Source of the DNA: Bacillota bacterium
Lineage (GTDB): Bacteria > Bacillota > Sulfobacillia > Symbiobacteriales > Symbiobacteriaceae
DNA: 64,000 bases
Direction: 5' to 3'
Assembly (NCBI GenBank): GCA_049324875.1
Contig: JBMONC010000063.1
Span: forward strand, 5,012-69,011
Shown: piece by piece, positions 1-64,000 of the stretch
Layout of the letters: the number at the start of each line of letters is the position of its first letter
Position numbering within the stretch: the first letter of the stretch is position 1
Position numbers and translations under genes: made by a program
The notes under the pieces: model-generated
Database searches by the model: none
What the model was told of the DNA's origin: nothing
The model's input: only the letters and a program-made list of their open reading frames with translations

Positions 1-1337
1 ACATTATCATACCAGTCCCAGTTGGTGACCCAGACTCGTCCAGTAGCCAGGTGATCGGTGGGGCCGTTGGTCTCCCAGTAGTTGGCGAAGACCATGCCCT
101 CCAGGTAGACGTTCTTGGTCCAGACCTTGCCGCGCGCCGGATCTTTGCTGGGCGCCACAATGGTCCCCAGAACCTGCCGACTGCCGTTGGCAGCGATGCC
201 GGAGTTGTCCCCCTGAATGGTGACATCCCCGTCCATGGTGACGAACTGAATCCGGGACTTGTGCGTACCGTCCGCCGTTGACGTATAGCCGTAGAGCATG
301 TCGACGCCGTTGAAGAAGATGTTGCCTTCCACCAGGTAGATGAGGTTCCCATAAAGCTGGAACTTGTCCACGGGTTTCCCAATCACCGGCTTGTACTGGT
401 CCATATAGAGGTGACCGGGCACCTTTACAAGCATCACCTCATTGCCGGTGGGGCCCTTGCAGTACCACGGCAAATTCGCATACAGCTCATCGGGCGGGCA
501 CTTGGGGGTGAAGCCGTCGCCGTTGTTCAGCTCAACCTCCAGGCCGCCCTCAAATTCGAAGGGGGGAATCTCAATCATCGGCTGGTTGCTGTGCAGGGCG
601 TAGGTGCGGGTGTCTCCCACGGTCTCCGTCTCTGTGGCGTCGAAGGAGTAGGGGCAGGGGGCAGGCCAGGTGGCCGCAGGGTCCATCGACCCCACGCTCC
701 CGCCTTCTCCGGCGGTCTCGGTGGCGTAGAAGTTGCCGCAGAAGGTGGGGTTGCCGCTCGTAAAGATGGTCCCCTTCACAAAGATGTTCCCGACAAAAAT
801 GCCGTTGGAGTTGATCCGGAACTCGCCGCTGCCCCAGGCGATCGACTGGGCCTCGATGTCGGCGAGCCCCTTCTGGTTAGGCCCGCCATCCGGTACGCCC
901 AACCGGGCCTTGGCCACTCGGGTGATGGCCGTATTCGTGAGGGAACGGCCGTTGGCGACCACCTCGATGGCGTCCTTGTTCAGGTAGTAAGCCTCCACCG
1001 TATAGCTGGAGTTTCCCACCGTATTGGTGGTGATGTCCGCACAGATGTTGTGGGTCGGCGGATTATCCGGATCGGGCATCTCCAGCTTCGTGTTGGATGC
1101 CGCATCATACATGATGTAGCCCATACAGGCCTCAACGCCTGCCATGGCTGCGTAGCCAGCCTGCTCCAACTCCACCTGCCGCCGGCTCAGCCGCTGCTCG
1201 GTGTTCGCTCGGCCAAGCACAGCGAGGCCGGAGATCATGACCAGGAAGACGGTAAAGACGGCCGCCACCATCACATAGCCGTCCTGCGCCCCCAGACGGG
1301 TGCGCCACGTCGTCAACAAGGATTGGCTGCGGTACAT
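1..1337 (-). CDS. PilX-N-like pilus-associated protein, N-terminal ~445 codons (C-terminus lies beyond the window edge)
   Basis: Absent from the ORF track because it is open at the window edge. My translation of the reverse strand from ATG 1337..1335 reads MYRSQSLLTTWRTRLGAQDGYVMVAAVFTVFLVMISGLAVLGRANTEQRLSRRQVELEQAGYAAMAGVEAC... and appeared free of stops to base 1; I re-derived codon by codon only the stretch 1337 down to ~960. It has a short basic N-terminus plus one hydrophobic helix, as in PilX/minor-pilin-like proteins. Later segments look beta-helix-like (GIFVGNIFVKGTIFTSGNPTFCGNFY, GNLIYLVEGNIFFNGV). The start region overlaps the stop (1313-1315) of the upstream pseudopilin gene. Plus-strand ORFs 411..1490 and 733..987 are its antisense shadow. 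Confidence 0.6.
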   Translation of the reverse strand, partial: MYRSQSLLTTWRTRLGAQDGYVMVAAVFTVFLVMISGLAVLGRANTEQRLSRRQVELEQAGYAAMAGVEACMGYIMYDAASNTKLEMPDPDNPPTHNICADITTNTVGNSSYTVEAYYLNKDAIEVVANGRSLTNTAITRVAKARLGVPDGGPNQKGLADIEAQSIAWGSGEFRINSNGIFVGNIFVKGTIFTSGNPTFCGNFYATETAGEGGSVGSMDPAATWPAPCPYSFDATETETVGDTRTYALHSNQPMIEIPPFEFEGGLEVELNNGDGFTPKCPPDELYANLPWYCKGPTGNEVMLVKVPGHLYMDQYKPVIGKPVDKFQLYGNLIYLVEGNIFFNGVDMLYGYTSTADGTHKSRIQFVTMDGDVTIQGDNSGIAANGSRQVLGTIVAPSKDPARGKVWTKNVYLEGMVFANYWETNGPTDHLATGRVWVTNWDWYDN

Positions 1338-1885
1338 TTCCCCACCTCTTTGCGCGAGGTCAGGTCGACCTGGACCTCGCGAGTCTCTGTACTCCTGCTC
1401 TCTGTTGATGTAGCCTGCAGGATCACCCGAACGGTACCGGACCCCACCCTGGCGAAGGGCAGGGATCCGGAGACGGGCGAGAGGCCGTAGACCACGGTGC
1501 GGGGGGTCGCCGTTGCGCGATCGCCATCTCCCCACTCTGCCACGGACTGCTCCGCCCGGATCAGTTCCGTCCCCTGTAGCCAGAAAAAGACAACCTTCTT
1601 TTGGCCGTTGATCAGCTGGCCCAATTCCAGGTACTTCCCGCCCGTTACTGCTGCGTCGCTGGGGGTGCTCACCCGGAAGGCGATCTCGACATCTTTATGA
1701 ATGTGATCCACCGCGTCACGGACCGGCCGCATCACGTTGCCCAGGGCCTGGTCCTCGGCTGAACCGCGGTAGACCGATATTTGCATGCTCGTTACCAGCG
1801 AGATAACCATGGCCAGAATGGCCATGGCAACCAGCATCTCGGCTATGGTGCGACCGGCCTCCCCGTCGCGACACTCCCGCCGCAT
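1313..1885 (-). CDS. Minor (pseudo)pilin with prepilin-type N-terminus
   Basis: ORF 1313..1903. The N-terminus MRRECRDGEAG|RTIAEMLVAMAILAMVISLV has a basic leader, Gly, then a hydrophobic helix with Glu at +5 (class III signal / N-methylation motif). I prefer ATG 1885 (GGGGGAG 7 nt upstream) over GTG 1903. Confidence 0.6.
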   Translation of the reverse strand: MRRECRDGEAGRTIAEMLVAMAILAMVISLVTSMQISVYRGSAEDQALGNVMRPVRDAVDHIHKDVEIAFRVSTPSDAAVTGGKYLELGQLINGQKKVVFFWLQGTELIRAEQSVAEWGDGDRATATPRTVVYGLSPVSGSLPFARVGSGTVRVILQATSTESRSTETREVQVDLTSRKEVGKCTAANPC

Positions 1886-1887
1886 GA

Positions 1888-2307
1888 CTACTCCCCCGTC
1901 CACCTCATCGTCACGGCTGAATAGATGGTCACACTGTGGCTTTCGCCCTTCTCCGTCCAGGTGACCGTGACGACAATATCTTTTATGTATGGGCTGCCAT
2001 CACTCAGATTACGGTTGGTTACAGTCACGGTATACTTGTACGGGATTTCGTAGAGATTCACCGGGTCGGTATACTCGGTTTCCGCTTGCGAAACGATGGT
2101 CGTGAAATCCTTGGCCATGACGGTGTCCATCACCGAGCGTGCGACCGCCGCCGCCTCAGCACGGCGGGAGGCCCCCTCCAGGCTCTTGCGGGAGGAGGCC
2201 AGCACGCCCATCATGGGGGAGAGGGCGATGGCTATGATCGCCACGGCAACCAGGACCTCGGCCAGGGTCAGCCCCTCCTGTCGCTTCAGGCGCTCCACCG
2301 CCCTCAC
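1888..2307 (-). CDS. Minor (pseudo)pilin with prepilin-type N-terminus
   Basis: ...ERLKRQEG|LTLAEVLVAVAIIAIAL has a prepilin leader, Gly-1 and Glu+5. AAGGAGGTGA precedes it; the real start may be GTG 2298 rather than GTG 2307, which abuts the SD. Confidence 0.65.
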   Translation of the reverse strand: MRAVERLKRQEGLTLAEVLVAVAIIAIALSPMMGVLASSRKSLEGASRRAEAAAVARSVMDTVMAKDFTTIVSQAETEYTDPVNLYEIPYKYTVTVTNRNLSDGSPYIKDIVVTVTWTEKGESHSVTIYSAVTMRWTGE

Positions 2308-2332
2308 CTCCTTACTGCCTGGGAATCACGTA

Positions 2333-2851
2333 CTAGTCGACGATAATGGTCGCTGTGGCGCCGGTGCAGGCGGGCAGCTCATCCACCGAGTTGGCGGTCG
2401 CCGGAGCCCCGCCCCAGAAGACGCCCTGCTTGCCGATCCAGACATGGGTGTCGGTGCCGTTGGCCTGGACCGCCTCGAAGACAGCGCAGAAGTTGTCACC
2501 GGCCGTGTTGGCCTCGTACTCGAAGGTACCGGTCTTGAAGTAGCTGCCGGCCTTGGAGGCGCTGATGTTCAGGGTGGCGTAGAGCTCCTGCATCTGCAGC
2601 TCACCGGCGGTGTTGCCGTTGGTGGTCGGGTCGGCCGGGTAGCGGGCGTTCTCCGAGCCGTACCGCTCCATGGCGGAGAGGAACTCGTTGGCGGCGCTCT
2701 CGGCGGAGTTGATCTTGGACTTCTTCAGCGCATCCAGGACCCGGGGGGTGATCAGCCAGGCCAGAACACCGATAATAGCCACGACGACGATCAGCTCGAT
2801 CAGGGTCAAACCAGCCTCGTTCTTCTTCAGCCGTGCGAACCAGTTGTGCAT
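2333..2851 (-). CDS. Type IV (major) pilin
   Basis: MHNWFARLKKNEAG|LTLIELIVVVAIIGVLA is a canonical prepilin leader with Glu+5. The globular part has two Cys (FCAV...PACTG) as in a pilin D-region. ATG 2851 has GGAGGA ~8 nt upstream, so the 22 extra codons of ORF 2333..2917 are unlikely. It is the first pilin gene after pilC. Confidence 0.75.
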   Translation of the reverse strand: MHNWFARLKKNEAGLTLIELIVVVAIIGVLAWLITPRVLDALKKSKINSAESAANEFLSAMERYGSENARYPADPTTNGNTAGELQMQELYATLNISASKAGSYFKTGTFEYEANTAGDNFCAVFEAVQANGTDTHVWIGKQGVFWGGAPATANSVDELPACTGATATIIVD

Positions 2852-2928
2852 CTCTTCATCCTCCTCTAGATTGTGGATCCGTTGTTCCCCTCGCCCGTGC
2901 ATCCATTTCCTATACATAACCCGCCGCG

Positions 2929-4134
2929 TTACGAGATCTTCCCATACAGGTCGAACATCGGCAGGAGCAAGGGCACCACGATGATCAGCACGATTCCGCC
3001 CAGGACCAGAATGAAGACCGGCTCCATGATCGCCGTCAGCCGCTCCACCGTCTGCTTCACGTCGGACTCCGACAGGTGGGCGATGTACTCCAGCGTATCA
3101 TCCGAGTTGGAGATCATCTCACCGACCGCCAGCAGCTCCGCCAGGATCGGCGGCAGCATCTCCGTCTCCTTGATCGCCCGGCCCATGGTGGCGCCCTGGG
3201 CGATCCGATCGGGCACCTGCTGGAGCTGTTTGGCCAGGTAGCCGTTCTCCACCACATCGGCGCAGACCCGTGCGGCGGTCACCACCGGGACGCCCGCCTT
3301 CAGCAGGGAGGCCATCGCCCGGGTGTAGCGGGCAACCTCCCGCATCCGCATCAGGGGGCCGAAGATGAAGATCTTGAGGTAGAGCCGGTGGACCTTTGCC
3401 CGCAGCTCCTCGTTCCGCTTCACCATCCACATGAAGATGAGGAAGCCAACGAAGAGGATCGGGATCATATACCAGTGGGTGGTCACCGCTTCGGACACCG
3501 CCAGAAGCGCCCGGGTCTGCCAGGGGAGCTCCGCCCCCAGGTCGGCGAACATGCCGGCGTAGTTGGGGACGATGAAGGCAATCATGAAGATCGCCAGGGC
3601 GAAGGCCATCACCAGCACCGTGACCGGGTAGGTCAGGGCCGAGATGAACTTGCGCTGCAGCTGGTCCTCGGCGTCGAACTGCTCGGAGAGCAGCCTCAGC
3701 CCCCGGTCCAGCTCGCCGGAGTACTCGGAGATGCTGAGCACCTGCGTCGCCATCGGCGCAAAGGAGGGGTGGCGGTTGGACATCGCCCTGCTGAGGGGCA
3801 TGCCGGTCTCCACATCAGCCGCCATCAGCTTCAGGATTTTGTCCATCGGTCGGCGGGCCTGCTCCTTCAGCACCTCCAGGGACTGGAGCACCGGGACGCC
3901 GCCCTTGAGCAGCATCGCCATCTGGCTGAAGAAGATCGACTGCTGCCGCAGGTTCAGCTTCGGGGGGGTGAGGTCCATGTCCAGGCTGAGCTTGAACTCG
4001 GCCGCCCGGGACATGTTCTTGACCAGCATGCCTTGCTCCCGGAGCTTGCTCACGGCGTTCTCCCGGCTGGATGCCTCGAGATAGCCGCCCACCAACTGCC
4101 CCTGGGCTGTAAAGGCCTGATACTTATAGCGCAT
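2929..4134 (-). CDS. pilC: Type IV pilus / T2SS platform protein (PilC/GspF family)
   Basis: 401-aa polytopic membrane protein with the duplicated T2SSF-type module (...LLKGGVPVLQSLEVL... and ...LLKAGVPVVTAARV...). It starts 3 nt after the pilB stop. Confidence 0.85.
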   Translation of the reverse strand: MRYKYQAFTAQGQLVGGYLEASSRENAVSKLREQGMLVKNMSRAAEFKLSLDMDLTPPKLNLRQQSIFFSQMAMLLKGGVPVLQSLEVLKEQARRPMDKILKLMAADVETGMPLSRAMSNRHPSFAPMATQVLSISEYSGELDRGLRLLSEQFDAEDQLQRKFISALTYPVTVLVMAFALAIFMIAFIVPNYAGMFADLGAELPWQTRALLAVSEAVTTHWYMIPILFVGFLIFMWMVKRNEELRAKVHRLYLKIFIFGPLMRMREVARYTRAMASLLKAGVPVVTAARVCADVVENGYLAKQLQQVPDRIAQGATMGRAIKETEMLPPILAELLAVGEMISNSDDTLEYIAHLSESDVKQTVERLTAIMEPVFILVLGGIVLIIVVPLLLPMFDLYGKIS

Positions 4135-4137
4135 TCG

Positions 4138-5808
4138 CTATCCCTCCGCGAAGGCGACTCGGCGCAGCTCTTCGAGCGAGGTGGTCCCATTTAGCACCTT
4201 CTCCAGGCCGGTGGTCCAGAGGGTGCGCATGACGCCCGTCTTCAGGGCGTACTCCTGGATCTCGCCGGCGGTCCGCCGCTCGATGATCATCTCCCGGACG
4301 GGGCCGGTGATCGGCAGGAGCTCGAAGATGGCGTTGCGGCCGCGATAGCCGAGCTGGTCGCAAAAGCCGCAGCCCACCGATTCGTAGAGGGTGAGCGGAC
4401 CCGTGCGGGGGACGCCCGGCAGGTACCGGTTCGGATCCTGCTCGGGAACCTCGTGGGGCTTCTTGCACCGGGGGCAGAGCACCCGGATCAGCCGCTGGGA
4501 GACGACCCCCAGCAGGGAGGAGGCCAGGAGGAAGGGCTCGACGCCCATGTCGACCAGGCGGCCGACGGCGCCGGCGGAATCGTTGGTGTGCAGGGTGGAG
4601 AAGACCAGGTGGCCCGTCAGTGCGGCGCGGATGGCAATGTCGGCCGTCTCCATGTCCCGGATCTCACCGATCATGATGATGTCGGGGTCCTGCCGGAGGA
4701 AGGAGCGGAGGCCTGCCGCAAAGGTGAGGCCCGCCTTGTTGTTCACCTGCACCTGGGCGACGCCGGGGATGTTGTACTCCACCGGATCTTCAATAGTAAG
4801 GATGTTTACGTCGGCCTTGTTGAGGTGCGAGAGTGTCGTCATCAGGGTGGTGGACTTGCCGGAGCCGGTGGGGCCGGTGACCAGGATCAGGCCGTTGGGC
4901 CTGGTGATCATATCGTCGAAGAACTTCCGCTCCTCCGGGGGCATGTTGAGCTGCTCAATGCCCTTGACGGTCTGGTTCCGCTCCAGAAGCCGGATCACCA
5001 TCCGCTCCCCGTGGGAGCAGGGCACCGTGCTGACCCGCAGGTCGATGCGCCGACCCTCCTGGGTGACCATGATCTGGCCGTCCTGGGGGATCCGCCGCTC
5101 GGCGATGTCCATGTTGGCCATCACCTTCAGGCGGGAGATCAGCGGGGCGTGGATCGAGCGGGGCAGCGGGTTGGACTCCATCAGCGCACCGTCGATCCGG
5201 TAGCGGACCCGCACCTTGTCCTCCATGGGCTCCAGGTGGATGTCGCTGGCCCGGAACTGGACGGCCTGCGAGAAGATGGTATTGACCAGCCGGATGACCG
5301 GGCTGTCCTCGCTGGCGCTGATGTCGAAGACCCGAGTCGGCAGTGCGTCATTCTCGTCGGCCTCAGGGATGCCGAAGACCTTGACCAGGGCCCGCTGGAA
5401 CGTCTTGGATGTGATCGCGACCGATCTGACCGGCCGACCCGTCTTCAGGGCGATGTGGTCCAGCGCCATGAAGTTGAGCGGGTCGGTGATGGCCACCACC
5501 AGCATGTTCCCCTCTGCCCGGATGGGCAGGGCGCTCAACCGCTGGGCGGTCTCCTCGGAGATCAGCTTGGCGATCTCTACATCTAAGTCGAGATCCGGGC
5601 CTTGCTCATAGGGAATGTTGATCTGCTGGGCCAGGGTGGAGACCAGGTCGGACTCCGCCAGGTAGCCCATCTGGACCAGGACCTCGCCGAGGCGCCCGCC
5701 ATTGTGTTGAATGGACTCAAGCGCTTCTTTCAGATGCTCCTGCGTGATCAGCTTCCGGGCCACCAGCAGGTCGCCCAGACGGAAGCGGCTCAGTTTTGTG
5801 GCCTCCAT
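4138..5808 (-). CDS. pilB: Type IV pilus assembly ATPase (PilB/GspE family)
   Basis: N-terminal GSPII_E_N-like region (LGDLLVARKLITQEHLKEAL...LGEVLVQMGYL). Walker A GPTGSGKST, ILTIEDPVEY, Walker B DPDIIMIGEIRD, His box GHLVFSTLHTN, and tetracysteine CPRC...CGFC. ATG 5808 (GGGTGGGA 5 nt upstream) is preferred to GTG 5817. Confidence 0.9.
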   Translation of the reverse strand: MEATKLSRFRLGDLLVARKLITQEHLKEALESIQHNGGRLGEVLVQMGYLAESDLVSTLAQQINIPYEQGPDLDLDVEIAKLISEETAQRLSALPIRAEGNMLVVAITDPLNFMALDHIALKTGRPVRSVAITSKTFQRALVKVFGIPEADENDALPTRVFDISASEDSPVIRLVNTIFSQAVQFRASDIHLEPMEDKVRVRYRIDGALMESNPLPRSIHAPLISRLKVMANMDIAERRIPQDGQIMVTQEGRRIDLRVSTVPCSHGERMVIRLLERNQTVKGIEQLNMPPEERKFFDDMITRPNGLILVTGPTGSGKSTTLMTTLSHLNKADVNILTIEDPVEYNIPGVAQVQVNNKAGLTFAAGLRSFLRQDPDIIMIGEIRDMETADIAIRAALTGHLVFSTLHTNDSAGAVGRLVDMGVEPFLLASSLLGVVSQRLIRVLCPRCKKPHEVPEQDPNRYLPGVPRTGPLTLYESVGCGFCDQLGYRGRNAIFELLPITGPVREMIIERRTAGEIQEYALKTGVMRTLWTTGLEKVLNGTTSLEELRRVAFAEG

Positions 5809-5910
5809 GATTCCCACCCGATTCTTGTCTAAAAGTAAGCCATCCGGATTAGTCGGTAGTACGACCGTGCTATTCGCAACTGTTCCGTGTACTCACGTTA
5901 CTGCTAGATA

Positions 5911-5949
5911 CTTTCATCTCTCATACATGACTCTTTCACATCTCATACA
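5911..5949 (-). repeat. Two 22-nt-phased purine-rich direct repeats upstream of pilB (candidate operator)
   Basis: The minus strand reads TGTATGAGATGTGAAAGAG (5949->5931) and TGTATGAGAGATGAAAG (5927->5911). The TGAAAG cores are 22 nt apart. The words GATGTGAAAGAG and AGAGATGAAAG recur exactly at 10017-10040. Confidence 0.5.
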
Positions 5950-5980
5950 AAGCAAGGAAATACCTCACGAAGAGATGAAA

Positions 5981-6017
5981 CTACCCGCGCGGGGAGGCTC
6001 TCTCCCCGCGCGGGTAG
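5981..6017 (-). terminator. Intrinsic terminator after the SARP-family regulator gene
   Basis: 16-bp perfect stem CTACCCGCGCGGGGAG / CTCCCCGCGCGGGTAG with a 5-nt loop, 14 nt after the stop at 6031. On the minus strand it is followed by TTTCATCTCTT. Confidence 0.8.
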
Positions 6018-6030
6018 TACTTTCGTACCG

Positions 6031-9000
6031 CTAAACGATAGGGATTCCTACGACATTCACCCTAGAGAGCCACTCCTTCGCCGCCTGTAGGCTCTTTTCG
6101 GCCGCCTCCACATCGCCCAGGGCGTGCAGGGCGTAGGCCTGTTCGCCATAGGCCTGAGCGATCTCGTACTGCTCAGCAAAGGGCCGCTCGGCCTGGGCGA
6201 TCGCCTGGTTCAACCAGCGCAGCGCCTCCTGTGGCCGCCCCTGCCGGCGGGCCAGCCGGCCCAGCAGGAGGGCATGGTAGACCAGCTGCTCCCCCTGGGG
6301 CTTCGGCAACCCGGCGGCCTCCACCACCGCCCGGTGAAGCTCCCCGGCCTGAATCAGTCCGTCCAGCAGGGCGAGGTGGTACTCCAGTCCGGCTCTGGGG
6401 CCCCCTTCGCCCAGGGAGCGAAGCGCCTCACGGGGCTTGCCGGCGGCAATCAAGCAGCGGGCAAGCTGGACCCGGGCGGTGGAGAGCAGGTGGGGGAGGC
6501 CGGCGCTGGTCGCCATCTGGACCGCTGTGATGATCAGGGCCTGTGCCTCCTCCTGCTCGCCCATCCAGGCGAGCATCAGCGCCATCTCTCCCATGGTGGC
6601 GCACCGGTCCGCCACGCTGCCGGTGCGGGCCCCGATCACCAGGGCGGCCTCGAAGACCCGCCTGGCTACCAGCCAGCTGCCGGAGGCACGTTCCAGCCGG
6701 CCGATCATGTGAAGCAGGTGGGGCAGGAGCCCCGTCTCCCCGGCGAAGATGGCCGCCTCCAGGGCCTCGTGCACCCAGGGAAGCGCCTCCCGGGTGGTGG
6801 CAGCGGCGAGGGCGGTGGTCAGGCGGGCCACGGGAGCGGCTGGCCCACTCCCGATGGGGAGCCTGGCCACTGCCCGCTGGGCCACCTCATACACGTCGGA
6901 CCGGCTCTGGCCCAGGGCCAGCATGGCCCGAGCTGCATCGCTCAGCAGGAGCCCCTCCACCGTGGGGTCGCCGACCCGGGCCGCCTCGTTGGCCTGGCGG
7001 AGCACCTCAGCCAGGCTGTCCGCCGTCTGGGATTGCCACAGGCGGTACCGGCTCCGCAGGGCTGCCAGCCGGATGCTGTCGGCAGGGTCCAGCTGCTCCC
7101 GTAGCGCCTCGGCCCGCTCCAGCACCTCCAGGACGCTCCCCCCGTCGCCCTCGGCCATGGCGATCCGGCCCAGGCCCAGGAGCAGGGCGGCCTGGGTGGC
7201 GGATGGCAGCCCACTCCGCTGCAGCGCCTCCCGGCAGGTATCCACCGCAGCTCGGCGGTCGCCATAGGTCAGCATCACCCGGGAGAGCGCAAGCGGGAGC
7301 CGCTCCTGGAGGCTCGGGTCCACCCCGGCAACGCCGGGCAGAACCTGCCAGGCCCTCGTCAGGTGGTGCCGGGCGGTGACATAGGCCCGGCGGGCCTCGG
7401 CCTCCTCCCCCGCCTGGATGTGATAGGCAAAGGAGCGCTCCGGCATCCCGGCGGCATCAAAGTGGCGGGCCAGCTGACCGGGGTGGGCGCCGCCGGACTC
7501 GACCAGCAGCAGCCCGGCCAGACCGTGGGCCAGCCGACGGGTGAGGGGGTTCAGCCGGGTGTAGGCGGCCTCCCGGAGCAGGGGATGGGTGAAACGGTAG
7601 AGGTCCGGCCCGGTCGCGGCGATAATCCACTCCTGGACCGCCTGCTCCAGCCCGCTCTTCAGCAGCTCCTCCTCCCCACTGCTCAGCCGCCTCAGATCGC
7701 TGGTGTGGAACTCACGGCCCAGGACCGCTGCAAGCCCCAGCAACTCCTGCACATCGGGCTCCAGTTGGCCCATGCGCCAGGTGAGCGCTCCCAACAGGTC
7801 GCGGGGGGCCTGCACCGCCGCCTCGAAGTCGAGGGTCCAGCCGCTGGGGCCCGGGGTGAGGATTCCGGTGCCCGTCCAGGCCTTCAGGACCTGGATGACC
7901 TGCAGGGGGTTGCCGCCGGTCATCTCATGCAGGACGCGCACGGCGGGGCCGGCCAGGGTGCTGCCCAACTGCGCGAGGGCCAGGCGGCGGGTGCCGTTGA
8001 GGTCCAGGCCCAGCAGTTGCTCCCGCACCAGCCGTTGGGTAGCCGCCCCGATGGTGGTCAGGCTGCTCCAGTCGAAGGTGGTGTTGGCCCCCGTCTCCAG
8101 GGCCAGCGCCACCATCACCCTGCCGTGGTGCAGCTTCCAGCTCATGTGAGTCAAAGCCAGGGCGGTCAGGTTCCCCGCCTCGTGAAGGTCATCGATGCAG
8201 ATCAGGACGGGCTGGCTGTGGCCCACTTCCTCCATCAGGCGGCCCGCCAGGGCGCGAACCTGACCGTACGGATCGTCCGGGAGCCCCTGGGGCTCCCGCC
8301 CGGTCAGCGCCTTTAAAGCTTCGGAGACCGGCTCATAAAGAGCACCAGAGGGCGATGGGGCAACCTGGACCACCCTCCAGCCGGAAAGGCGTGCTGTCTG
8401 GGCGAGTTCGGCAATCAGACGGCTCTTGCCGCTCCCGGGCGTCCCTTCGAGCACCAGCATCTGCCCGCGCCCGGCGGCGGCCTGGTCCAGCAGCATCTGC
8501 ATCCGCTCCCACAGGCTCTCCCGCCCGATCAGGGCAGCGCTGAACTCTGGGGAGCGGGTCTGCTCAAGGGAGGAGGTGGCCATGAGATCCCGGGCCAGCA
8601 CCACCCGGCGGGCCCGGTGTTTCTTGGCCCAGTGGACGGCGACCTCGGCGGTCCTCTGCAGGGAGAGGGCGTCGGCGGCGTCCTCCGGATAGGCGGCGAT
8701 CCCGGCGGCGAACTCCACCGAGCCCCGCAGATCCGGGATGACCAGCGAGGCCGAGAGGCCGGCCACCGCTTGCTGGACCAGCACCGCAGCCACGTCGACC
8801 GGCACCGAGGGGAAGAGGACCGCAAAGCTGCCGCCGCCCATGCGGGAGACCACGCCCTGGGGCAGCTCCTCCCGGAAGTAGGCGGCACAGGTGCGCAGCA
8901 CGGAGTCGCCCCGCTCCAGGCCCAAGGTGTCATTGACCCGGCGCAGCCCCTTCATGTCCAACAGGGCGATCACCGGGGCATTCCCCGATCGGATCTCCAA

Positions 9001-9996
9001 CTCCAGCAGCGTCTCCAGGTAGCGCCGGTTGTAGAGGCCGGTCAGCGGGTCGATCAGGGCGAACTGGCCCATGGCGGAAGCGCTTGAGTCGGCGGCCACC
9101 TCCGTCGCCGGGCGGCCGGACCAGTTGCCCAGCACCTGCAGGTCGCGGGCGGAGAGGCTCCCTGCCTCCGGAATCAGGGCGGCAGCCGCCTGGGCTCCCA
9201 CCGTAGGTGCCGCCTGCCAGGAGCCGGCCCGCTCGATCTCGCCGCCGGCAATCTGGTCCCGCAGCCGGGTGGTGGCGGGGTCCGGGGTGGCGCCCAGCTG
9301 CGCCTGGATGATCTGAGCGCATTGGGTGTACTGGTTGAGCGCCGCCCCCCGCTCGCCCGCCTGGTAGTAGGCGACCATCAGCCACCGGTGGAAGCGCTCC
9401 TGCAGCGGGTCGATGGCAAGCGCCTGCTGGCTGTGCGCGATCACCCGGCCCCAGGCGCTCCGCCCTTCTTCCAGCTGCACAAGCCGGGCCAGCGCTTCGA
9501 GGATCCGTCGCTCCCAGAGCAGCCGCTCCTGCTCCAGCCATTCCTCGTAGGTGGAACTGAAGGTGGGCACAAACCCCTGCAGCAGCGGGCCCCGCCAGAG
9601 GGAGACCGCCTCGGAGATCGCCTCCACCTGATTGACCCCGGATGCCGACTGGCCGGAGGATTCCAGGCCGACGGCACGGCTGATCTCCAGGAAGCGGAGC
9701 GTGTCCAGGGCCACCCCCGAGTACCGGTCCCACTGGAGCATGTCCCCGTTCTGGCGGATGGGACAGACCGGCATCGACTGCCGGAGCCGGGAGAGGGTGG
9801 TGTTCAGCCGGTTCCGCCCCTCCGATTCGCTGTCGTCAGGCCAGAGGAGATTGGTGATGTGGGAACGCGAGAAGGCCGTCTCAGGCTGCGCGGCCAGGTG
9901 CCAGAGCAGTGCCTGGGCTTTGGTGGCGCTGTACCGAATCGGCCCGTTGGGTCCCTGGAAGGAGGGCTGCCCGAGAATGGAGAGCGAATAGGCCAT
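6031..9996 (-). CDS. Multidomain regulator: SARP winged-helix + BTAD, degenerate GGDEF, P-loop (AAA_16/NB-ARC-like) NTPase, TPR-like C-terminal half
   Basis: N-terminus: SILGQPSF...TKAQALLWHLA...ITNLLWPD...RNRLNTTLSRLRQ, then WLEQERLLWERR...AIDPLQERFHRWLMVAYYQAGERGAALNQYTQC (SARP/BTAD pattern). Middle: IDPLTGLYNRRYLE...ALLDMKGLRRVNDTLGLERGDSVL...VSRMGGGSFAVLF (GGDEF fold, signature GGGSF). Then Walker A LEGTPGSGKS and Walker B LICIDDLHEA. The remaining ~650 aa are Ala/Leu-rich helical repeats ending in TPR-like units. Confidence 0.8.
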   Translation of the reverse strand: MAYSLSILGQPSFQGPNGPIRYSATKAQALLWHLAAQPETAFSRSHITNLLWPDDSESEGRNRLNTTLSRLRQSMPVCPIRQNGDMLQWDRYSGVALDTLRFLEISRAVGLESSGQSASGVNQVEAISEAVSLWRGPLLQGFVPTFSSTYEEWLEQERLLWERRILEALARLVQLEEGRSAWGRVIAHSQQALAIDPLQERFHRWLMVAYYQAGERGAALNQYTQCAQIIQAQLGATPDPATTRLRDQIAGGEIERAGSWQAAPTVGAQAAAALIPEAGSLSARDLQVLGNWSGRPATEVAADSSASAMGQFALIDPLTGLYNRRYLETLLELEIRSGNAPVIALLDMKGLRRVNDTLGLERGDSVLRTCAAYFREELPQGVVSRMGGGSFAVLFPSVPVDVAAVLVQQAVAGLSASLVIPDLRGSVEFAAGIAAYPEDAADALSLQRTAEVAVHWAKKHRARRVVLARDLMATSSLEQTRSPEFSAALIGRESLWERMQMLLDQAAAGRGQMLVLEGTPGSGKSRLIAELAQTARLSGWRVVQVAPSPSGALYEPVSEALKALTGREPQGLPDDPYGQVRALAGRLMEEVGHSQPVLICIDDLHEAGNLTALALTHMSWKLHHGRVMVALALETGANTTFDWSSLTTIGAATQRLVREQLLGLDLNGTRRLALAQLGSTLAGPAVRVLHEMTGGNPLQVIQVLKAWTGTGILTPGPSGWTLDFEAAVQAPRDLLGALTWRMGQLEPDVQELLGLAAVLGREFHTSDLRRLSSGEEELLKSGLEQAVQEWIIAATGPDLYRFTHPLLREAAYTRLNPLTRRLAHGLAGLLLVESGGAHPGQLARHFDAAGMPERSFAYHIQAGEEAEARRAYVTARHHLTRAWQVLPGVAGVDPSLQERLPLALSRVMLTYGDRRAAVDTCREALQRSGLPSATQAALLLGLGRIAMAEGDGGSVLEVLERAEALREQLDPADSIRLAALRSRYRLWQSQTADSLAEVLRQANEAARVGDPTVEGLLLSDAARAMLALGQSRSDVYEVAQRAVARLPIGSGPAAPVARLTTALAAATTREALPWVHEALEAAIFAGETGLLPHLLHMIGRLERASGSWLVARRVFEAALVIGARTGSVADRCATMGEMALMLAWMGEQEEAQALIITAVQMATSAGLPHLLSTARVQLARCLIAAGKPREALRSLGEGGPRAGLEYHLALLDGLIQAGELHRAVVEAAGLPKPQGEQLVYHALLLGRLARRQGRPQEALRWLNQAIAQAERPFAEQYEIAQAYGEQAYALHALGDVEAAEKSLQAAKEWLSRVNVVGIPIV

Positions 9997-10011
9997 GCTG
10001 AACCCCCGTGT

Positions 10012-10053
10012 AAGAGATGAAAGGGATGTGAAAGAGCGACGTGAAAGATACAG
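10012..10053 (+). repeat. Three phased purine-rich direct repeats (same words as upstream of pilB)
   Basis: GTGTAAGAGATGAAAGG, GATGTGAAAGAG and GACGTGAAAGAT. The TGAAAG cores lie at 10022, 10033 and 10046 (11- and 13-nt phasing). The repeats sit 16-57 nt upstream of the SARP gene start on the opposite strand, oriented toward the small ORF at 10253. Confidence 0.5.
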
Positions 10054-10252
10054 ACGATTTCGGTGTTTAGGTGAGAAAAACCTGCAGGAAAGAAGCGTTG
10101 ACGTTTAAGAACTATGCAGAGTGGCTCGTCCTGGTATCACCCGAAGGAGGCCCGAACCAGTAGATCGAATCCTGCTCATATCCCAGTCTGGTGGTGAAGA
10201 CAGAATGCTGGCCAGAGCGGAAGTGTACATTCAGTGCAGGCGGAGAATATGT

Positions 10253-10417
10253 CCCGTCCCCAGCGTGAACTGGATGACCTCCCTGTTGATCCACGTGACC
10301 TGGATACGGCCTTGGAGCGATTCGAGCGCATTAGCGCCGATCTTTACAAGATGGATGAGCTTGTGGATGGATACACCAACGAACTCCTCTCTCGATTGCA
10401 GACCATGGAGTGAGGCC
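10253..10417 (+). CDS. Small acidic helical protein (54 aa), unannotated candidate
   Basis: Below the length range of ORFs shown in the track (shortest listed is 60 aa). ATG 10253 is preceded by GGCGGAG. Translation: MSRPQRELDDLPVDPRDLDTALERFERISADLYKMDELVDGYTNELLSRLQTME. It ends 48 nt before a strong hairpin (10466-10497). GC3 is lower than in neighbours, and there is no family assignment. Confidence 0.35.
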
Positions 10418-10465
10418 GCCCTGTCGAGCGAGCCTCGCCGCAGGCCCTGGTCACCAAGAAAACAC

Positions 10466-10497
10466 CACCCTGCCCGACACGGCAGGGTGGTGTTTCA
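10466..10497. terminator. Bidirectional intrinsic terminator (ABC operon on the minus strand, small ORF on the plus strand)
   Basis: 13-bp stem ACACCACCCTGCC / GGCAGGGTGGTGT with a 6-nt loop. It is followed by TTTC on the plus strand and TTTTCTT on the minus strand, and lies 8 nt below the stop of the permease gene (10505). Confidence 0.8.
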
Positions 10498-10504
10498 AGT
10501 ATCA

Positions 10505-11332
10505 CTACTTGATCCCCGTCAGCGTAATCCCCTTGATGATCTGCTTCTGGAAGATGGCAAAGATGATCAGCACCGGCACCACCGCCATGGTCGCCCCCGC
10601 CATCACCAGCTCATACTGGTTGAAATTCTCATAGCTAAAGAACGAGAGCCCCACCGGGAGGGTCCGCATCTCCGGCGACTCGATGGCGATCACCGGCCAG
10701 AGGAAGGCGTTCCAGTTCCCGAGGAAGGTGAGGATGCAGAGCGCCGCCAGGGCGGGGCGGACGTTGGGCATGGCGATCCGCCAGAAGATGCCGAACTCGC
10801 CCAGGCCGTCGATCCGGCCGGCGTCCAGCAGGTCGCTGGGGACCCCCTCCATGAACTGGCGCATCAGGAAGATGCCGACGGCGGTGATCAGCCCCGGGAA
10901 CATGATGCCCAGGTAGGTGTCGACGATCCCCGCCTTGGTCGCCCCGATGTACCAGGGGATGATCAGCATCTCGGTCGGGATCATGATCGAGCTCAGGATG
11001 GCGAAGAAGATGACCTCCCGCCCCCGGAACTGGATCTTGGCCAGGATGTAGCCCACCAGCGAGTCGAAGAAGGCGACGCTCAGGGTGGTGGTGCTCGCCA
11101 CGATGATCGAGTTCAGGTACCAGCGGGCGAAGGGGGTCTCGCTGAAGATCTTCTGGAAGTTGGCCAGGGTGGCGGTCTCGGGGATCAGGGAGAGGGTGTA
11201 GATCTCGGTGGAGGGCTTGAAGGCGGTGGAGATCATCCACAGGAAGGGGAAGAGCGTGACCACGGCGCCCGCCAGGAGAACCAGGTAGGTGAGCGCCTGG
11301 ACCAGCTGCCTTGGGAACGGAGCCCGGTTCAT
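10505..11332 (-). CDS. CUT1-family sugar ABC transporter permease (MalG-like)
   Basis: 275 aa, six hydrophobic segments, EAA loop LDAGRIDGLGEFGIFWRIAMPNVRPAL. Confidence 0.85.
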   Translation of the reverse strand: MNRAPFPRQLVQALTYLVLLAGAVVTLFPFLWMISTAFKPSTEIYTLSLIPETATLANFQKIFSETPFARWYLNSIIVASTTTLSVAFFDSLVGYILAKIQFRGREVIFFAILSSIMIPTEMLIIPWYIGATKAGIVDTYLGIMFPGLITAVGIFLMRQFMEGVPSDLLDAGRIDGLGEFGIFWRIAMPNVRPALAALCILTFLGNWNAFLWPVIAIESPEMRTLPVGLSFFSYENFNQYELVMAGATMAVVPVLIIFAIFQKQIIKGITLTGIK

Positions 11333-11344
11333 GCGTTCACCTCC

Positions 11345-12352
11345 CTAGTACTCAAACCTCCGGGTCAGCACCTTGGACTGCACGATGGTCAGCACCAGGA
11401 TGATGAAGAAGAGAATCACCGTCGTGGCCGAGGCGTAGGAGAGGTTGAAGGACTTGAAGGCCTCCTCATAGATGAAGAGCACCAGCGTCTTGGTGGAGTT
11501 GAGCGGCCCGCCGGCGCCCTGGCTGGACATGTTCAGCACCTCGGTGAAGACCTGCAGGTAGCGGATGGTGCCGGTCAGCGCCAGGAAGACGATGGTGGGG
11601 TTGAGCAGCGGGAGGGTGATGTGCCAGAAGCGGCGCCAGGCGCCGGCGCCGTCGATCTCGGCCGCCTCGTAGAACTGCTGCGGGATCGACTCCAGCCCCG
11701 CCAGGAAGATCACCATGGAGAAGCCGAGCCCCTGCCAGACGATGGCGGCGATGATCACGTAGATCGCCTGGGTGGGGCTGCCCAGCAGCTTCTGGGCCGG
11801 GAAGCCCAGCCCCAGCAGGATCTGGTTGAAGAGGCCGCCGTGCTCCTGCATGATCCAGCGCCAGACCCAGGCCACCGCCACCGAGGAGGTGACGTAGGGG
11901 ATGAAGTAGAGCATCCGGAATACGCCCTGGAAGCGGTTGAGCCGCTGGATCAGCAGGGCGACACAGAGCCCGATGGTCAGCTGGGCCGGCACCCCCACCA
12001 GCACGTAGACGAACGTGTTGCGCAGCGACTGGTAGAAGACCTTGTCCTGGAACAGCTCCCGGTAGTTGGCCAGGCCGACCCAGGGCTGTTCCTCGCCGAG
12101 GATCTGCCAGTCGTACAGGCTGATCTGCATGGCGTAGAGGGTCGGCGCCATGCGGATGGTGACGAAGAAGAGCAGCGGGACCAGCAGGGCGCCCCAGGCC
12201 CAGAGCGCTCGCTTCTGGCTGAGGGTCATCCTCCTGACCGGCGTCGTCTGACGGGAAGGCTGCGGAACCGTTGCCAAGGCCATTCCCCCATTTCGGCGCG
12301 TCCTTCGATCGGGGCGCGATTCCCCGGGCCGTGGGGGCCCGGGGAATCGCAT
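11345..12352 (-). CDS. CUT1-family sugar ABC transporter permease (MalF-like)
   Basis: EAA loop YEAAEIDGAGAWRRFWHITLPLLNPTI and multiple TM segments. The start is uncertain: ATG 12352, 12283 (MALATV...) or 12229 (MTLSQKRALW...) are all possible, and none has an ideal SD spacing. Confidence 0.8.
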   Translation of the reverse strand: MRFPGPPRPGESRPDRRTRRNGGMALATVPQPSRQTTPVRRMTLSQKRALWAWGALLVPLLFFVTIRMAPTLYAMQISLYDWQILGEEQPWVGLANYRELFQDKVFYQSLRNTFVYVLVGVPAQLTIGLCVALLIQRLNRFQGVFRMLYFIPYVTSSVAVAWVWRWIMQEHGGLFNQILLGLGFPAQKLLGSPTQAIYVIIAAIVWQGLGFSMVIFLAGLESIPQQFYEAAEIDGAGAWRRFWHITLPLLNPTIVFLALTGTIRYLQVFTEVLNMSSQGAGGPLNSTKTLVLFIYEEAFKSFNLSYASATTVILFFIILVLTIVQSKVLTRRFEY

Positions 12353-12367
12353 CCGCTTCGGCCTGGT

Positions 12368-13684
12368 TTACTTCTTCTTGGCCCAGTAGTCGTCGAAGAG
12401 CTTCTGGACGGCGGCCTCGGCATCCTTCAGGGCCGCCTCGGGATCCTTGCCCTTCAGGATCACCTCATCCACGGCGTCGATCAGCGCCTGCCGGTCCTTC
12501 TTCTCGTCGACGAAGAAGGTGGCGTTGGCGTAGGGCAGCCCCTCGATGAAGCCCTTCAGCTTCGGATCGTTGGCGAACTTCTGGGCCACCTCCGGCCGGG
12601 CCGGCAGCTCGCCGATGGCGTTGGTCCAGCGCTCCATCACGTCGGGCTGGGTCAGGAACTGCAGGAACTTGATCGCCGCCTGCTTCTTGGCGCCCTCGGC
12701 CTTGCGGGTGATGCCGTTGGCCCAGAAGGAGGACATGGTGTAGGGCTTGCCGTTGGGGCCGACCGGCAGCGGGGCGGAGGCCCAATTGAACTTGACATCC
12801 TTCAGGGAGCCGACCCGGAAGGAGCCGTCCACGTTCATGGCCGCCTTGCCCGCCTTGAAGGCGGTGACGTCATCGGTCATGAAGCCGATCTCGCCCACCT
12901 TGTGGACGGTCTGCAGCTCCACCCACCACTTGAAGGCCTTGATCCCCTCGGGGGAGGCCCAGCTGATCTTCTTGCCGTCGGCCGACTGCGGCTCGCCGCC
13001 GGCCTGCCGGATCAGCACCTCCCGGAACCAGTTGTGCCCCTGGCCGCCGGTGTTGAAGTAGAAGCCCACCTGCTGCAGCTGGCCGTTGGCGTCCCGCTTG
13101 GTGGTCTTCTTGGCGTACTCCACCAGCTCGTCCCAGGTCCTGGGCGGGCCGGGGATGTTGGCCTCCTTCAGCAGGTCCTCGTTGTAGAGCATCGCCAGGG
13201 TGCGGACGGCGGTGGGGAGGACATAGTACTTGCCGTCCATCTTGGCCGCCTTGACCAGGCTGAAGAACTCCTTCTCGATGGTCGCTGGCGGGAAGGCATC
13301 CTCGGGGAGCGGCTGCAGGTAGCCGGAGTCGACGTAGAGCGGCAGCCAGCCGTAGTAGAGGTTGATCACGTCGGGGCCGCGGCCGGCGGAGACGGTGGCG
13401 GCCACCTTCTCGTTGTACTGCTCATAGGGGAAGGTGACGTGCTTGACGGTGATGTTGGGGTTCTTTTGCTGGAACTCGGCGATCAGCTCGTCCATCAGCT
13501 TCTTCTTGGAGGCGAAGTCGTACTGCCAGTACTCGATCTCGACCTTCTCTTCAGCCTTGGGCTGGGCCGTGTTGTTCTCGGTCTTGGCGGGTTCCTGCGC
13601 CGATTTGGTGCCCCCGCCGCAGGCGGCCAGCACCAGGGAGAGCGCCAACAGTGTGCCCAGGAGTGCCGCAAACCTCTTCTTCAT
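12368..13684 (-). CDS. Extracellular solute-binding lipoprotein, sugar (family 1) type
   Basis: Lipoprotein signal MKKRFAALLGTLLALSLVLAA|CGGG. At 438 aa its size and composition are typical of CUT1 binding proteins. It is the first transporter gene of the operon. No ABC ATPase gene is present in the operon. Confidence 0.85.
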   Translation of the reverse strand: MKKRFAALLGTLLALSLVLAACGGGTKSAQEPAKTENNTAQPKAEEKVEIEYWQYDFASKKKLMDELIAEFQQKNPNITVKHVTFPYEQYNEKVAATVSAGRGPDVINLYYGWLPLYVDSGYLQPLPEDAFPPATIEKEFFSLVKAAKMDGKYYVLPTAVRTLAMLYNEDLLKEANIPGPPRTWDELVEYAKKTTKRDANGQLQQVGFYFNTGGQGHNWFREVLIRQAGGEPQSADGKKISWASPEGIKAFKWWVELQTVHKVGEIGFMTDDVTAFKAGKAAMNVDGSFRVGSLKDVKFNWASAPLPVGPNGKPYTMSSFWANGITRKAEGAKKQAAIKFLQFLTQPDVMERWTNAIGELPARPEVAQKFANDPKLKGFIEGLPYANATFFVDEKKDRQALIDAVDEVILKGKDPEAALKDAEAAVQKLFDDYWAKKK

Positions 13685-13731
13685 CCCTCTACCCCCTGTC
13701 TGTGTTCTACAAACCCCGGTGCCGGAGCCGC

Positions 13732-15204
13732 CTATCCCTGCAGCAGGGAGAGTGCATCCGAGAGCATCAGGGATCGTGCCCTGTTCTGGGCCTCCCGCCG
13801 GGCGGTAACCGCGGCCTTCGCCTGCTCCACAGCCCCGCCGGCCGCCTGGAGCGCCCGCCGGACCTCCCGGGGGGCCGGTCCCCCCACCACCGCCCGCCGC
13901 TCCACGAAGTGGCGGGGGTCGATCGCCCGGCGGAATCCCTCCTCGGTCAGCCCGGTGGGGCGACCGAGAACCGCCTGCGCCGCTGTGTTTAGTTCGACGA
14001 GTGAAGCATCGGGCAGGGTACGCTGTTCCGATCGGAGCACCTGGACAAACCGGCTCACAACGTGGTGCGCCTGGCGGAAGGGGATCTGCTCCTCCCGCAC
14101 CAGGGTGTCGGCCAGCTCGGTCACCACCGAGAAGCCCTCCCGGGCCCGGGCCTCCAGGAGCGCCGTGTTGAAGGAAAGCTTGGCGAGGATCTCGGGCAGC
14201 AGGTCCAGCGCCCGCCGGGCCTCCTCCACCGCCTCCTCCAGCAGGGGCTGGAGGTCATCCCCCACGTCGTTGATGTCCCCCAGCGGGACGTTGTGGGCCA
14301 GGGGGAAGAGGGCGCCGGCCCGGCCCATCAGCCGGCTGAGGACCGCCCGCAGGTGCTCGATCGCCACCGGGTTTCGTTTCTGTGGCATGATGCTCGATAC
14401 CTGCACCAGGCTGTCGTCCAGCCGGAGAATATCAAACTCGTTGGTGGCCCAGAGCAGCAGGTCGGTGGTGAAGCGGCTCAGGTTGGAGCCCATCACCGCC
14501 AGGGCGGAGGCCGCCTCCAGCATGTGATCGGAGGCGGAGACGGCGTCGTAGGCGTTCTCCACCAGCCCCTCGAAGCCGAGCCAGCGGGCCACCAGCTCCC
14601 GGTCGATGGGAAAGCCGGTGGTGGTCAGGGCGGCGGCCCCCATGGGGGAGCGGTTGACCCGGCTGTAGAGCGCCAGGAGCCGCTCGGTGTCCCGGGCCAG
14701 ATTCCCCTCCACCGCCAGCAGGTAGTGGGCCAGGGTGGTGGGCTGCGCCTGCTGGTTGTGGGTGTGGGCGACCATCACCGTCTCGGCATGCTGCCCGGCC
14801 AGGGTGAGGACGGCGCTCCGGGCGGCGAGGAGCCGGTCCAGCAGGTCGAGCAGGTCCTGCCGGAGCGCCATCCGGAAGATGGCGGCATCCAGGTCGTTGC
14901 GGCTGAAGGCGACGTGCAAGTGGCCTGCCGTCTCCGCCCCCACCGTTTGCTCCACCTGCGCCTCGATCAGGAAGAAGAGGTCTTCGTAGGTGGGGTCGTA
15001 CCCCTGCTGGGGCGGGCTCTCCATCCGGTCGAGGAGCGCCCGGGTCAGGGCCCGGGCCGCCTCCGCCGGGATGATGGCGCAGCGGTTCAGCATCAGGGTG
15101 TGGGCCAGGTTGACCTCCATGATCGACCGGTAGAAGCGGCGCTTGGCCACCTCGAAGCAGGGGGAGAGGATCTGGTGAACGTAGACCCGCGAGCGGTTGG
15201 GCAT
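13732..15204 (-). CDS. Argininosuccinate-lyase-like enzyme (fumarate lyase superfamily)
   Basis: Carries the superfamily signature SSIMPQKRNP (GSSxMPxKxN) plus ArgH-like blocks (HTHNQQAQPTTLAHYLL, TNEFDILRLDD). It sits between a ROK regulator and a sugar ABC transporter, not with arg genes. Confidence 0.75.
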   Translation of the reverse strand: MPNRSRVYVHQILSPCFEVAKRRFYRSIMEVNLAHTLMLNRCAIIPAEAARALTRALLDRMESPPQQGYDPTYEDLFFLIEAQVEQTVGAETAGHLHVAFSRNDLDAAIFRMALRQDLLDLLDRLLAARSAVLTLAGQHAETVMVAHTHNQQAQPTTLAHYLLAVEGNLARDTERLLALYSRVNRSPMGAAALTTTGFPIDRELVARWLGFEGLVENAYDAVSASDHMLEAASALAVMGSNLSRFTTDLLLWATNEFDILRLDDSLVQVSSIMPQKRNPVAIEHLRAVLSRLMGRAGALFPLAHNVPLGDINDVGDDLQPLLEEAVEEARRALDLLPEILAKLSFNTALLEARAREGFSVVTELADTLVREEQIPFRQAHHVVSRFVQVLRSEQRTLPDASLVELNTAAQAVLGRPTGLTEEGFRRAIDPRHFVERRAVVGGPAPREVRRALQAAGGAVEQAKAAVTARREAQNRARSLMLSDALSLLQG

Positions 15205-15249
15205 AGGAAAGACTCCCTTACTCGATGTAGGGGACCCGGGGGCGTCCGG

Positions 15250-16428
15250 TCAGACCTCGACCAGGACCGATCGCCGGTTGGCCTCCAGCACCAGGGCGAC
15301 CCCGCCCAGCACCCCGGCCTCCTCCTTCAGCTCCGAGAGGCGGATGTGGGGCGGGTAGGGGGCCAGCCGCTCCACCACCGCGCGGATGGGCTCCAGCAGC
15401 AGGTGAGCCGACCGCATCACCCCGCCGGTCAGGATCACCAGTTCGGGGTCCAGCAGGCAGGCCATGTTGGCGATGGCCAGCCCCAGGTGCTCGGCGGTCT
15501 CCAGGACCACCCGCCGGGCCGCCTCGTTGCCCGACTCCGCCAGCCGCATCACCTCGGGGGCGTCCACGGGGAAGCCCAGGGCCTCGCTGCCCCGCCGGGC
15601 GATGCCGGGGCCGGCCGCCTCCTGCTCCAGGAAGCCGTAGGCGGTTCGGCCGGGCCGGGGGCGGCCCAGGAGATCCCGGCTGGTGGCCATGTAGCCCACC
15701 TCGCCGGCGGCGTCGTGGCTGCCGCGGTAGAGCTGCCCCTCCAGGAGGACGGCGCAGCCGATGCCGGTGCCCACCGCCATGCAGAGGGCGTTGCGCACCT
15801 CCCGGGCGGCGCCGAACCAGCGCTCGCCCAGCAGGATCGTGTTGGCGTCGTTGTCCAGGTAGACGGGGAGGTCGAACTCCTCCTCCAGCTTACGGCCCAG
15901 GGGGAAATCGCTCCAGCCAAGGTTGGGGGAGAGGGTGACCACGCCGTTCTCCAGGCTGGTGACCCCCGGCACCCCCAGCCCGATGCCCCGGATGGGCACG
16001 CCGGGCGGAGCCTGGGCGAGGAGGGAGCGGATCAGGGCCACCAGCCGCTGGTAGGGCTCCTCCGGCCCCTCCTCCCGGCGGATGGTCTGCCGGGTGATCA
16101 CCCGCCCCGCCAGGTTGGCCAGGCCGCCGGCCATCTTGCTCCCGCCGGCGTCGATCCCGACCACCAGGGCGGCGTCAGGGTTGAATTCGTAGAGCAGCGG
16201 CTTCCGGCCGCCGCTGGAGGCGCCCAGCCCCACGGTCTGGATCGCCCCCTGGGCGATCAGCGAGTCCAGCAGGGCGGTGACGGTGGGCTGGGTCAGGCCG
16301 CTCCGCCTGGCGATCTCGGTGCGGGAGAGCGGCCCCAGGTCGCGCACCAGCCGGAGCACGGTGCCCTCGTTGATGGCCTTCATCAACTGTGCGTTGCCAC
16401 GGGAGAGACCGCTGACAGGGGGTTTCAT
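15250..16428 (-). CDS. ROK-family transcriptional regulator (NagC/XylR-like)
   Basis: ATG 16428 with GGCGGAG 6 nt upstream; the 171 further codons of ORF 15250..16941 are read-through of the intergenic region. wHTH LSRTEIARRSGLTQPTVTALLDSL, then ROK sugar-kinase fold blocks (GIDAGGSK, GLGVPG, VGTGIGCAV..G..YRG...AGEVGYM). The usual CxCGxxGC zinc motif is not evident. Confidence 0.8.
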   Translation of the reverse strand: MKPPVSGLSRGNAQLMKAINEGTVLRLVRDLGPLSRTEIARRSGLTQPTVTALLDSLIAQGAIQTVGLGASSGGRKPLLYEFNPDAALVVGIDAGGSKMAGGLANLAGRVITRQTIRREEGPEEPYQRLVALIRSLLAQAPPGVPIRGIGLGVPGVTSLENGVVTLSPNLGWSDFPLGRKLEEEFDLPVYLDNDANTILLGERWFGAAREVRNALCMAVGTGIGCAVLLEGQLYRGSHDAAGEVGYMATSRDLLGRPRPGRTAYGFLEQEAAGPGIARRGSEALGFPVDAPEVMRLAESGNEAARRVVLETAEHLGLAIANMACLLDPELVILTGGVMRSAHLLLEPIRAVVERLAPYPPHIRLSELKEEAGVLGGVALVLEANRRSVLVEV

Positions 16429-16463
16429 CTGCGTCTCCGCCTTCCACGGTGGAAACTTTTGAA

Positions 16464-16494
16464 GGGACTTTTGAAAAGTTCTTTGGAAAGTCCC
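16464..16494. promoter_or_regulatory. Inverted repeat in the ROK / tube-like-gene divergent intergenic region (candidate operator)
   Basis: GGGACTTT (16464-16471) and AAAGTCCC (16487-16494), 8-bp arms and 15-nt spacer. It is embedded in an AT-rich stretch with the inner palindrome CTTTTGAAAAG and the direct repeat ACTTTTGAA x2. Confidence 0.3.
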
Positions 16495-16630
16495 CGGACT
16501 CCTTCCGGGGCTGTCATGCTCGGAGCAAGAACTTTCCTGAACATAATAGACTTGGCCCCCGGTTACATCAAGGATTTCGATTATTAGTGTAGAATAAGTG
16601 ATGTATGTCGACCAAGGGAGGGCATTTCTT

Positions 16631-17965
16631 ATGAAGCGCGCCTGGGTCCTGCTCCCGATCATGCTTCTGCTCCTGGCCAGCATGGGCGCCTCGCTGACCC
16701 AGGCGGCCACCGGGACCGGGGAGCCGGCCGCCAGGGCTCCCCTCGCGGTGAACGAGGAGGAGCTGCCGTCGATCGCCATCTCCCTCGATGGGGTGGAGCT
16801 GGAGGGCTTCGCCCTGGTCAGGCCGCTCGCGGTGAGGCTGCCGCTGGTGGAGGCGACCTGCAGCCCGGACGGGATTTGCACCGGGGATCTGCAGCTTGCC
16901 ATCGATGACCTGGACGCTGCGGCCGGCAGCCTGACCGACAAGGCCCGTCACGACACGGCCAAGAATGCGATCGGGAACATCCGGGCGCTGGCGGCCGAGT
17001 TGAACGGGGTCCTGGAGGTGCCCGAGGCCGACCCGGAGGGGTCGATGGAGCGGCTTTACGCGCCGGGGCAGCCGACCTATGGCAACATCACCCTGGAGCG
17101 GGCGCTGACGGGGGACACCTCCCTGCACGGCTGGTTCAACGAGACCTCCAAGGGCCAGAACATCCGCAAGTCGATCTCGATCATCATGCGTGATCGGAAC
17201 CGCAATGAGACGGCCCGCTACAACCTGTTCGAGTGCTGGCCGGTCCAGTGGAGGGTCAGCTCCCGGGACGGCCACCTGGTGGAGGAGATCACCTTTGTGG
17301 CGGAGCGGCTCGAGCGGGCGGCGGGCAGCGCGGACGGCGGCGGCGGGAGGCCTTCGGCTGTGACCGCCCTGCTGGAGGCGGACGGGAAGCCGCTGGGCAG
17401 CTTCGAGCTGGGCGGCCCGGTCGGCGGGCGGATCCGGTGGGGCGACGGCGACTGCGACGACACCGACTCCTGCACCGTCGACGGGGTGGACGATGACTGC
17501 GATGGGGTTATGGAGTGCGCCCCGGACCGCCCGGTCACCTGCGGCGACGGCGCCTGCGTCGCTCCGGTGCTGGCGGCGCTGGATGCGCTCGAGGAGCAGG
17601 TGGCGGGGATCGGGGACCGGGCGAAGCACGACATCGCCATGAACGCCATCCGGAACATGAAGGCGCGGATGGCCGAGGTGGAGAGCAACCTGGAGGGCGC
17701 CCGTCGGCCGGGGCGGACGAAGTACGCGAACATCGTCCTGAAGCGGGGGCTGAGCGGCGATGCCAGAGCAGCCCAGTGGATGAGCTTCGCCGCAGCGGGA
17801 GAGCCGTGGAAGCGGAACCTGACCATGCGGCTCCTGGGGCAGGACGGCAAGGAGATCACCCGGTTCGACATGGGGGGCGGTCCGGTCCTGTACAGCCTGG
17901 CTCCCGGCGAGGACGGGCTGATCGAGACGCTGGAGGTCCGGGTGGACCGCATTGAGATGAAGTAA
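16631..17965 (+). CDS. Secreted protein with two tandem gp19/Afp1-like tail-tube modules and Cys-rich acidic insertions
   Basis: ATG 16631 (AAGGGAGGG 10 nt upstream). Sec signal MKRAWVLLPIMLLLLASMGASLTQA. Each of the two modules ends in a tube-family-like block: YGNITLERALTGDTSLHGWFNE..RKSISIIMRD...WPVQW...LVEEITFVAERLE and YANIVLKRGLSGDARAAQWM...KRNLTMRLLG...LIETLEVRVDRIE. Each also has an inserted helix (DKARHDTAKNAIGNIRA / DRAKHDIAMNAIRNMKA). There is an acidic Cys-rich stretch GDGDCDDTDSCTVDGVDDDCDG. Confidence 0.5.
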   Translation: MKRAWVLLPIMLLLLASMGASLTQAATGTGEPAARAPLAVNEEELPSIAISLDGVELEGFALVRPLAVRLPLVEATCSPDGICTGDLQLAIDDLDAAAGSLTDKARHDTAKNAIGNIRALAAELNGVLEVPEADPEGSMERLYAPGQPTYGNITLERALTGDTSLHGWFNETSKGQNIRKSISIIMRDRNRNETARYNLFECWPVQWRVSSRDGHLVEEITFVAERLERAAGSADGGGGRPSAVTALLEADGKPLGSFELGGPVGGRIRWGDGDCDDTDSCTVDGVDDDCDGVMECAPDRPVTCGDGACVAPVLAALDALEEQVAGIGDRAKHDIAMNAIRNMKARMAEVESNLEGARRPGRTKYANIVLKRGLSGDARAAQWMSFAAAGEPWKRNLTMRLLGQDGKEITRFDMGGGPVLYSLAPGEDGLIETLEVRVDRIEMK

Positions 17966-17969
17966 CGCA

Positions 17970-18003
17970 AGACCCCACCATCCGCAGTCGGGTGGTGGGG
18001 TCT
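17970..18003. terminator. Strong hairpin between convergent genes (tube-like gene and lipoprotein gene)
   Basis: 14-bp stem AGACCCCACCATCC / GGGTGGTGGGGTCT (one G:T pair) with a 6-nt loop, starting 5 nt after the stop at 17965. No clear U-run. Confidence 0.65.
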
Positions 18004-18103
18004 CGCCTGTTCATGTCGCCCATCGGGATGGAACATTGTGCCACCGCTCAGGTCCGCATCAAGACGGAGAAGGTCCTGGCCCGGTTATTGGCGGCCCATC
18101 GGG

Positions 18104-18712
18104 TCACCGCCTGCAGTGGATGCGGGTGATCTTCCAGCGGTCGCCGGTGCGGATCAGGTAGACCTCCATCTCCGACCAGCGCTTCTCCCCGTCCCAGGGG
18201 CCGTGGTAGGCCATCAGGGCGGCCTCGGTGCCGACGATGTCCGCCGGACCGACGATCACCCCGTCGGCGATGTTCTGGGCGCAGAGGAAGAGGTCGAGGC
18301 CGGGCTGGTGGGTCTCCCGCCACTCCTTCAGCTTGGCCTCGACCGTGGCGATCCAGCCGGGGTGGAGGTCGTCGGCGTTCCGGTAGGTCCCATCGGCGAT
18401 CGGGCTGCCCTGGGTCTTGCTCTGGTTCATGTACCAGTCGAAAAACCCCTGGGCCAGGGCTTCCGGGGTGCCGGGCAGCCACTGCTGCCGGACCACCGGC
18501 TCCAGGGGCTTGGGGACGGGTGCGGGGACGGGCTGGGTTGTGCTCGGCTGGGCTGTGATGGGCTGGGCCATGCCGGGCTCGGTCCTGGCAGGGGCCTGGG
18601 CCTGGGTCTGGGGCGGCCCCCCGGGCGGCGGGGGCGAGGCCGTCCGGCCGCACCCGGCCAGGAGCACCGCCACAGCCAACAGAGTGGCCAGGAGCTTTGC
18701 GGAGGGGGTCAT
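18104..18712 (-). CDS. Lipoprotein of unknown function
   Basis: Lipobox MTPSAKLLATLLAVAVLLAG|C, a Pro/Gln/Ala-rich linker, then a ~130-aa globular C-terminal domain (FFDWYMNQSK...LFLCAQNIADG...). It lies directly downstream of the contractile-tail locus. Confidence 0.7.
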   Translation of the reverse strand: MTPSAKLLATLLAVAVLLAGCGRTASPPPPGGPPQTQAQAPARTEPGMAQPITAQPSTTQPVPAPVPKPLEPVVRQQWLPGTPEALAQGFFDWYMNQSKTQGSPIADGTYRNADDLHPGWIATVEAKLKEWRETHQPGLDLFLCAQNIADGVIVGPADIVGTEAALMAYHGPWDGEKRWSEMEVYLIRTGDRWKITRIHCRR

Positions 18713-18862
18713 GGTTCATTACGCCTGCCTTATCCAAGATTTCCGTGGGGTTCACCCTCCTCAACGGCTGGTCCGGCGGAAGGATGCGGACCATCTGCTT
18801 AAAACTTTCTGATGTTGGACATGTATCACTTGTATGGAGCGGTCTCCACCTGCGGAAAAGGC

Positions 18863-18924
18863 GAGATCTGTGAGCTTTTTCCGACCAGCAGATGTGGTCT
18901 GCCGGGTAAAAACTCACAGATCTC
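18863..18924. repeat. Palindromic extragenic element, copy 1 (~62 nt)
   Basis: GAGATCTGTGAGCTTTTT - 26 nt - TAAAAACTCACAGATCTC: 12 perfect bp plus an A/T extension. On the minus strand it is followed by GCCTTTTCC. A homologous copy lies 137 nt away. Confidence 0.7.
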
Positions 18925-18999
18925 CTGGTGGAGTGCCTGTATTGGGCCTGGAGGTAGGTATTTGGGCTGATTTTGGCGGCTAGATGGCGAATGGCCGGG

Positions 19000-19061
19000 G
19001 CGATCTGTGAGCTTTTACTCGCCTGTTACTCGGTCTTCCGGGGAAAAATCTCACAGATCTC
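19000..19061. repeat. Palindromic extragenic element, copy 2 (~62 nt), overlapping the stop of the last tail-locus gene
   Basis: GCGATCTGTGAGCTTTTAC - loop - GAAAAATCTCACAGATCTC. The loop shares GGTCT(G/T)CCGGG with copy 1. The TGA stop of ORF 19060..20841 lies inside the right arm. Confidence 0.7.
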
Positions 19062-20841
19062 ATGCGCCGTGGCCCACTATCGGCTTGTACAGGGAGAGTT
19101 GGGCGGTCAGGGAGGCCCTGATAGCCGAGGTGAAGGTGACAACCAGCTTCTCATCGGAGGGCCGCGGAACCGGAAGGCCGGGGGTCTGCAGCGAGATCCG
19201 GTCCGGGGCTGGGAGCGGGAGGGCTTGGGGTGGCTGGGTTCCCAGGGCGTAGACCACCAGCTCGGCCCGCTCGGCCGGCAGGGGCTCCAGCTCCAGGTCG
19301 ATCAGCCAGAGGGCCGCCTCCCGGTTGAAGGCCTGGAGCTCCCAGCTCCCGGTCCGGTCCAGGTTGCGGGCCAGGGCCGCCCCGGCCCCCGCGCCGGCCG
19401 GGATCCGCAAGGCGCCCTCGGGCGGGACTCCCAGGCTCCGGTGGGCCAGGAGGCTCCCGCCCTCCCGGCCGGCGGCCACGACGAAGAGCGGGCGGGTCGC
19501 CTGGGCACCGTCCAGCTCCACCGGCTTCTCCAGGGCGGCCCGGAACCAGAAGCCGCCGCCGGCGGCCACGTAGGCGCCCGCATCGGCGGGGAGGGTGAGC
19601 TCGGCCTGGGCCAGGGGCTGGTCCGACGGAAAGGGAGGCTCGCCCGAGGCCTCGGCCAGCCGGATCTCCAGCCGCTCCTCCGCCCGGGGAAGGCCGGGGA
19701 GCATCAGCCAGACCGCCAGCAGCCGGCGCTTCTCGGCCGGGGCCTCACCGGCGGCCAGCCGGACGGCCTGCGCCACCTCCAGCCGCTCGGTGGCGCGCAC
19801 CGAGAAGGTCGGGTTGCCGGGGGCCAGCTCCAGCCGCCGTCCGCCCTCGATCCGGCCGGCGATCCGGAGCGAGGCGCTCGCCTCGGGCGCCTCGCCGAAG
19901 GGCCAGGGCAGCTCCAGCACGGCAGGGTTGAGGGAGTCCAGGGCGAGGCTCTGCTCGGGGCCGGCGTAGGAGCGGCCCCAGGCCCCGTCCAGGTCGACCT
20001 GGACGACGCCATCGGTCAGGGAGGTGATGCGGAGCTGCACCTCGGCCTCCCCGCCGCTGCTCCCGCGCCGCCAGGCGGCGTTGATCTGGCCGGTCAGGTC
20101 CCGGGAGGTGGCGGTTCCTTCCAGCGCCATCTCGGCGGGGAAGAGCTGGGCCGGGGTGTCATCGCCCAGGGCCAGCGCCACCCGGGAGGGCAGGCTGGGG
20201 GAGCTGAGCAGGATCTCGGCATCCTCATCCTCCAGCTTTACCTGGACCGCCTGGGTGAGCACCGCCTGCTCGTGGTAGCCGGAGTAGAGGTACTTCCCCC
20301 GGCCCCCGCGGAACCGGTTCAGGTGGAGGGGCTGCACATAGGTCCGGTAGTCGCCCTCCTTGTACCGGACCTCCACATCAGCGGCGGAGCGGGCCGTGCG
20401 GACCCCCACCGCCTCGATCCGGGCCGGGGCGGCCAGCAGGATCTCCTGCCAGGCCGGGTCGGCGCCGGAGACGGCCCGGGAGGAGCCCCACTCGGGCCGG
20501 GCCAGGTTCCGGATGAGGGAGCGGGCGGTCAGCCGGATCACAAAGGCGTGGAAGAGCAGGTCAGCCGGCCCCTGCAGCCGCACCGTGGAGGGGATGTTGG
20601 CCCGCAGGAGCAGGCTCGCCACACGGGTTTGGGGCTGGTCCAGCCGCAGCACGGCGGTGGAGGCCGGCGGGGCGGCCGGCTCCCACCACCAGCCGGCCCG
20701 GTAGTACTGGTAGATCTGCTCCACGTCCATGCCCGCCTCGATCTCGCCGGGGCGGATCTGCCGGATGCCCCGGCCCATCTCGGCCTCGTAGGCCTGCCCA
20801 CGGCCGGAGGCGGCCTTCCCATCGCCTGGGTGGATCAGCAC
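19060..20841 (-). CDS. Tail-locus distal protein, unknown function (593 aa)
   Basis: GTG 20841 with GGGAGGTGA ~9 nt upstream, 6 nt after the upstream stop. High GC3, no motif I recognise. It is the last gene of the co-directional cluster. Confidence 0.55.
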   Translation of the reverse strand: MLIHPGDGKAASGRGQAYEAEMGRGIRQIRPGEIEAGMDVEQIYQYYRAGWWWEPAAPPASTAVLRLDQPQTRVASLLLRANIPSTVRLQGPADLLFHAFVIRLTARSLIRNLARPEWGSSRAVSGADPAWQEILLAAPARIEAVGVRTARSAADVEVRYKEGDYRTYVQPLHLNRFRGGRGKYLYSGYHEQAVLTQAVQVKLEDEDAEILLSSPSLPSRVALALGDDTPAQLFPAEMALEGTATSRDLTGQINAAWRRGSSGGEAEVQLRITSLTDGVVQVDLDGAWGRSYAGPEQSLALDSLNPAVLELPWPFGEAPEASASLRIAGRIEGGRRLELAPGNPTFSVRATERLEVAQAVRLAAGEAPAEKRRLLAVWLMLPGLPRAEERLEIRLAEASGEPPFPSDQPLAQAELTLPADAGAYVAAGGGFWFRAALEKPVELDGAQATRPLFVVAAGREGGSLLAHRSLGVPPEGALRIPAGAGAGAALARNLDRTGSWELQAFNREAALWLIDLELEPLPAERAELVVYALGTQPPQALPLPAPDRISLQTPGLPVPRPSDEKLVVTFTSAIRASLTAQLSLYKPIVGHGA

Positions 20842-20847
20842 CTTCCC

Positions 20848-21978
20848 TCACCTCCCGCGGATCAGCAGCGCGCCCAGGGCGACCTGCTCCCGCCGCTCCG
20901 GCCGGAGGGCGGTGGCGACCGGCAGCGCCAGCATGGCCACCTGGGCGTGGATCTCGGGGGAGAGGATCAGCCGCGCCAGCACCTCCGACTCCTCCGGCGT
21001 GGGCGCCAGCAGGGCGCGGGCGGGCAGAGCAAAGGCGACCGGGTCCTGCCGGTAGAGCGGGGTCAGCTCCAGGGCGGTCTGCCGCGCCAGGGCGATGCTG
21101 GTCAGCTGCCCCAGGCGGCTCTCCTCGGCGGGGCCGGCCGTGCGCAGCTCGGCCGCGATCGCCGCGACCCGCGCCGGGCCCAGCCGGCCCAGATCGCCCA
21201 GGGTGGTGACCGCCAGCTCCCCCAGCTCGGCGATCACCGGTTCGCTCAGTCCATCGAACCAGCTGAGGGAGAGCGCCTCGGCCGGGGCGTAGACCGAGGA
21301 GGCCGCCACCTTCAGCGGCTTGTTTCGGACGGTCAGCTCGCCGCCGATCCGGAGGATCCGCCCGCCCTCCAGCGCCGCCGGGCTCAGCCGGAACTGGCAG
21401 GAGGCGGTCAGGGGGATCTCCCACTGCCGGTGGTTCTCCGGGTTCTCCCGGATCAGGGTCACCTCGCCCACCTCCCAGGCGGTCCAGGCCAGGGAGGCCT
21501 TGCGGGCGGCGTGGGCGGCGGTGGCGGCCCCGGCGGGCCGCGCCCCGATCTCCAGCTCAACCAGGGGGAGCACCGGGCCGTCGGCGGCGGGGCCGGGCTG
21601 CTCCTTCAGCAGCGCCAGCAGGGTGAGGGCGGCCACATCCACCCGGTGAAGCTCGCTGCCGGGCGGGGTCACCTCCAGGCTGCCCCCGGGGTAGGGGCCC
21701 GCCTGGCCCAGGAGCCGGAGGGCGACCAGGGCCTTCAGGTGGAGCCATCCCCCGTCCGGGGCGGGGCGGGGGCCCAGGTCCCGGTCCTCCGGCTGGGGCC
21801 TGAGCGACTGGACCTGAACCAGGGCGGCCACCTCGGTCGCCCCCAGGGGCGGCCCCGGCGGCAAGGTGAGCTGCCCGGGCACCGCCCGCACGTGGCCGAA
21901 GAGGTCGCTCTCGGCCGAGAGCGCCTGGATCTGCCGCTGGGCCCAGGCTGCCAGATGGGCCTCCATGGCCAGAATCAT
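20848..21978 (-). CDS. Tail-locus distal protein, unknown function (376 aa)
   Basis: ATG 21978 overlaps the upstream stop (ATGA, 21975-21978), implying translational coupling. No recognisable motif. Confidence 0.55.
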   Translation of the reverse strand: MILAMEAHLAAWAQRQIQALSAESDLFGHVRAVPGQLTLPPGPPLGATEVAALVQVQSLRPQPEDRDLGPRPAPDGGWLHLKALVALRLLGQAGPYPGGSLEVTPPGSELHRVDVAALTLLALLKEQPGPAADGPVLPLVELEIGARPAGAATAAHAARKASLAWTAWEVGEVTLIRENPENHRQWEIPLTASCQFRLSPAALEGGRILRIGGELTVRNKPLKVAASSVYAPAEALSLSWFDGLSEPVIAELGELAVTTLGDLGRLGPARVAAIAAELRTAGPAEESRLGQLTSIALARQTALELTPLYRQDPVAFALPARALLAPTPEESEVLARLILSPEIHAQVAMLALPVATALRPERREQVALGALLIRGR

Positions 21979-23612
21979 GACGCGACCAGCTCCCCGTGGA
22001 TGGCGATGCTGAAGGAGAGTTTGTTGACCAGGTCGCTCCCCCGGAAGAAGAGCAGGTCGACGTACTCAGCCCGGCGGTGGAGCACCTGGGGGATCAGCGG
22101 CGGCTGCGCCTCCTCCTCCTCGAAGAGGTAGTCGGGGGTGATGCTGACGGTGTACGAGGTGTCGGTGTAGGGGGTGGCGAAGCGCACCCGGACGAACTCC
22201 CGCCCCCGGTGGCGCATCCGGATCACCGACCGGATGTTCCGGCTGCCGCCGGTCCAGTAGCCGGCGGCCAGCAGGTGCGGGTTGTTGAGGAAGTCGTAGA
22301 TCTTGGGGATCTTCAGCAGGTAGTCGGGATGGAGCCGCTCGTCGTTCTCGATGCCGAAGTGGTAGAGGATCCGGCTGAGGACCAGCAGCTCTTCCTTGCT
22401 GGGGTTCTTGTGGGGGCTGAAGGTGACCGGCTGGCCGCTGTCGCTGAAGACGGCGTTGCCGCCCACGCCGGGCTGGTAGAGGGCGGTCCCCTCCCGGGCG
22501 CCCTTCCAGCCGATGCTGGCCGGGTCGACCAGCATCCCGATCCGGTGCCGCTCCTGCAGGTCGTCCGACGGGTGGGGGTTCAGGAAGAGTGAAGGGTCGA
22601 AGGGCAGCCGGTGGATGGGGGTGGTGCCGATGGGCTCCAGGATGATGGGGGCGGTCCGGATCGGCTGCCTGCGGATGGGGGCCGTCCGGATCGGCTCGGC
22701 GTAGATGGGCGCCGTCCGGATGGGGGCGGCCCGCTCAAAGGCCCCGATCAGGTTGAAGCTCTCGGTGCGCAGGGGGTTGTTCAGACGGGTCAGGTCGGCC
22801 CCGGCTGCGCCCAGCCGGCCCAGCAGCTCCTTCATCTCGGCGTCGGCCAGGCTCAGCCGCTCCCCGGAGGCCAGGGTCACCCCCCAGTGGCTCCCCTCGG
22901 AGCGGACCTCGGCCACCGCCCCGCCCAGCACCTCCCGGACCACCGGCTCGTTCTGCTTGAAGAAGCCGGCCAGGGAGACGGCCATCTCGGCCCGGGTGGC
23001 CAGGTCCAGGTTGGGGATGATCGGCCGGACGGCGTCGGGCGGCAGGATGGAGCGGATCGGCTGCCAGCCGCCGTCATCCCGCAGGCGGCGGATGGGCAGG
23101 TCGTGGACCCGCACCGGCGCCGCCTCGTCCAGGAGCCAGTCGAACCAGGGCCGGTCCGGGGTGGGATAGGCGATCAGCCCGTCCAGCCAGGTGCAGTAGC
23201 CGTAGGTGGTCGCCCCCTCCCGGGGCGCGTTCAGCAGGGCGAGCACCTCGTCGGCCAGCTTGGCCAGGGTGACCGCCTTCTCCTTGATCTGGGGCGTCCC
23301 CACCGCTTCATCAACCAGATGATTGCTGCCGATGCACTTCTCCTGGATCTCGCTGGCGCCCACCGCCCCGTTGTGGATGTCCCCCTTGGCCACGGCGTTG
23401 GGGCTGATGTGCTGGCCCCGCACGGCGTTGGGGGCGAGCCCCTGCCAGTCGATGGGCACCCCCCGGGGCGAGGCCTGATCGTTGCCGGTGTGGTCATGGG
23501 TCAGGAGCAGCAGGAGCAGCTCCTTCTGCATGGCGTTCAGCTCTTCAGCGGTCAGTGGCTGTCCGGGTTTGAAGGTGACCGGGATCCTGGCCCCGCCCGG
23601 AAGATCGCTCAT
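21975..23612 (-). CDS. Putative tail-fibre / receptor-binding-like protein (545 aa) with internal decapeptide repeats
   Basis: ATG 23612 with AAGGAGG 8 nt upstream, preferred over the track start 23672, which overlaps the upstream gene. The N-terminal region has phased I/V..NAV/GAV repeats (ISPNAVAKGDIHNGAVGASEIQEKCIGSNHLVDEAVGTPQIKEKAVTLAKLADEV), as seen in fibre shafts. Four repeats of xxPIRTAPIx. The assignment rests on position after gpJ/gpI only. Confidence 0.4.
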   Translation of the reverse strand: MSDLPGGARIPVTFKPGQPLTAEELNAMQKELLLLLLTHDHTGNDQASPRGVPIDWQGLAPNAVRGQHISPNAVAKGDIHNGAVGASEIQEKCIGSNHLVDEAVGTPQIKEKAVTLAKLADEVLALLNAPREGATTYGYCTWLDGLIAYPTPDRPWFDWLLDEAAPVRVHDLPIRRLRDDGGWQPIRSILPPDAVRPIIPNLDLATRAEMAVSLAGFFKQNEPVVREVLGGAVAEVRSEGSHWGVTLASGERLSLADAEMKELLGRLGAAGADLTRLNNPLRTESFNLIGAFERAAPIRTAPIYAEPIRTAPIRRQPIRTAPIILEPIGTTPIHRLPFDPSLFLNPHPSDDLQERHRIGMLVDPASIGWKGAREGTALYQPGVGGNAVFSDSGQPVTFSPHKNPSKEELLVLSRILYHFGIENDERLHPDYLLKIPKIYDFLNNPHLLAAGYWTGGSRNIRSVIRMRHRGREFVRVRFATPYTDTSYTVSITPDYLFEEEEAQPPLIPQVLHRRAEYVDLLFFRGSDLVNKLSFSIAIHGELVAS

Positions 23613-23646
23613 ACCCCATCCTCCTTCTTCGCCTCGGGAGGCTGTG

Positions 23647-24120
23647 CTACGCCCCCTGCGGGGCGAAGGCAAGCGTCCAGGTCAGGGTCAGGACCTCCTT
23701 GGCCCGCACGGTCTGGTGCGGCTTGACCAGGGCGCGGTTGTAGAGGGTGGTCACCTGGCTCTCGCCCAGGGTGCAGGTCAGCATCAGCCCGGCCTCCTTG
23801 ATCAGCCGCTCCCGCTCAGCGGGGGGGAAGGAGGCCCGGAGGGTGACCACGCCCTCCTTCACCCTCACCTCCGTGACCGGGACCGGCTCCAGGCCGTCGG
23901 GGTCGTAGAGCTTGGTCAGGTCGGGGACGGTCGGCTCGGCAGAGACCCCGGCGGCGATGGCGAAGCTGGGGCCGGTGGCCGCCCCGCTGAGCAGCTGGGC
24001 CACCATCTGCCGCCCCCCGTCGACCACCGTGTTCCTCCCCTCCGACCGCACCACCGTGCCGTCGGATCGGGTCACCTCCAGCCGGACAACTCCGTGGATG
24101 GCCAGCGATTCATGCCCCAT
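23647..24120 (-). CDS. Small tail-locus protein, unknown function (157 aa)
   Basis: ATG 24120 with GAGGAGGAG 7 nt upstream, 3 nt after the upstream stop. Beta-rich sequence (HGVVRLEVTRSDGTVVRSEGRNTVVDGG...). No family assigned. Confidence 0.55.
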   Translation of the reverse strand: MGHESLAIHGVVRLEVTRSDGTVVRSEGRNTVVDGGRQMVAQLLSGAATGPSFAIAAGVSAEPTVPDLTKLYDPDGLEPVPVTEVRVKEGVVTLRASFPPAERERLIKEAGLMLTCTLGESQVTTLYNRALVKPHQTVRAKEVLTLTWTLAFAPQGA

Positions 24121-24123
24121 GGG

Positions 24124-25608
24124 CTACTCCTCCTCTGCGGTTACGGTGATGGCGACCGAATCGGTCAGCAGGGTGGCCTCGGCGAAGGCCTCCTTCCGGT
24201 GGACGGTCCGGACCTCCGCCGCCAGGTCGGCGGTGGCGGGGGAGACCTCCCAGAGGGAGAGCTCCGGCTGCCCGCCCTCCCCCTCCTCCGGCTCCTCCAT
24301 CAGGGCGGTGGCGGAGGGGTCCAGGTAGAGGACGCCCGCCAGCTTCAGCCGGTGGATCTGCTCCCGGAGCCAGTCGGCCCGGTGCTTCATCTTGCCGGAT
24401 GGGACCGGGCCGTCGCAGAGCTGCTCCTCCGGCACCAGCACGGTGAAGGTGGCCAGCCGGCGGCCGATCCAGTGGAAGCGGATGGAGGCCGGGCCGGTCT
24501 GCACCGTGGCGGGCAGGGGGCGAAGGTCGCTCAGCTCCAGCGCCTCGTCGAGGGCGGGGAGCAGTCCCTGGGGGTTGGCCCCCACCAGCAGCCGCCAGCG
24601 GGAGGTGCCGAGCCCCAGCAGCGGGGGCCAGGGGATATTGGCGATGGGCACCGGGTCGGCGGAGCCGGGGGGGCCGGGCACCTCCGGGATGTCGGGCCCG
24701 GTGCGGATCTGCTTGCTCCACCGGACCAGGTGGAAGGGGCGGGCGGCGCTCTGCCGGGGCGGCGGGTCGGTCAGCCGCCAGGCCCGGTTGTCGCCGGCGA
24801 GGCCGCCGGTGCCGTAGAGCAGGTCGGGGGCGGGAGCGCCCCCCATGGTGACCGGCCCCTGCAGGGTGGCCGGGCCGTCCAGGTCTTGGATCTGATGGTG
24901 CTGCAGGTCGACCCGGAGCGTGGCGCCGGGCGGGATGAACCGGTTGACCAGCACCAGCCGGCGCAGGTCGCGCTGCAGCAGGATCGGCAGGGTGACCGGG
25001 CGCTCCCCGGCGGTGATCTCCACCACCGGCTCCGGGTAGGTGGGCGGGGTGAAGAAGTCGCCGGGGTCGGCGTAGGTGGCGTTCTCCACCTCCCACTTGT
25101 AGTCCGAGGCGGGGGTGATCACCACCTCCTGCCGGACGGGCGGCAGCTCCACCAGCCGGGCCTCGAAGCGCTGGGCCGGATCGGCCCGGCGGGCGTAGTG
25201 GCCGGATGTGGTAAACCGGTCGTTCAGAGGACCACCTCCCTGCGGCGCTCGCTCCGGCAGGACGATCTCGTCCAGCCGCGCGTCGGTGGCGGCGGCCACC
25301 ACCTCCAGCAGGCGGGGGGCGGTGGCGGCTCCGGCGAGGTAGATGCGGGCCATCTGCCCCACCCGGTGGCGAAACTCGCCCAGGTCCTCCTCGGGCCAGG
25401 GGACCAGGGCGAAGAGCGCCGCCAGCCGCTCGGCATCGTCGAGGTCGGCCAGGTGGTCGATAAACCGGGACTGCAGCAGCTGTCTGCCGTGCCGGTCCAG
25501 CACGGCAAGGGCGTCTCCCAGCGCCCCGGTCAGGCTGCGGATCACCGTCTGGGAGCCGGCCCGCCGGTAGGCGTCGGGGAGGAAGCGGAAGACCCGGTCG
25601 GCGCTCAT
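24124..25608 (-). CDS. Baseplate wedge protein, P2 gpI / Mu gp48-like N-terminal domain
   Basis: The N-terminus RFLPDAYRR...L..AL...L......L.....D.L...DAERLAALFALVPWPEEDLGEFRHRV matches the Tail_P2_I-type pattern. ATGA overlap with the baseplate J gene (25605-25608). Confidence 0.6.
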   Translation of the reverse strand: MSADRVFRFLPDAYRRAGSQTVIRSLTGALGDALAVLDRHGRQLLQSRFIDHLADLDDAERLAALFALVPWPEEDLGEFRHRVGQMARIYLAGAATAPRLLEVVAAATDARLDEIVLPERAPQGGGPLNDRFTTSGHYARRADPAQRFEARLVELPPVRQEVVITPASDYKWEVENATYADPGDFFTPPTYPEPVVEITAGERPVTLPILLQRDLRRLVLVNRFIPPGATLRVDLQHHQIQDLDGPATLQGPVTMGGAPAPDLLYGTGGLAGDNRAWRLTDPPPRQSAARPFHLVRWSKQIRTGPDIPEVPGPPGSADPVPIANIPWPPLLGLGTSRWRLLVGANPQGLLPALDEALELSDLRPLPATVQTGPASIRFHWIGRRLATFTVLVPEEQLCDGPVPSGKMKHRADWLREQIHRLKLAGVLYLDPSATALMEEPEEGEGGQPELSLWEVSPATADLAAEVRTVHRKEAFAEATLLTDSVAITVTAEEE

Positions 25609-27104
25609 GGCAGCTCCCCCCAGACCGGTCCGTCGGGATGGGGTTCCAGCCGGTCGGATGGACCGAGGTTGTAGGTCGGGAAGGCGGGGCTGAGGAAGGC
25701 CTCGCCGCCGCCCAGCAGGTCGATCACCTGGACCGCCACGGTGGCGCCCTCCAGGATGGCGCCGCCCGGCGCCCCCTTCGCAGCGGCCACCACCTCGGCA
25801 AAGGAGATGGCGGCAGGGCCGGCAAGATCGTTCTTGCCAGCCAGCACCTCCTCCACCGCCCGGGCGATGGCCGCCCGCGTGGTCGGGTCGGGCTCGACGG
25901 AGGCCCAGAGCCGGAGCTGGACGGTGGCCTCGCCGTCGAAGAGGATGGTGACGGCGGGGCCGTCCTCGGGCACCGTCAGCCGCTCCAGGGGCGACAGCGG
26001 GCCGGAGGGGATCTCCCGGGTGAGGCTCATCGGGCTGCCGTCCAGGGTGGCGGTCCCCTCGAGGATGTCCCGGACGCCGTCCAGGGAGAGCACCTTGGCC
26101 TGGACCGGGTTCCAGAGCAGCTTCTCGCCCACCTTGAGGCCGACGATCGCTCCCTGGACCGTCTGCTCGATGGCGCGGCGGAGCGCCTGTTTCTTGCCGG
26201 CGGAGAGGTTGGGGGTGCTGGGGAGCACCCTCAGCTGGATGGTGACGGTCCGGGTGGTGATCCCCCGGATGGAGACGAGGATGCCGGGCCCCTTGGTCCG
26301 GTTGATGGCGTCCCGGATCTCGCTGTAGGCGTTGGGGGCGGCCAGGTCGCCGTCCACCACCACCTCCAGCTGGCCGGGCTGCAGCCTGGGCAGCCCGTCC
26401 GAGTCGGCGTCCCGGAAGACCACCCCGGCGGCGTGGCCGGTGGCCAGGATCGCACGCTCCATCGCCTTGAGGGTGCCGCCGCCGGCGGCGTCGATCAGCC
26501 CCTTCACCCGCCTGCGCAGGTCGTCGTCGCTCTCCCGGTAGCCACGCTGGACGGTGGGCCGGGGGATGTCGACCCCGCCGATGCCCGCCAGCGGCACATC
26601 CTGCACCACCTGCCAGTCCAGCTCATCGGGCAGCAGGTGGGCGGTGGGCTCCTCCCCCTCGGCGGGGTCGGCCACCACGGGGACGGTGACGCTGTTCTGC
26701 CCCGGCTCCAGCTCCGCCTCGCGGCTGGTCCGGTAGTAGGCCAGGCCGCTGGGCTGCAGCTGGACCTTCAGCCGGGTCCCCTCGGGGATCACCACCCGGC
26801 CGGCCACCCGGGAGTCGCGGGTGAAGACCGCGTCGCCCACCACCTGCAGCCCGTCGATGCGGCGCTGTCCCAGGAGGGCGACCAGGAAGTCCAGCGACTC
26901 GCCGGTCGCGGTGTCGATGTAGCCCATCTCGTAGATGTGGGAGAGGCGGGCGTGCGCCTCGGCCAGCTCCCGCCCGAAGGCCTCCACCAGGGTGCGGACG
27001 ACGCTGCCGGGGTTGACATCGGTCAGCCGCCCCTCTTCCCGGAGCTGGGTCAGCATGCGGGTCACGATCTCTTCGTACCGGTACTTGCCTCCCGGTGGCT
27101 GCAT
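25605..27104 (-). CDS. Baseplate J-like protein (P2 gpJ / T4 gp6 / Mu gp47 family)
   Basis: YEEIVTRMLTQL...DVNPGSVVRTLVEAFGRELAEAHARLSHIYEMGYIDTATGESLDFLVALLGQRR is the typical Baseplate_J N-terminal pattern. 499 aa, following the gp25-like gene. Confidence 0.75.
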   Translation of the reverse strand: MQPPGGKYRYEEIVTRMLTQLREEGRLTDVNPGSVVRTLVEAFGRELAEAHARLSHIYEMGYIDTATGESLDFLVALLGQRRIDGLQVVGDAVFTRDSRVAGRVVIPEGTRLKVQLQPSGLAYYRTSREAELEPGQNSVTVPVVADPAEGEEPTAHLLPDELDWQVVQDVPLAGIGGVDIPRPTVQRGYRESDDDLRRRVKGLIDAAGGGTLKAMERAILATGHAAGVVFRDADSDGLPRLQPGQLEVVVDGDLAAPNAYSEIRDAINRTKGPGILVSIRGITTRTVTIQLRVLPSTPNLSAGKKQALRRAIEQTVQGAIVGLKVGEKLLWNPVQAKVLSLDGVRDILEGTATLDGSPMSLTREIPSGPLSPLERLTVPEDGPAVTILFDGEATVQLRLWASVEPDPTTRAAIARAVEEVLAGKNDLAGPAAISFAEVVAAAKGAPGGAILEGATVAVQVIDLLGGGEAFLSPAFPTYNLGPSDRLEPHPDGPVWGELP

Positions 27105-27107
27105 AGG

Positions 27108-27557
27108 TCAGTCCGCCTCCACCTGCCCCGGTTCCAGGGCAAAGCTCAGGGTCACATCGATCGGATCGGCCTTGCCGACCGGCTGCACGCTCAGCTGGAT
27201 CAGGAGGGTGCCGGGAAGGGTCGGGTCCGGGGAGACCTCCAGGCTGGTGACGGCGGCGATCCGGGGCTCCCGGCGCAGCGCCTCCCGCACGTAGGCCCGG
27301 GCCAGGGCCAGCACCTCCGGGCTGACCAGCCGGCCGATCAGCAGGTGGAGCCGGCTCCCGAAGTCGGGGTGGCCCAGGTGGGCCAGGTCGCCCTGGTAGA
27401 CGCCCAGCCGGAGCCAGATCGCCTGCTCCAGGTTGGCCCACCCCGAGACGGTGGCCAGGTCGCCCCCCAGGGAGACCAGCCGCAGGGCGCTCCCCATGGT
27501 CCGCCCGTGCTGGAGGGCCAGGTCGGTGCCCAGGTCGGGCCGCTCCATCCTCCTCAC
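27108..27557 (-). CDS. Baseplate wedge protein, GPW/gp25 family
   Basis: GDLAHLGHPDFGSRLHLLIG......LALARAYVREALRREPRIAAVTSLEV matches the gp25/gpW pattern. The GTG 27557 start overlaps the PAAR stop; ATG 27548 is an alternative. Confidence 0.7.
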   Translation of the reverse strand: MRRMERPDLGTDLALQHGRTMGSALRLVSLGGDLATVSGWANLEQAIWLRLGVYQGDLAHLGHPDFGSRLHLLIGRLVSPEVLALARAYVREALRREPRIAAVTSLEVSPDPTLPGTLLIQLSVQPVGKADPIDVTLSFALEPGQVEAD

Positions 27558-27943
27558 CCCCCGATGATGACGGTGCCCGTCCCCATCACCGTGCCCACCG
27601 GCAGGTCTGCCGGGTCGTTGCAGGTGGTGGCGGTGTCGCCCGTGCGGGCGGCGGGCTGGCCGTTGATCAGGACGCTGCTGCTGCCCAGGAGCACCTGCCC
27701 CTGGTTGGCGGGCGGCCGCTGGAAGGGGCCGCCCTGCGGGATGTGGGGCGGGCTGTTGTCGGCGGTGGAGCCGAGGATCGCCGCCGGCATTCCGCCGATG
27801 TTGACGTCACCGGAGAGGCCGCCGGAGAGGATGCCGGCGAAGGGATGGGGGAGCGGGGTCGGCGTGCTGTAGGGCGGCAGGAGCACGATGTGGGTGTCGG
27901 TAGCCAGGATCTGATCGCCCTGCTTCGCTGCGGGCATGCCCAT
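27554..27943 (-). CDS. PAAR-domain spike-tip protein
   Basis: PAAR-type motifs GGMPAAILGS and NGQPAARTGD, plus KQGD near the N-terminus. ATG 27943 (GAAGGAGG 9 nt upstream) is preferred over GTG 27952, which abuts the SD. Confidence 0.8.
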   Translation of the reverse strand: MGMPAAKQGDQILATDTHIVLLPPYSTPTPLPHPFAGILSGGLSGDVNIGGMPAAILGSTADNSPPHIPQGGPFQRPPANQGQVLLGSSSVLINGQPAARTGDTATTCNDPADLPVGTVMGTGTVIIGG

Positions 27944-27957
27944 CGGCAGCACCTCCT

Positions 27958-28656
27958 TCAGTTGATGTTGACCACCGAGCCCTTCAGCTCGGCGGTGGCG
28001 CCGGCGTTCAGCTTCAGGTTGGCCCCCGCCTTGATCTCCAGGCTCCCCTGGGCCTCGATGGTCAGGTTGCCGTTCCCCTGCAGGGCGATGTCCCCCCCGT
28101 CCTTGAGGGTGAGGCTGGAGCCGGAGGTGGTGAGGGTCGCCTCGCCGGCCTCGGCGTCGATGGTCAGGGTCAGACTCCCCACCGCCGCCTCCACCCGCTT
28201 GTCGGTCACCGTCAGGGTGAGGTCGGAGGGGAGCTTCAGGGTGAAGGAGCGGCTGCCGTTCCGGCCGCCCTTCAGCGCCAGCTCCAGCCGGTCCGACTCG
28301 CCGGCGTCCGGCGGGAGGTGGGTGACGATCTCGCCCGGGCCGTAGGGGGGTGGGCGGAGCTGGTCGCTGTAGAACCGACCGGCGATCACCGGCTGGTCAG
28401 GGTCGCCGCCCACGAAGTGGACCAGGACCAGGTCGCCCTTGGCCGGCGGGGCGGCTGTGCCCAGGTGATCGGTGGCGAGGGGCACACCGGTCAGGAGCAG
28501 GTCCCGGCCCCGGAGGCGCACATCGCAGCCGTAGTTCTCGTTGTCAGAGGGGTCGGAATGGGCCGCTGCCGCCTCCACCACCCCGATCTGGCTGGGGATG
28601 TGGTGGGCCAGCTCGGCCCGGATCAGCTCCCGGAGCAGGGCGACGATGTCGGACAC
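27958..28656 (-). CDS. Central spike protein (gpV / Mu gp45 / VgrG-like OB-fold plus beta-helix)
   Basis: N-terminal Phage_base_V-like region (GVVEAAAAHSD...YGCDVRLRGRDLLLTGVPLATDHLG...GDLVLVHFVGGD.DQPVIAGRFY). The C-terminus has beta-helix repeats (LTLTVTD..VEAAVGSLTLTIDAEAGEATLTTSGSSLTLKDGGDIALQGNGNLTIEAQGSLEIKAGANLKLNAGA). Confidence 0.75.
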   Translation of the reverse strand: MSDIVALLRELIRAELAHHIPSQIGVVEAAAAHSDPSDNENYGCDVRLRGRDLLLTGVPLATDHLGTAAPPAKGDLVLVHFVGGDPDQPVIAGRFYSDQLRPPPYGPGEIVTHLPPDAGESDRLELALKGGRNGSRSFTLKLPSDLTLTVTDKRVEAAVGSLTLTIDAEAGEATLTTSGSSLTLKDGGDIALQGNGNLTIEAQGSLEIKAGANLKLNAGATAELKGSVVNIN

Positions 28657-28660
28657 GCAC

Positions 28661-29617
28661 TCACACCCCGATTCGGTTCAGCTCCAGGCGGGTGACGAGC
28701 CCGGCCTGGGCGTCCCAGACGATGGTGATCCCGGCCAGCCGCACCGGCTCGGGGGCCGGGCTGAAACCGGTCAGCAGGAGCGCCTCGCCCAGGTCGGCCG
28801 GCGGGAGGCCCGCCAGCACCAGGTGCCGGCGGTGGCTGCTCTCCTTGGCCCGCAGGGCCAGGGTGGCGGCGGCTCTGGTCACATCCGCCGCCGTCTTCAG
28901 GCCGGGCATGTGGCGGCTGTGGCTGCCGTCGCCGGCGGCGACGGCCTCCAGGGACTGGAGCAGCCAGCTCTCCGCCCCCGGACCCCTGGCGCCCATGGCG
29001 CCATCCCCCGTCAGCCGGGTTCCGGGGGGATCGTCGGGCCCATCCTCGGCCTGGTAGTCGATCACCGGATCCTCCCGGCGGAGGGTGGCCACCGGGGTGG
29101 GGAGCGGACTCTCCACCCGGAGCTGGCCCGCCGTGTCGGTGCGGACCAGCAGGCCGGAGATGGCGGCCAGCCGGAGGATGTGGTCCATGCCGCTGGGGCC
29201 GAAGTGGAGGGCGTAGGCGGGCAGGGTGGCGCCGGGGGGCTCCACCACCGCCGGGACCCCGGCCTCCTGGCAGAGCTCGCTGATCAGCTTGGCCGCCGTG
29301 GTGGAGCGGACCGCCCTGTCGGTGTGGAGCCGGGCCAGGGGGCCGGTGGCCTCCTCGATCAGCAGGCGGGTTCCCCAGGAGCCCACCTGCCGCCGGAGCA
29401 GCCGGCCGGTGAAGAGCGGCCGGGCCTGGCCGGAGCCGGAAGCGCCGCTGATCTGCAGCTTCGCCCCCGCCTCCGGGGGCTCCACCGCCGGGGAGAGCAC
29501 CACCTCGGCCTGCCCCACCGGCCACGCCAGCGAGCGGCGCAGCCGGAGGGCGGCCAGCGGGATCGGGCCGGCGGCCGGGGGCGCCCCGACCGGCCGGAGG
29601 TGAATGGTGGGTCGCAT
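28661..29617 (-). CDS. Baseplate hub protein (P2 gpD / Mu gp44 / XkdQ-like)
   Basis: 318 aa, immediately upstream of the spike gene. Size, position and pattern (..LFTGRLLRR......TRLLIEEATGPLARL....RS.....AAKLISELCQEAGV...) fit late-control-D/hub proteins. ATG 29617 has a GGGAGGAGGGGG SD. Confidence 0.55.
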   Translation of the reverse strand: MRPTIHLRPVGAPPAAGPIPLAALRLRRSLAWPVGQAEVVLSPAVEPPEAGAKLQISGASGSGQARPLFTGRLLRRQVGSWGTRLLIEEATGPLARLHTDRAVRSTTAAKLISELCQEAGVPAVVEPPGATLPAYALHFGPSGMDHILRLAAISGLLVRTDTAGQLRVESPLPTPVATLRREDPVIDYQAEDGPDDPPGTRLTGDGAMGARGPGAESWLLQSLEAVAAGDGSHSRHMPGLKTAADVTRAAATLALRAKESSHRRHLVLAGLPPADLGEALLLTGFSPAPEPVRLAGITIVWDAQAGLVTRLELNRIGV

Positions 29618-29642
29618 GGCACCCCCTCCTCCCGGCCCAGGG

Positions 29643-30242
29643 TTATGCGGTCACGGTCAGCGCCTCACCCAGCAGGTCGATGCAGCCGGAGGCGTAGGCG
29701 ACGAAGTCGGCGATGGCGGCCCCGGCCTGCGCCACGTTGACGATGTCGTTCAGCGGCCCCATGATCGCCTCGGTGTCGAAGCTGGAGCCGGCCGCCTCGT
29801 TGATCACCCCGGCGATGGCCGGGAAGAGGCCGTACTTGCCGTCAACGGGCTGGTAGTTGTAGCCGGGGCTGGTGGCGTGGGGCGAGTTGAGGGCGACGAA
29901 GGCCTGGTACCGGGTCCCCACCTCATCGCCCAGCTCGTTGGCGGTGTTCTCGATCTCCTTGACCACATCCTGGAGCCCCTTGGTCATCGCCTCGATGGCG
30001 GAGTTGATGGCCGAACTGCCGGGCAGGCCGCCCAGGAGCTCGTTGATCTTGGTCTTCAGGCCGGGGTCGGTGGTGAGCGACTCCATATAGTCGGTGATGG
30101 AGTCCTCGGCGCTCTCGCCCCAGATCTTGTCGGGGTCGAAGGCGCCGCCGGTGATCACCTCGCAGAGCTCGCGCAGGGCCGCATCCACATCCTTCAGCTT
30201 CTGGGGCAGGGCGTTGTACTTGGCCGTCCGGTTCGTCGCCAC
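29643..30242 (-). CDS. Tail-locus protein of unknown function (199 aa, predicted helical)
   Basis: GTG 30242 with AAAGGAGGAG 8 nt upstream. High GC3, no signal peptide and no LysM motif. It occupies the slot between the tube-initiator-like and hub genes. Confidence 0.55.
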   Translation of the reverse strand: MATNRTAKYNALPQKLKDVDAALRELCEVITGGAFDPDKIWGESAEDSITDYMESLTTDPGLKTKINELLGGLPGSSAINSAIEAMTKGLQDVVKEIENTANELGDEVGTRYQAFVALNSPHATSPGYNYQPVDGKYGLFPAIAGVINEAAGSSFDTEAIMGPLNDIVNVAQAGAAIADFVAYASGCIDLLGEALTVTA

Positions 30243-30261
30243 GGAATACTCCTCCTTTGCA

Positions 30262-30891
30262 TTAGCCGCCCCAGGCGGTGATCGCCCGGCCGGCCTTGGA
30301 CAGGATCTCCTCGATCACACCCAACCCTTCCACCGCCTCCATCACCGTCTCCACCATCTCCACGGCGTCCTCGGCGGCGGCGAGCGCCTCGTCCAGGGCA
30401 GCCTTGGCGGCGGCGGCCTCGGCCAGGGCGCCGGCGGCGGCATCCACCGCGGCGCCTGCGGCCTCATCGACGGCGGAGGCGATCTCGCCGAGAACGCCGG
30501 CGTCGAAGCCGCCGGCGGTGGGCGGGGGCGGCGGCACATAGCGGACCAGTTCCATCTGGTACTCGTAGTAGTCAAGCCGGCCGGGCGGCTGGTAGACCTG
30601 AAGGCGGGCCACCATCACCTGCTCGATATTGGCGGCGACGGCGGCGCTGGCGGCGAAGTCCAGGGGCTCGCCCCGCTGCATCGCCTGCCGCAGCGCCTCC
30701 AGGCGGTTGCCCGCCTCGCTGCCCAGGGCCACCCCCGCCAGCCAGATGCGGGCGCCGGCCTGGCCCAGGTCCTGGACCAGGTCCCCCTCCGCACCGGGCC
30801 ACGGGTGGATCGCCAGCCGGCGGGACTCATCGATCGCCAGCCCGGTCACCCGGTCCAGCTCCAGATCGCCGAGGATCACCGCTTCTGCCAC
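30262..30891 (-). CDS. Tube-initiator-like protein (Mu gp43 'DNA circulation' N-terminal-domain-like)
   Basis: The N-terminal ~125 aa (RLAIHPWPGAEGDLVQDLGQAGARIWLAGVALGSEAGNRLEALRQAMQRGEPLDF...) resemble the DNA_circ_N pattern. The C-terminal half is Ala-rich and low-complexity. Positioned between the tape-measure slot and the hub. Confidence 0.45.
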   Translation of the reverse strand: MAEAVILGDLELDRVTGLAIDESRRLAIHPWPGAEGDLVQDLGQAGARIWLAGVALGSEAGNRLEALRQAMQRGEPLDFAASAAVAANIEQVMVARLQVYQPPGRLDYYEYQMELVRYVPPPPPTAGGFDAGVLGEIASAVDEAAGAAVDAAAGALAEAAAAKAALDEALAAAEDAVEMVETVMEAVEGLGVIEEILSKAGRAITAWGG

Positions 30892-30895
30892 CGAA

Positions 30896-31957
30896 TTACC
30901 CCCCCTTCAGGTCCAGGCCGTGCCGGAGGGCGTCCTCCCGCAGGATCCGGGCCAGCTGCTCCCGGAGCTGCTCCCGGGCGGCGAGGCTGGGGGCCGGGCC
31001 CGGGGCCCGGCTGGCCGGGCGGAGATCGGTGGGAGGGTCTGGTGGGAGTTGCCCCAGGCTCCATGCGGGCCCCATCGCGGCGGCCACCTGTCTCAGCGCC
31101 GGGATCTCGACCCCCGGGGGCAGGGCAATGCCGGGAGGAGCGCTCCCGCCGCCGGTGGCTGGGGCCTCGGCGCGGGGGTCATGGCGAGAGGGCGCCGGCG
31201 CGGGGGTCGGGGGGCGTGGGGCGGTCAGCCGGGCCGCCAGGGCGGTGCGCCGCTGCTCCCGGGCGGCGAGGGCGGCCCTGAGGGCACTCCCTTCCACGGG
31301 TGTGGAAGGCTCATGCAAGGGATGCGTCAGGGGCGTGCCAGGATCATGCTGCCCCTCCGTTCCCCCGGTCGAGTCCCGCATCTGCCGCCCGGATGCTTCA
31401 TGCGGTGATATGGCGGGCGTATGCATTGGCTGTGCGGAATCATCCGCTGGCCGTGCGGGCTGCTCGAGGGATGGGTTCATGGCTCGTGTCCGCCTCATGG
31501 CAGGCCTCATGGCAGGCCGATCTGGCGAGGCCGGAGGCCGGTTGGAGGCCATTCCTTCCCCGTTGCCGGCGGGGGTCCCCCGCGCCGGTGGGTCGGCCCC
31601 ATCGCGTGACCCGGGTGTTCCAGGCCGGTGCCAGGGTTGTGGCAGCCCCATTTCAGGCGCATGCCAGGGTGATACCAGTCCCATTTCAGGCGCATGCCAG
31701 GCTTGGGCAAGCCCCATTCCAGGCAGGTCCGAGGGTGACGCCAGGCCTGTTCCGGACACCTGCCGGGGATGTGACAGGCGGGTTCCGCCTGCCTGCCAGG
31801 GGGGCGGGGGCCTCCCCGCGGGCGCATGGGGGCCTCCCGCCAGACCCAGCGCCCGGCAGACCCGCTCCCGCCGACCCCCCCGTGCCGAAGAGCGGGCCAG
31901 TACCAGGGCCAGAAAGCCCAGCAGACCCGGGCTGAAGCTGGGGAAGCGGCTAGTCAT
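30896..31957 (-). CDS. Pro/Ala/Arg-rich low-complexity protein in the tape-measure position
   Basis: The only through-going ORF in operon orientation. ATG 31957 overlaps the upstream stop (ATGACTAG), and the stop lies 4 nt before the next start. N-terminal hydrophobic segment (GLLGFLALVLA). 33-bp tandem repeats encode P(G/E)MGLxxPWHA. The C-terminal ~100 aa have normal high GC3 and end in a helical LREQLARILREDALRHGLDLKGG. Confidence 0.4.
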   Translation of the reverse strand: MTSRFPSFSPGLLGFLALVLARSSARGGRRERVCRALGLAGGPHAPAGRPPPPWQAGGTRLSHPRQVSGTGLASPSDLPGMGLAQAWHAPEMGLVSPWHAPEMGLPQPWHRPGTPGSRDGADPPARGTPAGNGEGMASNRPPASPDRPAMRPAMRRTRAMNPSLEQPARPADDSAQPMHTPAISPHEASGRQMRDSTGGTEGQHDPGTPLTHPLHEPSTPVEGSALRAALAAREQRRTALAARLTAPRPPTPAPAPSRHDPRAEAPATGGGSAPPGIALPPGVEIPALRQVAAAMGPAWSLGQLPPDPPTDLRPASRAPGPAPSLAAREQLREQLARILREDALRHGLDLKGG

Positions 31958-32714
31958 CCTCCACAATGATCCGGTTCACCCCCTCCCCCTGCTGGGCAGC
32001 GGCTGCCTGCGCCGGCCCCCGGTCGACCAGCCGAAGGGCTGCCAGCAGCCGCTCGGCCAGGCGGGCGTCCATCCGCTCCACCTGCTCGGGCCGCCAGCCA
32101 AAGTGCTGGCAGAGGTAGAGCAGCGCCAGATCCGGGTGGTCATACCCCTGGCGGACCGAGGCCTCCAGGATCGCCGCCTGCTCCTCCGCCACCCCGTTGA
32201 GCCGGTCCAGCGCCTGGATCACCACCTCGCCCAGCGCCACCGGCCACTCGGCGATGGCCTGGGGGCCGATGTGCTCCCCCTCCTCGGTGGTGACGCAGGA
32301 CTGGAGCATCTGCATCTCGTAGGCCGCCAGGTCGACGGAGACCCGCCCGTCCACCAGCCGGAGCGACCGGCGGAGCGCCTCGTTCCGCTCGCCGAAGGTC
32401 CACGGGTGGAGGCGAAGCTCGACTCCCGTCCCCCTGACCCGCCATACCTCCAGCCCTTCGAGCACCTCAAGCCGCAGGGCGAGCCGCTCCTCCTCCACCG
32501 CCCGCAGGGCGGCGGCCATCAGCTGATCGCCCACCCCCACCGGGAGGGCCCGGATCGTCTCCCGGCTCTCTCCCTCCAGGCAGGCCAGCAGACACTCCTC
32601 CAGCAGGCGAGCGCTGTCGCCCGCCCCCCGCTCCAGCGCCTGGGTCCAGCGCCACCAGCGGGGGGCTTGCACCGTGTACTGCCGGTCTCCGATCGACAAG
32701 GTCCGGGCGCCCAT
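31950..32714 (-). CDS. Putative tail assembly chaperone (positional call)
   Basis: 254 aa, starting 3 nt after the tube gene stop and overlapping the next gene by 8 nt. It occupies the gpE/gpG-like chaperone slot between the tube and tape-measure positions. No motif recognised. Confidence 0.35.
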   Translation of the reverse strand: MGARTLSIGDRQYTVQAPRWWRWTQALERGAGDSARLLEECLLACLEGESRETIRALPVGVGDQLMAAALRAVEEERLALRLEVLEGLEVWRVRGTGVELRLHPWTFGERNEALRRSLRLVDGRVSVDLAAYEMQMLQSCVTTEEGEHIGPQAIAEWPVALGEVVIQALDRLNGVAEEQAAILEASVRQGYDHPDLALLYLCQHFGWRPEQVERMDARLAERLLAALRLVDRGPAQAAAAQQGEGVNRIIVEDD

Positions 32715-32717
32715 GGG

Positions 32718-33104
32718 CTAGCGCTCCCGGGTGGCCGAGAAGTGGTAGATCACCTCGACCACCCCGCCCGCCGCCAGCCCGAAGGACTTGCCGTGCAGCT
32801 GGCACTCGTCCAGGGTGACCTCCTTGGCCACCTCGCCCTCCGCCGTGACGTGCTTGAGCGAGGCGAAGATCTGGAAGCTCTCCTTGGACTGGAGCAGCCG
32901 CTCCAGCTCGTCGCTGGCAGAGCGGATCCGGAGCGTCCCGGTGATCCGGGTCATGCCGTAGACCACCCCCACCCGCTCATCCGTCCCGATGGCGGCGATC
33001 TCGGTCTGGGGCTTCACCGTCTGGTAGGTGATCTCCTGAAGCCCGGCCAGCGCCGTGCCGTTGACCAGCACGTTCGACCGGTTCGCCGAAAGAATCGTGG
33101 CCAC
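32718..33104 (-). CDS. Tail tube protein (XkdM / myophage tube-like)
   Basis: 128 aa, GTG 33104 with GGAAGGAGG 7 nt upstream, 18 nt after the sheath stop. Size, position and beta-rich sequence (VLVNGTALAGLQEITYQTVKPQTEIAAIG...ITGTLRI...) fit a tube protein. It lacks the ..NITLKRG..W.. signature seen in the gene at 16631. Confidence 0.65.
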   Translation of the reverse strand: MATILSANRSNVLVNGTALAGLQEITYQTVKPQTEIAAIGTDERVGVVYGMTRITGTLRIRSASDELERLLQSKESFQIFASLKHVTAEGEVAKEVTLDECQLHGKSFGLAAGGVVEVIYHFSATRER

Positions 33105-33122
33105 GCGACTGCCTCCTTCCGG

Positions 33123-34541
33123 TTAGAACGCCTGGACCTTGATGGTGGCGTAGATGTAGTCGATCGCCCGGACCGGCCGCACCGCTGTGTCGATCCGGAC
33201 CACCCCCGCCGCGAAGTCATCGGGGGTCGACTCCACCGAAACGGCGAAGGCCGGGGACTGCCCGTCGGTGCTGGGCACGATCGCCCCCTCCCGCTCCATC
33301 CGGGTGAAGGCCTCGGTGATCCGCTGCTTCAGGGCGAGCCGGTGCGCCTCGGTGTTCAACAGCCCGATGAAGTCCTGGGCGATGTTCTGCACGTGCCGGA
33401 CCGCCCGGTCGGCCACCCGGGTGACGTTGATCTGCCCGGTGTCGGTGGTGATCCCCTTGACCACCGAGATCCCCTTGCGGGGCACCTCATCGACGGCGCA
33501 GACCCCGGCCTTGATCAGCGCCTCCAGCTGCGGGTCGGTGAAGTCGAAGGAGAGGCTGGAGACCCCCGGGAGGCTCTTGAAGGTGGGCGACTCGAAGTAG
33601 CGTTGCCCGGCGATCATGCCGATCACGGCGCCCATGTACCCGTGGGGGGCGACCAGGACAAACCGCTCGCTCACCAGCCGGGAGGCCATCCGGGTGGTGA
33701 CCTCCATGTTGGGCCGGCCGTCCTCGGTGGGGATGGTCTGGCCGAAGCCCATCCGGTTCCGGGCGATCCGCGACATGCGCTCGCAGTGGCTGATGATCTC
33801 GGCGCAGATCTGGGTGGCGTTGGCCTCGCCGTACCGGTGGCTGGCGGCCACCATGTCCACGTCCGGGAAGGTCTCCAGCCGGGCGAGCGCCGCCGCAAAG
33901 GCCTCGGGCATGGCGTCCTGCCCGCCGGTCAGCGGCTTGGGCAGGGCGTCGGGGTTGGTGTTGTCGGGCAGCACCTGCGCATCCGGTGCGGCAGCCGTCT
34001 TCAGCGTCGCCCGCACGAAGGAGGACTCGGCGCTGACGGCGGCCACGAAGTAGCGGGCGTGGTCCCGCCTGCTGGAGAGGTTCCGGATCGTCTCCACCGG
34101 CTGGTCCGTCCCCTTCCGGAAGACCTGGACCTCCACCGCCTCCTGACCGGCAGCGACGCCGGTCCGGGTGACCAGCCGGACCGAGAGGTCGTTGCCCCAG
34201 GCCCCGCCGGCCTTCGCCCGGAACTCCAGCTTCGCGGGGGAGCCGTTCACCTGCACGCTCTCCTCCACCGCGGCGGCGGTCATCAGGTCGGGCGGGATGT
34301 TGACCACCACCACCTGGTTCAACCCCGCCGCGAAGGCCTGCCGAACCTCTGGCAGTGACATGACCGAGGCCGGCCCATAGGTCTCCCGGAACTCCTGCAA
34401 CGACCCGAGGGCCTGGAGCGGCTTGGACGAGCGGTCCACCTCGGTGGGGCCGACAATCCCCAGCACCCCGGTCGCGCCCAGCGGTCTGGGCACCAGTTCA
34501 CGAATCACGCGGATCTCCACGCCCGGAATGATCAGACCCAT
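33123..34541 (-). CDS. Contractile tail sheath protein
   Basis: The N-terminus MGLIIPGVEIRVIRELVP.PLGATGVLGIVGPT and the C-terminal block GVCAVDEVPRKGISVVKGITTD...INVTRVADRAVRHVQNIAQDFIGLLNT...VRIDTAVRPVRAIDYIYATIKVQ match sheath N- and C-terminal domains. ATG 34541 (AAAGGAG 8 nt upstream) is preferred to GTG 34547. Confidence 0.85.
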   Translation of the reverse strand: MGLIIPGVEIRVIRELVPRPLGATGVLGIVGPTEVDRSSKPLQALGSLQEFRETYGPASVMSLPEVRQAFAAGLNQVVVVNIPPDLMTAAAVEESVQVNGSPAKLEFRAKAGGAWGNDLSVRLVTRTGVAAGQEAVEVQVFRKGTDQPVETIRNLSSRRDHARYFVAAVSAESSFVRATLKTAAAPDAQVLPDNTNPDALPKPLTGGQDAMPEAFAAALARLETFPDVDMVAASHRYGEANATQICAEIISHCERMSRIARNRMGFGQTIPTEDGRPNMEVTTRMASRLVSERFVLVAPHGYMGAVIGMIAGQRYFESPTFKSLPGVSSLSFDFTDPQLEALIKAGVCAVDEVPRKGISVVKGITTDTGQINVTRVADRAVRHVQNIAQDFIGLLNTEAHRLALKQRITEAFTRMEREGAIVPSTDGQSPAFAVSVESTPDDFAAGVVRIDTAVRPVRAIDYIYATIKVQAF

Positions 34542-34619
34542 ACCCACACTCCTTTGCCCCCGAAATCATCCGCCACGCGGATAAGTAGTATGACTAAAAA
34601 TAATATTCGGTCTATTAAG

Positions 34620-34648
34620 AGCATAGGTGGAGCCCTGTACAGTGTCAA
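34620..34648 (-). promoter_or_regulatory. Sigma-A-type promoter of the contractile-tail locus
   Basis: The minus strand reads TTGACA (34648-34643), a 17-nt spacer, then TATGCT (34625-34620), about 75 nt upstream of the sheath start. It sits in an AT-rich gap between a terminator and the sheath gene. Confidence 0.55.
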
Positions 34649-34728
34649 TACGCCCCACCCTTGTCCGGCAAAAGTTTAATGATTTAGTGGCGGACGTTAT
34701 CCGGGACGGATGGTCCGAGAAACGAGAA

Positions 34729-34748
34729 AGAGCCCCGGAAAGGGCTCT
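34729..34748 (-). terminator. Terminator of the tyrosine-catabolism operon
   Basis: AGAGCCC / GGGCTCT 7-bp stem with a 6-nt loop, followed on the minus strand by TTCTCGTTTCTC. It lies 26 nt after the flavin reductase stop. Confidence 0.5.
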
Positions 34749-34773
34749 GGATATAAAGACCGGACCAAACCCC

Positions 34774-35385
34774 CTACCCCGGGCGCTCCATCGTAAAGCG
34801 GTCGGTGCAGCGGACGTAGTCGTTGCCGGAGAGCCGGCCGATGGGCTGGAGCAGGTCGAGGTTGATCCGGCCGGCCTCGTAGATCTCGTCGGCTACGTGG
34901 ATGCGCTGGACGGTGCCCAGCACCACCGCACCGGAGCCGGGGCGGTCGCCGCCTACCTCCACCACCTGGAGCAGGGTGCACTCGTAGCTGACCAGGCTCT
35001 CGGCCACCCTCGGCACCCGGACAAGGGCGGAACCGGCCGGGGTCAGGCCCGAGGCGGCGAACTCATCCACCTCGGGCGGGAAGGACTGGCTGGTGGCGTT
35101 CATCTGGGCGGCGAAGCGCTCGCTGACGATGTTGATCACGAACTCGCCGGTGGCCTCGATGTTGACCAGGGTGTCCTTCTTCCGGCCGTCGACGCCCCGG
35201 CGCATGGGGCTGAAGCAGAGGACCATCGGGTCGGCGCTGACGGCGGTGAAGAAGCTGAAGGGGGCCAGGTTGGGTACTCCCTCCGGGCTCACGGTGGAGA
35301 CCAGGGCGATGGGGCGGGGCACGATCGCCCCGATCATCAGCTTGTAGGCCTCCCGCCAGGGGAGGGTGGACGGGTCGATGATCAC
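34774..35385 (-). CDS. Flavin reductase-like (FMN-binding split-barrel) protein
   Basis: AIVPRPIALVSTVSPEGVPNLAPFSFFTAVSADPMVLCFSP...DTLVNIEATGEFVINIVSE is the Flavin_Reduct pattern. Confidence 0.8.
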   Translation of the reverse strand: MIIDPSTLPWREAYKLMIGAIVPRPIALVSTVSPEGVPNLAPFSFFTAVSADPMVLCFSPMRRGVDGRKKDTLVNIEATGEFVINIVSERFAAQMNATSQSFPPEVDEFAASGLTPAGSALVRVPRVAESLVSYECTLLQVVEVGGDRPGSGAVVLGTVQRIHVADEIYEAGRINLDLLQPIGRLSGNDYVRCTDRFTMERPG

Positions 35386-35401
35386 GCTGCATACCTCCAG
35401 G

Positions 35402-36568
35402 CTACTGCCGCTTCTCCAGCCACGAGTACATGTAGTTCTCGTCCTCGGGAACCGGCACCTGCCGGGCCACCCGCAGGGGGTGGAAGGTGTCGATCATCAC
35501 CGCCAGCTCGTCGGTCCGGCTCTTGCCGATCGCCCCCTCCACCGCCCCCGGGTGCGGCCCGTGGGGGATGCCGGAGGGGTGCAGGGTGACGGAGCCCACC
35601 TCGATCCCCCGGCGGCTCATGAAGTTACCCTCCACGTAGTAGAGTACCTCGTCGGAATCGACGTTGGAGTGGTTGTAGGGGACGGCGATCGCCTCGGGGT
35701 GGTAGTCGAAGAGGCGGGGCACGAAGGAGCAGACCACGAAGTCGGGGCCGGCGAAGGTCTGGTGGACCGGAGGTGGCTGGTGGATCGAGCCGGTGATCGG
35801 CTCGAAGTCGTGGATCGAGAGCGCCCAGGGGTAGAGGAAGCCGTCCCAGCCCACCACATCCAGCGGGTGGTGGTCGAAGCGGCAGGCGGTGATCCGCCCC
35901 TGCGCCCGGACCCGCACCTCGAACTCGCCCTGCTCGTCGAAGCTCTCCAGCTCCTCCGGCACCCGGATGTCCCGCTCGCAGTAGGGGCTGTGCTCCAGCA
36001 GCTGGCCGTACTCGTTCCGGTACCGCTTCGGCGGCTCGATGGCGCCCTGCGCCTCGAAGATCAGCACCCGGTGCGGGGTGTCGGGCTCGGGCAGCATCCG
36101 CCAGGTGGTCCCGATGGGGATCACCAGGTAATCCCCCGGCTGGTAGGGCAGGGAGCCGTAGATCGTCTGGAGCCGCCCCCGCCCCTCGTGGATGAAGAGC
36201 AGCTCATCCCCCTCGCCGTTCCGGTAGAAATAGTCCATGGGCTGGTTCGGCCGGGCGATGGAGATGGTGACGTTCTGGTTGCCCATCAGCAGGCGGCGCC
36301 CGGTCAGGATATCCCCCCCGGGCTCCAGTCCGCCGGTCCGGAAGTGTCGGTGGCGCAGCGCCCCCGGCTCCTCGTACTCCCGCACCACCGGGCCCAGGTC
36401 GGTGACCCGGCGGACCGCCGTGGGCGGGTGGATGTGGTAGAGGATCGACTGGATGCCCGAGAAGCCCCGGGTGCCCATCACCTGCTCCTTGTACAGCTGC
36501 CCGTCGGGGCGCCGGAACTGGGTGTGCCGCTTGTGCGGCACGCTCCCCCGTGAAACGTAAAACGGCAT
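35402..36568 (-). CDS. hmgA: Homogentisate 1,2-dioxygenase (short Bacillus-type)
   Basis: ATG 36568 (AAAGGGGAG upstream); the 23 extra track codons are unlikely. MPFYVSRGSVPHKRHTQFRRPDGQLYKEQVMGTRGFSGIQSILYH is the typical N-terminus of Firmicute HmgA. Cupin-type C-terminus. Confidence 0.8.
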   Translation of the reverse strand: MPFYVSRGSVPHKRHTQFRRPDGQLYKEQVMGTRGFSGIQSILYHIHPPTAVRRVTDLGPVVREYEEPGALRHRHFRTGGLEPGGDILTGRRLLMGNQNVTISIARPNQPMDYFYRNGEGDELLFIHEGRGRLQTIYGSLPYQPGDYLVIPIGTTWRMLPEPDTPHRVLIFEAQGAIEPPKRYRNEYGQLLEHSPYCERDIRVPEELESFDEQGEFEVRVRAQGRITACRFDHHPLDVVGWDGFLYPWALSIHDFEPITGSIHQPPPVHQTFAGPDFVVCSFVPRLFDYHPEAIAVPYNHSNVDSDEVLYYVEGNFMSRRGIEVGSVTLHPSGIPHGPHPGAVEGAIGKSRTDELAVMIDTFHPLRVARQVPVPEDENYMYSWLEKRQ

Positions 36569-36581
36569 GCTCTCTCCCCTT

Positions 36582-37502
36582 TCACCCGATCTGGTTTCGC
36601 AGGAGCCCCAGCCCCTCCACCTCCAGCTCCACCACATCGCCGGGCTCCAGCCAGCGGTGGGCCTCGGTCTCCAGCAGGCAGCCGGTCCCCACGGTGCCCG
36701 AGCCGATGATCTCGCCGGGGTAGAGGGTGCAGTCCTGACTGGCCCGCTCGATCAGCTGGGCAAAGGGGAAGTGCATCTCGGCCAGGTTCCCCCGGCTCAC
36801 CTCCTGCCCGTTGATCCGGGCGACCATGGTCAGGTCGAGCCGCCCGTCGGGCCGCCGCCGGTCGGCCAGCTCGTCGGGCGTCACCAGCCAGGGGCCGAAG
36901 GAGGTGGCGAAGTCCTTGCCCTTGGCGGGGCCGAGCCCCACCCGCATCTCCCGGGCCTGGATGTCCCGGGCCGACCAGTCGTTCATGATCATGTAGCCGG
37001 CGATGTAGGACTCCGCCTCCGCCGCCGGGATATCCCGCCCGGTGCGCCCGATCACCGCCGCCACCTCCAGCTCGAAGTCGAGCATGGCGGTCCGGCGGGG
37101 CTTGGGCACCACCTCCTCCGGCCCGTAGACGGCGTTGGGATTGCTGAAGTAGAAGACCGGGGCCTCGTACCAGGCCTCCAGCATGGGCAGGCCCCGCCGG
37201 GCCCGGGCGTTCCGCACGTGGGCCTCGAAGGCGTAGAAGTCCCGGATGGTCCGGGGCCGGGGGATGGGGGCCAGCAGCCGGAGCTCGGCCAGCGGGAAGG
37301 TGGCGACGGCGGGTCGCCACGGCCCGAGGGCGGCCCGCAGCTCGTCCAGGGGCTGACCAAGGAGCTCCTCCAGCGCGGCGCCGGGAACGGGGTAGAAGTC
37401 GAACCAGCGGGCCGCCTCGGCCGCCCCGATCAGGTGCTCTCCCTCGATCCACCCGGTGACCGTCCGCTCGCCGTCCACCAGCGCCGTGGCCAGCCGCATC
37501 AC
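36582..37502 (-). CDS. Fumarylacetoacetate hydrolase family protein
   Basis: 306 aa. FAH-fold blocks (PKPRRTAMLDFELEVAAVIG..GRDI....A..YIAGYMIMNDWSARDIQ..E......PAKGKDFA...GPW). Overlaps the hppD stop. Confidence 0.75.
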   Translation of the reverse strand: MMRLATALVDGERTVTGWIEGEHLIGAAEAARWFDFYPVPGAALEELLGQPLDELRAALGPWRPAVATFPLAELRLLAPIPRPRTIRDFYAFEAHVRNARARRGLPMLEAWYEAPVFYFSNPNAVYGPEEVVPKPRRTAMLDFELEVAAVIGRTGRDIPAAEAESYIAGYMIMNDWSARDIQAREMRVGLGPAKGKDFATSFGPWLVTPDELADRRRPDGRLDLTMVARINGQEVSRGNLAEMHFPFAQLIERASQDCTLYPGEIIGSGTVGTGCLLETEAHRWLEPGDVVELEVEGLGLLRNQIG

Positions 37503-38587
37503 AGATTCCCCCTGAGCGCCTGCTCCCGCTCAATCGCCTCGAAGAGCGCCTTGAAGTTCCCCTTCCCGAAGCCCCGGCTGCCCTTCCGCTGGATGATCTC
37601 GTAGAAGAGCGTCGGGCGGTCGCCCACCGGCTTGCTGAAGACCTGGAGCAGGTAGCCCTCCTCATCCCGGTCCACCAGGATCTTCAGCCGCCGCAGCTCC
37701 TCCATCGGCTCGGGGATCTGCCCCACCCGCTCGCTCAGCACCTCGTAGTAGGAGTCCGGCGTGTTGAGGAACTCGACCCCGTTCTGCTGCAGGGCGTCCA
37801 CCGTGGCGAGGATGTCGCCGGTGATCAGGGCGATGTGCTGTACCCCCGGCCCCTGGTAGAAGTCCAGGTACTCCTGGATCTGCGACTTCTTCTTCCCCTC
37901 GGCGGGCTCGTTGATCGGGAACTTGATCTTGCCGTTGCCCCCCGCCATCACCTTGGACATGAGCGCCGAGTAGTCGGTGGAGATGTCCTTGTCGTCGAAG
38001 GTCTGGAACTGGCTGAAGCCCAGCACCTCCTCGTAGAACCGGACCCAGTCCAGCATTTTGCCCAGCTCCACGTTGCCCACCATGTGATCGATGGCCACCA
38101 CCCCAGTCGGCGTCGCCGGCGGCGCCGTGATGGGCTTGTAGCCCGGAGCGAAGACCCCCCGGTATTCCTTCCGCTCGATGAAGGAGTGGACGGTATCCCC
38201 ATAGGTCTGAATCGTCGCCTTCTTGATCATCCCGTCGGCGTCGATCAGGTTGGTTGGCTCCATCACCACCTTGGCGCCCCGCTCCACCGCCTCCCCGAAC
38301 GCCTTCTCGCAGCTCTCCACCCGGAGGGCGATGTCCTTTACCCCGTCCCCATGGGTGCGGACGTGCTCGGCAATGGGACTGTCGGGCGAGAGCGCCCCGG
38401 TCACCACAAACCGGATCTCCCCCTGCTCGAGCATGTAGGAGGCCCGGTCCCGCACCCCTGTTTCCAGGCCGGCGTAGGCCTTCACGGTGAAGCCGAAGGC
38501 CGTCCGGTAGTAGTGCGCCGCCTGTTTGGCGTTCCCCACGTAGAACTCCACATAGTCGATGGCCTGGATCGGCAGAAAGTCGGTCAT
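37499..38587 (-). CDS. hppD: 4-hydroxyphenylpyruvate dioxygenase
   Basis: MTDFLPIQAIDYVEFYVGNAKQAAHYYRTAFGF..., two VOC modules, and a C-terminal ...FYEIIQRKGSRGFGKGNFKALFEAIEREQ typical of HppD. ATG 38587 is preferred; ATG 38650 has no SD. Confidence 0.85.
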   Translation of the reverse strand: MTDFLPIQAIDYVEFYVGNAKQAAHYYRTAFGFTVKAYAGLETGVRDRASYMLEQGEIRFVVTGALSPDSPIAEHVRTHGDGVKDIALRVESCEKAFGEAVERGAKVVMEPTNLIDADGMIKKATIQTYGDTVHSFIERKEYRGVFAPGYKPITAPPATPTGVVAIDHMVGNVELGKMLDWVRFYEEVLGFSQFQTFDDKDISTDYSALMSKVMAGGNGKIKFPINEPAEGKKKSQIQEYLDFYQGPGVQHIALITGDILATVDALQQNGVEFLNTPDSYYEVLSERVGQIPEPMEELRRLKILVDRDEEGYLLQVFSKPVGDRPTLFYEIIQRKGSRGFGKGNFKALFEAIEREQALRGNL

Positions 38588-38750
38588 CCTTCCCCACACT
38601 CCCCTGCTGTTTTTGGCCTGGATAGAGTCTAGTGCGGAATCCATCGGCATAGACCTGGCATGGTCAGGCTCTCGCCACTATGTTATCATAACTTCTACGG
38701 ATTGGAATCACTGGAATTGTTTCGGCTACCGATAGTTAGGAGGGACGAAG

Positions 38751-39836
38751 ATGTCGCTCTTCCCCGTCCGGCCTGAAGTGCTCCGCCTCTCGCCGTACAT
38801 CCCGGGAAAGCCGGTCTCGGAGGTGCAGCGGGAACTCGGGCTTACCGACGTGGTGAAGCTGGCCTCCAACGAGAATGCCCTGGGCCCCTCGCCCCTGGCG
38901 CAGCAGGCGCTGCGGGCGGCGGCAGCCCAGGCGCACATCTATCCGGAGCCCACCGCCCCCGCCCTGCGCCAGGCCCTGGCCGGCCTGACCGGCCTGCCGG
39001 CGGACTGGATTTACATCGGCAACGGCTCCGATGAGATCCTGCGGCTGCTGGCGGCCAGCTACCTCCGGGCGGGCGACCGAACGGTGGTGCCCGACTGCTC
39101 CTTCCCCAACTACCGGGCGGTCTCCCACCTCTTCGGGGCGGAGGTGATCACCGTTCCGCTGGCGGGGGAGACGATGGACCTGGAGGCGACCGCCCGGGCC
39201 GCTGCCGGGGCCCGGATCCTCTTCCTCTGCCGCCCCAACAACCCCACGGGGGCGGTCTTCAGCGAGGAGGCCTTCCGCCGCTTCATGGCGCAGGTCCCGC
39301 CCGAGACGCTGGTGCTGGTGGACCAGGCCTACCATGAGTACGACTCCTCCCCCTTCGACGGGCTGGGGCTGCTGGCGGCGTACCCGAACCTGATCCTGAC
39401 CCGGACCTTCTCCAAGGCCTACGGGCTGGCCGGGCTGCGGATCGGGTACGGGCTGGCCCGGCCGGAGATCTGGGCCCCGCTGCTGACGGTGCGGGAGCCC
39501 TTCTCGGTCAACGCCGCCGCCCAGGCGGCCGCCCTGGCCGCCCTGCAGGACGAGGCGCACCTGGCCGAGAGCCTGGCGGTGGCCCGGGAGGGGAAGCGGT
39601 TTCTGGCCGAGCGCTGCCAGGAGCTGGGACTGGGCGTCGTGCCCTCGGAGGCCAACTTCCTGCTGATCGACCTGGGCCGCCCCGCCCAGCCGGTCTTCGA
39701 GGCGCTGCTGCGGCGGGGGGTGATCGTCCGGCCCTGCGGCGGCTTCGGGCGGCCCCAGGCGATCCGGGTCACGGTGGGCCGCCCCTGGGAGAACCAGCGC
39801 TTCGCCGAGGCGCTGAGCCTCTCGCTGCGCCGGTAG
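38751..39836 (+). CDS. Histidinol-phosphate/aromatic aminotransferase (class II PLP)
   Basis: YPEP....LR.ALA....., NPNNPTG, and the PLP-lysine block RTFSKAYGLAGLRIGY. RBS TAGGAGGG. Divergent from hppD, so it is probably the tyrosine transaminase of the pathway. Confidence 0.8.
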   Translation: MSLFPVRPEVLRLSPYIPGKPVSEVQRELGLTDVVKLASNENALGPSPLAQQALRAAAAQAHIYPEPTAPALRQALAGLTGLPADWIYIGNGSDEILRLLAASYLRAGDRTVVPDCSFPNYRAVSHLFGAEVITVPLAGETMDLEATARAAAGARILFLCRPNNPTGAVFSEEAFRRFMAQVPPETLVLVDQAYHEYDSSPFDGLGLLAAYPNLILTRTFSKAYGLAGLRIGYGLARPEIWAPLLTVREPFSVNAAAQAAALAALQDEAHLAESLAVAREGKRFLAERCQELGLGVVPSEANFLLIDLGRPAQPVFEALLRRGVIVRPCGGFGRPQAIRVTVGRPWENQRFAEALSLSLRR

Positions 39837-39852
39837 GGCGGGGCAAAGCAAG

Positions 39853-39879
39853 ACCCGGCCAGGGGCTCCCTGGCCGGGT
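39853..39879. terminator. Bidirectional hairpin between convergent genes
   Basis: 12-bp stem ACCCGGCCAGGG / CCCTGGCCGGGT with a 3-nt loop, between the stops at 39836 (+) and 39891 (-). Confidence 0.6.
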
Positions 39880-39890
39880 TCGGTGCGCTC

Positions 39891-40832
39891 TCAGCCCCGG
39901 AAGACGGGGGTGGAGAGGTACTTGAGGCCGGTGTCGCACTGGAGGGTGACCACCGTCTTCCCCGGGCCCAGCCGCTCCGCCAGCCGGATGGCGGCCACCA
40001 CGTTGCAGCCGGTGGAGACGCCGCCGAAGATCCCCTCCTCCCGGGCGAGACGGCGGGCCATCGCCCGGGCCTCCTCGGTGGAGACGGTGACAATCTCGTT
40101 CACCAGATCGGGCTCAAAGAGGGGGACGATGAAGCCCAGCCCCATCCCCTCGATGTAGTGGGCGCCCGACCTCCCCTGGGAGATGATGGGCGACTCAGCC
40201 GGCTCGATGCCGACGATCCGGATCTGCCGGTTGTGCCGCCAGAGCGCCTGGGTGGTGCCGTGGATCGAGTGGGCGGTGCCGATGGCGTGAACGAAGGCGT
40301 CCACCTGCCCCTCGGTCTGCTCCCAGATCTCCTCGCCCATGGCGTGGTAGCCCTCGTGGGCGTCGGCGTTGTTCAGCTGGTCGGTCCAGAAGTGGTTGGG
40401 CTGCCGGCTGAGGCGCCGGGCGGTCTCGATCATCTCCTGGATCAGGGCGGCGGTGATCCGCTGGTTGTCGCTGGGCACCAGGGTGAGCTGCGCCCCGAAG
40501 GCGGCCATGGAGTCCCGCTTCTCCTGGCTGAAGGCGTCGGAGGTGACCATGTGGGCCCGGAAGCCGAGGGTGGTGGCGACGAAGGAGAGGGAGGTGCCCA
40601 TGGAGCCCCCGGTGTACTCCACCACGGTGCCGCCGGCGGGCAGCCGCCCATCCGCGGCGGCCTTCCGGATCATCGCCAGCGCCCCCCGGTCCTTCATGCT
40701 GCCGGTCGGGTTCAGCCCCTCCAGCTTGATCAGGACCCGGGCGGCCCCCTCCGGTACGATGCGGCGCAGGGGGATCAGTGGGGTCTGGCCGATGGCCTCG
40801 ATGGGGCTGCTCAACAGTCGCACGGGTACCAT
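39891..40832 (-). CDS. Cysteine synthase / PLP-dependent Trp-synthase-beta-fold enzyme
   Basis: IGQTPLIPL.....GA.VLIKLEGLNPTGSMKDRGALAMI (PLP lysine block), GGSMGTSLSF and GVSTGCNV. Confidence 0.75.
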   Translation of the reverse strand: MVPVRLLSSPIEAIGQTPLIPLRRIVPEGAARVLIKLEGLNPTGSMKDRGALAMIRKAAADGRLPAGGTVVEYTGGSMGTSLSFVATTLGFRAHMVTSDAFSQEKRDSMAAFGAQLTLVPSDNQRITAALIQEMIETARRLSRQPNHFWTDQLNNADAHEGYHAMGEEIWEQTEGQVDAFVHAIGTAHSIHGTTQALWRHNRQIRIVGIEPAESPIISQGRSGAHYIEGMGLGFIVPLFEPDLVNEIVTVSTEEARAMARRLAREEGIFGGVSTGCNVVAAIRLAERLGPGKTVVTLQCDTGLKYLSTPVFRG

Positions 40833-40994
40833 CCTTTCTAAAGCTGCCTTGGGCGCTCCCGCCGGTTTGTCAGTCTCGCTCTCTCAAAGATTCTCGCCCT
40901 CCTCCTGCTCTCCTGTCGGGGCGCCGTCCTTCCCGGGCGTGCAGTGGTACGGCGGGACGAGATGGTCTATACTGGAGGGCAGAGGTGAAGTCCG

Positions 40995-41831
40995 TTGAAG
41001 CTTGGCTGCCACATCAGCATCAGCAAGGGGTTTGCCCAGTCGGTGGAGAACGCCTACCGCCTGGGCTGCGAGTCCTTCCAGTTCTTCACGAAGAACCCGC
41101 GGGCCTTCAAGGGGAAGGCCGCCGACCCGGGCGAGGCCGAGAGGGGCCGGGCGCTGATGGCGCAGTACGGCCTGGTGGCGGTGGCTCACGCCCCCTACAT
41201 CACCAACCTCTCCACCCCCGACCCGGCGCTGCAGGCCACCTCCATCGCCTCGCTCAAGCAGGATCTGGAGAACGCCGAGGCTTACGGAGCCGTGGGCTGT
41301 GTCTGCCATATGGGCAAGCACGTCGAGATGGGCGAGGAGTACGGCATCAGGCGGATGGTGGAGACGCTGGACATGCTCCTGGAGGAGTACACCGGCCCCT
41401 GCCTGCTGCTGCTGGAGAACACGGCGGGGCAGGGCTCGGAGCTGGGCACCACCCTGGAGCAGTGCGTGCAGGTCCGGAGTATGGTCCGGCAGCCGGAGCG
41501 GATCGGCTTCTGCTTCGACACCTGCCACGGCTTTGCCGCCGGGGCCTACCGGCCCGAGGACTGGGAGGCCTTCGTGGAGCACGCCCGGGCCATCGGCTAC
41601 TGGGAGCACCTGAAGGCGATCCACCTGAACGACTCCAAGTTCGAGTTCGGCAGCCGGAAGGACCGGCACGCCAACCTGGGCCAGGGCTTCATCGGGGAGG
41701 AGGGGCTGGCCCGCATCCTCCGCTCCAGCGCCCTGCAGGGGCTGCCGGTGCTCCTGGAGACGCCGGTGGAGACCGAGGAGGACTACCGTCCCGAGATGGA
41801 GTACGCCCGGAGCCTGATCTCGGCCAAGTAA
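40995..41831 (+). CDS. nfo: Endonuclease IV (AP endonuclease family 2)
   Basis: TTG 40995 with GAGGTGA upstream. Blocks HAPYITNL, CHMG, LLLENTAGQGSELG, CFDTCHGFAAG and IHLNDSK. Confidence 0.85.
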   Translation: MKLGCHISISKGFAQSVENAYRLGCESFQFFTKNPRAFKGKAADPGEAERGRALMAQYGLVAVAHAPYITNLSTPDPALQATSIASLKQDLENAEAYGAVGCVCHMGKHVEMGEEYGIRRMVETLDMLLEEYTGPCLLLLENTAGQGSELGTTLEQCVQVRSMVRQPERIGFCFDTCHGFAAGAYRPEDWEAFVEHARAIGYWEHLKAIHLNDSKFEFGSRKDRHANLGQGFIGEEGLARILRSSALQGLPVLLETPVETEEDYRPEMEYARSLISAK

Positions 41832-41835
41832 AGGC

Positions 41836-41862
41836 GGGCGGGGGCCAGATGCGCCCCCGCCC
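41836..41862 (+). terminator. Hairpin after nfo
   Basis: GGGCGGGGG / CCCCCGCCC 9-bp GC stem, 5 nt after the stop. Weak U-tract (TCTCG). Confidence 0.45.
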
Positions 41863-41889
41863 TCTCGCGCCTCCCTCCGCGACCCGCCC

Positions 41890-41917
41890 TTGTATACCAC
41901 CCGGGGTATGGTATAAT
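41890..41917 (+). promoter_or_regulatory. Extended -10 promoter for the ACR3/BASS transporter gene
   Basis: TTGTAT (41890-95), a 16-nt spacer ending in TG (41909-10), then TATAAT (41912-17). The track's ATG 41916 lies inside the -10 box. Confidence 0.5.
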
Positions 41918-41948
41918 GAAGCCAATCGCTTCCGAGGAGGAGAACGGC

Positions 41949-42944
41949 GTGTTCAAACGGATACTTACCCTGCCCAGCAGGCACCTGGCGCTCAGCATCC
42001 CCCTGGCGCTGGCCCTGGGGCTGATCATCGGCCTCCTGGTCCGGATCCCGCAGAGCCCGGCCCTCACCATGCCCGCCGTCCTGCTGCTGGTCTACCCGAT
42101 CATGATCGGGGTGCCCTGGCGGGAGGTGCTCAAGCTGGAGCCCTGGCGGCTGATGCTGATCTCCACCCTGCTCAACTTCCTGGTGATCCCGGCGGTGGCC
42201 CTGGGGCTGGGCCGCTGGCTGCTGGCGGACCACCCCGCCCTGATGGCGGGGCTGATGATCGCCTCCCTGCTGCCCACCAGCGGCATGACCATCTCCTGGA
42301 CGGTGATCAGCGGCGGCAACGTCCCGGCGGCGGTCCGCATCACCGTGATCAGCCTGCTGGCCGGCTCGCTGCTGATGCCCTTCTACCTGCTGGGGATGCT
42401 GGGGCAGGCGGTCCCCGTGGAGACCGGCCCCATGCTGGCCCGGGTGGGCATGACGGTGATCCTCCCCATGATCCTGGGCACCATCACCTACCGGCTGCTG
42501 CTGAAGCGGTACACCCCCCAGCAGTTCCAGAACCAGATCAAGCCGCTGCTCTCGCCGATCAGCGTCTGGGCGATGCTCTATATCATCTTCATGTCCACCG
42601 CCTCCCGGGCGCAGCACCTGCTGGCCGACCCGAAGGCGCTGGCCTCCGGGGCAGCCACCCTGCTGCTGCTCTACGGGGTCAACTTCACCCTCTCGACCCT
42701 GGCGGGCCGCTGGTTCCTGGACCGGGCCGACGCCTACACCCTTGTCTACACCACGGTGCTGCGCAACCTCTCCATCGCCCTGGGGATGGCGCTGGCCATC
42801 TTTGGGGCGCAGGCCGCCTTCATTATTACGTTGGCCTTCATCCTCCAGGTCCAGGCAGCTGCCTGGTATGACAAGGCAGCCAAGCACTTCGGCTTCTTTG
42901 AGCGGGCGGTGCCGCAGCCCAAGGCCGTCGGCGGGAACGATTGA
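41949..42944 (+). CDS. Bile acid:Na+ symporter / ACR3 family transporter
   Basis: About 10 hydrophobic segments with family-like blocks (LLNFLVIPAVALGLG, LMIASLLPTSGMTISWTVISGGN). I place the start at GTG 41949 (GAGGAGGAG 6 nt upstream) because ATG 41916 overlaps the putative -10 box. Confidence 0.7.
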   Translation: MFKRILTLPSRHLALSIPLALALGLIIGLLVRIPQSPALTMPAVLLLVYPIMIGVPWREVLKLEPWRLMLISTLLNFLVIPAVALGLGRWLLADHPALMAGLMIASLLPTSGMTISWTVISGGNVPAAVRITVISLLAGSLLMPFYLLGMLGQAVPVETGPMLARVGMTVILPMILGTITYRLLLKRYTPQQFQNQIKPLLSPISVWAMLYIIFMSTASRAQHLLADPKALASGAATLLLLYGVNFTLSTLAGRWFLDRADAYTLVYTTVLRNLSIALGMALAIFGAQAAFIITLAFILQVQAAAWYDKAAKHFGFFERAVPQPKAVGGND

Positions 42945-43037
42945 GCAAGGCGGAGGGGTGCATCCCCTCCGCCCGTAGGATTTTGGGGGCGAAACGTCCA
43001 ATATGCGAAGGGACTACTTCGTGGAGGAGTGACCCCA

Positions 43038-43742
43038 TTGTCCGCCCCCTCGTCCTCGTTTCTCCTGCCCCCTGCCACCTTTCGGGCGGGCTTCAAGGCG
43101 GCGAGCCCCATCGTGCTGGGCTACCTGCCCATCGGTTTCGCCTTCGGGGTGCTGGCCCGCACCGCCGGCCTCTCCGTCGCCGAGGTCGCCCTCATGTCGC
43201 TGACCGTCTACGCCGGCTCCTCCCAGTTCATCGGGGTGAACATGCTGGCGGCGGGCGCTGCGGCGCCGGCCATCATCTCCACCACCTTCCTGGTCAACCT
43301 GCGGCACCTGCTTCTCAGCACAGCGCTCCTGCCCTCCTTCAAGGAGAACAGGCCCTGGCAGAACGCCCTGCTCTCCTACGGCATCACCGACGAGACCTTC
43401 GCCATCAACGCCTCGGTGCTGCAGGGGCGGCCCATCGGCCCGAGCTTCGTCGCCGGGCTGCACGTCACCGCCCAGTCCTCCTGGGTACTCGCCTCCGCCA
43501 TGGGCGCCCTGGTAGGGCAGATGGCCGGCAACCACGAAGCGCTGGGGCTGGATTTCGCCCTCTCGGCCATGTTCATCGGGCTCCTGATGCCCCACCTGCG
43601 GGGCGATGGCGCCTCCCGGCGGCGGGTCGCTGCCGTGGTGGCGGCGGTGGTCGCCGTGGTGATGGCGCTGTTCGGCCTCGCCAACTGGGGGATCATCATC
43701 GCCACGGTGCTGGCGGCCACGGTGGGGGTGATGCTGCGGTGA
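43038..43742 (+). CDS. azlC: Branched-chain amino acid exporter subunit AzlC
   Basis: FRAGFKAASPIVLGYLPIGFAFGVLA...SLTVYAGSSQF is the AzlC pattern. TTG 43038 (GGAGGA 8 nt upstream) is preferred; GTG 43029 abuts the SD. Confidence 0.8.
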   Translation: MSAPSSSFLLPPATFRAGFKAASPIVLGYLPIGFAFGVLARTAGLSVAEVALMSLTVYAGSSQFIGVNMLAAGAAAPAIISTTFLVNLRHLLLSTALLPSFKENRPWQNALLSYGITDETFAINASVLQGRPIGPSFVAGLHVTAQSSWVLASAMGALVGQMAGNHEALGLDFALSAMFIGLLMPHLRGDGASRRRVAAVVAAVVAVVMALFGLANWGIIIATVLAATVGVMLR

Positions 43743-44068
43743 TGACGGTGCGGCTGGAGATCCTCCTGCTCTTTGGCGGCATGGCCCTGGTCACCTACCT
43801 GCCCCGGATGCTGCCGATCGTGGTGCTCAGCCGGTTCCGGCTGCCGCCGCTCCTGCTCCGCTGGCTGGAGTTCGTCCCGGTGGCGGTGCTCTCGGCCCTG
43901 CTGGCCAGCGGCCTCCTGGTGAAGGAGAGCGCCCTGGCCCTGCCGCCGGCCCACCCCGAGCTGCTGGCGGCACTGCCGGCCTTTGCGGTGGCCATCTGGA
44001 CCCGCAGCCTGATGGGCACCGTGCTGACAGGCATCCTGGCGATGGCGCTCCTGCGCTTCCTGATGTAG
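43742..44068 (+). CDS. azlD: Branched-chain amino acid exporter subunit AzlD
   Basis: 108-aa hydrophobic protein MTVRLEILLLFGGMALVTYLPRMLPIVVLS.... Its ATG overlaps the azlC stop by 1 nt (TGATG). It is only the last 108 codons of track ORF 42941..44068. Confidence 0.8.
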   Translation: MTVRLEILLLFGGMALVTYLPRMLPIVVLSRFRLPPLLLRWLEFVPVAVLSALLASGLLVKESALALPPAHPELLAALPAFAVAIWTRSLMGTVLTGILAMALLRFLM

Positions 44069-44073
44069 ACGAG

Positions 44074-44105
44074 GCCCCACCCGGTCGAGGCCGGGTGGGG
44101 CTTTT
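44074..44105. terminator. Intrinsic terminator after azlD (also faces comEA)
   Basis: GCCCCACCCGG / CCGGGTGGGGC 11-bp stem with a 6-nt loop, followed by TTTT on the plus strand. Confidence 0.8.
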
Positions 44106-44116
44106 CATGCCGGGGG

Positions 44117-44812
44117 CTAGACGGTGAGATAGGGGCGGAGCCGCTTCAGGGTCTTGGGCCCGATGCCGGAGACGGCGGTCAGATCCTCCACCCGCCGGAA
44201 GGGGCCGTGCTTGGTCCGGTGCTGGACGATGGCGCGGGCGGTGGCGGGCCCGATGCCCGGCACCCGCTCCAGCTCCGCCGCCGTGGCGGTGTTCAGGTTG
44301 ACCACCAGCCGCTGCGCCTCGACTGTCGAAGGTGGTTCGCTGGCCTTGACCGGCTTGTAGGTCGCCTCCCGGGCCTCCGGGGGCGGTTGGGCGGCGGGCT
44401 GCAGCTCCGCCCGGGTGTGGACGTAGATCTTGGCCCCGTCGGTGACCCGGGCGGCCAGGTTGAGCGCCCCGGGCACGCCCTCCGGCAGGGCGCCCCCGGC
44501 GGCGGCGATCGCCTCGTGGACCCGGGCGCCCTCCTCCAGGGTGTAGACGCCGGGACGCTGAACGGCCCCCTCCACATGCACCTGGATCTGCTGCTTCGGC
44601 GGGGGCGGGACCGGGGCTGGCACCGTGACGGAAGCCGGCAGCGCTTCGCCCCCATCGCTGCTCAGCGCCGGGGAGGGCGCTTCGCTGGCCAGCGCTGCCA
44701 GCTGGGCCCGCCGGTCGGCATGGTAGGCCTTCACGGAGCCCCAGGCCAGACCGACCAGGAACAGGACGAGCAGTGCGAAGGCCGCAAAGCGCGCGGCTGG
44801 ACTGAACTCCAT
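44117..44812 (-). CDS. comEA: Competence protein ComEA (membrane-anchored DNA-binding, SLBB + HhH)
   Basis: N-terminal TM (FAAFALLVLFLVGLAWG), SLBB-like IQVHVEGAVQRPGVYTLEEGARVHEAIAAAGG, and the C-terminal helix-hairpin-helix pair VNLNTATAAELERVPGIGPATARAIV...VSGIGPKTLKRL. ATG 44812 is preferred to TTG 44827. Confidence 0.85.
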   Translation of the reverse strand: MEFSPAARFAAFALLVLFLVGLAWGSVKAYHADRRAQLAALASEAPSPALSSDGGEALPASVTVPAPVPPPPKQQIQVHVEGAVQRPGVYTLEEGARVHEAIAAAGGALPEGVPGALNLAARVTDGAKIYVHTRAELQPAAQPPPEAREATYKPVKASEPPSTVEAQRLVVNLNTATAAELERVPGIGPATARAIVQHRTKHGPFRRVEDLTAVSGIGPKTLKRLRPYLTV

Positions 44813-44862
44813 CCCCCTCACCCCCAATGAGGGGGGTTCGACGTTATTCCATATTTTTCCTG

Positions 44863-45585
44863 CTAGTGGACCCGATCCTCCTCCAGCATCTGATCCGCGG
44901 GAATCAGAAGCGCCTCCAGCTTATCGACGCCGGGGATCTTGTGCATGGCGGTCTTGATCCGGCTCTTGTCCTCCCGGGTGGGAACCAGCCCCTTGACGAA
45001 GAGCACACCGGCATCGCAGTAGACCTCGAAGAGCTGGTGGTCATAGCCCATCTGGTCCAGGAGCCGCTCGGCGGCCCGGGAGACGTCGGCATCATCCTCC
45101 TTCTCCCCCTCGCCGACCTTCACCCGCAGGACCTTGACCTCCTTGACGCCGGGCACCTGCTCGGCGATCCGAACCGCCTCCCGGACATCGCCGTGGCTGC
45201 CGGCGTGGCCGACCAGCGTGACCACCCCCTTGTGGACCCGGGCGCCGATGTTCCGGTACTCCGGGAACTTGGTGATCCGCTCGGTGACCGCCGCCACCAG
45301 CTCCTTGTCGCTGAAGACCTCCTCGTTGGCCACGGTGATATCGTTCTCGATGCGGCGGACGCCCGGGATCTTCCGGACGATCTCCTCGGCCGCGGTCTTG
45401 TGGGAGAGGGCATCCACCACACCGTGGAGCCGGACCCAGCCGTCCTCCGCCGAGACCTTGATATCGATGCCCGCCGATTCGGTCTGGGTCAGAAGGGCGT
45501 CCTTGACCTCCTTCATCAGGTGGAGGTCGTGGTTGAACGGCTCCGGACGGTCCTGGTTCACACTCTGGTGCTCAGCCATCTGCAT
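44863..45585 (-). CDS. Triple BON-domain protein (OsmY-like)
   Basis: Three BON modules (..VSAEDGWVRLHGVVDALSHKTAAEEIVRKIPGVRRIEN; ARVHKGVVTLVGHAGSHGDVREAVRIAEQVPGVKEVK; VYCDAGVLFVKGLVPTREDKSRIKTAMHKIPGVDKLE). The start is ATG 45585 or 45579 (AGGAGG upstream). Confidence 0.75.
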   Translation of the reverse strand: MQMAEHQSVNQDRPEPFNHDLHLMKEVKDALLTQTESAGIDIKVSAEDGWVRLHGVVDALSHKTAAEEIVRKIPGVRRIENDITVANEEVFSDKELVAAVTERITKFPEYRNIGARVHKGVVTLVGHAGSHGDVREAVRIAEQVPGVKEVKVLRVKVGEGEKEDDADVSRAAERLLDQMGYDHQLFEVYCDAGVLFVKGLVPTREDKSRIKTAMHKIPGVDKLEALLIPADQMLEEDRVH

Positions 45586-45710
45586 CCGCCTCCTGCTGGA
45601 TTTGCTCGGCGCTAGTCTCCCCCATTTTGCCCGGACGGAGTCGAAGGGCGCGCCCATGCAGGAAAAGACCGCCCTGTCGGGGGCGGTCCTCTGCCTCTGG
45701 CAGCGGATGG

Positions 45711-46481
45711 CTACGGGGCGGGGGCAGCGCCGCCTTGAACGGCGGCCCGGGCGGCCTGGAACTCCTCCAGCGTGGCAGTCTGCACCGGTGCGGCCGGCCT
45801 GCCCGGCGACTTCAGCTGGGCGAGCAGCCCCGCCCGCTGCTCCGGGCTCAGCTGGGAGGGACCCTTCTGGATCAGCTTCTTCGTAAAGGAGTCGGAGCGG
45901 TTGGCGAAGTTCTCAGCCACAGCGGCGACCGGCCCGATCCCCCGGGCGAAGGTGAAGGTGAGCAGCTCCCGGCGGTTGAGCACGGTCAGGTTCCAGCAGT
46001 CGGCGCTCTCGCCGCCGGGGAGCGGGCAGGGCTCTGCCCGCCGGGCGAGGTGAAACCAGACGGTCTCGGCGCCGCTCTGCTGCTTCCAGACCGCCCCGTC
46101 GGTCAGGGTCGGGGGCAGGTAGCGGAGCATGACGCCGCCGCCCCTGGGGTCCAGCCGCCAGAGCCCCTCCGCGTTCCACTCCCACCGCACGTAGGGGACG
46201 CCCGCATAAGTGGCGATCAGCGCCTGCTCTGCCTCCTCCCGCAGCCACTCCTCCGCGATCTGGACCGGCTGGGCGCCGTGGTCCTGCACCTCCATCAGCA
46301 GGTGCAGATCCTGCTGCGGCAGGAGCACCAGGAAGGGGTCGGGGGCGGGCAGCTCCAGCGGCGGGGGGCTCGGCGCCGGCGGCTCCGGCTCCTTGGCCTT
46401 CCAGAAGGGCAGGCTGCAGCCGGCCAGCAGGGCGGCGCAAAGCAGCCCGATCCAGAGCGGATGGCGGCGGAACATGGGCAT
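45711..46481 (-). CDS. Lipoprotein of unknown function
   Basis: Lipobox MPMFRRHPLWIGLLCAALLAG|C. No recognised domain. Confidence 0.6.
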   Translation of the reverse strand: MPMFRRHPLWIGLLCAALLAGCSLPFWKAKEPEPPAPSPPPLELPAPDPFLVLLPQQDLHLLMEVQDHGAQPVQIAEEWLREEAEQALIATYAGVPYVRWEWNAEGLWRLDPRGGGVMLRYLPPTLTDGAVWKQQSGAETVWFHLARRAEPCPLPGGESADCWNLTVLNRRELLTFTFARGIGPVAAVAENFANRSDSFTKKLIQKGPSQLSPEQRAGLLAQLKSPGRPAAPVQTATLEEFQAARAAVQGGAAPAP

Positions 46482-46523
46482 CCCTCCCCCGGTGAACCTC
46501 CCTTGTTGGACGATTCCGACCGC

Positions 46524-47036
46524 TCAGCCGTTGCGCCCGCGGGGCGGCAGGAAGCGGATCTCCGCCCGGGGCTCCCGCCCCGGCTCCAGGTGGAGCAGCC
46601 CGTAGGAGTGGCCCGGGGACCAGCGGCGCAGGTCGGTGGGGGAGCCGGGGTTGACCGCCAGGGTCCGGCCGTGCCGCTGGTTGTAGGCGCTGTGGCTGTG
46701 GCCGAAGACCACCACATCGCAGGCAGGGAACTGGGAGAGGGCCCGGGCCACCGTGTTGGCCCCCCTCCCCTCGTGGCCGTGGACCAGCCCGACGCGGAAC
46801 CCCTCCAGTTCCAGCACCCGCTGCCAGCCCCAGCGCTCCGCCACCGCCGGCGGGTCGTTGTTGCCCGCCACCGCCACCAGCGGGGCGATCCGCTCCAGGG
46901 GCTCCAACACCTGCGGGACCACCAGATCCCCGGCGTGCAGGATCAGGTCGACCCCGGCGAAGGCCTCCAGCACCTCCCGGGGGATCGCCTTTGCCCGCGC
47001 CGGGATATGGGTGTCGCTGATCAGTCCGATGCGCAC
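46524..47036 (-). CDS. Metallophosphoesterase, YfcE/MJ0936 family
   Basis: VRIGLISDTH, HAGD, GNND, VHGH and FGHSH motifs. GTG 47036 with GGGAGGTG 8 nt upstream. Confidence 0.8.
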   Translation of the reverse strand: MRIGLISDTHIPARAKAIPREVLEAFAGVDLILHAGDLVVPQVLEPLERIAPLVAVAGNNDPPAVAERWGWQRVLELEGFRVGLVHGHEGRGANTVARALSQFPACDVVVFGHSHSAYNQRHGRTLAVNPGSPTDLRRWSPGHSYGLLHLEPGREPRAEIRFLPPRGRNG

Positions 47037-47110
47037 CGAAGCCACCTCCCGCAGAAGCCACCGGGACCGCCGCACCTTTGCGTGTGGCGGTCCCGGCCGT
47101 GATAGGCCTC

Positions 47111-49699
47111 TTAGCCCTTCACCACGATGTTGACCAGCTTGCCCGGAACCGGGATCACCTTGACCACCTGCTTGCCCTCGATCAGGGCCTTCACCTTGTC
47201 GGAGGCCATGGCCACCTGCTCCATCTCGGCAGCGGTGATGCCGGCGGGCACATCCAGCCGGTCCCGCACCTTGCCGTTGATCTGCAGCACGATCTCCACC
47301 GTCTCGGCCTTGGCGACCTCCTCGTCGTACTTCGGCCAGGGGTGCAGGTGGATCGACTCCTGGTGGCCCAACCGGGACCAGAGCTCATCCGCCAGGTGCG
47401 GGCAGAAGGGGGCGATAATCAGGATCGCCTTCTGGATCGCCTCGGCCAGGACCAGGGTCCGCAGGCTCCAGTCCTCGGCGTCCAGCTTCTCCCGGTAGGC
47501 GTAGATGGCGTTGGTCATCTCCATCAGGCCGGAGATGGCGGTGTTGAAGGCGAACCGGTCGTGCAGGTCGGTGGTGATCCGCTTGACCGTGCTGTGGATC
47601 ACCCGGCGGAGTTCCTTGTCCTCCGGGGTCAGGTTGGGCGCCGCCTTGGCCAGCCCCTCGGCGATCTCCTCCTCGGTCAGCGCCCCCATCAGGCCGGCCA
47701 GGTTGCCGGGGTGGACCGGCAGCAGCGACCGGGCGTGCTGGTAGGCGGGGAGGGCGGAGGTGACCATCCGGTAGAAGCGGTTGACGAAGCGGTAGGCGCC
47801 CTCGATGCCGGCATCGGACCAGTCAAGATCCCGCTCGGGCGGGGCGGCGAACATGATGAAGAGGCGGCAGGCGTCGGCGCCGTACTTGGCGATCATATCC
47901 TCGGGGGAGACGGTGTTCCCCTTCGACTTGGACATCTTGGAGCCGTCCTTCAGCACCATGCCCTGGGTCAACAGGGCGGCGAAGGGCTCATCGACCTTCA
48001 GGTGGCCCATGTCCCGCAGCGCCTTGGTGAAGAAGCGGGAGTAGAGCAGGTGGAGCACGGCGTGCTCGATGCCGCCCACGTACTGGTCGACCGGCATCCA
48101 GTAGTTGACGTCCTCCTGGCTCCAGGGCTGCTCGGCGTTGTTAGCGTCGGTGAAGCGGAGGAAGTACCAGGAGGAGCAGACGAAGGTGTCCATGGTGTCG
48201 GTCTCCCGCCTGGCGTGGCCACCGCAGCGGGGACAGGTGGCGTTGACGAAGCCCTGGTGCCGGGCCAGGGGCGAGCCGCCCTCGCCGGTGAAGTCCAGGT
48301 CGTCGGGCAGCCGGACCGGCAGCTGCTCCTCGGGCACCGGCTGGGTGCCGCACTGCTCGCAGTAGACGATGGGGATCGGGGCGCCCCAGGCCCGCTGGCG
48401 GCTGATCAGCCAGTCCCGCAGCCGGTAGGTGATCGTCTTTTCACCGAAGCCCTTCTCCTGGGCGTAGGCGGCCACCTTGCCGATCCCCTCCAGATTGGGG
48501 GTGCCGTCGAAGGGGCCGGAGTTGACCATCAGGCCCGGCTCTACGTAGGCCTCGGTCATCTCCTCGGCCCTCAGGCTGCCCTCGGCGTTCTGGATCACCA
48601 CCTTGATCGGCAACCCGTACTTCTTGGCGAACTCGAAGTCGCGCTGGTCGTGGGCCGGCACGCCCATGACAGCGCCTGTGCCGTACTCCATCAGCACGTA
48701 GTTGGCGATCCATAGCTGCGCCTTCTCGCCGTTGAACGGGTTGATCACGTCGACCCCCAGGTAGAGGCCTTCCTTCTCGGCCTCGTTGGAGGTGCGGGTG
48801 ATCTCGTTCAGGGTCTTCATCTTCTCCTGGAAGGCGCGGATGGCGGCGGCCCGCTCCCCGTCCACCAGCCCCTGGGCGACGATCTTCTCCACGATCGGGT
48901 GCTCGGGGGCGACCACCATGAAGGTGACGCCGTAGATGGTGTCGGGGCGGGTGGTGAAGACCGGGATCTTGTCGCCGGTGGCCTCCAGGGTGAACTCCAC
49001 CCGGGCGCCCTCGGAGCGGCCGATCCAGTTCTCCTGCATGATCCGGACCCGCTCGGGCCACCCCTTCTCCAGCAGCTTCAGGTCCTCCAGCAGCTCATCG
49101 GCGTACTGGGTGATCTTGAGGAACCACTGGGAGAGGTTGTTCTTGGTCACGACGGAGTCGCAGCGCCAGCACCGGCCGTCCACCACCTGCTCGTTGGCCA
49201 GCACCGTCTGGCAGGAGGGGCACCAGTTGACCGGGGCGGTCTTCTTGTAGGCCAGCCCCTGCTTGTAGAGCTGCAGGAAGATCCACTGGGTCCACTTGTA
49301 GTAGTCCTCGCGGTAGGTGTAGACCGCCCGGCTCCAGTCGTAGGAGTAGCCCAGCTGCTTCAGCTGCTCGGTCATCTCCGCGATGTTGGACTTGGTCCAG
49401 ACCGCCGGATTGGCCCCCTTCTGGATGGCAGCGTTCTCCGCCGGCATGCCGAAGGAGTCGAAGCCCATCGGGTGCAGCACGTTGTAGCCTGCCATGCGGC
49501 GGAAGCGGGCGATCACGTCCACGATGGAGTAATTGCGGACGTGGCCCATGTGGAGCTTGCCCGAGGGATAGGGGAACATGGCGAGGGCGTAGTACTTGGG
49601 CTTGCTGGGGTCGCGCTCCACCTTGTAGATGCCCTTCTCATCCCAGGTCTTCTGCCAGCGGGGTTCGGCCTCTCGGTAATCAAACCGTTCCTCTGCCAT
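47111..49699 (-). CDS. leuS: Leucyl-tRNA synthetase
   Basis: MAEERFDYREAEPRWQKTWDEKGIYKV..., HIGH-type PYPSGKLHMGHVRNY, KMSKS, and a CP1 editing domain. ATG 49699 with GGAGG upstream. The 60 extra codons of track ORF 47111..49879 lie in the T-box leader. Confidence 0.95.
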   Translation of the reverse strand: MAEERFDYREAEPRWQKTWDEKGIYKVERDPSKPKYYALAMFPYPSGKLHMGHVRNYSIVDVIARFRRMAGYNVLHPMGFDSFGMPAENAAIQKGANPAVWTKSNIAEMTEQLKQLGYSYDWSRAVYTYREDYYKWTQWIFLQLYKQGLAYKKTAPVNWCPSCQTVLANEQVVDGRCWRCDSVVTKNNLSQWFLKITQYADELLEDLKLLEKGWPERVRIMQENWIGRSEGARVEFTLEATGDKIPVFTTRPDTIYGVTFMVVAPEHPIVEKIVAQGLVDGERAAAIRAFQEKMKTLNEITRTSNEAEKEGLYLGVDVINPFNGEKAQLWIANYVLMEYGTGAVMGVPAHDQRDFEFAKKYGLPIKVVIQNAEGSLRAEEMTEAYVEPGLMVNSGPFDGTPNLEGIGKVAAYAQEKGFGEKTITYRLRDWLISRQRAWGAPIPIVYCEQCGTQPVPEEQLPVRLPDDLDFTGEGGSPLARHQGFVNATCPRCGGHARRETDTMDTFVCSSWYFLRFTDANNAEQPWSQEDVNYWMPVDQYVGGIEHAVLHLLYSRFFTKALRDMGHLKVDEPFAALLTQGMVLKDGSKMSKSKGNTVSPEDMIAKYGADACRLFIMFAAPPERDLDWSDAGIEGAYRFVNRFYRMVTSALPAYQHARSLLPVHPGNLAGLMGALTEEEIAEGLAKAAPNLTPEDKELRRVIHSTVKRITTDLHDRFAFNTAISGLMEMTNAIYAYREKLDAEDWSLRTLVLAEAIQKAILIIAPFCPHLADELWSRLGHQESIHLHPWPKYDEEVAKAETVEIVLQINGKVRDRLDVPAGITAAEMEQVAMASDKVKALIEGKQVVKVIPVPGKLVNIVVKG

Positions 49700-49721
49700 C
49701 TGTTGCGGAACCTCCTCTGTG

Positions 49722-50006
49722 AATAAACCGTAGCAAATAAAAACGGCCCTCGCCCCAAGTGAGGGACGAGAGCCCGGTTGCTCCCGCGGTACCACCCTGC
49801 TTGGCCCCGCGCGGGGGCCCTGCTCGTGAGGCTGTAACGGGCCAGACCCGGTGCGGACTACTGGTGAGTTCACCCGCACGGCTCAGGGGCGAGAATCGAT
49901 CAGGACCCGCTGCCGCCTTGCACCCACCGGCGGCTCTCTGAAAGGGGTGGCTGATCGATGGGTCCCCATCCACGCCATTATGCCGTCTTCGCATGGAGAA
50001 TAACGA
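49722..50006 (-). promoter_or_regulatory. T-box leader (tRNA-Leu-sensing riboswitch) of leuS
   Basis: The minus strand contains the T-box sequence AGGGTGGTACCGCGGGAG (plus-strand coordinates 49781-49806). A terminator CTCGTCCC-TCACTT-GGGGCGAG plus TTTTTATTT follows (49770-49736). Stem I has an AGAGAG box. The candidate specifier is CUC (Leu) at 49893-49891, followed by a purine. Confidence 0.85.
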
Positions 50007-50011
50007 CTAAC

Positions 50012-50040
50012 ATTATCCCCCATGATGGTGTGAAAGTCAA
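50012..50040 (-). promoter_or_regulatory. Sigma-A promoter of the leuS T-box leader
   Basis: The minus strand reads TTGACT (50040-50035), a 17-nt spacer, then GATAAT (50017-50012), 10 nt after the stop of the upstream gene. Confidence 0.7.
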
Positions 50041-50049
50041 GGCCAGAGC

Positions 50050-51111
50050 CTACCTGTCGATGCGTTGACGGACCCGCTCCGGCGCCTTCGCCCCGTCTGC
50101 CCCCAGCAGGTCGAGGTAGCGCTGGTAGTGAACCTTTGCCTCCTCCTTCCTTCCCAGCTCCCACGCCACGTCGGCGAGGTTGAGATAGGCGACCGCCCGG
50201 TCGGGGGCAAGGGCAACCACCTGCTGGAGGATGGGCAGCGCTTCGGCCGGCCTGCCGTTCTCGGCCAGGAAGAAGGCCAGGTCATTGGCGATGGGAATCC
50301 GCTCCGCCACGGGGATCAGGTTCTCCACCGGCTGGCCCATCCCGGGCTGGGTCGGCTCCAGTAGCCCGCCGTAGACGGCGTTGTACTGGCTGACGCCATA
50401 CTGGAGCGTCTTGAGCGCCAGCGCCGGGTCCCCGGCCCTGTAGCGCTCCAGGGAGGTGGCGTAGGCCAGGAGCAGGATCTGCCTGGGCTGGGACCAGTAC
50501 CCTGGATTCCCCTGCGGGTAGACCAGATCCTTGACGCCGCCCAGGGCCATCAATCCGTCCATGTCCCGGGCGTCAATCAGCGCCTGCCTCTTGGCGAAGT
50601 ACTCCGCCGCCGGATTCTCTGCCTGGCTGCTCCGCCTGGTCAGGCTCTTGCCGTCCCAGCCCAGCTCGACCACCATGGTATCGCCCAGCTGGTTGACGCT
50701 CTGCACCGTGATCCGGTCGGTTGTCGAGGCGATCTGGACCTGGACCGGGTGGACCATCACGTCATCGATTTGCGTAAGCAGCGTCGCCTCCCCCAGGTCA
50801 TTGACGGCGACGAGGAAGAGTTTCATGTCCACCACCGCCGCCCAGAGGCGGGTATAGCCCTCGGGAACCCGACCCAGAGCCAGTGGGTAGAGGCCGGGGC
50901 GCCCCGGCTCCACCCGGAGACCCTTCTCCTTGAGCCGTGCGGCCACGGTTTGCCTCAGCCTCTCCTCATCGAAGGACGGCTCCGGATTCTGCTCCACGGG
51001 CCGGTCCCGCTCGATCGGAGGGCTCGCCTCGCCGACCGGGGGTCGGGTCGGTTTCGCACAACCTGCGAGGAGCAGGAGGGTGACTAGGCAGACAGCCAGG
51101 TGGCGGCGCAC
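50050..51111 (-). CDS. TPR-repeat lipoprotein
   Basis: Lipobox ...HLAVCLVTLLLLAG|CAKP and C-terminal TPR units (AEALPILQQVVALAPDRAVAYLNLADVAWELGRKEEAKVHYQRYL). I start it at GTG 51111 (AAAGGGG upstream), because ATG 51207 would overlap the upstream MCP-like gene by 56 nt. Confidence 0.65.
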   Translation of the reverse strand: MRRHLAVCLVTLLLLAGCAKPTRPPVGEASPPIERDRPVEQNPEPSFDEERLRQTVAARLKEKGLRVEPGRPGLYPLALGRVPEGYTRLWAAVVDMKLFLVAVNDLGEATLLTQIDDVMVHPVQVQIASTTDRITVQSVNQLGDTMVVELGWDGKSLTRRSSQAENPAAEYFAKRQALIDARDMDGLMALGGVKDLVYPQGNPGYWSQPRQILLLAYATSLERYRAGDPALALKTLQYGVSQYNAVYGGLLEPTQPGMGQPVENLIPVAERIPIANDLAFFLAENGRPAEALPILQQVVALAPDRAVAYLNLADVAWELGRKEEAKVHYQRYLDLLGADGAKAPERVRQRIDR

Positions 51112-51151
51112 CGGAATCGACCCCTTTCTGCCACAAGCCGGGGTGACCGCC

Positions 51152-52777
51152 CTACATCTTGGGCTGGTACCCAATCCGGATCGCTCCCCACTGCCGCCCG
51201 CGCACATAGAGCGGCATCGCCATGGCCAGCACCACGTCCCCCGAGTCCAGGGCGTAGGTCTGGAGCAGGAAGGGGCGCTCGGCGGGCTGTCCGGGAAGAC
51301 CGGCCAGGTCCTGCCGGGTGATCAGCAGCTTATCGATCAAGGCTGGGGGGAGTCCCACCCGGGCGGCCTTGCGGGGGCTGGGATCGGTGTTGAAGAGCCG
51401 CTTGATCCGGTTGGTTCGCAGGTCCTGCTCATGGTTGCCGGTCCAGTCGGCGGCCATGTTCCGCCCATGAGCGACCGTAAAGGCATTGAGATCCAGCACG
51501 GTGCTGAACTGAAGCCCGCCCTCGGCAATGGTACGGTCCATCACATCGATCAGGGGCCGGTCAATCAGATGGTCGTAACCGGTTCTGTACTTGGGCGGGG
51601 TAAAGCCCTGCGGCGGAACCCTGTCTACCCGGAAGAGCCGCCCCAGCGAGGCGATGGCGCTGCCCTTGATCTCCTGGTACTGGTAGTCCCAGAGGTCCTC
51701 CAGGCGAACCTCGCGGCCGGCCACCGCCCGCTCCAGAATCGCTTCCGCCTCTTCGACTGCGCCCTTGAGCAGCATGCGCATGCGATCTGCCTGACTGCCA
51801 ATGTAAAACCGGCCCAGGGCCGCCTGCGCCTGCTCAGTGATCTCGGAAACCGCCAGGTTCCGAGTCAGGTTCATCGACTCGGAAGCCTCCTGAATGCGCC
51901 CGTTGAGATCCTGGGCGGTGGCTGCCATCTCCTCGGTGGCGGCCGCCTGCTCTTCTGCCACCGCTGCGATGGACTCGACCGCCCCGGAGACCTCATTGAG
52001 CAGCACCTGGACCTGGTTCAGCCCACCGGTGGCCTCCCGGGCCTGCGAACCTGTCCGGGCAGCGGTTTCAGCCATGGCCGCCGTGGCATCGCTCATGGTG
52101 GCGATGGCCGTCTCCATCGAGGCCACCTGTTGCTCAATCTGCTTGACCAGTTGCTCGGTGCGGTCCGCCAGACGCCGCATCTCCTGCGCGACGACCGCAA
52201 AGGACCGGTCGTTGGCGTGAGCGGCCTGTATCGCCGCGTTGAGCGCCAGCAGACGGCTGGTGCCGGCGACGCCCTGAACCGCCTTCAGCCCGGCGGCAGC
52301 CTGGCGGGTCTGCTCGACCAGATGGGCAAAAGAGTCCTGGACCGCCTTGGCCTGACCCTCGACCTGGTCGATGGCGCCCAGGATCAAGGTGACGGCTTCC
52401 AGGCTCCGCTCCCCCGCCTCTCGCATGCGGCCGGCCGCCTCTGCAGCCTGGTGCGTGTCCTCCGCCACCTTGGTGACGCCCCGGGCCAGCTCCTCGGTGC
52501 CCTCGCTCAGCCGCTTCACATCGCTGTTCTGGCCCTCCATGATCGCGGTGAGCCGCCGCAACTGCAGCACGTGGAGCGCTTCCTTTACACCCATGGTGGT
52601 CACGGCCCGATCCAGGGTGGTCAGTGTGGCGACCACCTGGCCCAGGAAGGCGTTCACCTCATCCGCGGCGACCTGCCATTCTGCCCCCGCTTGATCGAGG
52701 GGGAGGGGTCTCTGAAGGTCAGCATGTTCCCGGTTCAGTTCATGAAAGAGATTCTGGATCAGCTCATGCGCCTGCAT
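51152..52777 (-). CDS. Soluble MCP-like protein: N-terminal methyl-accepting signalling domain, C-terminal unassigned sensor-like domain (paralog 1)
   Basis: No TM-length hydrophobic segment. Signalling hairpin tip GTSRLLALNAAIQAAHANDRSFAVVAQEMRRLADRT. The C-terminal ~210 aa (LFRVDRVPPQGFTPPKYRT...DLNAFTVAHGRN...NRIKRLF...LLQTYALDSG...GRQWGAIRIGY) is shared with the gene at 53354. RBS GGAGGA. Confidence 0.75.
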   Translation of the reverse strand: MQAHELIQNLFHELNREHADLQRPLPLDQAGAEWQVAADEVNAFLGQVVATLTTLDRAVTTMGVKEALHVLQLRRLTAIMEGQNSDVKRLSEGTEELARGVTKVAEDTHQAAEAAGRMREAGERSLEAVTLILGAIDQVEGQAKAVQDSFAHLVEQTRQAAAGLKAVQGVAGTSRLLALNAAIQAAHANDRSFAVVAQEMRRLADRTEQLVKQIEQQVASMETAIATMSDATAAMAETAARTGSQAREATGGLNQVQVLLNEVSGAVESIAAVAEEQAAATEEMAATAQDLNGRIQEASESMNLTRNLAVSEITEQAQAALGRFYIGSQADRMRMLLKGAVEEAEAILERAVAGREVRLEDLWDYQYQEIKGSAIASLGRLFRVDRVPPQGFTPPKYRTGYDHLIDRPLIDVMDRTIAEGGLQFSTVLDLNAFTVAHGRNMAADWTGNHEQDLRTNRIKRLFNTDPSPRKAARVGLPPALIDKLLITRQDLAGLPGQPAERPFLLQTYALDSGDVVLAMAMPLYVRGRQWGAIRIGYQPKM

Positions 52778-53285
52778 GGGGTATTCCTCCGTGGCGCGCG
52801 TGCTTGGGCGGGGGGAATGCGGATGGCAGCCCAGCCGACTCCTTGAGTCCTGTGGCTTTGCGTCCCCGCCTCACGACGGGTTTGCCCTGATACACGCCGC
52901 TATAGTCTTGACTACTAGATTCCGTTCCCCAATGGTCTCTCCTGCACCGTTTCTCCTATGTAGGCGAACATTGATACGCAAGGACTAAGTAAGAGCCATC
53001 CACAACGAATGCCGCTCGCAGTTCGCTGCCAAAGCCGACCTGCGGCCATATCCCCCGATACCGGCGGCTCGGGGCAGGGTTTGCCCCGGTTTCCTGCACC
53101 AGGAGGCTCCGGGCGCTCGGATCCCAGCGAAACGCTTCGTCACTGGCTCACCTCGCTGTTTACATGATGCTTACGAAAGATCCTGGCAACCTGGGATGGG
53201 AAGGGCGCCGCTTGCATTCTAACATAAAATCCAACAACCGCAACCAATAGGTTGCGACAAGGAGGAACCCCGTACAGCAGCATCA

Positions 53286-53319
53286 GGGGGACTCGCGGCA
53301 TGGCGCCGGCGAGTCCCCC
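53286..53319 (-). terminator. Hairpin after MCP-like paralog 2
   Basis: 11-bp stem GGGGGACTCGC / GCGAGTCCCCC with a 12-nt partly paired loop, 35 nt below the stop at 53354. No U-run. Confidence 0.55.
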
Positions 53320-53353
53320 TGGTCTGCTCCAATCTCCTGGACGACTCTCCCTG

Positions 53354-54976
53354 CTAGTGCTCAGGCTGGTAGGCGATGCGAACCGTTGCCCAGCGCCGGC
53401 CCTGAACGAACAGGGGCATGTTCAGCGACAGCACCACGGCCCCCGAGTCCTGGGCATACGCCTGCAGGAGGAAGGGGCGAATCCGCTCCGGACCGGGCAA
53501 CCGGGCATGTTCGGCGGGACCGATGAGCGGCTTGTCCTGGAGCGCCGGCGGGAGACCGACCCGGGCGCCGTACCGGTTGTTGGCGTCCTGGGTAAAGATC
53601 CGCTTGATCCGATTGCCTCGCAGGTCCTGCTCATAGTTGCCGGTCCAGTCCTGCGCCGAGTTGCGGCCGTGTGCAATCACAAAGGCGTTGAGATCAACCA
53701 GCGCACAGAAGTGGAGGTTGCCCTCATGAATGTACCGGTCGGCGATCTCCATCAGCGGAAGGTCGATTTTCTGGTCATAGGAGGTGCGGTACTTGGGCGG
53801 GTTGAAGCCCTCGGGAGGCACCCGGTCGACCCGGAAGAGGCGGGCGAGACCCGCGATCTCCGCGCCCTTGATCTCCTTGTAACGCACATCCCACAGGTCG
53901 GAAAGAGGCACCGCCCCCTGGGCCACCAGCCGCTCCACCGTCGCCTCTATCTCCGAAGCAGCTCGGTCAAGCAGGGCGCGCATGCGGTCGGACTGGCTTC
54001 CAATATTGAAGCGGCCCAGGGCGGCCTGCGCCTGCTCCGTCACGTCGGAGACCGAGAGGTTGCGGGTCAGTTCCATCGAGGCGCTCGCCGCTCCGATCCG
54101 CCCCTCCAGGTCGCGGGCCGTGCCGGTCATCTCCTCGGTGGCCGCCGCCTGCTCCTCCGCCACAGCGGCAATGGACTGGACCGCTGCGGAGACCTCGCCG
54201 AGCATCCCATGAACCGCCGCCAACCCCTCGGAGGCGGTGCGGGCCTGATTTCCCGCGCGGGAGGCGGTGGCAGACATCGTCTGGATCGCCTCGCCGGCCG
54301 CCGTGATCGCCCCTTCCATCCCGGAGACCTGCTCCTCGATCTCCCGCACCAACTGATCGGTCCGGTCTGAAAGGCGGCGCATCTCCTGGGCCACCACGGC
54401 AAAGGAGCGGTCGCTGGCATGGGCCGCCTGAATGGCGGCGTTGAGCGCCAGCAGCCGGCTGGTACCCGCCACGGTGCGAATCGCCTTCAGCCGGTCGCCG
54501 GCGGCGTCGGTCTGCCGGACCAGCAGGGCGACCGCCTCCTGGACCTTCAGAACGTCGCCCTCCATGGCGTAGACCGCCTCCAGGACCCCGCCCATCACCT
54601 GCAGGCTCTCCGCGCCCGTCGTCCGCATCCGCTCCGCCGCTTCTGCCGCCTGGTGGGTATCCTCGGCAACCCGGGTAACGCCGGCCGCGACCTCCGAGAG
54701 GCTGCTGGTCAGGCGTCCCACATCACCAGTCTGCTCCTGCAGGATCTGCGAGAGGCGCCGGATCTGCAGGACGTGGAGCGCCTCCTTCACCCCCATCTTG
54801 CCGACCGCCTTGTCCAGCGTGGTCAGGACCTCCGTCACCCGGGCAAGGAAGGCCTGGAGCTCACCAGCCGCGGCCCTGTCGGAATCCGGCCCCCCGAGGT
54901 CAACCGGAGCACGCAGGTCCGCATGCTCCTGGTTCAGACGTTGAAGTGTCTCGCGAAGATGATCGAGCAACTGCAC
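53354..54976 (-). CDS. Soluble MCP-like protein, same architecture (paralog 2)
   Basis: Tip GTSRLLALNAAIQAAHASDRSFAVVAQEMRRLSDRT. C-terminal domain LFRVDRVPPEGFNPPKYRT...DLNAFVIAHGRN...NRIKRIF...LLQAYAQDSG...GRRWATVRIAY. Judged by eye, more than half the residues are identical to paralog 1 across the full length. Confidence 0.75.
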   Translation of the reverse strand: MQLLDHLRETLQRLNQEHADLRAPVDLGGPDSDRAAAGELQAFLARVTEVLTTLDKAVGKMGVKEALHVLQIRRLSQILQEQTGDVGRLTSSLSEVAAGVTRVAEDTHQAAEAAERMRTTGAESLQVMGGVLEAVYAMEGDVLKVQEAVALLVRQTDAAGDRLKAIRTVAGTSRLLALNAAIQAAHASDRSFAVVAQEMRRLSDRTDQLVREIEEQVSGMEGAITAAGEAIQTMSATASRAGNQARTASEGLAAVHGMLGEVSAAVQSIAAVAEEQAAATEEMTGTARDLEGRIGAASASMELTRNLSVSDVTEQAQAALGRFNIGSQSDRMRALLDRAASEIEATVERLVAQGAVPLSDLWDVRYKEIKGAEIAGLARLFRVDRVPPEGFNPPKYRTSYDQKIDLPLMEIADRYIHEGNLHFCALVDLNAFVIAHGRNSAQDWTGNYEQDLRGNRIKRIFTQDANNRYGARVGLPPALQDKPLIGPAEHARLPGPERIRPFLLQAYAQDSGAVVLSLNMPLFVQGRRWATVRIAYQPEH

Positions 54977-55117
54977 CCTCTCCTACTCCTCCGGCAGCGC
55001 AGGGGGCGCCGGGGGTCAGATCAAAATTCAGGGAACTAAGATTCACTTGTCATTATCATTTCCCTTTCAAATCCCAATCATTTGATCCGAAGTCTATCCG
55101 GAAGTGCTACGGGCGCC

Positions 55118-55160
55118 CGAAAAAGGAGGAGCCCCGACTCACGCGTGGAGTTCGGGGCTC
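55118..55160 (-). terminator. Intrinsic terminator downstream of ponA
   Basis: GAGCCCCGA / TCGGGGCTC stem (55129-55160), followed on the minus strand by CTCCTTTTTCGGG. Confidence 0.7.
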
Positions 55161-55284
55161 GCACCTATGGATTGGCACCGTCTGGGGCGGCCGGCTTGTC
55201 CGGATCCTTGCCGGAATCGGTCCTCCCTGGCTGCTTCTTGGCAGGCTCCTTCTTCTCGGGCTCCCGCTCGCCGCTGTCCGGCCC

Positions 55285-57588
55285 CTACAGCCAGTCCCAG
55301 AGACCGGTCCGCTGGCAGGTGACGGTGGGCAGCTCGTTGGCCGCATCGGCCGGCACATATTTCGGATTCCAGGGATCGGTCGGATGGGTGACACGGGGCT
55401 GGGGCCGCCTGATAAAGACCCGATCCACCGGCTTGCCCGGACAGCCCATCTGCCAGAGCTGCCACTGCGGATAGGTCGACTTGCCGTCCGGGCTCTTGGC
55501 CTGCACCAGGACCGCCCTGGCCTTCACCAGCAGGTTGCCCGCTCCCTTCGGCTCGGTCCCCCTCACGAAGAGTTCCTGACCCACCTGATCCTTCGGGCAG
55601 AGCTCGTTGGGCAGCATGCCGGTGGACCGGCATACGGACAGACTCACCACATCCGCCGGGCGGGGCCAGTCGGCGGGCCGCTCCGTCACCGCCCCGGTCA
55701 TGATCCGGTTCCAGATCTTCACCGGCTCGAAGGCGCCCGTCCAGGGCAGGTGATTATCGGGGTTGTCGTAGCCGTTCCAGACCGTCACCACCAGGTCCGG
55801 GGTGAAGCCGGTGAACCAGGCGTCCCGGTTGTTCTCGGTGGTGCCGGTCTTGCCGGCGGCCGGCCAGCCCCGGAAACCGCCGGTGAAGCCGTAGGCCGTC
55901 CCCTTCCTGACCACATCCTTCAACATGTCGATCATCAGGTAGGCCGAGGCGGGCTTCACCACCCGCTCCTTCTCCGGATGGGCCTCGAAGAGCACCTGCC
56001 CGTTCCGGTCGACGATCCTGGTCACGACGGTGGGCTCCACCTTGACGCCCATGTTGGCGATGGCGCTGTAGCCGGTGGCGATCTCCAGGACCGTGGTGCC
56101 CTTGGAGATGCCGCCCAGGGCCAGGGCCAGGTTCTCATCCTCCCGGGTGATGGTGGTCAGGCCGAAGCGGCGGGCGTAGTCGGCCGCCTTGGCAGGACCA
56201 CCGGCGGCCTGCATCGCCCGGACCGCCATGGGGTTGATCGACTGCTCCACCCCGAAGCGCATCGGCTTGAGGCCAAGGTAGCGGAAGTCGTAGTTCTGCG
56301 GCCAGACGCCCTTGCCGTCGTTGGACCGCATCACCGGGGCGTCGTCGAGAATGGTGGCGGGGGAGAGCCCGGCCTCCAGGGCCGGCAGGTAGGCCACCAG
56401 GGGCTTGATCACCGAGCCCGGCTGGCGCAGGGCATCGGTGGCCCGGTTGAACTCCAGCATCCCCGCCCGCTCACGCCCGCCCACGATGGCCAGCACCTGT
56501 CCGCTCTTCGGGTCCATGGCGACGACCGCCGCCTCCGGCTTCGGCCCCTTGCCGGAGATCCCGTACTCCCGCTCCGCGGCGGCCATCTGGTCGGCGACCG
56601 CCTGCTCCGCCAGCGCCTGCAGCTCCGGGTCCAGGGTGGTGTAGACCTTCAGGCCCGCCCGGGCCAGCGAGTCAACCTCGCCCAGGTTCACCCCGTACCG
56701 CTCCGCGAGGCCCGGCTTGGTCCCCTGGAGGATCGTGATCACGTAATCGACGAAGTCGTTGCCCTCCGCCTGCGCCTTTCGCTCCTTGGAGCCAAGCACC
56801 GGCTCGAACGCCTTCGCCTCCGCGTACTGCTCCTGCGTGATCAGCCGCTCCTTGAGCATGGCGCTCAGCACCAGGTTCCGCCGCTCGATGGAGTCCTCCC
56901 CATGCTCATAGGGGTCAAAGTAGCTGGGACCGTTGATCATGCCGGCCAGCTGGGCCCCCTCCGCCAGGTTCAGCTCCCCGACCTCCTTGCCAAAGAAGGT
57001 CAGCGCCGCGGCTTCGATGCCATAGGCGCCGCGGCCGAAGTAGATCTGGTTCAGGTACATCTCCAGGATCTGATCCTTGGTGTATGTCCGCTCCAACTGG
57101 ATGGCGATCCAGGCCTCCTGCAGCTTCCGCTTGATGGAGACCTCGTGGGTGAGCCAGCCGTCCCGCGCCAGCTGCTGGGTGATCGTCGAACCGCCCTCCA
57201 GCCGCCCGCCGGGAAGGCCGAGCATGTGCAGTGTTGAGCGCCAGGCCGCCCGGGCGATGCCCCGGGGGTTGATCCCCTGGTGCGACTCGAACCGAGGGTC
57301 CTCTATGGCGATGAAGGCGTTCCGCACATGGGCCGGGATCGCCTTCAGCTTTACCGGTGTGCGGTTCTCGCCCCCGTGGAGCCGGTAGGCCTCCTCGCCG
57401 TGCCGATCGTAGATCACCGTGCTGGTGGACCAGTCCAGTTGGGTGAGATCCGGGGCGGTCGCGATGACGCTGCAGCCCGCCAGGAACAGCCCGACCAGGG
57501 CCAGAAGGATGGCTGTCAGCCCCATCGCCCAGAACGGGCGCCTGCTCCGTTTGCCGGGACGCCGGCGCGCCGCCTGCTGATCCTGCAT
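55285..57588 (-). CDS. ponA: Class A penicillin-binding protein (PBP1A: glycosyltransferase + transpeptidase)
   Basis: N-terminal TM anchor. GT51 motifs IEDPRFESHQGIN, GGSTITQQLAR and RKLQEAWIAIQLE. Transpeptidase motifs SVIKP (SxxK), SIN (SxN) and KTGTT. Confidence 0.9.
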   Translation of the reverse strand: MQDQQAARRRPGKRSRRPFWAMGLTAILLALVGLFLAGCSVIATAPDLTQLDWSTSTVIYDRHGEEAYRLHGGENRTPVKLKAIPAHVRNAFIAIEDPRFESHQGINPRGIARAAWRSTLHMLGLPGGRLEGGSTITQQLARDGWLTHEVSIKRKLQEAWIAIQLERTYTKDQILEMYLNQIYFGRGAYGIEAAALTFFGKEVGELNLAEGAQLAGMINGPSYFDPYEHGEDSIERRNLVLSAMLKERLITQEQYAEAKAFEPVLGSKERKAQAEGNDFVDYVITILQGTKPGLAERYGVNLGEVDSLARAGLKVYTTLDPELQALAEQAVADQMAAAEREYGISGKGPKPEAAVVAMDPKSGQVLAIVGGRERAGMLEFNRATDALRQPGSVIKPLVAYLPALEAGLSPATILDDAPVMRSNDGKGVWPQNYDFRYLGLKPMRFGVEQSINPMAVRAMQAAGGPAKAADYARRFGLTTITREDENLALALGGISKGTTVLEIATGYSAIANMGVKVEPTVVTRIVDRNGQVLFEAHPEKERVVKPASAYLMIDMLKDVVRKGTAYGFTGGFRGWPAAGKTGTTENNRDAWFTGFTPDLVVTVWNGYDNPDNHLPWTGAFEPVKIWNRIMTGAVTERPADWPRPADVVSLSVCRSTGMLPNELCPKDQVGQELFVRGTEPKGAGNLLVKARAVLVQAKSPDGKSTYPQWQLWQMGCPGKPVDRVFIRRPQPRVTHPTDPWNPKYVPADAANELPTVTCQRTGLWDWL

Positions 57589-57701
57589 CGGAACCTTCCC
57601 CCTCTCTCGCGCAGTCCGCGCGGCAGCCCAAGTATATGTTATGTAAACTGTTCAGTCAATCTGCTTCTGTTTCCGCTGGTGGCAGCGGCTGGCAGGGGGG
57701 C

Positions 57702-57737
57702 AAAAAGGGCACCCCCGGCGCCAGCAGGCGCCAGGGG
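57702..57737 (-). terminator. Intrinsic terminator after rsfS
   Basis: CCCCTGGCGCC / GGCGCCGGGGG stem (57712-57737), followed on the minus strand by TGCCCTTTTTGCC. Confidence 0.7.
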
Positions 57738-57767
57738 TGGGTCTTTACAGCTATCCGTTTCCTTCGA

Positions 57768-58187
57768 TCAGCCGGCGGCGGGAACCTTCAGATCGACCTC
57801 CACCGCATCGCCCCAGAGGCGCTCCAGGTTGTAGAAGGAGCGCTCCTCCTCCTGCATGACGTGGATCACCAGGTCACCAAAGTCCAGCAGAATCCATTTG
57901 CCGTTCTGGTACCCTTCCATGTGGTGCAGCCGGAGACCCTTCCTTTCCAGCTGCTCCTCCACGTTGTCAGCGATCGCACGCACGTGGGTGCTGCTGGTGG
58001 CGGAGCAGATGATGAAGTAGTCAGCGACCGTGCTGATGGAGCGGATATCCAGAATGCGGACCTCCTTGGCCTTCTTCTCATCGGCGGCGTAAGCGGCCAA
58101 CTGGGCCATTTCGGCGGATTCTACCAACCTGGCATTCCCCTTTCCAACGAACAGTCTTCCGTCTACTGTACCGTATTCCATCTGCAT
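57768..58187 (-). CDS. rsfS: Ribosomal silencing factor RsfS
   Basis: KKAKEVRILDIRSISTVADYFIICSATSSTHVRAIADNVEEQLERKG......EGYQNGKWILLDFGDLVIHVM..E.R.FYNLERLW. ATG 58187 has AGGAGG 9 nt upstream. Confidence 0.9.
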   Translation of the reverse strand: MQMEYGTVDGRLFVGKGNARLVESAEMAQLAAYAADEKKAKEVRILDIRSISTVADYFIICSATSSTHVRAIADNVEEQLERKGLRLHHMEGYQNGKWILLDFGDLVIHVMQEEERSFYNLERLWGDAVEVDLKVPAAG

Positions 58188-58247
58188 GCGCAGGTTCCTC
58201 CTGAATATTCGTTAGTCTTTGGGAAAACCTTGCCCGAGGCGGGGCCC

Positions 58248-59600
58248 CTACCGGACCGACTGCGGGGCGCCCAGGATCACCCGCACCGCCCCGTTGGCGC
58301 TGGGGCTGGGCTCCTCCACCATCTCGACCTCCAGCCCCTGGGCGATCAGCGAGCGGGCGATCAGCAGGCTGCGGCTCTTCTCCCGGGTGGTGGGGATGAT
58401 CCGGGTCTTCGCCGGGGGCTCGCCCGCAGGCGGGGCCACCAGCGAGGCGACGAAGCCCTGCTCGGCCAACCGGGCGACCACCTCAGCCGCCCGCCCATCA
58501 CCGGGGGCCGCGGCCACCTCCACCGCCACCTGCGATGCCTCGGCCGGATCAATGCCGTGGACCAGCCTGTCCACCAGCTTCCGGGTCTCAACCGGATCGT
58601 GGATGTAGTAGCTCACGGGCTGCTCCAGCTCGGGGTCGTAGACCGAGGCCCCGGTTCCCGGCAGCGTGACCATCTCAATGGAGGACTTGTCCAGGGAGGC
58701 CGCCAGCATGGCCATCGAGGCCAGGCGGGCCGGCTCCACCGTCGACTCCACATACCGGGCCAGCTTGGTGATCAGGCTCGGCAGGGAAGCCAGGTTCCCC
58801 GGCTTCATCACCTGGTCGATCACCGTCCGGATGAACTGCTGCTGGGCTCGAATGCGGCCCAGATCCTCATCGGGATACCCCGTTCCATCATTGTTATGGC
58901 GCCAGCGCACAAATTCAAGCGCCTTCTGGCCGTTAAGTTTTTGCCGCCCTGGCTCGAAGTGGATGTGCAGGTCCTGGATGGGGTCGTCGTACTCCATCTT
59001 GAAGGGGATGTCGACCCAGACGCCCCCGATCTCATCGATGGCGCGGGTGAAGGCCTGCATATCGACCACCACGGTGTAGTGGATCCGTACATCCAGCAGG
59101 TCCTCCACCGTCTTCAGCGCCCGCAGGTTGGCGGGGAACTTCTCGTCGCCCACCCCGTAGGCGTAGGCGTGGTTGATCTTCTCGATCTTCCCCTTGCCCG
59201 CAAGGAAGGCGCGGGTATCCCGGGGGATCGAGATCACCCCGACCCGCTTCTCCTCCATGTCCACCGAGACCAGCATCATCACGTCGGAGCGCAGTTGCTC
59301 CTCGTCCAGGGCCATCAGGAGGATGTTGACCCGCTCCCCCTCCCGCACCGGGGCGGCCCGGACCTCGGGGGCGACCTCCGGGGAGACGGGGACGTAGCTC
59401 TCGCCCACGGCCATGCCCACCGAGGAGACGACGTAGATCACCCCGCCGGTGAGCAGGGCCGCGACCACCAGGACAGCGGCACGCCAGCCGCTGAGGCGGC
59501 CCCGCCTGGGGCGCCGGTCCCCGCCGCGGCCGCCCGGCCCGCCGGTCCCGCGGGTCGAGCGACCCAACAGGCTCGCATAGGATCCCTCCACCCCCGGCAC
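58248..59600 (-). CDS. LytR-CpsA-Psr (LCP) family cell-wall polymer transferase
   Basis: Basic N-terminal tail plus TM anchor. LCP block NILLMALDEE..RSDVMMLVSVDMEEKRVGVISIPRDT. C-terminal LytR_C-like domain. The start is GTG 59600 or 59591. Confidence 0.8.
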   Translation of the reverse strand: MPGVEGSYASLLGRSTRGTGGPGGRGGDRRPRRGRLSGWRAAVLVVAALLTGGVIYVVSSVGMAVGESYVPVSPEVAPEVRAAPVREGERVNILLMALDEEQLRSDVMMLVSVDMEEKRVGVISIPRDTRAFLAGKGKIEKINHAYAYGVGDEKFPANLRALKTVEDLLDVRIHYTVVVDMQAFTRAIDEIGGVWVDIPFKMEYDDPIQDLHIHFEPGRQKLNGQKALEFVRWRHNNDGTGYPDEDLGRIRAQQQFIRTVIDQVMKPGNLASLPSLITKLARYVESTVEPARLASMAMLAASLDKSSIEMVTLPGTGASVYDPELEQPVSYYIHDPVETRKLVDRLVHGIDPAEASQVAVEVAAAPGDGRAAEVVARLAEQGFVASLVAPPAGEPPAKTRIIPTTREKSRSLLIARSLIAQGLEVEMVEEPSPSANGAVRVILGAPQSVR

Positions 59601-59618
59601 CTCCTTGCTGTAGATCGG

Positions 59619-60185
59619 CTAAAGCTCCTGCAGCAGCCAGTTGCGCGCCTCCACCGAGTACCGGTGAAGCGCCCACCCCCGCTGGATCACGTAGATGATG
59701 GAGTTGTCGAGGGCGTGGAGCAGGGCGCGGTTCAGGTCCGCTTCCGCCTCCGCCCGAATCGCCTCGACACCCGGAAAGCGACGGCCCGGCTCGATGTAGT
59801 CCGCCAGCCAGATCACCTTCTCCAGGAGGCTCATGCCCGCCCGGCCGGTGGTGTGGTAGCGGATGGCGTCCAGCACAGCCGGGTCGGTCACCAGCCCCTG
59901 CTCCGCCAGGAGGGCGGCTGCCACCGGCCCGTGGAGCAGCTCTGGCTGCGCCTCCTCCGCCGGATCGACGATCAGCCCCCGCTGCCGCCCGTGGGCCAGC
60001 AGCTGGTCGGGCTTCATCCCTTTGCCATAATCATGCATCAGGGCGGCGACCGAGACCTGCTGGGCATCGGCTCCGTATCGACTGCCCAGCGCTCGCGCCG
60101 TCTCCAGCACCCGGTAGGTGTGGGCCAGCCGCTCCCCACTGATCTGATTCGCGAGGGCTCGCTCCAACTCCCGCCAGTCGGCCAA
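59619..60185 (-). CDS. yqeK: HD-domain bis(5'-nucleosyl)-tetraphosphatase YqeK
   Basis: RLAHTYRVLETA......AALMHDYGK...IRYHTTGRAGMSLLEKVIWLADYIEPGR. TTG 60185 with GGGGGAG upstream. Conserved position next to nadD and rsfS. Confidence 0.85.
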   Translation of the reverse strand: MADWRELERALANQISGERLAHTYRVLETARALGSRYGADAQQVSVAALMHDYGKGMKPDQLLAHGRQRGLIVDPAEEAQPELLHGPVAAALLAEQGLVTDPAVLDAIRYHTTGRAGMSLLEKVIWLADYIEPGRRFPGVEAIRAEAEADLNRALLHALDNSIIYVIQRGWALHRYSVEARNWLLQEL

Positions 60186-60254
60186 CTTTTCTCTCCCCCC
60201 GTTCGCTCCTTAGACGTTTCAGGAGCAATTCGAGTTCCGGCAATCTCTGGTCTC

Positions 60255-60290
60255 AAAATGCCGGGGAGCTACCCATCCGGGCAGCTCCCC
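60255..60290 (-). terminator. Intrinsic terminator after the S8 protease gene
   Basis: GGGGAGCT / AGCTCCCC stem (60263-60290), followed on the minus strand by GGCATTTTGAG. Confidence 0.65.
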
Positions 60291-60317
60291 TTCGATATTC
60301 ACTTGCTCGGCGGACGG

Positions 60318-64000: not shown

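What the first reader, a model, noticed from the sequence alone, without database searches (positions are those of the whole stretch)
16631..17965. Sec-exported protein made of two tandem gp19/Afp1-like tail-tube modules with Cys-rich acidic insertions
Seen: a clear signal peptide (MKRAWVLLPIMLLLLASMGASLTQA) is followed by two homologous modules. Each module starts with a strand-like segment (IAISLDGVELEGFALVRPLAV / ALLEADGKPLGSFELGGPVG). Next comes an insertion with cysteines and a conserved helix (DKARHDTAKNAIGNIRA / DRAKHDIAMNAIRNMKA). Each then ends in YGNITLERALTGDTSLHGWFNE..RKSISIIMRD..WPVQW..LVEEITFVAERLE or YANIVLKRGLSGDARAAQWM..KRNLTMRLLG..LIETLEVRVDRIE. Module 2 also carries GDGDCDDTDSCTVDGVDDDCDG, a Ca-binding-like acidic Cys-rich stretch. 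Established (from my memory of the family, needs HMM confirmation): '..NITLKRG...d..lwdW.....r.dltI.L.......w.l.nawP.k.......vaiE.lel..e.l' is the C-terminal signature of the T4 gp19 / Afp1 / PVC1 inner-tube family (PF06841, TIGR02241). Inference: tube-fold proteins are normally cytoplasmic, single-domain, and polymerise inside a sheath. I do not know of a described signal-peptide-bearing tandem version, which could form a trimeric pseudo-hexameric ring. This gene lies about 1.1 kb beyond the end of a contractile-tail locus whose own tube gene (32718-33104) lacks the signature. It might be an extracellular ring or pore, a decoy or receptor for the particle, or a cell-wall conduit.
Basis: partly seen in the sequence, partly recalled or inferred. 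Interest (0 to 1): 0.75.

Follow-up and report, generated by a model that had tools for sequence, protein, structure and literature searches.

The report
Exported tandem phage-tube-fold protein
A bacterial gene encodes a protein built from two copies of the fold that normally forms the inner tube of phage-tail-like injection machines, but this one carries a secretion signal and a conserved helical insert; it belongs to a large, apparently undescribed group of exported "orphan" tube-fold proteins whose function is unknown.

Summary
Window 16631-17965 (+) encodes a 444-aa protein with a Sec-type signal peptide and two homologous gp19/Afp1-type tube modules (PF06841 E=1e-26; module 1 vs module 2 E=6e-20). 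Each module is interrupted at the same beta-hairpin tip by a helical, Cys/Asp-rich insert.

- It is not unique. By a crude heuristic, more than half of the 150 closest cluster representatives in a 1.8-billion-protein library have signal-peptide or lipoprotein N-termini. These come from many phyla, and 34 of 162 proteins examined are tandem.
- Every exported relative whose context I could read is an orphan among housekeeping genes.
- Adjacency to the contractile-tail cluster holds only within one syntenic group of related MAGs. The gene lies on the opposite strand and has its own conserved promoter.

What is specific to this small Symbiobacteriaceae-like family is the insert. AlphaFold models it as a four-helix bundle in single-module relatives. 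It carries two conserved [KR]HD..N.I.N helices, the best-conserved part of an otherwise fast-evolving protein (41-53% identity vs 57-87% for neighbours).

Most likely it is an exported, ring-forming tube-fold scaffold that displays this helical element. Its function is unknown. Verdict: new variant of a known kind; interest 0.65.

The parts
16590..16595 (+). -10-like promoter hexamer TAGAAT of the target gene
   Evidence: Invariant in the intergenic alignment of six genomes while the surrounding sequence diverges. Function is inferred.
16614..16622 (+). Shine-Dalgarno sequence AAGGGAGGG
   Evidence: Read directly from the sequence, 8 nt before the ATG at 16631. A GGGAGG-like element is conserved in the orthologous loci.
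16631..17965 (+). Complete gene (444 codons plus stop). The product is identical to NCBI MFZ5816337.1, 'MAG: phage tail protein [Bacillota bacterium]'.
   Evidence: PF06841 E=1.1e-26; TIGR02241 E=2.6e-21.
16631..16705 (+). Signal peptide (aa 1-25, MKRAWVLLPIMLLLLASMGASLTQA, predicted cleavage after TQA)
   Evidence: Heuristic n/h/c analysis; conserved in 15 of 16 homologs. AlphaFold models it as a lone helix, residues 7-25.
16769..16858 (+). Module 1 N-terminal tube strands (aa 47-76)
   Evidence: Strands E47-52, E55-64, E67-69 and E72-75 at pLDDT about 80-86. The equivalent segment of single-module relatives aligns to strands 1-2 of solved CIS tube proteins.
16859..17047 (+). Module 1 insertion (aa 77-139): C77-x5-C83 pair, then a helical hairpin (H85-99, H104-127) carrying the T-type motif
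   Evidence: C83 is invariant across the tandem orthologs.
16940..16987 (+). T-type motif helix KARHDTAKNAIGNIRA (aa 104-119)
   Evidence: H107, I114 and N116 are invariant. The helix is 85-95% identical in the closer orthologs.
17048..17323 (+). Module 1 C-terminal tube half (aa 140-231: PGQPTYGNITLER ... LFECWPV ... VEEITFVAERLE)
   Evidence: Best Pfam and TIGRFAM stretch; local HMM i-E=2e-32; pLDDT 77-89.
17324..17362 (+). Inter-module linker (aa 232-244)
   Evidence: pLDDT below 50; 12% mean identity across orthologs.
17363..17437 (+). Module 2 N-terminal tube strands (aa 245-269)
   Evidence: Strands E245-250, E253-260 and E266-269.
17438..17560 (+). Module 2 acidic Cys-rich segment (aa 270-310, six Cys, GDGDCDDTDSCTVDGVDDDCDG...C...C...C)
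   Evidence: C275 and C309 invariant; C296 and C304 conserved wherever the segment is present. Modelled as disordered. Its resemblance to Ca- or metal-binding motifs is not significant: PF11617 scored E=0.39 on a relative.
17561..17701 (+). Module 2 helical hairpin (aa 311-357: H311-324, H330-357) carrying the I-type motif RAKHDIAMNAIRNMKA (aa 330-345, nt 17618-17665)
   Evidence: The insertion HMM gives i-E=1.6e-15 here.
17702..17962 (+). Module 2 C-terminal tube half (aa 358-444), more degenerate than module 1
   Evidence: Second Pfam stretch; local HMM i-E=1e-13; 27.9 bits against 82.9 bits for module 1.

Best explanation
The gene is a stand-alone, expressed chromosomal gene. Its product is exported (most likely by Sec, with the signal peptide cleaved after TQA) and folds outside the cytoplasm.

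The protein is an exaptation of the eCIS/T4 gp19-type inner-tube fold. It has two tube-type beta-sandwich modules in one chain. Each carries, at the tip of its long beta2-beta3 hairpin, a helical hairpin with one copy of a conserved [KR]HD..N.I.N helix, and the inserts are stabilised by disulfides and acidic (probably Ca2+-binding) loops.

Inferred steps:
- Three chains assemble side by side into a pseudo-hexameric ring, as tube-fold proteins do.
- The two helical hairpins of a chain pair into a four-helix bundle, the form that single-module relatives have within one insert.
- These bundles project from one axial face of the ring. The protein would therefore make a discrete crowned ring rather than a stacking tube.
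- The conserved helical element, not the tube fold, is the working surface. It would bind a metal, ligand or partner in the cell envelope or outside the cell.

It is not a structural part of the neighbouring contractile-tail particle. The biological role is unknown. Fast divergence of the scaffold is compatible with a surface-exposed, possibly conflict-related role.
For: Shown by tool results:
- Tube-family membership by HMM and by fold (AlphaFold beta-core pLDDT 77-89; Foldseek hits to Afp, PVC, Streptomyces CIS, AlgoCIS and Hcp tubes at probability 1.0, E about 1e-5 to 1e-3).
- Internal duplication.
- A conserved signal peptide and conserved Cys and DDDCDG motifs.
- The insertion lies between tube residues about 35 and 43 of solved CIS tubes.
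- In the single-module relative P0011 the insertion is four long helices at pLDDT 86-95. It resembles only generic four-helix bundles.
- Among the 16 family members retrieved, most carry one T-type and one I-type motif helix, either in one insert or split between the two modules. Exceptions: module 2 of P0006 and P0007 is degenerate, and P0013, P0015 and P0016 carry two T-type-like copies.
- The motif helices are the most conserved region (85-95% in close orthologs), against 33-52% for the tube parts.
- The protein is 41-53% identical between genomes whose neighbouring genes are 57-87% identical.
- It has its own conserved -10 hexamer and RBS and lies on the strand opposite the tail cluster.
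- Exported gp19-type proteins are numerous and are orphans in every context examined. Some are fused to clearly extracellular Kazal domains.
- A classical SP-less relative sits in a canonical eCIS operon.
- Tandem duplication arose at least three times independently among exported forms, which fits retained ring assembly.

From the literature: stacking of Pvc1 layers uses beta-loop intercalation (PMC12546770).
Against: - No oligomer prediction or coordinates were available, so the ring, the trimer stoichiometry, hairpin-hairpin pairing and blocked stacking are all inference.
- pTM of the window model is only 0.53, and its alignment holds just 9 sequences.
- Equating the insertion-bearing hairpin with the inter-layer intercalating loop rests on my memory of tube structures, not on a test.
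- Signal-peptide calls are heuristic. Several orthologs have RR in the n-region, so Tat export is not excluded.
- The motif helix matches no known metal- or ligand-binding family.
- In every genome where the flank could be read, the tandem form does sit next to the tail cluster, so a link to that cluster is not excluded.
- Fast divergence may only reflect relaxed constraint on a surface protein.
Confidence: 0.4

Rival explanations
1. It is an accessory of the adjacent headless contractile-tail (tailocin-like) cluster: an exported ring that serves as a self-protection decoy, a receptor mask, or an envelope passage for the particle.
For: In all genomes where the downstream flank could be read (window, L001, L010, L012), the tandem gene lies 1-2 kb from the distal end of the same tail cluster. 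The target and the last tail ORF (19060-20841) are the two most divergent genes of the neighbourhood: 41-53% and 57-64% against about 62-87% for the rest. That pattern could reflect co-evolution.
Against: The whole neighbourhood is syntenic, including the ABC transporter, lyase and ROK genes on the other side, so adjacency may be inherited rather than functional. The gene is on the opposite strand with its own conserved promoter. The gene lying between it and the cluster differs between genomes: a DUF3828-like lipoprotein in some, a DinB-like gene in another. Single-module members of the same family and all other exported relatives examined have no tail genes within 5-10 kb. The cluster's tube is of the P2 FII type, not the gp19 type.
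Confidence: 0.2
2. It is a secreted monomeric (or non-ring) binding protein. The tube fold is just a stable beta-sandwich carrier, and the four-helix H/D/N element binds a metal or small ligand, for example in metal storage or scavenging.
For: The helical element is the most conserved part of the protein. It has invariant His, Asp and Asn residues. Structurally it resembles four-helix-bundle metal-storage and inhibitor proteins, such as Csp 6r01 (target-normalised TM 0.75) and PMEI, but the E-values are not significant. The acidic Cys-rich loops weakly resemble a putative metal-binding motif (PF11617, E=0.39).
Against: None of these similarities is significant. The family has no neighbouring metal-homeostasis genes. 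Repeated independent tandem duplication of the tube module is easier to explain if ring geometry matters.
Confidence: 0.2
3. It polymerises outside the cell into tubes or filaments that act as matrix or biofilm structural material.
For: The tube fold has an intrinsic tendency to polymerise. A gp19-domain protein was the most abundant member of one cluster in an extracellular metaproteome of Accumulibacter granules (PMC12019908).
Against: That paper does not show a signal peptide or a non-CIS origin for its protein. Here, 63-130-aa inserts sit on the hairpin that, in my reading, mediates layer-to-layer contact, which should hinder stacking.
Confidence: 0.1
4. It is an ordinary cytoplasmic tail-tube gene or a decaying prophage remnant, and the 'signal peptide' is an annotation or start-codon artefact.
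For: Databases name it simply 'phage tail protein'. A tail cluster is nearby.
Against: The ORF is intact, with a strong SD and a conserved promoter element. The hydrophobic N-terminus is conserved in 15 of 16 homologs. The enrichment of SP-like N-termini survives removal of the SP columns from the query profile. Conserved Cys pairs, acidic loops and Kazal fusions in relatives all point outside the cell. It scores far below the CIS1 and CIS5 equivalog cut-offs.
Confidence: 0.03

Closest known systems
Inner-tube proteins of extracellular contractile injection systems and T4-like tails (Afp1/Afp5, Pvc1/Pvc5, AlgoCIS Alg1, Anabaena All3324, Streptomyces CIS tube, T4 gp19; PF06841/TIGR02241)
   Same: Significant sequence-family match and the same beta-sandwich-plus-helix fold. 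Module 1 scores 76 bits against the C-terminal half of a bona fide eCIS-operon tube protein.
   Different: It has a signal peptide, two modules per chain and a 63-130-aa helical Cys/Asp-rich insert in the hairpin. It is an orphan gene outside any sheath/baseplate operon. It scores far below the CIS1_fam and CIS5_fam equivalog cut-offs: 30 vs 220 and 48 vs 260 bits.
Tandem tube-domain proteins that form pseudo-hexameric trimers (phage T5 pb6 and p140; gp27/VgrG N-terminal domains)
   Same: Two tube-fold domains in one polypeptide, with the second more diverged. Chain 7qg9_G of the T5 tail tip is the top Foldseek hit for the full model. That it is p140 and that these proteins form trimeric pseudo-hexamers is from my memory.
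   Different: Those proteins are cytoplasmically assembled virion or spike parts. The match here has a poor global TM-score (0.20/0.27), so the inter-domain geometry is not shown to be alike. Trimer formation was not tested.
Other exported orphan gp19-type proteins found here (no literature description found): short SP or lipoprotein forms of 165-190 aa, SP-tandem forms of about 290-340 aa, and CPR proteins with a signal peptide, DUF5667, a gp19 domain and a Kazal domain
   Same: Signal peptide plus gp19-type domain; orphan genomic context; repeated tandem duplication. One member (P0028) has a small acidic DPDDDGDG insert at the same hairpin tip.
   Different: They lack the helical [KR]HD..N.I.N insertion. 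In local HMM searches that insertion occurs only in the Symbiobacteriaceae-like family of about 25 cluster representatives, plus a few weak partial hits (P0046, P0049, P0088, P0098) and the fragment P0275.
T6SS Hcp, including Hcp proteins with fused extension domains (the latter from my memory)
   Same: Same fold class (Foldseek hits 6bdc, 8gra, 7yw0). The concept of a ring-forming tube protein used as a carrier for an extra functional domain is shared.
   Different: No Hcp HMM match. Hcp leaves the cell through the T6SS, not through a signal peptide. Extensions on Hcp are C-terminal rather than inserted in a hairpin.

Membership tests
PF06841 / TIGR02241 (gp19-Afp1-Pvc1 tube superfamily, sequence level) | HMM score above the curated cut-off | tested here: met
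   PF06841 93.7 bits vs 28.2. TIGR02241 75.9 bits vs 62.4. Two stretches each.
PF06841 / TIGR02241 (gp19-Afp1-Pvc1 tube superfamily, sequence level) | Tube fold: two-sheet beta-sandwich with one flanking helix | tested here: met
   The AlphaFold secondary-structure order is strand-strand-[insert]-strand-helix-strand-strand-strand in both modules, with core pLDDT 77-89. Foldseek gives probability 1.0 to Afp, PVC, CIS and Hcp tubes, with target-normalised TM 0.5-0.64.
Functional CIS inner-tube protein (Cis1/Cis5 equivalogs) | NCBIfam equivalog score at or above the cut-off | tested here: not met
   CIS1_fam 30.2 bits vs 220. CIS5_fam 48.3 bits vs 260.
Functional CIS inner-tube protein (Cis1/Cis5 equivalogs) | Encoded in an operon with sheath and baseplate genes | tested here: not met
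   The gene is on the opposite strand, 1.1 kb beyond the cluster end, with an intervening lipoprotein gene and its own conserved promoter. Family members elsewhere have no tail genes nearby.
Functional CIS inner-tube protein (Cis1/Cis5 equivalogs) | Cytoplasmic protein without an export signal | tested here: not met
   A tripartite signal peptide is conserved in 15 of 16 homologs. This is heuristic; SignalP was not available.
Functional CIS inner-tube protein (Cis1/Cis5 equivalogs) | Short, uninterrupted hairpin between strand 2 and the K.PG...NITLKRG strand | tested here: not met
   The match to solved tubes is split around tube residues about 35-43. The inserts are 63 aa (module 1) and about 88 aa (module 2), and about 130 aa in single-module relatives.
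Functional CIS inner-tube protein (Cis1/Cis5 equivalogs) | Polymerises into stacked hexameric rings inside a sheath | not testable with these tools
   No multimer prediction or model coordinates were available.
Tandem tube-domain pseudo-hexamer proteins (T5 pb6/p140, gp27/VgrG) | Two tube-fold domains in one chain | tested here: met
   The top Foldseek hit is 7qg9_G.
Tandem tube-domain pseudo-hexamer proteins (T5 pb6/p140, gp27/VgrG) | Trimer forming a six-domain ring | not testable with these tools
   Only a monomer model was available, with pTM 0.53.
T6SS Hcp (PF05638) | Sequence-family match | tested here: not met
   No Hcp family was reported at E<=1. The similarity is at fold level only.
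Sec (SPase I) secretory proteins | N-terminal n/h/c signal peptide with an A-x-A-type cleavage site | tested here: met
   Heuristic scoring: MKR, a hydrophobic core of KD 2.73, and TQA|A. Equivalent sites occur in orthologs (AEA|R, AMA|E, AQA|K, VQA|A). No lipobox or wall-anchor domain is present. Actual export is untested, and Tat is not excluded.

The most novel reading that the evidence does not exclude
This gene is one face of a widespread, so far undescribed class. Tube proteins of contractile injection systems have been exapted repeatedly, in many phyla, into Sec-exported (or lipid-anchored) orphan proteins. These would assemble into rings outside the cytoplasm and act there independently of any sheath or baseplate, for example as an envelope pore or scaffold, or as an extracellular decoy against incoming phage tails or tailocins. 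The Symbiobacteriaceae-like family would have added a new conserved four-helix H/D/N module as its active site.
Probability: 0.3. Interest if true: 0.85.

Novelty: new variant of a known kind. Interest (0 to 1): 0.65.

Why it matters
Tube-fold proteins (gp19, Hcp, Afp1/Pvc1) are textbook cytoplasmic building blocks that polymerise on a baseplate inside a sheath. A large set of relatives carries Sec or lipoprotein signals, sits alone among housekeeping genes, duplicates in tandem repeatedly and fuses to extracellular domains. That set implies a second, unexplored life for this fold outside the cell.

If these proteins form rings or pores in the envelope, or interfere with incoming tails, they would represent a new kind of envelope structure or extracellular defence. 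They would also be a ready-made, self-assembling, secretion-compatible scaffold for engineering.

On the practical side, these genes are annotated as 'phage tail protein'. That label can mislead prophage, tailocin and eCIS predictors.

Tried and rejected
1. A homology search with the insertion alone (alignment A6) returned one fragment and did not recover even the known family members. It is uninformative, not a negative. A local HMM search showed that the profile itself works.
2. The insertion alone against Pfam and PDB sequences gave nothing significant. PF11617 at E=0.39 and a tau fragment at E=0.011 were treated as noise.
3. Foldseek of the single-module model found only generic four-helix bundles for the insert, at E=0.04-0.2. 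I rejected these as evidence of homology.
4. I suspected that the high signal-peptide fraction among hits was caused by SP columns in my query profile. Re-scoring with an SP-stripped profile kept 56-89% SP-like in every score bin, so I rejected the artefact explanation.
5. The bundled Pfam scan of 96 flanking ORFs from 8 distant loci lists only the 25 commonest families. It excludes recurrent tail genes but not a single weak one.
6. The contrast 'classical = in an operon, exported = orphan' is not absolute. P0172, of classical length and without a signal peptide, is one of an orphan pair of gp19 genes.
7. Six literature searches found no description of Sec-exported gp19-type proteins. The library lacks most subscription journals, so absence is not proof.
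8. dN/dS was not attempted, because at 41-53% amino-acid identity synonymous sites are saturated.
9. A sporulation-channel role was considered and dropped, because the exported class also occurs in non-sporulating phyla.
10. Inter-module geometry could not be inspected, because model coordinates are not exposed.
Full report
**1. The observation**

The window is about 70% G+C. The ORF at 16631-17965 (+) is present as described, has GC3 of 0.92, and is preceded by AAGGGAGGG 8 nt upstream of the ATG. The product is identical to NCBI MFZ5816337.1, 'MAG: phage tail protein [Bacillota bacterium]'.

Pfam PF06841 (Phage_T4_gp19) matches at E=1.1e-26 with two stretches. TIGR02241 matches at E=2.6e-21. 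The two halves are homologous to each other: 27% identity over 153 aa, E=6e-20. It is the only gp19-type gene in the 64-kb window.

**2. Export**

The N-terminus has a basic n-region, a strongly hydrophobic core and a TQA|A site. An equivalent tripartite segment with an AXA-type site is present in 15 of 16 homologs, down to 30% identity. The exception looks like a truncated gene call.

Further hallmarks of an extracytoplasmic protein:
- Conserved cysteine pairs: C77/C83 in module 1, and C275, C296, C304 and C309 in module 2.
- A (D)DDCDG motif in every family member, and DxDGDGxPD loops in most orthologs.
- An acidic mature protein: 68 D/E against 45 K/R.

No SignalP was available, and several orthologs have RR in the n-region, so Tat is not excluded.

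**3. Anatomy**

A profile of single-module relatives aligns to solved CIS inner-tube proteins (9r9h_B, E=2e-9; AlgoCIS 7adz, 5e-9; Anabaena 7b5h, 1e-8; Pvc1; Afp1). The alignment comes in two pieces, the N-terminal strands and the C-terminal half. The extra sequence lies between tube residues about 35 and 43.

The AlphaFold model of the window protein has mean pLDDT 67 and pTM 0.53, with beta cores at 77-89. In each module the order is: two long strands, a helical hairpin (H85-99/H104-127 in module 1; H311-324/H330-357 in module 2), then strand-helix-strands. The acidic Cys-rich stretch 270-305 is disordered. Foldseek places the model with the T5 tail-tip chain 7qg9_G, Afp1/5, Pvc1/5, Streptomyces CIS, AlgoCIS and Hcp. 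That 7qg9_G is the tandem-tube-domain protein p140 is from my memory.

The single-module relative P0011 models better (pLDDT 79.8). Its 130-aa insert is four long helices at pLDDT 86-95. These resemble only generic four-helix bundles, at non-significant E-values. The insert matches no Pfam family and no PDB sequence.

**4. The helix motif**

Among the 16 family members retrieved, most carry one 'T-type' helix ([KR]HDT.KN.IGN[IV]RA) and one 'I-type' helix ([KR]H[DE]IAMN[AS]IRN[IM][KR]A).
- In single-module proteins both sit in one insert.
- In tandem proteins there is one per module, and the order is swapped in P0008 and P0009.
- Exceptions: module 2 of P0006 and P0007 is degenerate, and P0013, P0015 and P0016 carry two T-type-like copies.

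These helices are the best-conserved part of the protein: 85-95% in the closer orthologs, against 45-52% for the tube C-halves, 33-38% for the N-strands and 12% for the linker. I infer that the two hairpins of the tandem protein pair into the same four-helix bundle seen in single-module relatives, and that this element is the functional site. This is inference only.

**5. The family and the wider class**

A word-indexed search of 5.8 billion clusters found only 16 relatives:
- nine tandem proteins (398-455 aa, Bacillota MAGs);
- seven single-module proteins (about 280 aa), several of them from Symbiobacteriaceae MAGs.

An exhaustive profile search of 1.84 billion representatives gave 1522 hits at E<1e-3, and 14 at E<1e-30. 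I examined 162 proteins: these best hits plus the family members. By heuristic, 107 have a signal-peptide or lipoprotein-like N-terminus. This is not caused by signal-peptide columns in the query, because an SP-stripped profile still gives 56-89% SP-like in every score bin. In SP-bearing proteins the tube domain starts about 20 residues later.

Of the 162, 34 have two tube modules. Second modules cluster by lineage, so the tandem state arose at least three times.

Examples from a scan of species-representative genomes:
- a Sericytochromatia lipoprotein;
- Hydrogenedentes SP-tandem proteins;
- a Dehalococcoidia SP-gp19 protein;
- CPR proteins with a signal peptide, DUF5667, a gp19 domain and a Kazal domain (Kazal and DUF5667 confirmed);
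- Kapaibacterium proteins of about 1400 aa.

The exported state is phylogenetically scattered among classical tubes. The helical insertion is confined to the window's family. The only other hits are a few weak partial matches and one fragment, P0275, in which a signal peptide is followed directly by two motif helices.

**6. Genomic context**

*The tandem orthologs.* All of them sit in the same neighbourhood: ABC transporter, solute-binding protein, lyase and ROK regulator on one side, then the target, then a small gene on the - strand, then the distal end of the tail cluster. The tail cluster is visible in L001, L010 and L012; the contigs end too soon in L002, L003 and L011.

Because both flanks are conserved, adjacency to the tail cluster cannot be separated from inherited synteny. 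Three further points argue against a shared unit:
- The intervening gene differs between genomes: a DUF3828-like lipoprotein in some, a DinB-like gene in another.
- The target is convergent with the tail cluster.
- The ROK-target intergenic region has an invariant TAGAAT hexamer upstream of the RBS, so the target is its own transcription unit.

*Single-module family members.* They lie among unrelated housekeeping genes.

*Other exported relatives.* These are also orphans: P0187, P0182, P0030 and P0165. No tail family recurs in 96 flanking ORFs of eight distant loci.

*SP-less relatives.* A classical 146-aa relative (P0186) lies in a canonical eCIS operon with Pvc16_N, two sheath genes, three gp19 genes, CIS_tube and gpV. 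The contrast is not absolute, because P0172 is one of an SP-less orphan pair.

**7. Evolutionary rate**

Between these genomes the neighbouring genes are 57-87% identical, while the target is 41-53% identical. It is the fastest-evolving gene of the neighbourhood. Next comes the last tail ORF (19060-20841) at 57-64%.

**8. Mechanism**

*Shown:* a stand-alone gene; a tube-fold tandem; an export signal; a conserved helical insert.

*Inferred:* the protein is exported and folds outside the cell with disulfides and Ca2+. Three chains form a pseudo-hexameric ring. The inserts sit on the hairpin that, in stacked tubes, takes part in the layer-to-layer contact. 'Beta-loop intercalations' between Pvc1 layers are described in PMC12546770, but which loop is involved is from my memory. 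On that reading the product is a discrete crowned ring, not a tube, and the H/D/N helical element binds something.

*Rivals:* a tail-cluster accessory (decoy or conduit), a monomeric metal or ligand binder, an extracellular polymer, or an annotation artefact. These are weighed in the structured fields.

**9. Known versus new**

By sequence and fold the protein belongs to the gp19/Afp1 superfamily. It fails every functional criterion of an inner-tube protein that I could test: the equivalog score, operon context, cytoplasmic location and an uninterrupted hairpin.

Six literature searches found no description of Sec-exported gp19-type proteins. One metaproteome paper reports an abundant gp19-domain protein in an extracellular fraction but gives no further analysis.

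I rate it a new variant of a known kind.

Noticed in passing
window 19060-34547 (- strand): A headless contractile-tail cluster. It holds sheath (33123-34547), a weak FII-type tube (32718-33104), DNA_circ_N-like (30262-30891), a gp44-like hub, a gpV spike, PAAR, gp25, Baseplate_J, a tail-fibre-like ORF (21975-23672) and several ORFs with no family match. There are no capsid or packaging genes. Upstream of the sheath gene lies a flavin reductase and then tyrosine-catabolism genes (homogentisate dioxygenase, FAA hydrolase, HPPD). It looks like a tailocin or a domesticated P2/Mu-type tail, and it is conserved at 57-86% aa identity in related MAGs.
   Followed up: partly
window 16455-16484 (palindrome 16467-16479): An AT-rich operator-like block, ACTTTTGAAGGGACTTTTGAAAAGTTCTTT, containing the palindrome ACTTTT-G-AAAAGT. 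It is conserved in six genomes and lies next to the start of the divergently transcribed ROK-family regulator gene (ATG on the - strand at 16428). It may be the ROK operator and could also influence the target gene.
   Followed up: partly
window 18104-18712 (- strand): A predicted lipoprotein (LLAGC lipobox, weak DUF3828 match) lies between the target and the tail cluster. It is present in L003/L011 and L010, but L001 has a DinB-like gene in its place. This slot is variable.
   Followed up: partly
L010 and L011 (same MAG, Betzabe_MAG065): One MAG carries two contigs, each with ROK, a tandem gp19 gene (P0002 / P0003) and the lipoprotein gene. This reflects strain heterogeneity, a mixed bin, or a real duplication.
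   Followed up: no
L015:806-2683 and L019:8744-10639 (CPR MAGs): Exported proteins of about 615-630 aa. They combine a signal peptide, a DUF5667 helical region containing an acidic Cys stretch (CDDSD...GGTDCDDRD), a gp19-type domain and a C-terminal Kazal protease-inhibitor domain.
   Followed up: partly
L022:7148-11386 and L023:7241-11398 (Kapaibacterium MAGs): Giant signal-peptide proteins of about 1400 aa. Each contains at least one gp19-type module; the relative P0089 has two. The rest is a large region I did not annotate.
   Followed up: no
P0275 (71-aa fragment, 563-bp contig): A signal peptide is followed directly by two KHD..KN motif helices, with no tube strands in between, before the contig ends. 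The helical element may therefore also exist in another arrangement or on its own.
   Followed up: no
window 16745-16768 (aa 39-46, AVNEEELP) and the equivalent sites in homologs: A short motif, [IV]-x-[IV]-[ND]-E-[ET]-G-[VLM]-P, recurs before module 1 of the tandem proteins, in the inter-module linker of some of them (it is lost in the window protein), and inside the insert of single-module proteins. Its meaning is unknown.
   Followed up: no
L029:10001-10939: An orphan pair of signal-peptide-less gp19-type genes sits among metabolic genes, with no sheath or baseplate genes in the 10 kb upstream. So cytoplasmic orphan tube genes exist as well.
   Followed up: partly
P0028 (180 aa): A short exported gp19 protein carries a small acidic DPDDDGDG insert at exactly the hairpin tip where the window family has its large insert. 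This loop seems to be a recurrent site for Ca-binding-like additions.
   Followed up: no
window 10121-14527 (+) and 18973-22131 (+): Very long ORFs (1468 and 1052 aa) run antisense to real genes. They have low GC3 relative to the true frames, so they are artefacts of the high G+C content and not genes.
   Followed up: yes

Follow-up and report, generated by a model that had tools for sequence, protein, structure and literature searches.

The question raised by this locus is whether a group of phage-tail-like genes in a Symbiobacteriaceae-like host is the residue of a prophage or encodes a contractile particle in its own right, and to which class of contractile systems such a particle would belong. 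The sequence points to an operon for a headless contractile tail with a Mu-type baseplate, which would represent an uncatalogued CIS lineage and act outside the producer, a reading to which a probability of about 0.6 is assigned.

Organization of the locus

The ORF analysis of the window (the whole 64-kb stretch of DNA analysed) has revealed 16 co-directional ORFs on the minus strand, running from 34541 down to 19060 and referred to here as the cassette (Table 1). Fifteen of them have a GC3 of 0.91-0.96, the exception being the ORF of a proline-rich protein, with a weak GC3 signal. With the best-supported start codons, neighbouring genes are separated by 3-34 nt or overlap by 4-8 nt (ATGACTAG at 31950-31957; ATGA at 25605-25608 and 21975-21978), and because no gap exceeds 34 nt no hidden ORFs are possible between the genes. 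The sigma-A-like promoter is followed by an AT-rich 5' UTR of about 70 nt and a GGAG RBS; two promoter-like sites, including the one at 34648-34620, were found in the 18 kb scanned, against 0.6 expected. The closest relative (L002) keeps the -35 box, RBS and start codon of this region, and in Cohnella the RBS and start codon of the sheath gene are conserved. Two hairpins lie 3' of the last gene (18858-18930, dG -37.6, z -7.2; and 18995-19065), and possibly constitute the transcript end or a stabiliser. The tight packing of the genes, the sigma-A-like promoter before the sheath gene and the paired palindromic elements, all described in the initial annotation, were confirmed, and the 16 genes form a single operon.

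Upstream of the cassette, a flavin-reductase gene ends in an intrinsic terminator (34748-34729), and a lipoprotein gene (18104-18712) lies beside its 3' side. The description of the borders needs one correction, as a plus-strand Phage_T4_gp19 gene beyond the lipoprotein gene had been missed; its product, secreted and convergently transcribed outside the operon, contains the only PF06841 domains nearby. The window outside the cassette consists of housekeeping genes and yielded no match to capsid, portal, terminase, integrase, holin or endolysin families, so that the reported lack of head, integrase and lysis ORFs holds for both the cassette and the rest of the window. No LysM, lysis, AAA+ ATPase or regulator gene was recognised in the cassette, whose 16 products include none with a Walker A motif or a predicted transmembrane segment, and neither signal peptides nor membrane anchors were found among them. 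Lysis cassettes and regulators were also missing from the cassettes and flanks in the window and in related loci L001-L003 and L014, as were AAA+ ATPase genes from the cassettes of L001-L003, L005 and L006. The Pfam searches and the Walker A scan thus agree with the earlier claim that the cluster and its vicinity are devoid of AAA+ ATPase, LysM and lysis genes.

Table 1. Features of the cassette and its surroundings, in the direction of transcription of the operon.
Feature	Coordinates	Strand	Length (aa)	Basis of assignment
Sigma-A-like promoter, TTGACA-N17-TATGCT	34620..34648	-		Promoter scan
Tail sheath	33123..34541	-	472	Pfam Phage_sheath_1 (7.8e-8) and Phage_sheath_1C
Putative tail tube	32718..33104	-	128	Position, size, weak Pfam Phage_tube FII (E 0.009)
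p254, tail assembly chaperone-like	31950..32714	-	254	Predicted fold
Pro-rich protein, tape-measure slot	30896..31957	-	353	Only open frame there
Mu gp43-like tube initiator/hub cap	30262..30891	-	209	Pfam DNA_circ_N 3.4e-6 (above cut-off)
p199, acidic lineage-specific protein	29643..30242	-		No family match
Baseplate hub, gpD/Mu gp44-like	28661..29617	-	318	Pfam Gp44-like_2nd 2.2e-4 (below cut-off), position
Central spike, gpV/gp45-like	27958..28656	-	232	Pfam Phage_base_V 1.8e-6 (above cut-off)
PAAR spike tip	27554..27952	-	132	Pfam PAAR_motif 1.2e-11
gp25/gpW/Mu gp46-like sheath initiator	27108..27557	-	149	Pfam GP46, GPW_gp25, Sheath_initiator (all below cut-offs)
Baseplate wedge, J/gp6/TssF-like	25605..27104	-	499	Pfam Baseplate_J 1.8e-6 (above cut-off)
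p494, probable gpI/Mu gp48/gp7-like wedge	24124..25608	-		Position, Pfam matches of homologues
p157, small baseplate-associated protein	23647..24120	-		PHROG phrog_5417
p565, tail-fibre-like	21975..23612	-	545 (from ATG 23612)	PHROG phrog_892
p376, predicted tail terminator/cap (gene 15/16)	20848..21978	-	376	Predicted fold
p593, lineage-specific protein, last gene	19060..20841	-		No family match
Two REP-like palindromic hairpins, 3' of last gene	18858..19065	-		Palindromic sequence
Sec-signal protein, two Phage_T4_gp19 domains	16631..17965	+		Pfam; beyond lipoprotein gene

Predicted components of the tail

Pfam matches above or near the curated cut-offs were obtained for the sheath, DNA_circ_N, Phage_base_V, PAAR and Baseplate_J proteins, and weaker ones for the tube, the gp44-like hub and the gp25-like protein. 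The sheath has 571 homologues, including a 100% match annotated in a MAG as a Bacillota phage tail sheath protein. Its nearest solved relative by profile is the haloarchaeal Cis2 sheath (9ezm, 1.9e-15, part of the protein aligned), and PVC sheath 9qgl and Afp3 6rao, also among the closest solved sheaths found in this way, are CIS sheaths too. The putative tube is conserved in all related loci, whereas its profile found no relative in the PDB and Pfam gave no PF06841 match; that it would be the tail tube is deduced from position, size and a weak Pfam match, a basis that counts against the preferred reading. The product of the following gene, p254, has no Pfam match and no PDB sequence match, and its AF2 model (pLDDT 92.7) retrieved tail assembly chaperones from BFVD with Foldseek (Bacillus phage 019DV002, 9e-6; Mu FS-gp41, 0.018), the fold that is predicted for it.

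The odd Pro-rich protein reported in the tape-measure slot is indeed encoded there. It contains 16.6% Pro, has atypical codon bias and is conserved only in a short N-terminal motif and in the C-terminal ~30 aa (LRExLAxILRxDALRHGLxLK), the middle being hypervariable; the gene holds a 33-nt x2.9 repeat and shows a dN/dS of 0.53. This protein is a candidate length ruler. It does not resemble the alpha-helical tape measures known so far, and both this and its weak codon bias count against the preferred reading.

Among the baseplate proteins, the gp43-like protein and the 318-aa hub matched PHROG baseplate hub families (phrog_184, 1.5e-9, and phrog_177, 3.3e-4, respectively), the separate PAAR protein noted earlier was recovered by Pfam, and the gp25-like protein was tied to the sheath C-terminus by hhalign (57% probability). 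The J protein shares at most 21-31% identity with distant phage J proteins. No direct Pfam match was found for p494 (494 aa), which is probably the gpI/gp48 wedge, as suggested by archaeal homologues of its N-terminus that match Tail_P2_I (1.7e-4) and Phage_Mu_Gp48 and by the resemblance of this N-terminus to that of J (hhalign, 50% probability). The N-terminus of p565 (residues 79-146) matches the phrog_892 tail fibre family at 6.6e-10, and a tail-fibre-like match is present in phage S-TIP37; its gene has an internal 30-nt repeat and the highest dN/dS of the cassette (0.54), as expected of a receptor-binding protein.

The initial annotation had reported no terminator, a claim not supported by the AF2 model of p376 (pLDDT 78), in which a predicted tail-terminator fold occupies the N-terminal ~200 aa and is followed by an extra C-terminal helical domain. 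Almost all of the top 50 Foldseek matches in the PDB are tail terminators (E 5e-4 to 4e-2), with fold matches to the pyocin R2 collar, T5 p142, lambda gpU, T4 gp15, Mu terminator 9khy, the monocin cap and the PVC cap (9qgn, E 0.034); p376 itself gave no DUF4255 sequence match. These E-values are modest (5e-4 and weaker), and the case is made by the consistency of the match list. The gene lies at the 3' end of the operon, like that of Afp16 in the Afp locus. Of four ORFs previously considered unassignable, p565 is thus a tail-fibre-like protein, p376 a terminator by predicted fold and p157 a member of the phrog_5417 family, while p593 stays an orphan. Phrog_5417, an uncharacterised phage family of unknown function, is the only family match of p157 (5e-10, full length), a homologue of which sits between gp25 and J in Myxococcus loci.

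Searches of Pfam, PHROG, NCBIfam, PDB and phage records gave no match for p593 (593 aa, dN/dS 0.44), which is found at the corresponding position in the complete loci of Bacillota, matches partially in an Acidobacteriota contig and weakly in Roseobacter, and is a candidate peripheral structural protein or conserved payload. Similarly, p199 has no significant match in Pfam, PHROG, NCBIfam, PDB or phage records; its weak PDB profile matches are all helical-bundle or coiled-coil proteins, it is conserved in Bacillota and Rhodobacterales loci, and a plug or lumen cargo would be a guess at its role. The conservation of p199 and p593 with no assigned role counts against the preferred reading.

With terminator, chaperone, fibre and wedge filled in, the predicted parts make up a complete and fairly conventional contractile tail. 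The initial proposal that the locus fits no known class has accordingly been weakened to that of a separate lineage, not yet catalogued, within a known kind.

Distribution and selection

All 16 genes recur elsewhere in an unchanged order. The chromosomal site is also the same in the closest Symbiobacteriaceae MAG, and is unrelated in Cohnella pontilimi, in a JGI metagenome contig and in Roseobacter sp. N2S (where the last two genes match weakly). The order also agrees in partial contigs from an Acidobacteriota MAG and other Rhodobacterales. All loci examined are flanked by non-phage genes, and in each of them the sheath gene is immediately preceded by a promoter and unrelated metabolic genes. 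No head genes were detected in the 64-kb window or in the flanks of related loci (at most 10 kb from the matched gene in each direction), and the examined loci share no conserved membrane-protein neighbour. Compared with the closest relative, dN/dS is 0.09-0.54 across the 16 genes, all of which are under purifying selection. A tblastn search of 50,697 phage records with the sheath, p157, p199 and p593 gave no match, and in IMG/VR only 2 of 2.9 million contigs carry a relative (38-40% identity). The Pfam assignments, the lack of head genes and the conserved order support the earlier view of a stand-alone headless contractile tail locus rather than a prophage.

Comparison with known contractile systems

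Pfam and PHROG support the Mu/PBSX-like order noticed initially: the succession sheath, tube, chaperone, tape slot, gp43, gp44 hub, gp45/gpV, gp46/gp25, gp47/J, gp48/I-like and fibre is shared with the Mu tail (gp39-gp48), the gp44, gp46 and gp48 assignments in the cassette being weak or transitive. As in Mu-type tails, hub and spike are separate genes and there is no LysM protein. In contrast to Mu, the terminator gene is placed 3' and not ahead of the sheath gene, its product has an added helical domain, the PAAR protein is separate, the ruler candidate is Pro-rich instead of helical, p199 and p593 match none of the families searched, and both lysis cassette and regulator are missing; the tail terminator/head-joining genes that precede the sheath in the Mu genome were not found at that position in the loci examined. 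R-type tailocins of Pseudomonas are Mu-derived. Judged from its genes alone, the cassette would likewise encode a headless contractile tail with fibres, but the linked holin/endolysin genes and regulators of R-type tailocins were not found, and the sheath and J comparisons gave no sign that the cassette arose recently from a known phage group. PBSX and diffocin carry LysM (XkdP), holin, endolysin and regulator genes and occur in narrow host groups; they resemble the cassette in Gram-positive host, baseplate order and headless or defective particle, and differ from it in that the cassette lacks all these genes and spans several phyla.

The eCIS (Afp/PVC; catalogued in dbeCIS and eCIStem) are also headless chromosomal cassettes with sheath, gp25, Baseplate_J and PAAR genes, the predicted terminator fold of p376 near the 3' end would be a further resemblance, and an Afp2/3/4-type sheath, Afp9 (gp25, with matches below cut-offs) and Afp11 (Baseplate_J) were recognised here. 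However, of the eight core components, which include Afp1/5, Afp7, Afp8 and Afp15 (Chen et al. 2019, PMC6899500), four are missing from the cassette (Afp1/5 T4_gp19 tube, Afp7 LysM, fused VgrG Afp8 and Afp15 AAA+ ATPase), which bears out the claim that the locus falls outside the eCIS definition. A DNA_circ_N (Mu gp43-like) protein takes the Afp7 slot, a separate hub and spike replace the fused gp27-gp5 (Phage_GPD) of Afp8, and the tape-measure slot follows the tube, whereas in eCIS it follows the fibres. DUF4255 and DUF4157 have no match in the cassette, and the classical Myxococcus xanthus eCIS (eCIStem, MXAN_4492-4510) has an unlike architecture. With respect to T6SS (types i-iii), TssJLM, ClpV and the two-protein TssBC sheath were not found; the cassette has a single 472-aa sheath protein and neither transmembrane proteins nor an ATPase. 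A PAAR gene beside a gpD-type hub in Firmicutes, with no eCIS/T6SS core nearby, is a trait in common with a phage-like translocation system of unknown nature (PAAR_H2 beside Phage_GPD) that was proposed in one speculative sentence with no locus description (PMC8651086). The cassette therefore looks like an uncatalogued, ancient CIS/tailocin-like lineage that, by its sequence, matches no catalogued class. Its oddities are the 3' terminator with an extra domain, the hypervariable Pro-rich ruler slot, p199, p593 and p157, and the lack of a lysis or regulator gene.

Proposed function and alternative explanations

All recognisable genes are of phage-tail type, as would be the case in a prophage remnant that is decaying and no longer functional, but such a remnant is hardly credible with 16/16 intact frames, dN/dS below 1, an order kept across phyla, no head, integrase or repressor remnants and no close phage relative. 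A tail-only module completing heads encoded elsewhere in the genome (split GTA-like or satellite) is very improbable too: split GTA loci are known in Rhodobacterales and the extra C-terminal domain of p376 could be a joining surface, yet head genes are missing from the window and the related flanks, and a PAAR tip and a 3' terminator gene are typical of headless systems. The similarity of the sheath to that of Halogeometricum Cis2, whose system works as a membrane-bound T6SS (PMC11566945), would fit a cell-anchored apparatus firing outwards on contact, as in haloarchaeal clade IIa CIS. This is improbable, since no protein has a transmembrane segment, there is no ATPase for recycling and no conserved membrane-protein neighbour, and the Cis2 match is remote and partial.

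A weightier alternative, though still unlikely, is a CIS that stays in the cytoplasm, without ever being released, and fires within its own cell, leading to regulated cell death or stress-linked lysis as in Streptomyces coelicolor. The lack of lysis gene, signal peptide and membrane protein agrees with it, and a CIS acting within a Gram-positive host has been reported (PMC10066040). Against it, the fibre-like gene is the fastest-evolving member and, together with the PAAR tip, suggests that the target is external, Rhodobacterales and Acidobacteriota have retained the same cassette, and the ATPase, DUF4255 and T4_gp19 tube of the Streptomyces systems are lacking.

The data show the gene content, the predicted folds of p254 and p376, the conservation and the purifying selection; for a tail acting outside its producer, we infer particle formation, release, target and payload. 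If assembly proceeds as in the tails of Mu, P2 and pyocins, a centrepiece made of gp44-like hub, gpV-like spike and PAAR tip would be surrounded by wedges of gp25, J and p494 that p157 and the p565 fibre would decorate. The gp43-like protein would seed the tube, the p254 chaperone would hold the Pro-rich ruler, whose conserved C-terminus would dock in the hub, and tube and sheath would polymerise around the ruler until the p376 terminator caps the distal end. Because the cassette has no ATPase, membrane anchor or signal peptide, the particle would be built in the cytoplasm and fire once, most likely outside the producer after cell lysis. Two observations count against this reading: no toxin or payload gene is recognisable in the cassette, and no lysis cassette or regulator is linked to it in any locus examined, which leaves particle release without an explanation.

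A more far-reaching proposal, possible but doubtful, is that the cassette, with its 16 genes free of ATPase and lysis genes, would serve as type example for a separate, ancient CIS branch. This branch would apparently have been transferred among Bacillota, Acidobacteriota and Alphaproteobacteria, Myxococcota and archaea would have simpler relatives of it, and it would be distinguished by a disordered Pro-rich ruler and by the poorly characterised lineage proteins p199, p157 and p593; its way of release or action would be unlike that of tailocins, eCIS and T6SS.

In the externally acting tail favoured here, the fast-evolving fibre would bind the target and the PAAR-tipped tube would be driven through its envelope, as in an R-type tailocin or eCIS. 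Cell-wall targets are hinted at by one relative, in which a gene for a peptidoglycan amidase separates the spike gene from the PAAR gene.

Gene organization, borders and expression signals

The 16 co-directional minus-strand ORFs proposed in the initial annotation were confirmed by gene prediction, with gap and overlap sizes that agree with those given there, and they constitute a cassette of ~15.5 kb in a window of ~70% G+C. GC3 was 0.91-0.96 in 15 of these ORFs; the ORF of the Pro-rich protein (353 aa), which occupies the tape-measure slot, showed a weak GC3 signal, yet it was the sole open frame within its interval. A GTG start for the sheath gene was dropped in favour of the ATG at 34541; translated from the GTG, the sheath had no exact match. 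The promoter that precedes this gene was one of only two promoter-like sites detected over the 18 kb scanned, where 0.6 were expected, and its -35 box, the RBS and the start codon are kept in the nearest relative, a Symbiobacteriaceae MAG (L002).

The two hairpin elements that follow the last gene have the arms AGATCTGTGAG...CTCACAGATCT, and the folding energy of the first is -37.6 kcal/mol (z -7.2). They resemble elements of the REP or MITE type, or a T-less terminator, and an Rfam scan of 16-36 kb gave no match. The genes surrounding the cassette are ordinary chromosomal ones, and no match to capsid, portal, terminase, integrase, repressor, holin or endolysin families was found anywhere in the 64-kb window.

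Two other proteins of the window stand out. One, of 444 aa, has a clearly recognisable Sec signal peptide, a Cys-rich linker and two Phage_T4_gp19 domains (E 1.2e-26); this is the eCIS-type tube domain, and its presence in an exported protein is odd in itself. The gene is convergent with the cassette, with one lipoprotein gene between them, and an orthologue lies near the cassette in L002 and is absent from the stretches fetched from Cohnella and from a JGI metagenome contig (L003), which extend ~5 kb past the cassette. The other, of 1321 aa, combines BTAD and GGDEF with TPR repeats and a STAND-type AAA_16 NTPase domain, which is unusual for a signalling protein and has no relation to the cassette.

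Location of the features in the window and in related loci (coordinates refer to the sequence named in the first column)
Sequence	Coordinates	Strand	Feature
Window	34648-34620		Promoter TTGACA-N17-TATGCT
Window	34541-19060	-	Cassette, 16 ORFs
Window	31629-31724		In-frame tandem repeat of the Pro-rich gene (33 nt x2.9, APEMGL..PWH units)
Window	22644-22721		In-frame tandem repeat of the fibre gene (30 nt x2.6, PIRTAPI-like units)
Window	18858-18930; 18995-19065		Two related ~60-nt hairpin elements, 3' of the last cassette gene
Window			Upstream neighbours: flavin reductase, homogentisate dioxygenase, fumarylacetoacetate hydrolase, HPPD
Window			Downstream neighbours: lipoprotein, ROK regulator, lyase, ABC sugar transporter
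Window			Farther out: LeuRS, penicillin-binding proteins, type IV pilus genes, chemoreceptors
Window	34774-38650		HPPD, HgmA and FAH genes beside the cassette
Window	16631-17965	+	444-aa Phage_T4_gp19 protein
Window	6031-9996	-	1321-aa BTAD-GGDEF-AAA_16-TPR protein
L002	17577-18872		Orthologue of the 444-aa protein
L002	6731-6958; 7426-7595		Non-coding tandem arrays flanking PAAR (21 nt x10.9; 53 nt x3.2)
L003	6470-7120		Amidase_2 (peptidoglycan amidase) gene between spike and PAAR genes
Cohnella (L001)	16815-18352		Rieske and amidohydrolase genes beside the cassette
Roseobacter (L014)	1183-2037; 18457-21008		IclR, MarR, CHMI and aldehyde dehydrogenase genes beside the cassette
Myxococcus fulvus (L004)	724-3534		936-aa eCIS_core (DUF4157) protein, ~6.5 kb upstream of a related sheath gene

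Assignment of the tail proteins

The sheath, DNA_circ_N (Mu gp43-like), gpV-type spike, PAAR and Baseplate_J (J) proteins were backed by Pfam and PHROG, with weaker backing for the tube, the gp44-like hub and gp25. NCBIfam gave no match for 10 cassette proteins, and profile searches against PDB sequences returned nothing usable for the tube and for p376, p593, p199, p494 and p157 (products named by their length). Neither a Walker A motif nor a hydrophobic stretch of membrane-spanning length occurs in any of the 16 proteins.

A terminator had been considered missing from the locus, and the predicted fold of p376, the product of gene 15, corrects this point. Its model (pLDDT 78) gave a Foldseek list made up almost entirely of tail terminators, including a Salmonella prophage protein, the Pa193 and E217 neck proteins, the pyocin R2 collar, T5 p142, lambda gpU, T4 gp15, the Mu terminator, and the monocin and PVC caps. 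The match spans the N-terminal ~200 residues, and residues 245-376 are modelled as an extra helical domain. The structural set of the cassette is thus complete.

The protein p254, encoded directly after the tube, belongs to no sequence family and is resembled by only 64 clusters among 1.84 billion representatives. In BFVD, its confident model (pLDDT 92.7) matched tail assembly chaperones of phages, among them Mu FS-gp41, and this viral library provided the assignment, the search against PDB having yielded noise (gyrase) and a weak HK97 chaperone match. A strong profile score of p254 with TAL effectors was treated as chance, as one 17-residue motif matches each of the TALE repeats (E-values of 40-80 per repeat). 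This conserved LCxxxGWxPEQV motif (residues ~200-216) is like a single TAL-effector repeat (LCQAHGLTPEQV), hence the high scores against TALE structures, and the likeness is probably a coincidence.

Sequence relationships make p494 the probable wedge partner (gpI/gp48/gp7): in archaea, homologues of its N-terminus match Tail_P2_I and Phage_Mu_Gp48, and this N-terminus resembles that of J (hhalign), as the N-termini of gp6 and gp7 likewise resemble each other. The 565-aa protein has an N-terminus of tail-fibre type (PHROG) and internal repeats, and p157 is a member of phrog_5417, a phage family without known function. For p199 and p593 no match was found in Pfam, PHROG, NCBIfam, PDB sequences or 50,697 phage genomes, and a Pfam scan of each member of the p494, p593 and p199 family alignments was likewise without a consistent match.

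The Pro-rich protein in the tape-measure slot

With 16.6% Pro, the Pro-rich protein differs in composition from the helical rulers that are known. Conservation across relatives is confined to a short motif at the N-terminus and one of ~30 residues at the C-terminus, and the middle part, which includes an 11-residue repeat, varies freely in length and sequence. In tape-measure proteins in general, a conserved C-terminus is compatible with hub docking. The position of the protein, its chaperone neighbour and its conserved C-terminus make it a candidate tape measure. The protein p199 was also considered for this role and rejected, since its 199 residues would give a tail of ~30 nm and it is located after the tube initiator. 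The tandem repeats of the Pro-rich and fibre genes suggest that length variation could arise through slippage.

Distribution, selection and relation to phages

Relatives were gathered from the surroundings of p494 and sheath homologues and from a J-profile scan, keeping one genome per species, and the gene content of the resulting 54 loci was judged with HMMs of the 16 cassette families. The sheath and p494 share 100% identity with proteins encoded on a 76-kb contig of a MAG labelled 'Bacillota bacterium', and the nearest relatives after it are Symbiobacteriaceae MAGs and Cohnella. All 16 genes were found in identical order in Cohnella pontilimi, L002, L003 and Roseobacter sp. N2S; in the Roseobacter locus, genes 15 and 16 score only ~24 bits. 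Partial cassettes limited by their contigs and matching in order were present in a second Symbiobacteriaceae MAG (15/16 genes), a 9.4-kb contig of an Acidobacteriota MAG (from the spike to p593) and other Rhodobacterales, namely Rhodobaculum, Amylibacter and Aliishimia. Myxococcus, Corallococcus and Pyxidicoccus have versions that are reduced or rearranged, several groups of archaea have modules running from sheath to J, and more distant loci of Chloroflexia, cyanobacteria and Hahella have only baseplate genes in common with the cassette within the stretch fetched.

In L002 the cassette occupies the identical chromosomal site, adjoining hgmA, and comparison with this MAG gave dN/dS values of 0.09-0.54 for all 16 genes, the fibre, Pro-rich protein and p593 genes being the least constrained. 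Across the loci examined the flanks vary by host and none is phage-like. The sheath had no tblastn match among 50,697 phage records, J reached 21-31% identity at most with phages, chiefly haloarchaeal myoviruses, and IMG/VR contained two contigs with relatives (38-40% identity) bearing the same tail module. A recent prophage is therefore ruled out, and these comparisons argue for an old module that would have been maintained independently.

Comparison with known contractile systems and probable mode of action

The sheath profile matched only CIS sheaths in PDB, with Halogeometricum Cis2 (9ezm, 1.9e-15) followed by a PVC sheath and Afp3, and no phage or pyocin sheath below E = 1. However, of the eight core components that Chen et al. 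(PMC6899500) list for eCIS, four are absent from the cassette, namely the tube of T4_gp19 type, the LysM protein Afp7, the fused VgrG and the AAA+ ATPase, and its tape-measure slot is placed as in phages. Unlike R-type tailocins, it has no lysis cassette, regulators or recognisable parent phage, and unlike Mu it has the terminator at the opposite end and an added PAAR gene together with several poorly characterised proteins. The description of a stand-alone locus fitting neither the eCIS nor the tailocin definition consequently holds, although not as an incomplete one.

Published eCIS screens demand an Afp1/5-type tube plus Afp11, or at least 10 Afp-like core genes; being filtered on eCIS cores, they would probably not retrieve this family, and the lineage is probably missing from eCIS catalogues. 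A possible record of the Myxococcus relative in eCIStem was rejected, the catalogued M. xanthus locus MXAN_4492-4510 being a classical eCIS of other architecture. For Cohnella, too, eCIS are catalogued, and these may be of the present type. Literature searches returned no paper that describes the cassette. A study of PAAR proteins reported that in Firmicutes PAAR can adjoin Phage_GPD where eCIS and T6SS genes are lacking, with speculation about an unknown phage-like system (PMC8651086), which may be the same thing.

The cassette very probably encodes a contractile particle. With a probability of about 0.6, this would be a headless, single-use device, assembled in the cytoplasm, freed through lysis of the producer and directed to other cells via its fibre. 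The chief alternative, a CIS of the Streptomyces kind that stays in the cytoplasm and is never released, is favoured by the missing lysis genes; a retained and fast-evolving fibre speaks against it, and we consider it unlikely.

Contractile injection systems are studied as microbial-warfare agents and as programmable protein-delivery tools. If particles are made, the cassette would represent a compact ATPase-independent system kept in Gram-positive and Gram-negative hosts and a test case for tail length set by a proline-rich, apparently non-helical protein, and one would have to ask how a headless tail exits the cell when no lysis cassette is linked to its genes. As an isolate in culture, the carrier Cohnella pontilimi CAU 1483 makes these questions accessible to direct testing.

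Variable junctions and neighbouring genes in the relatives

The spike-PAAR-gp25 junction varies among relatives, with an amidase gene in L003 and tandem arrays in L002, and may be a cargo or insertion hot-spot. Aromatic-compound catabolism genes adjoin the cassette in three unrelated hosts (the source of the window, Cohnella and Roseobacter), which may be chance. DUF4157 marks eCIS toxins, and the DUF4157 protein of Myxococcus fulvus might be cargo of the Myxococcus version of the cassette.
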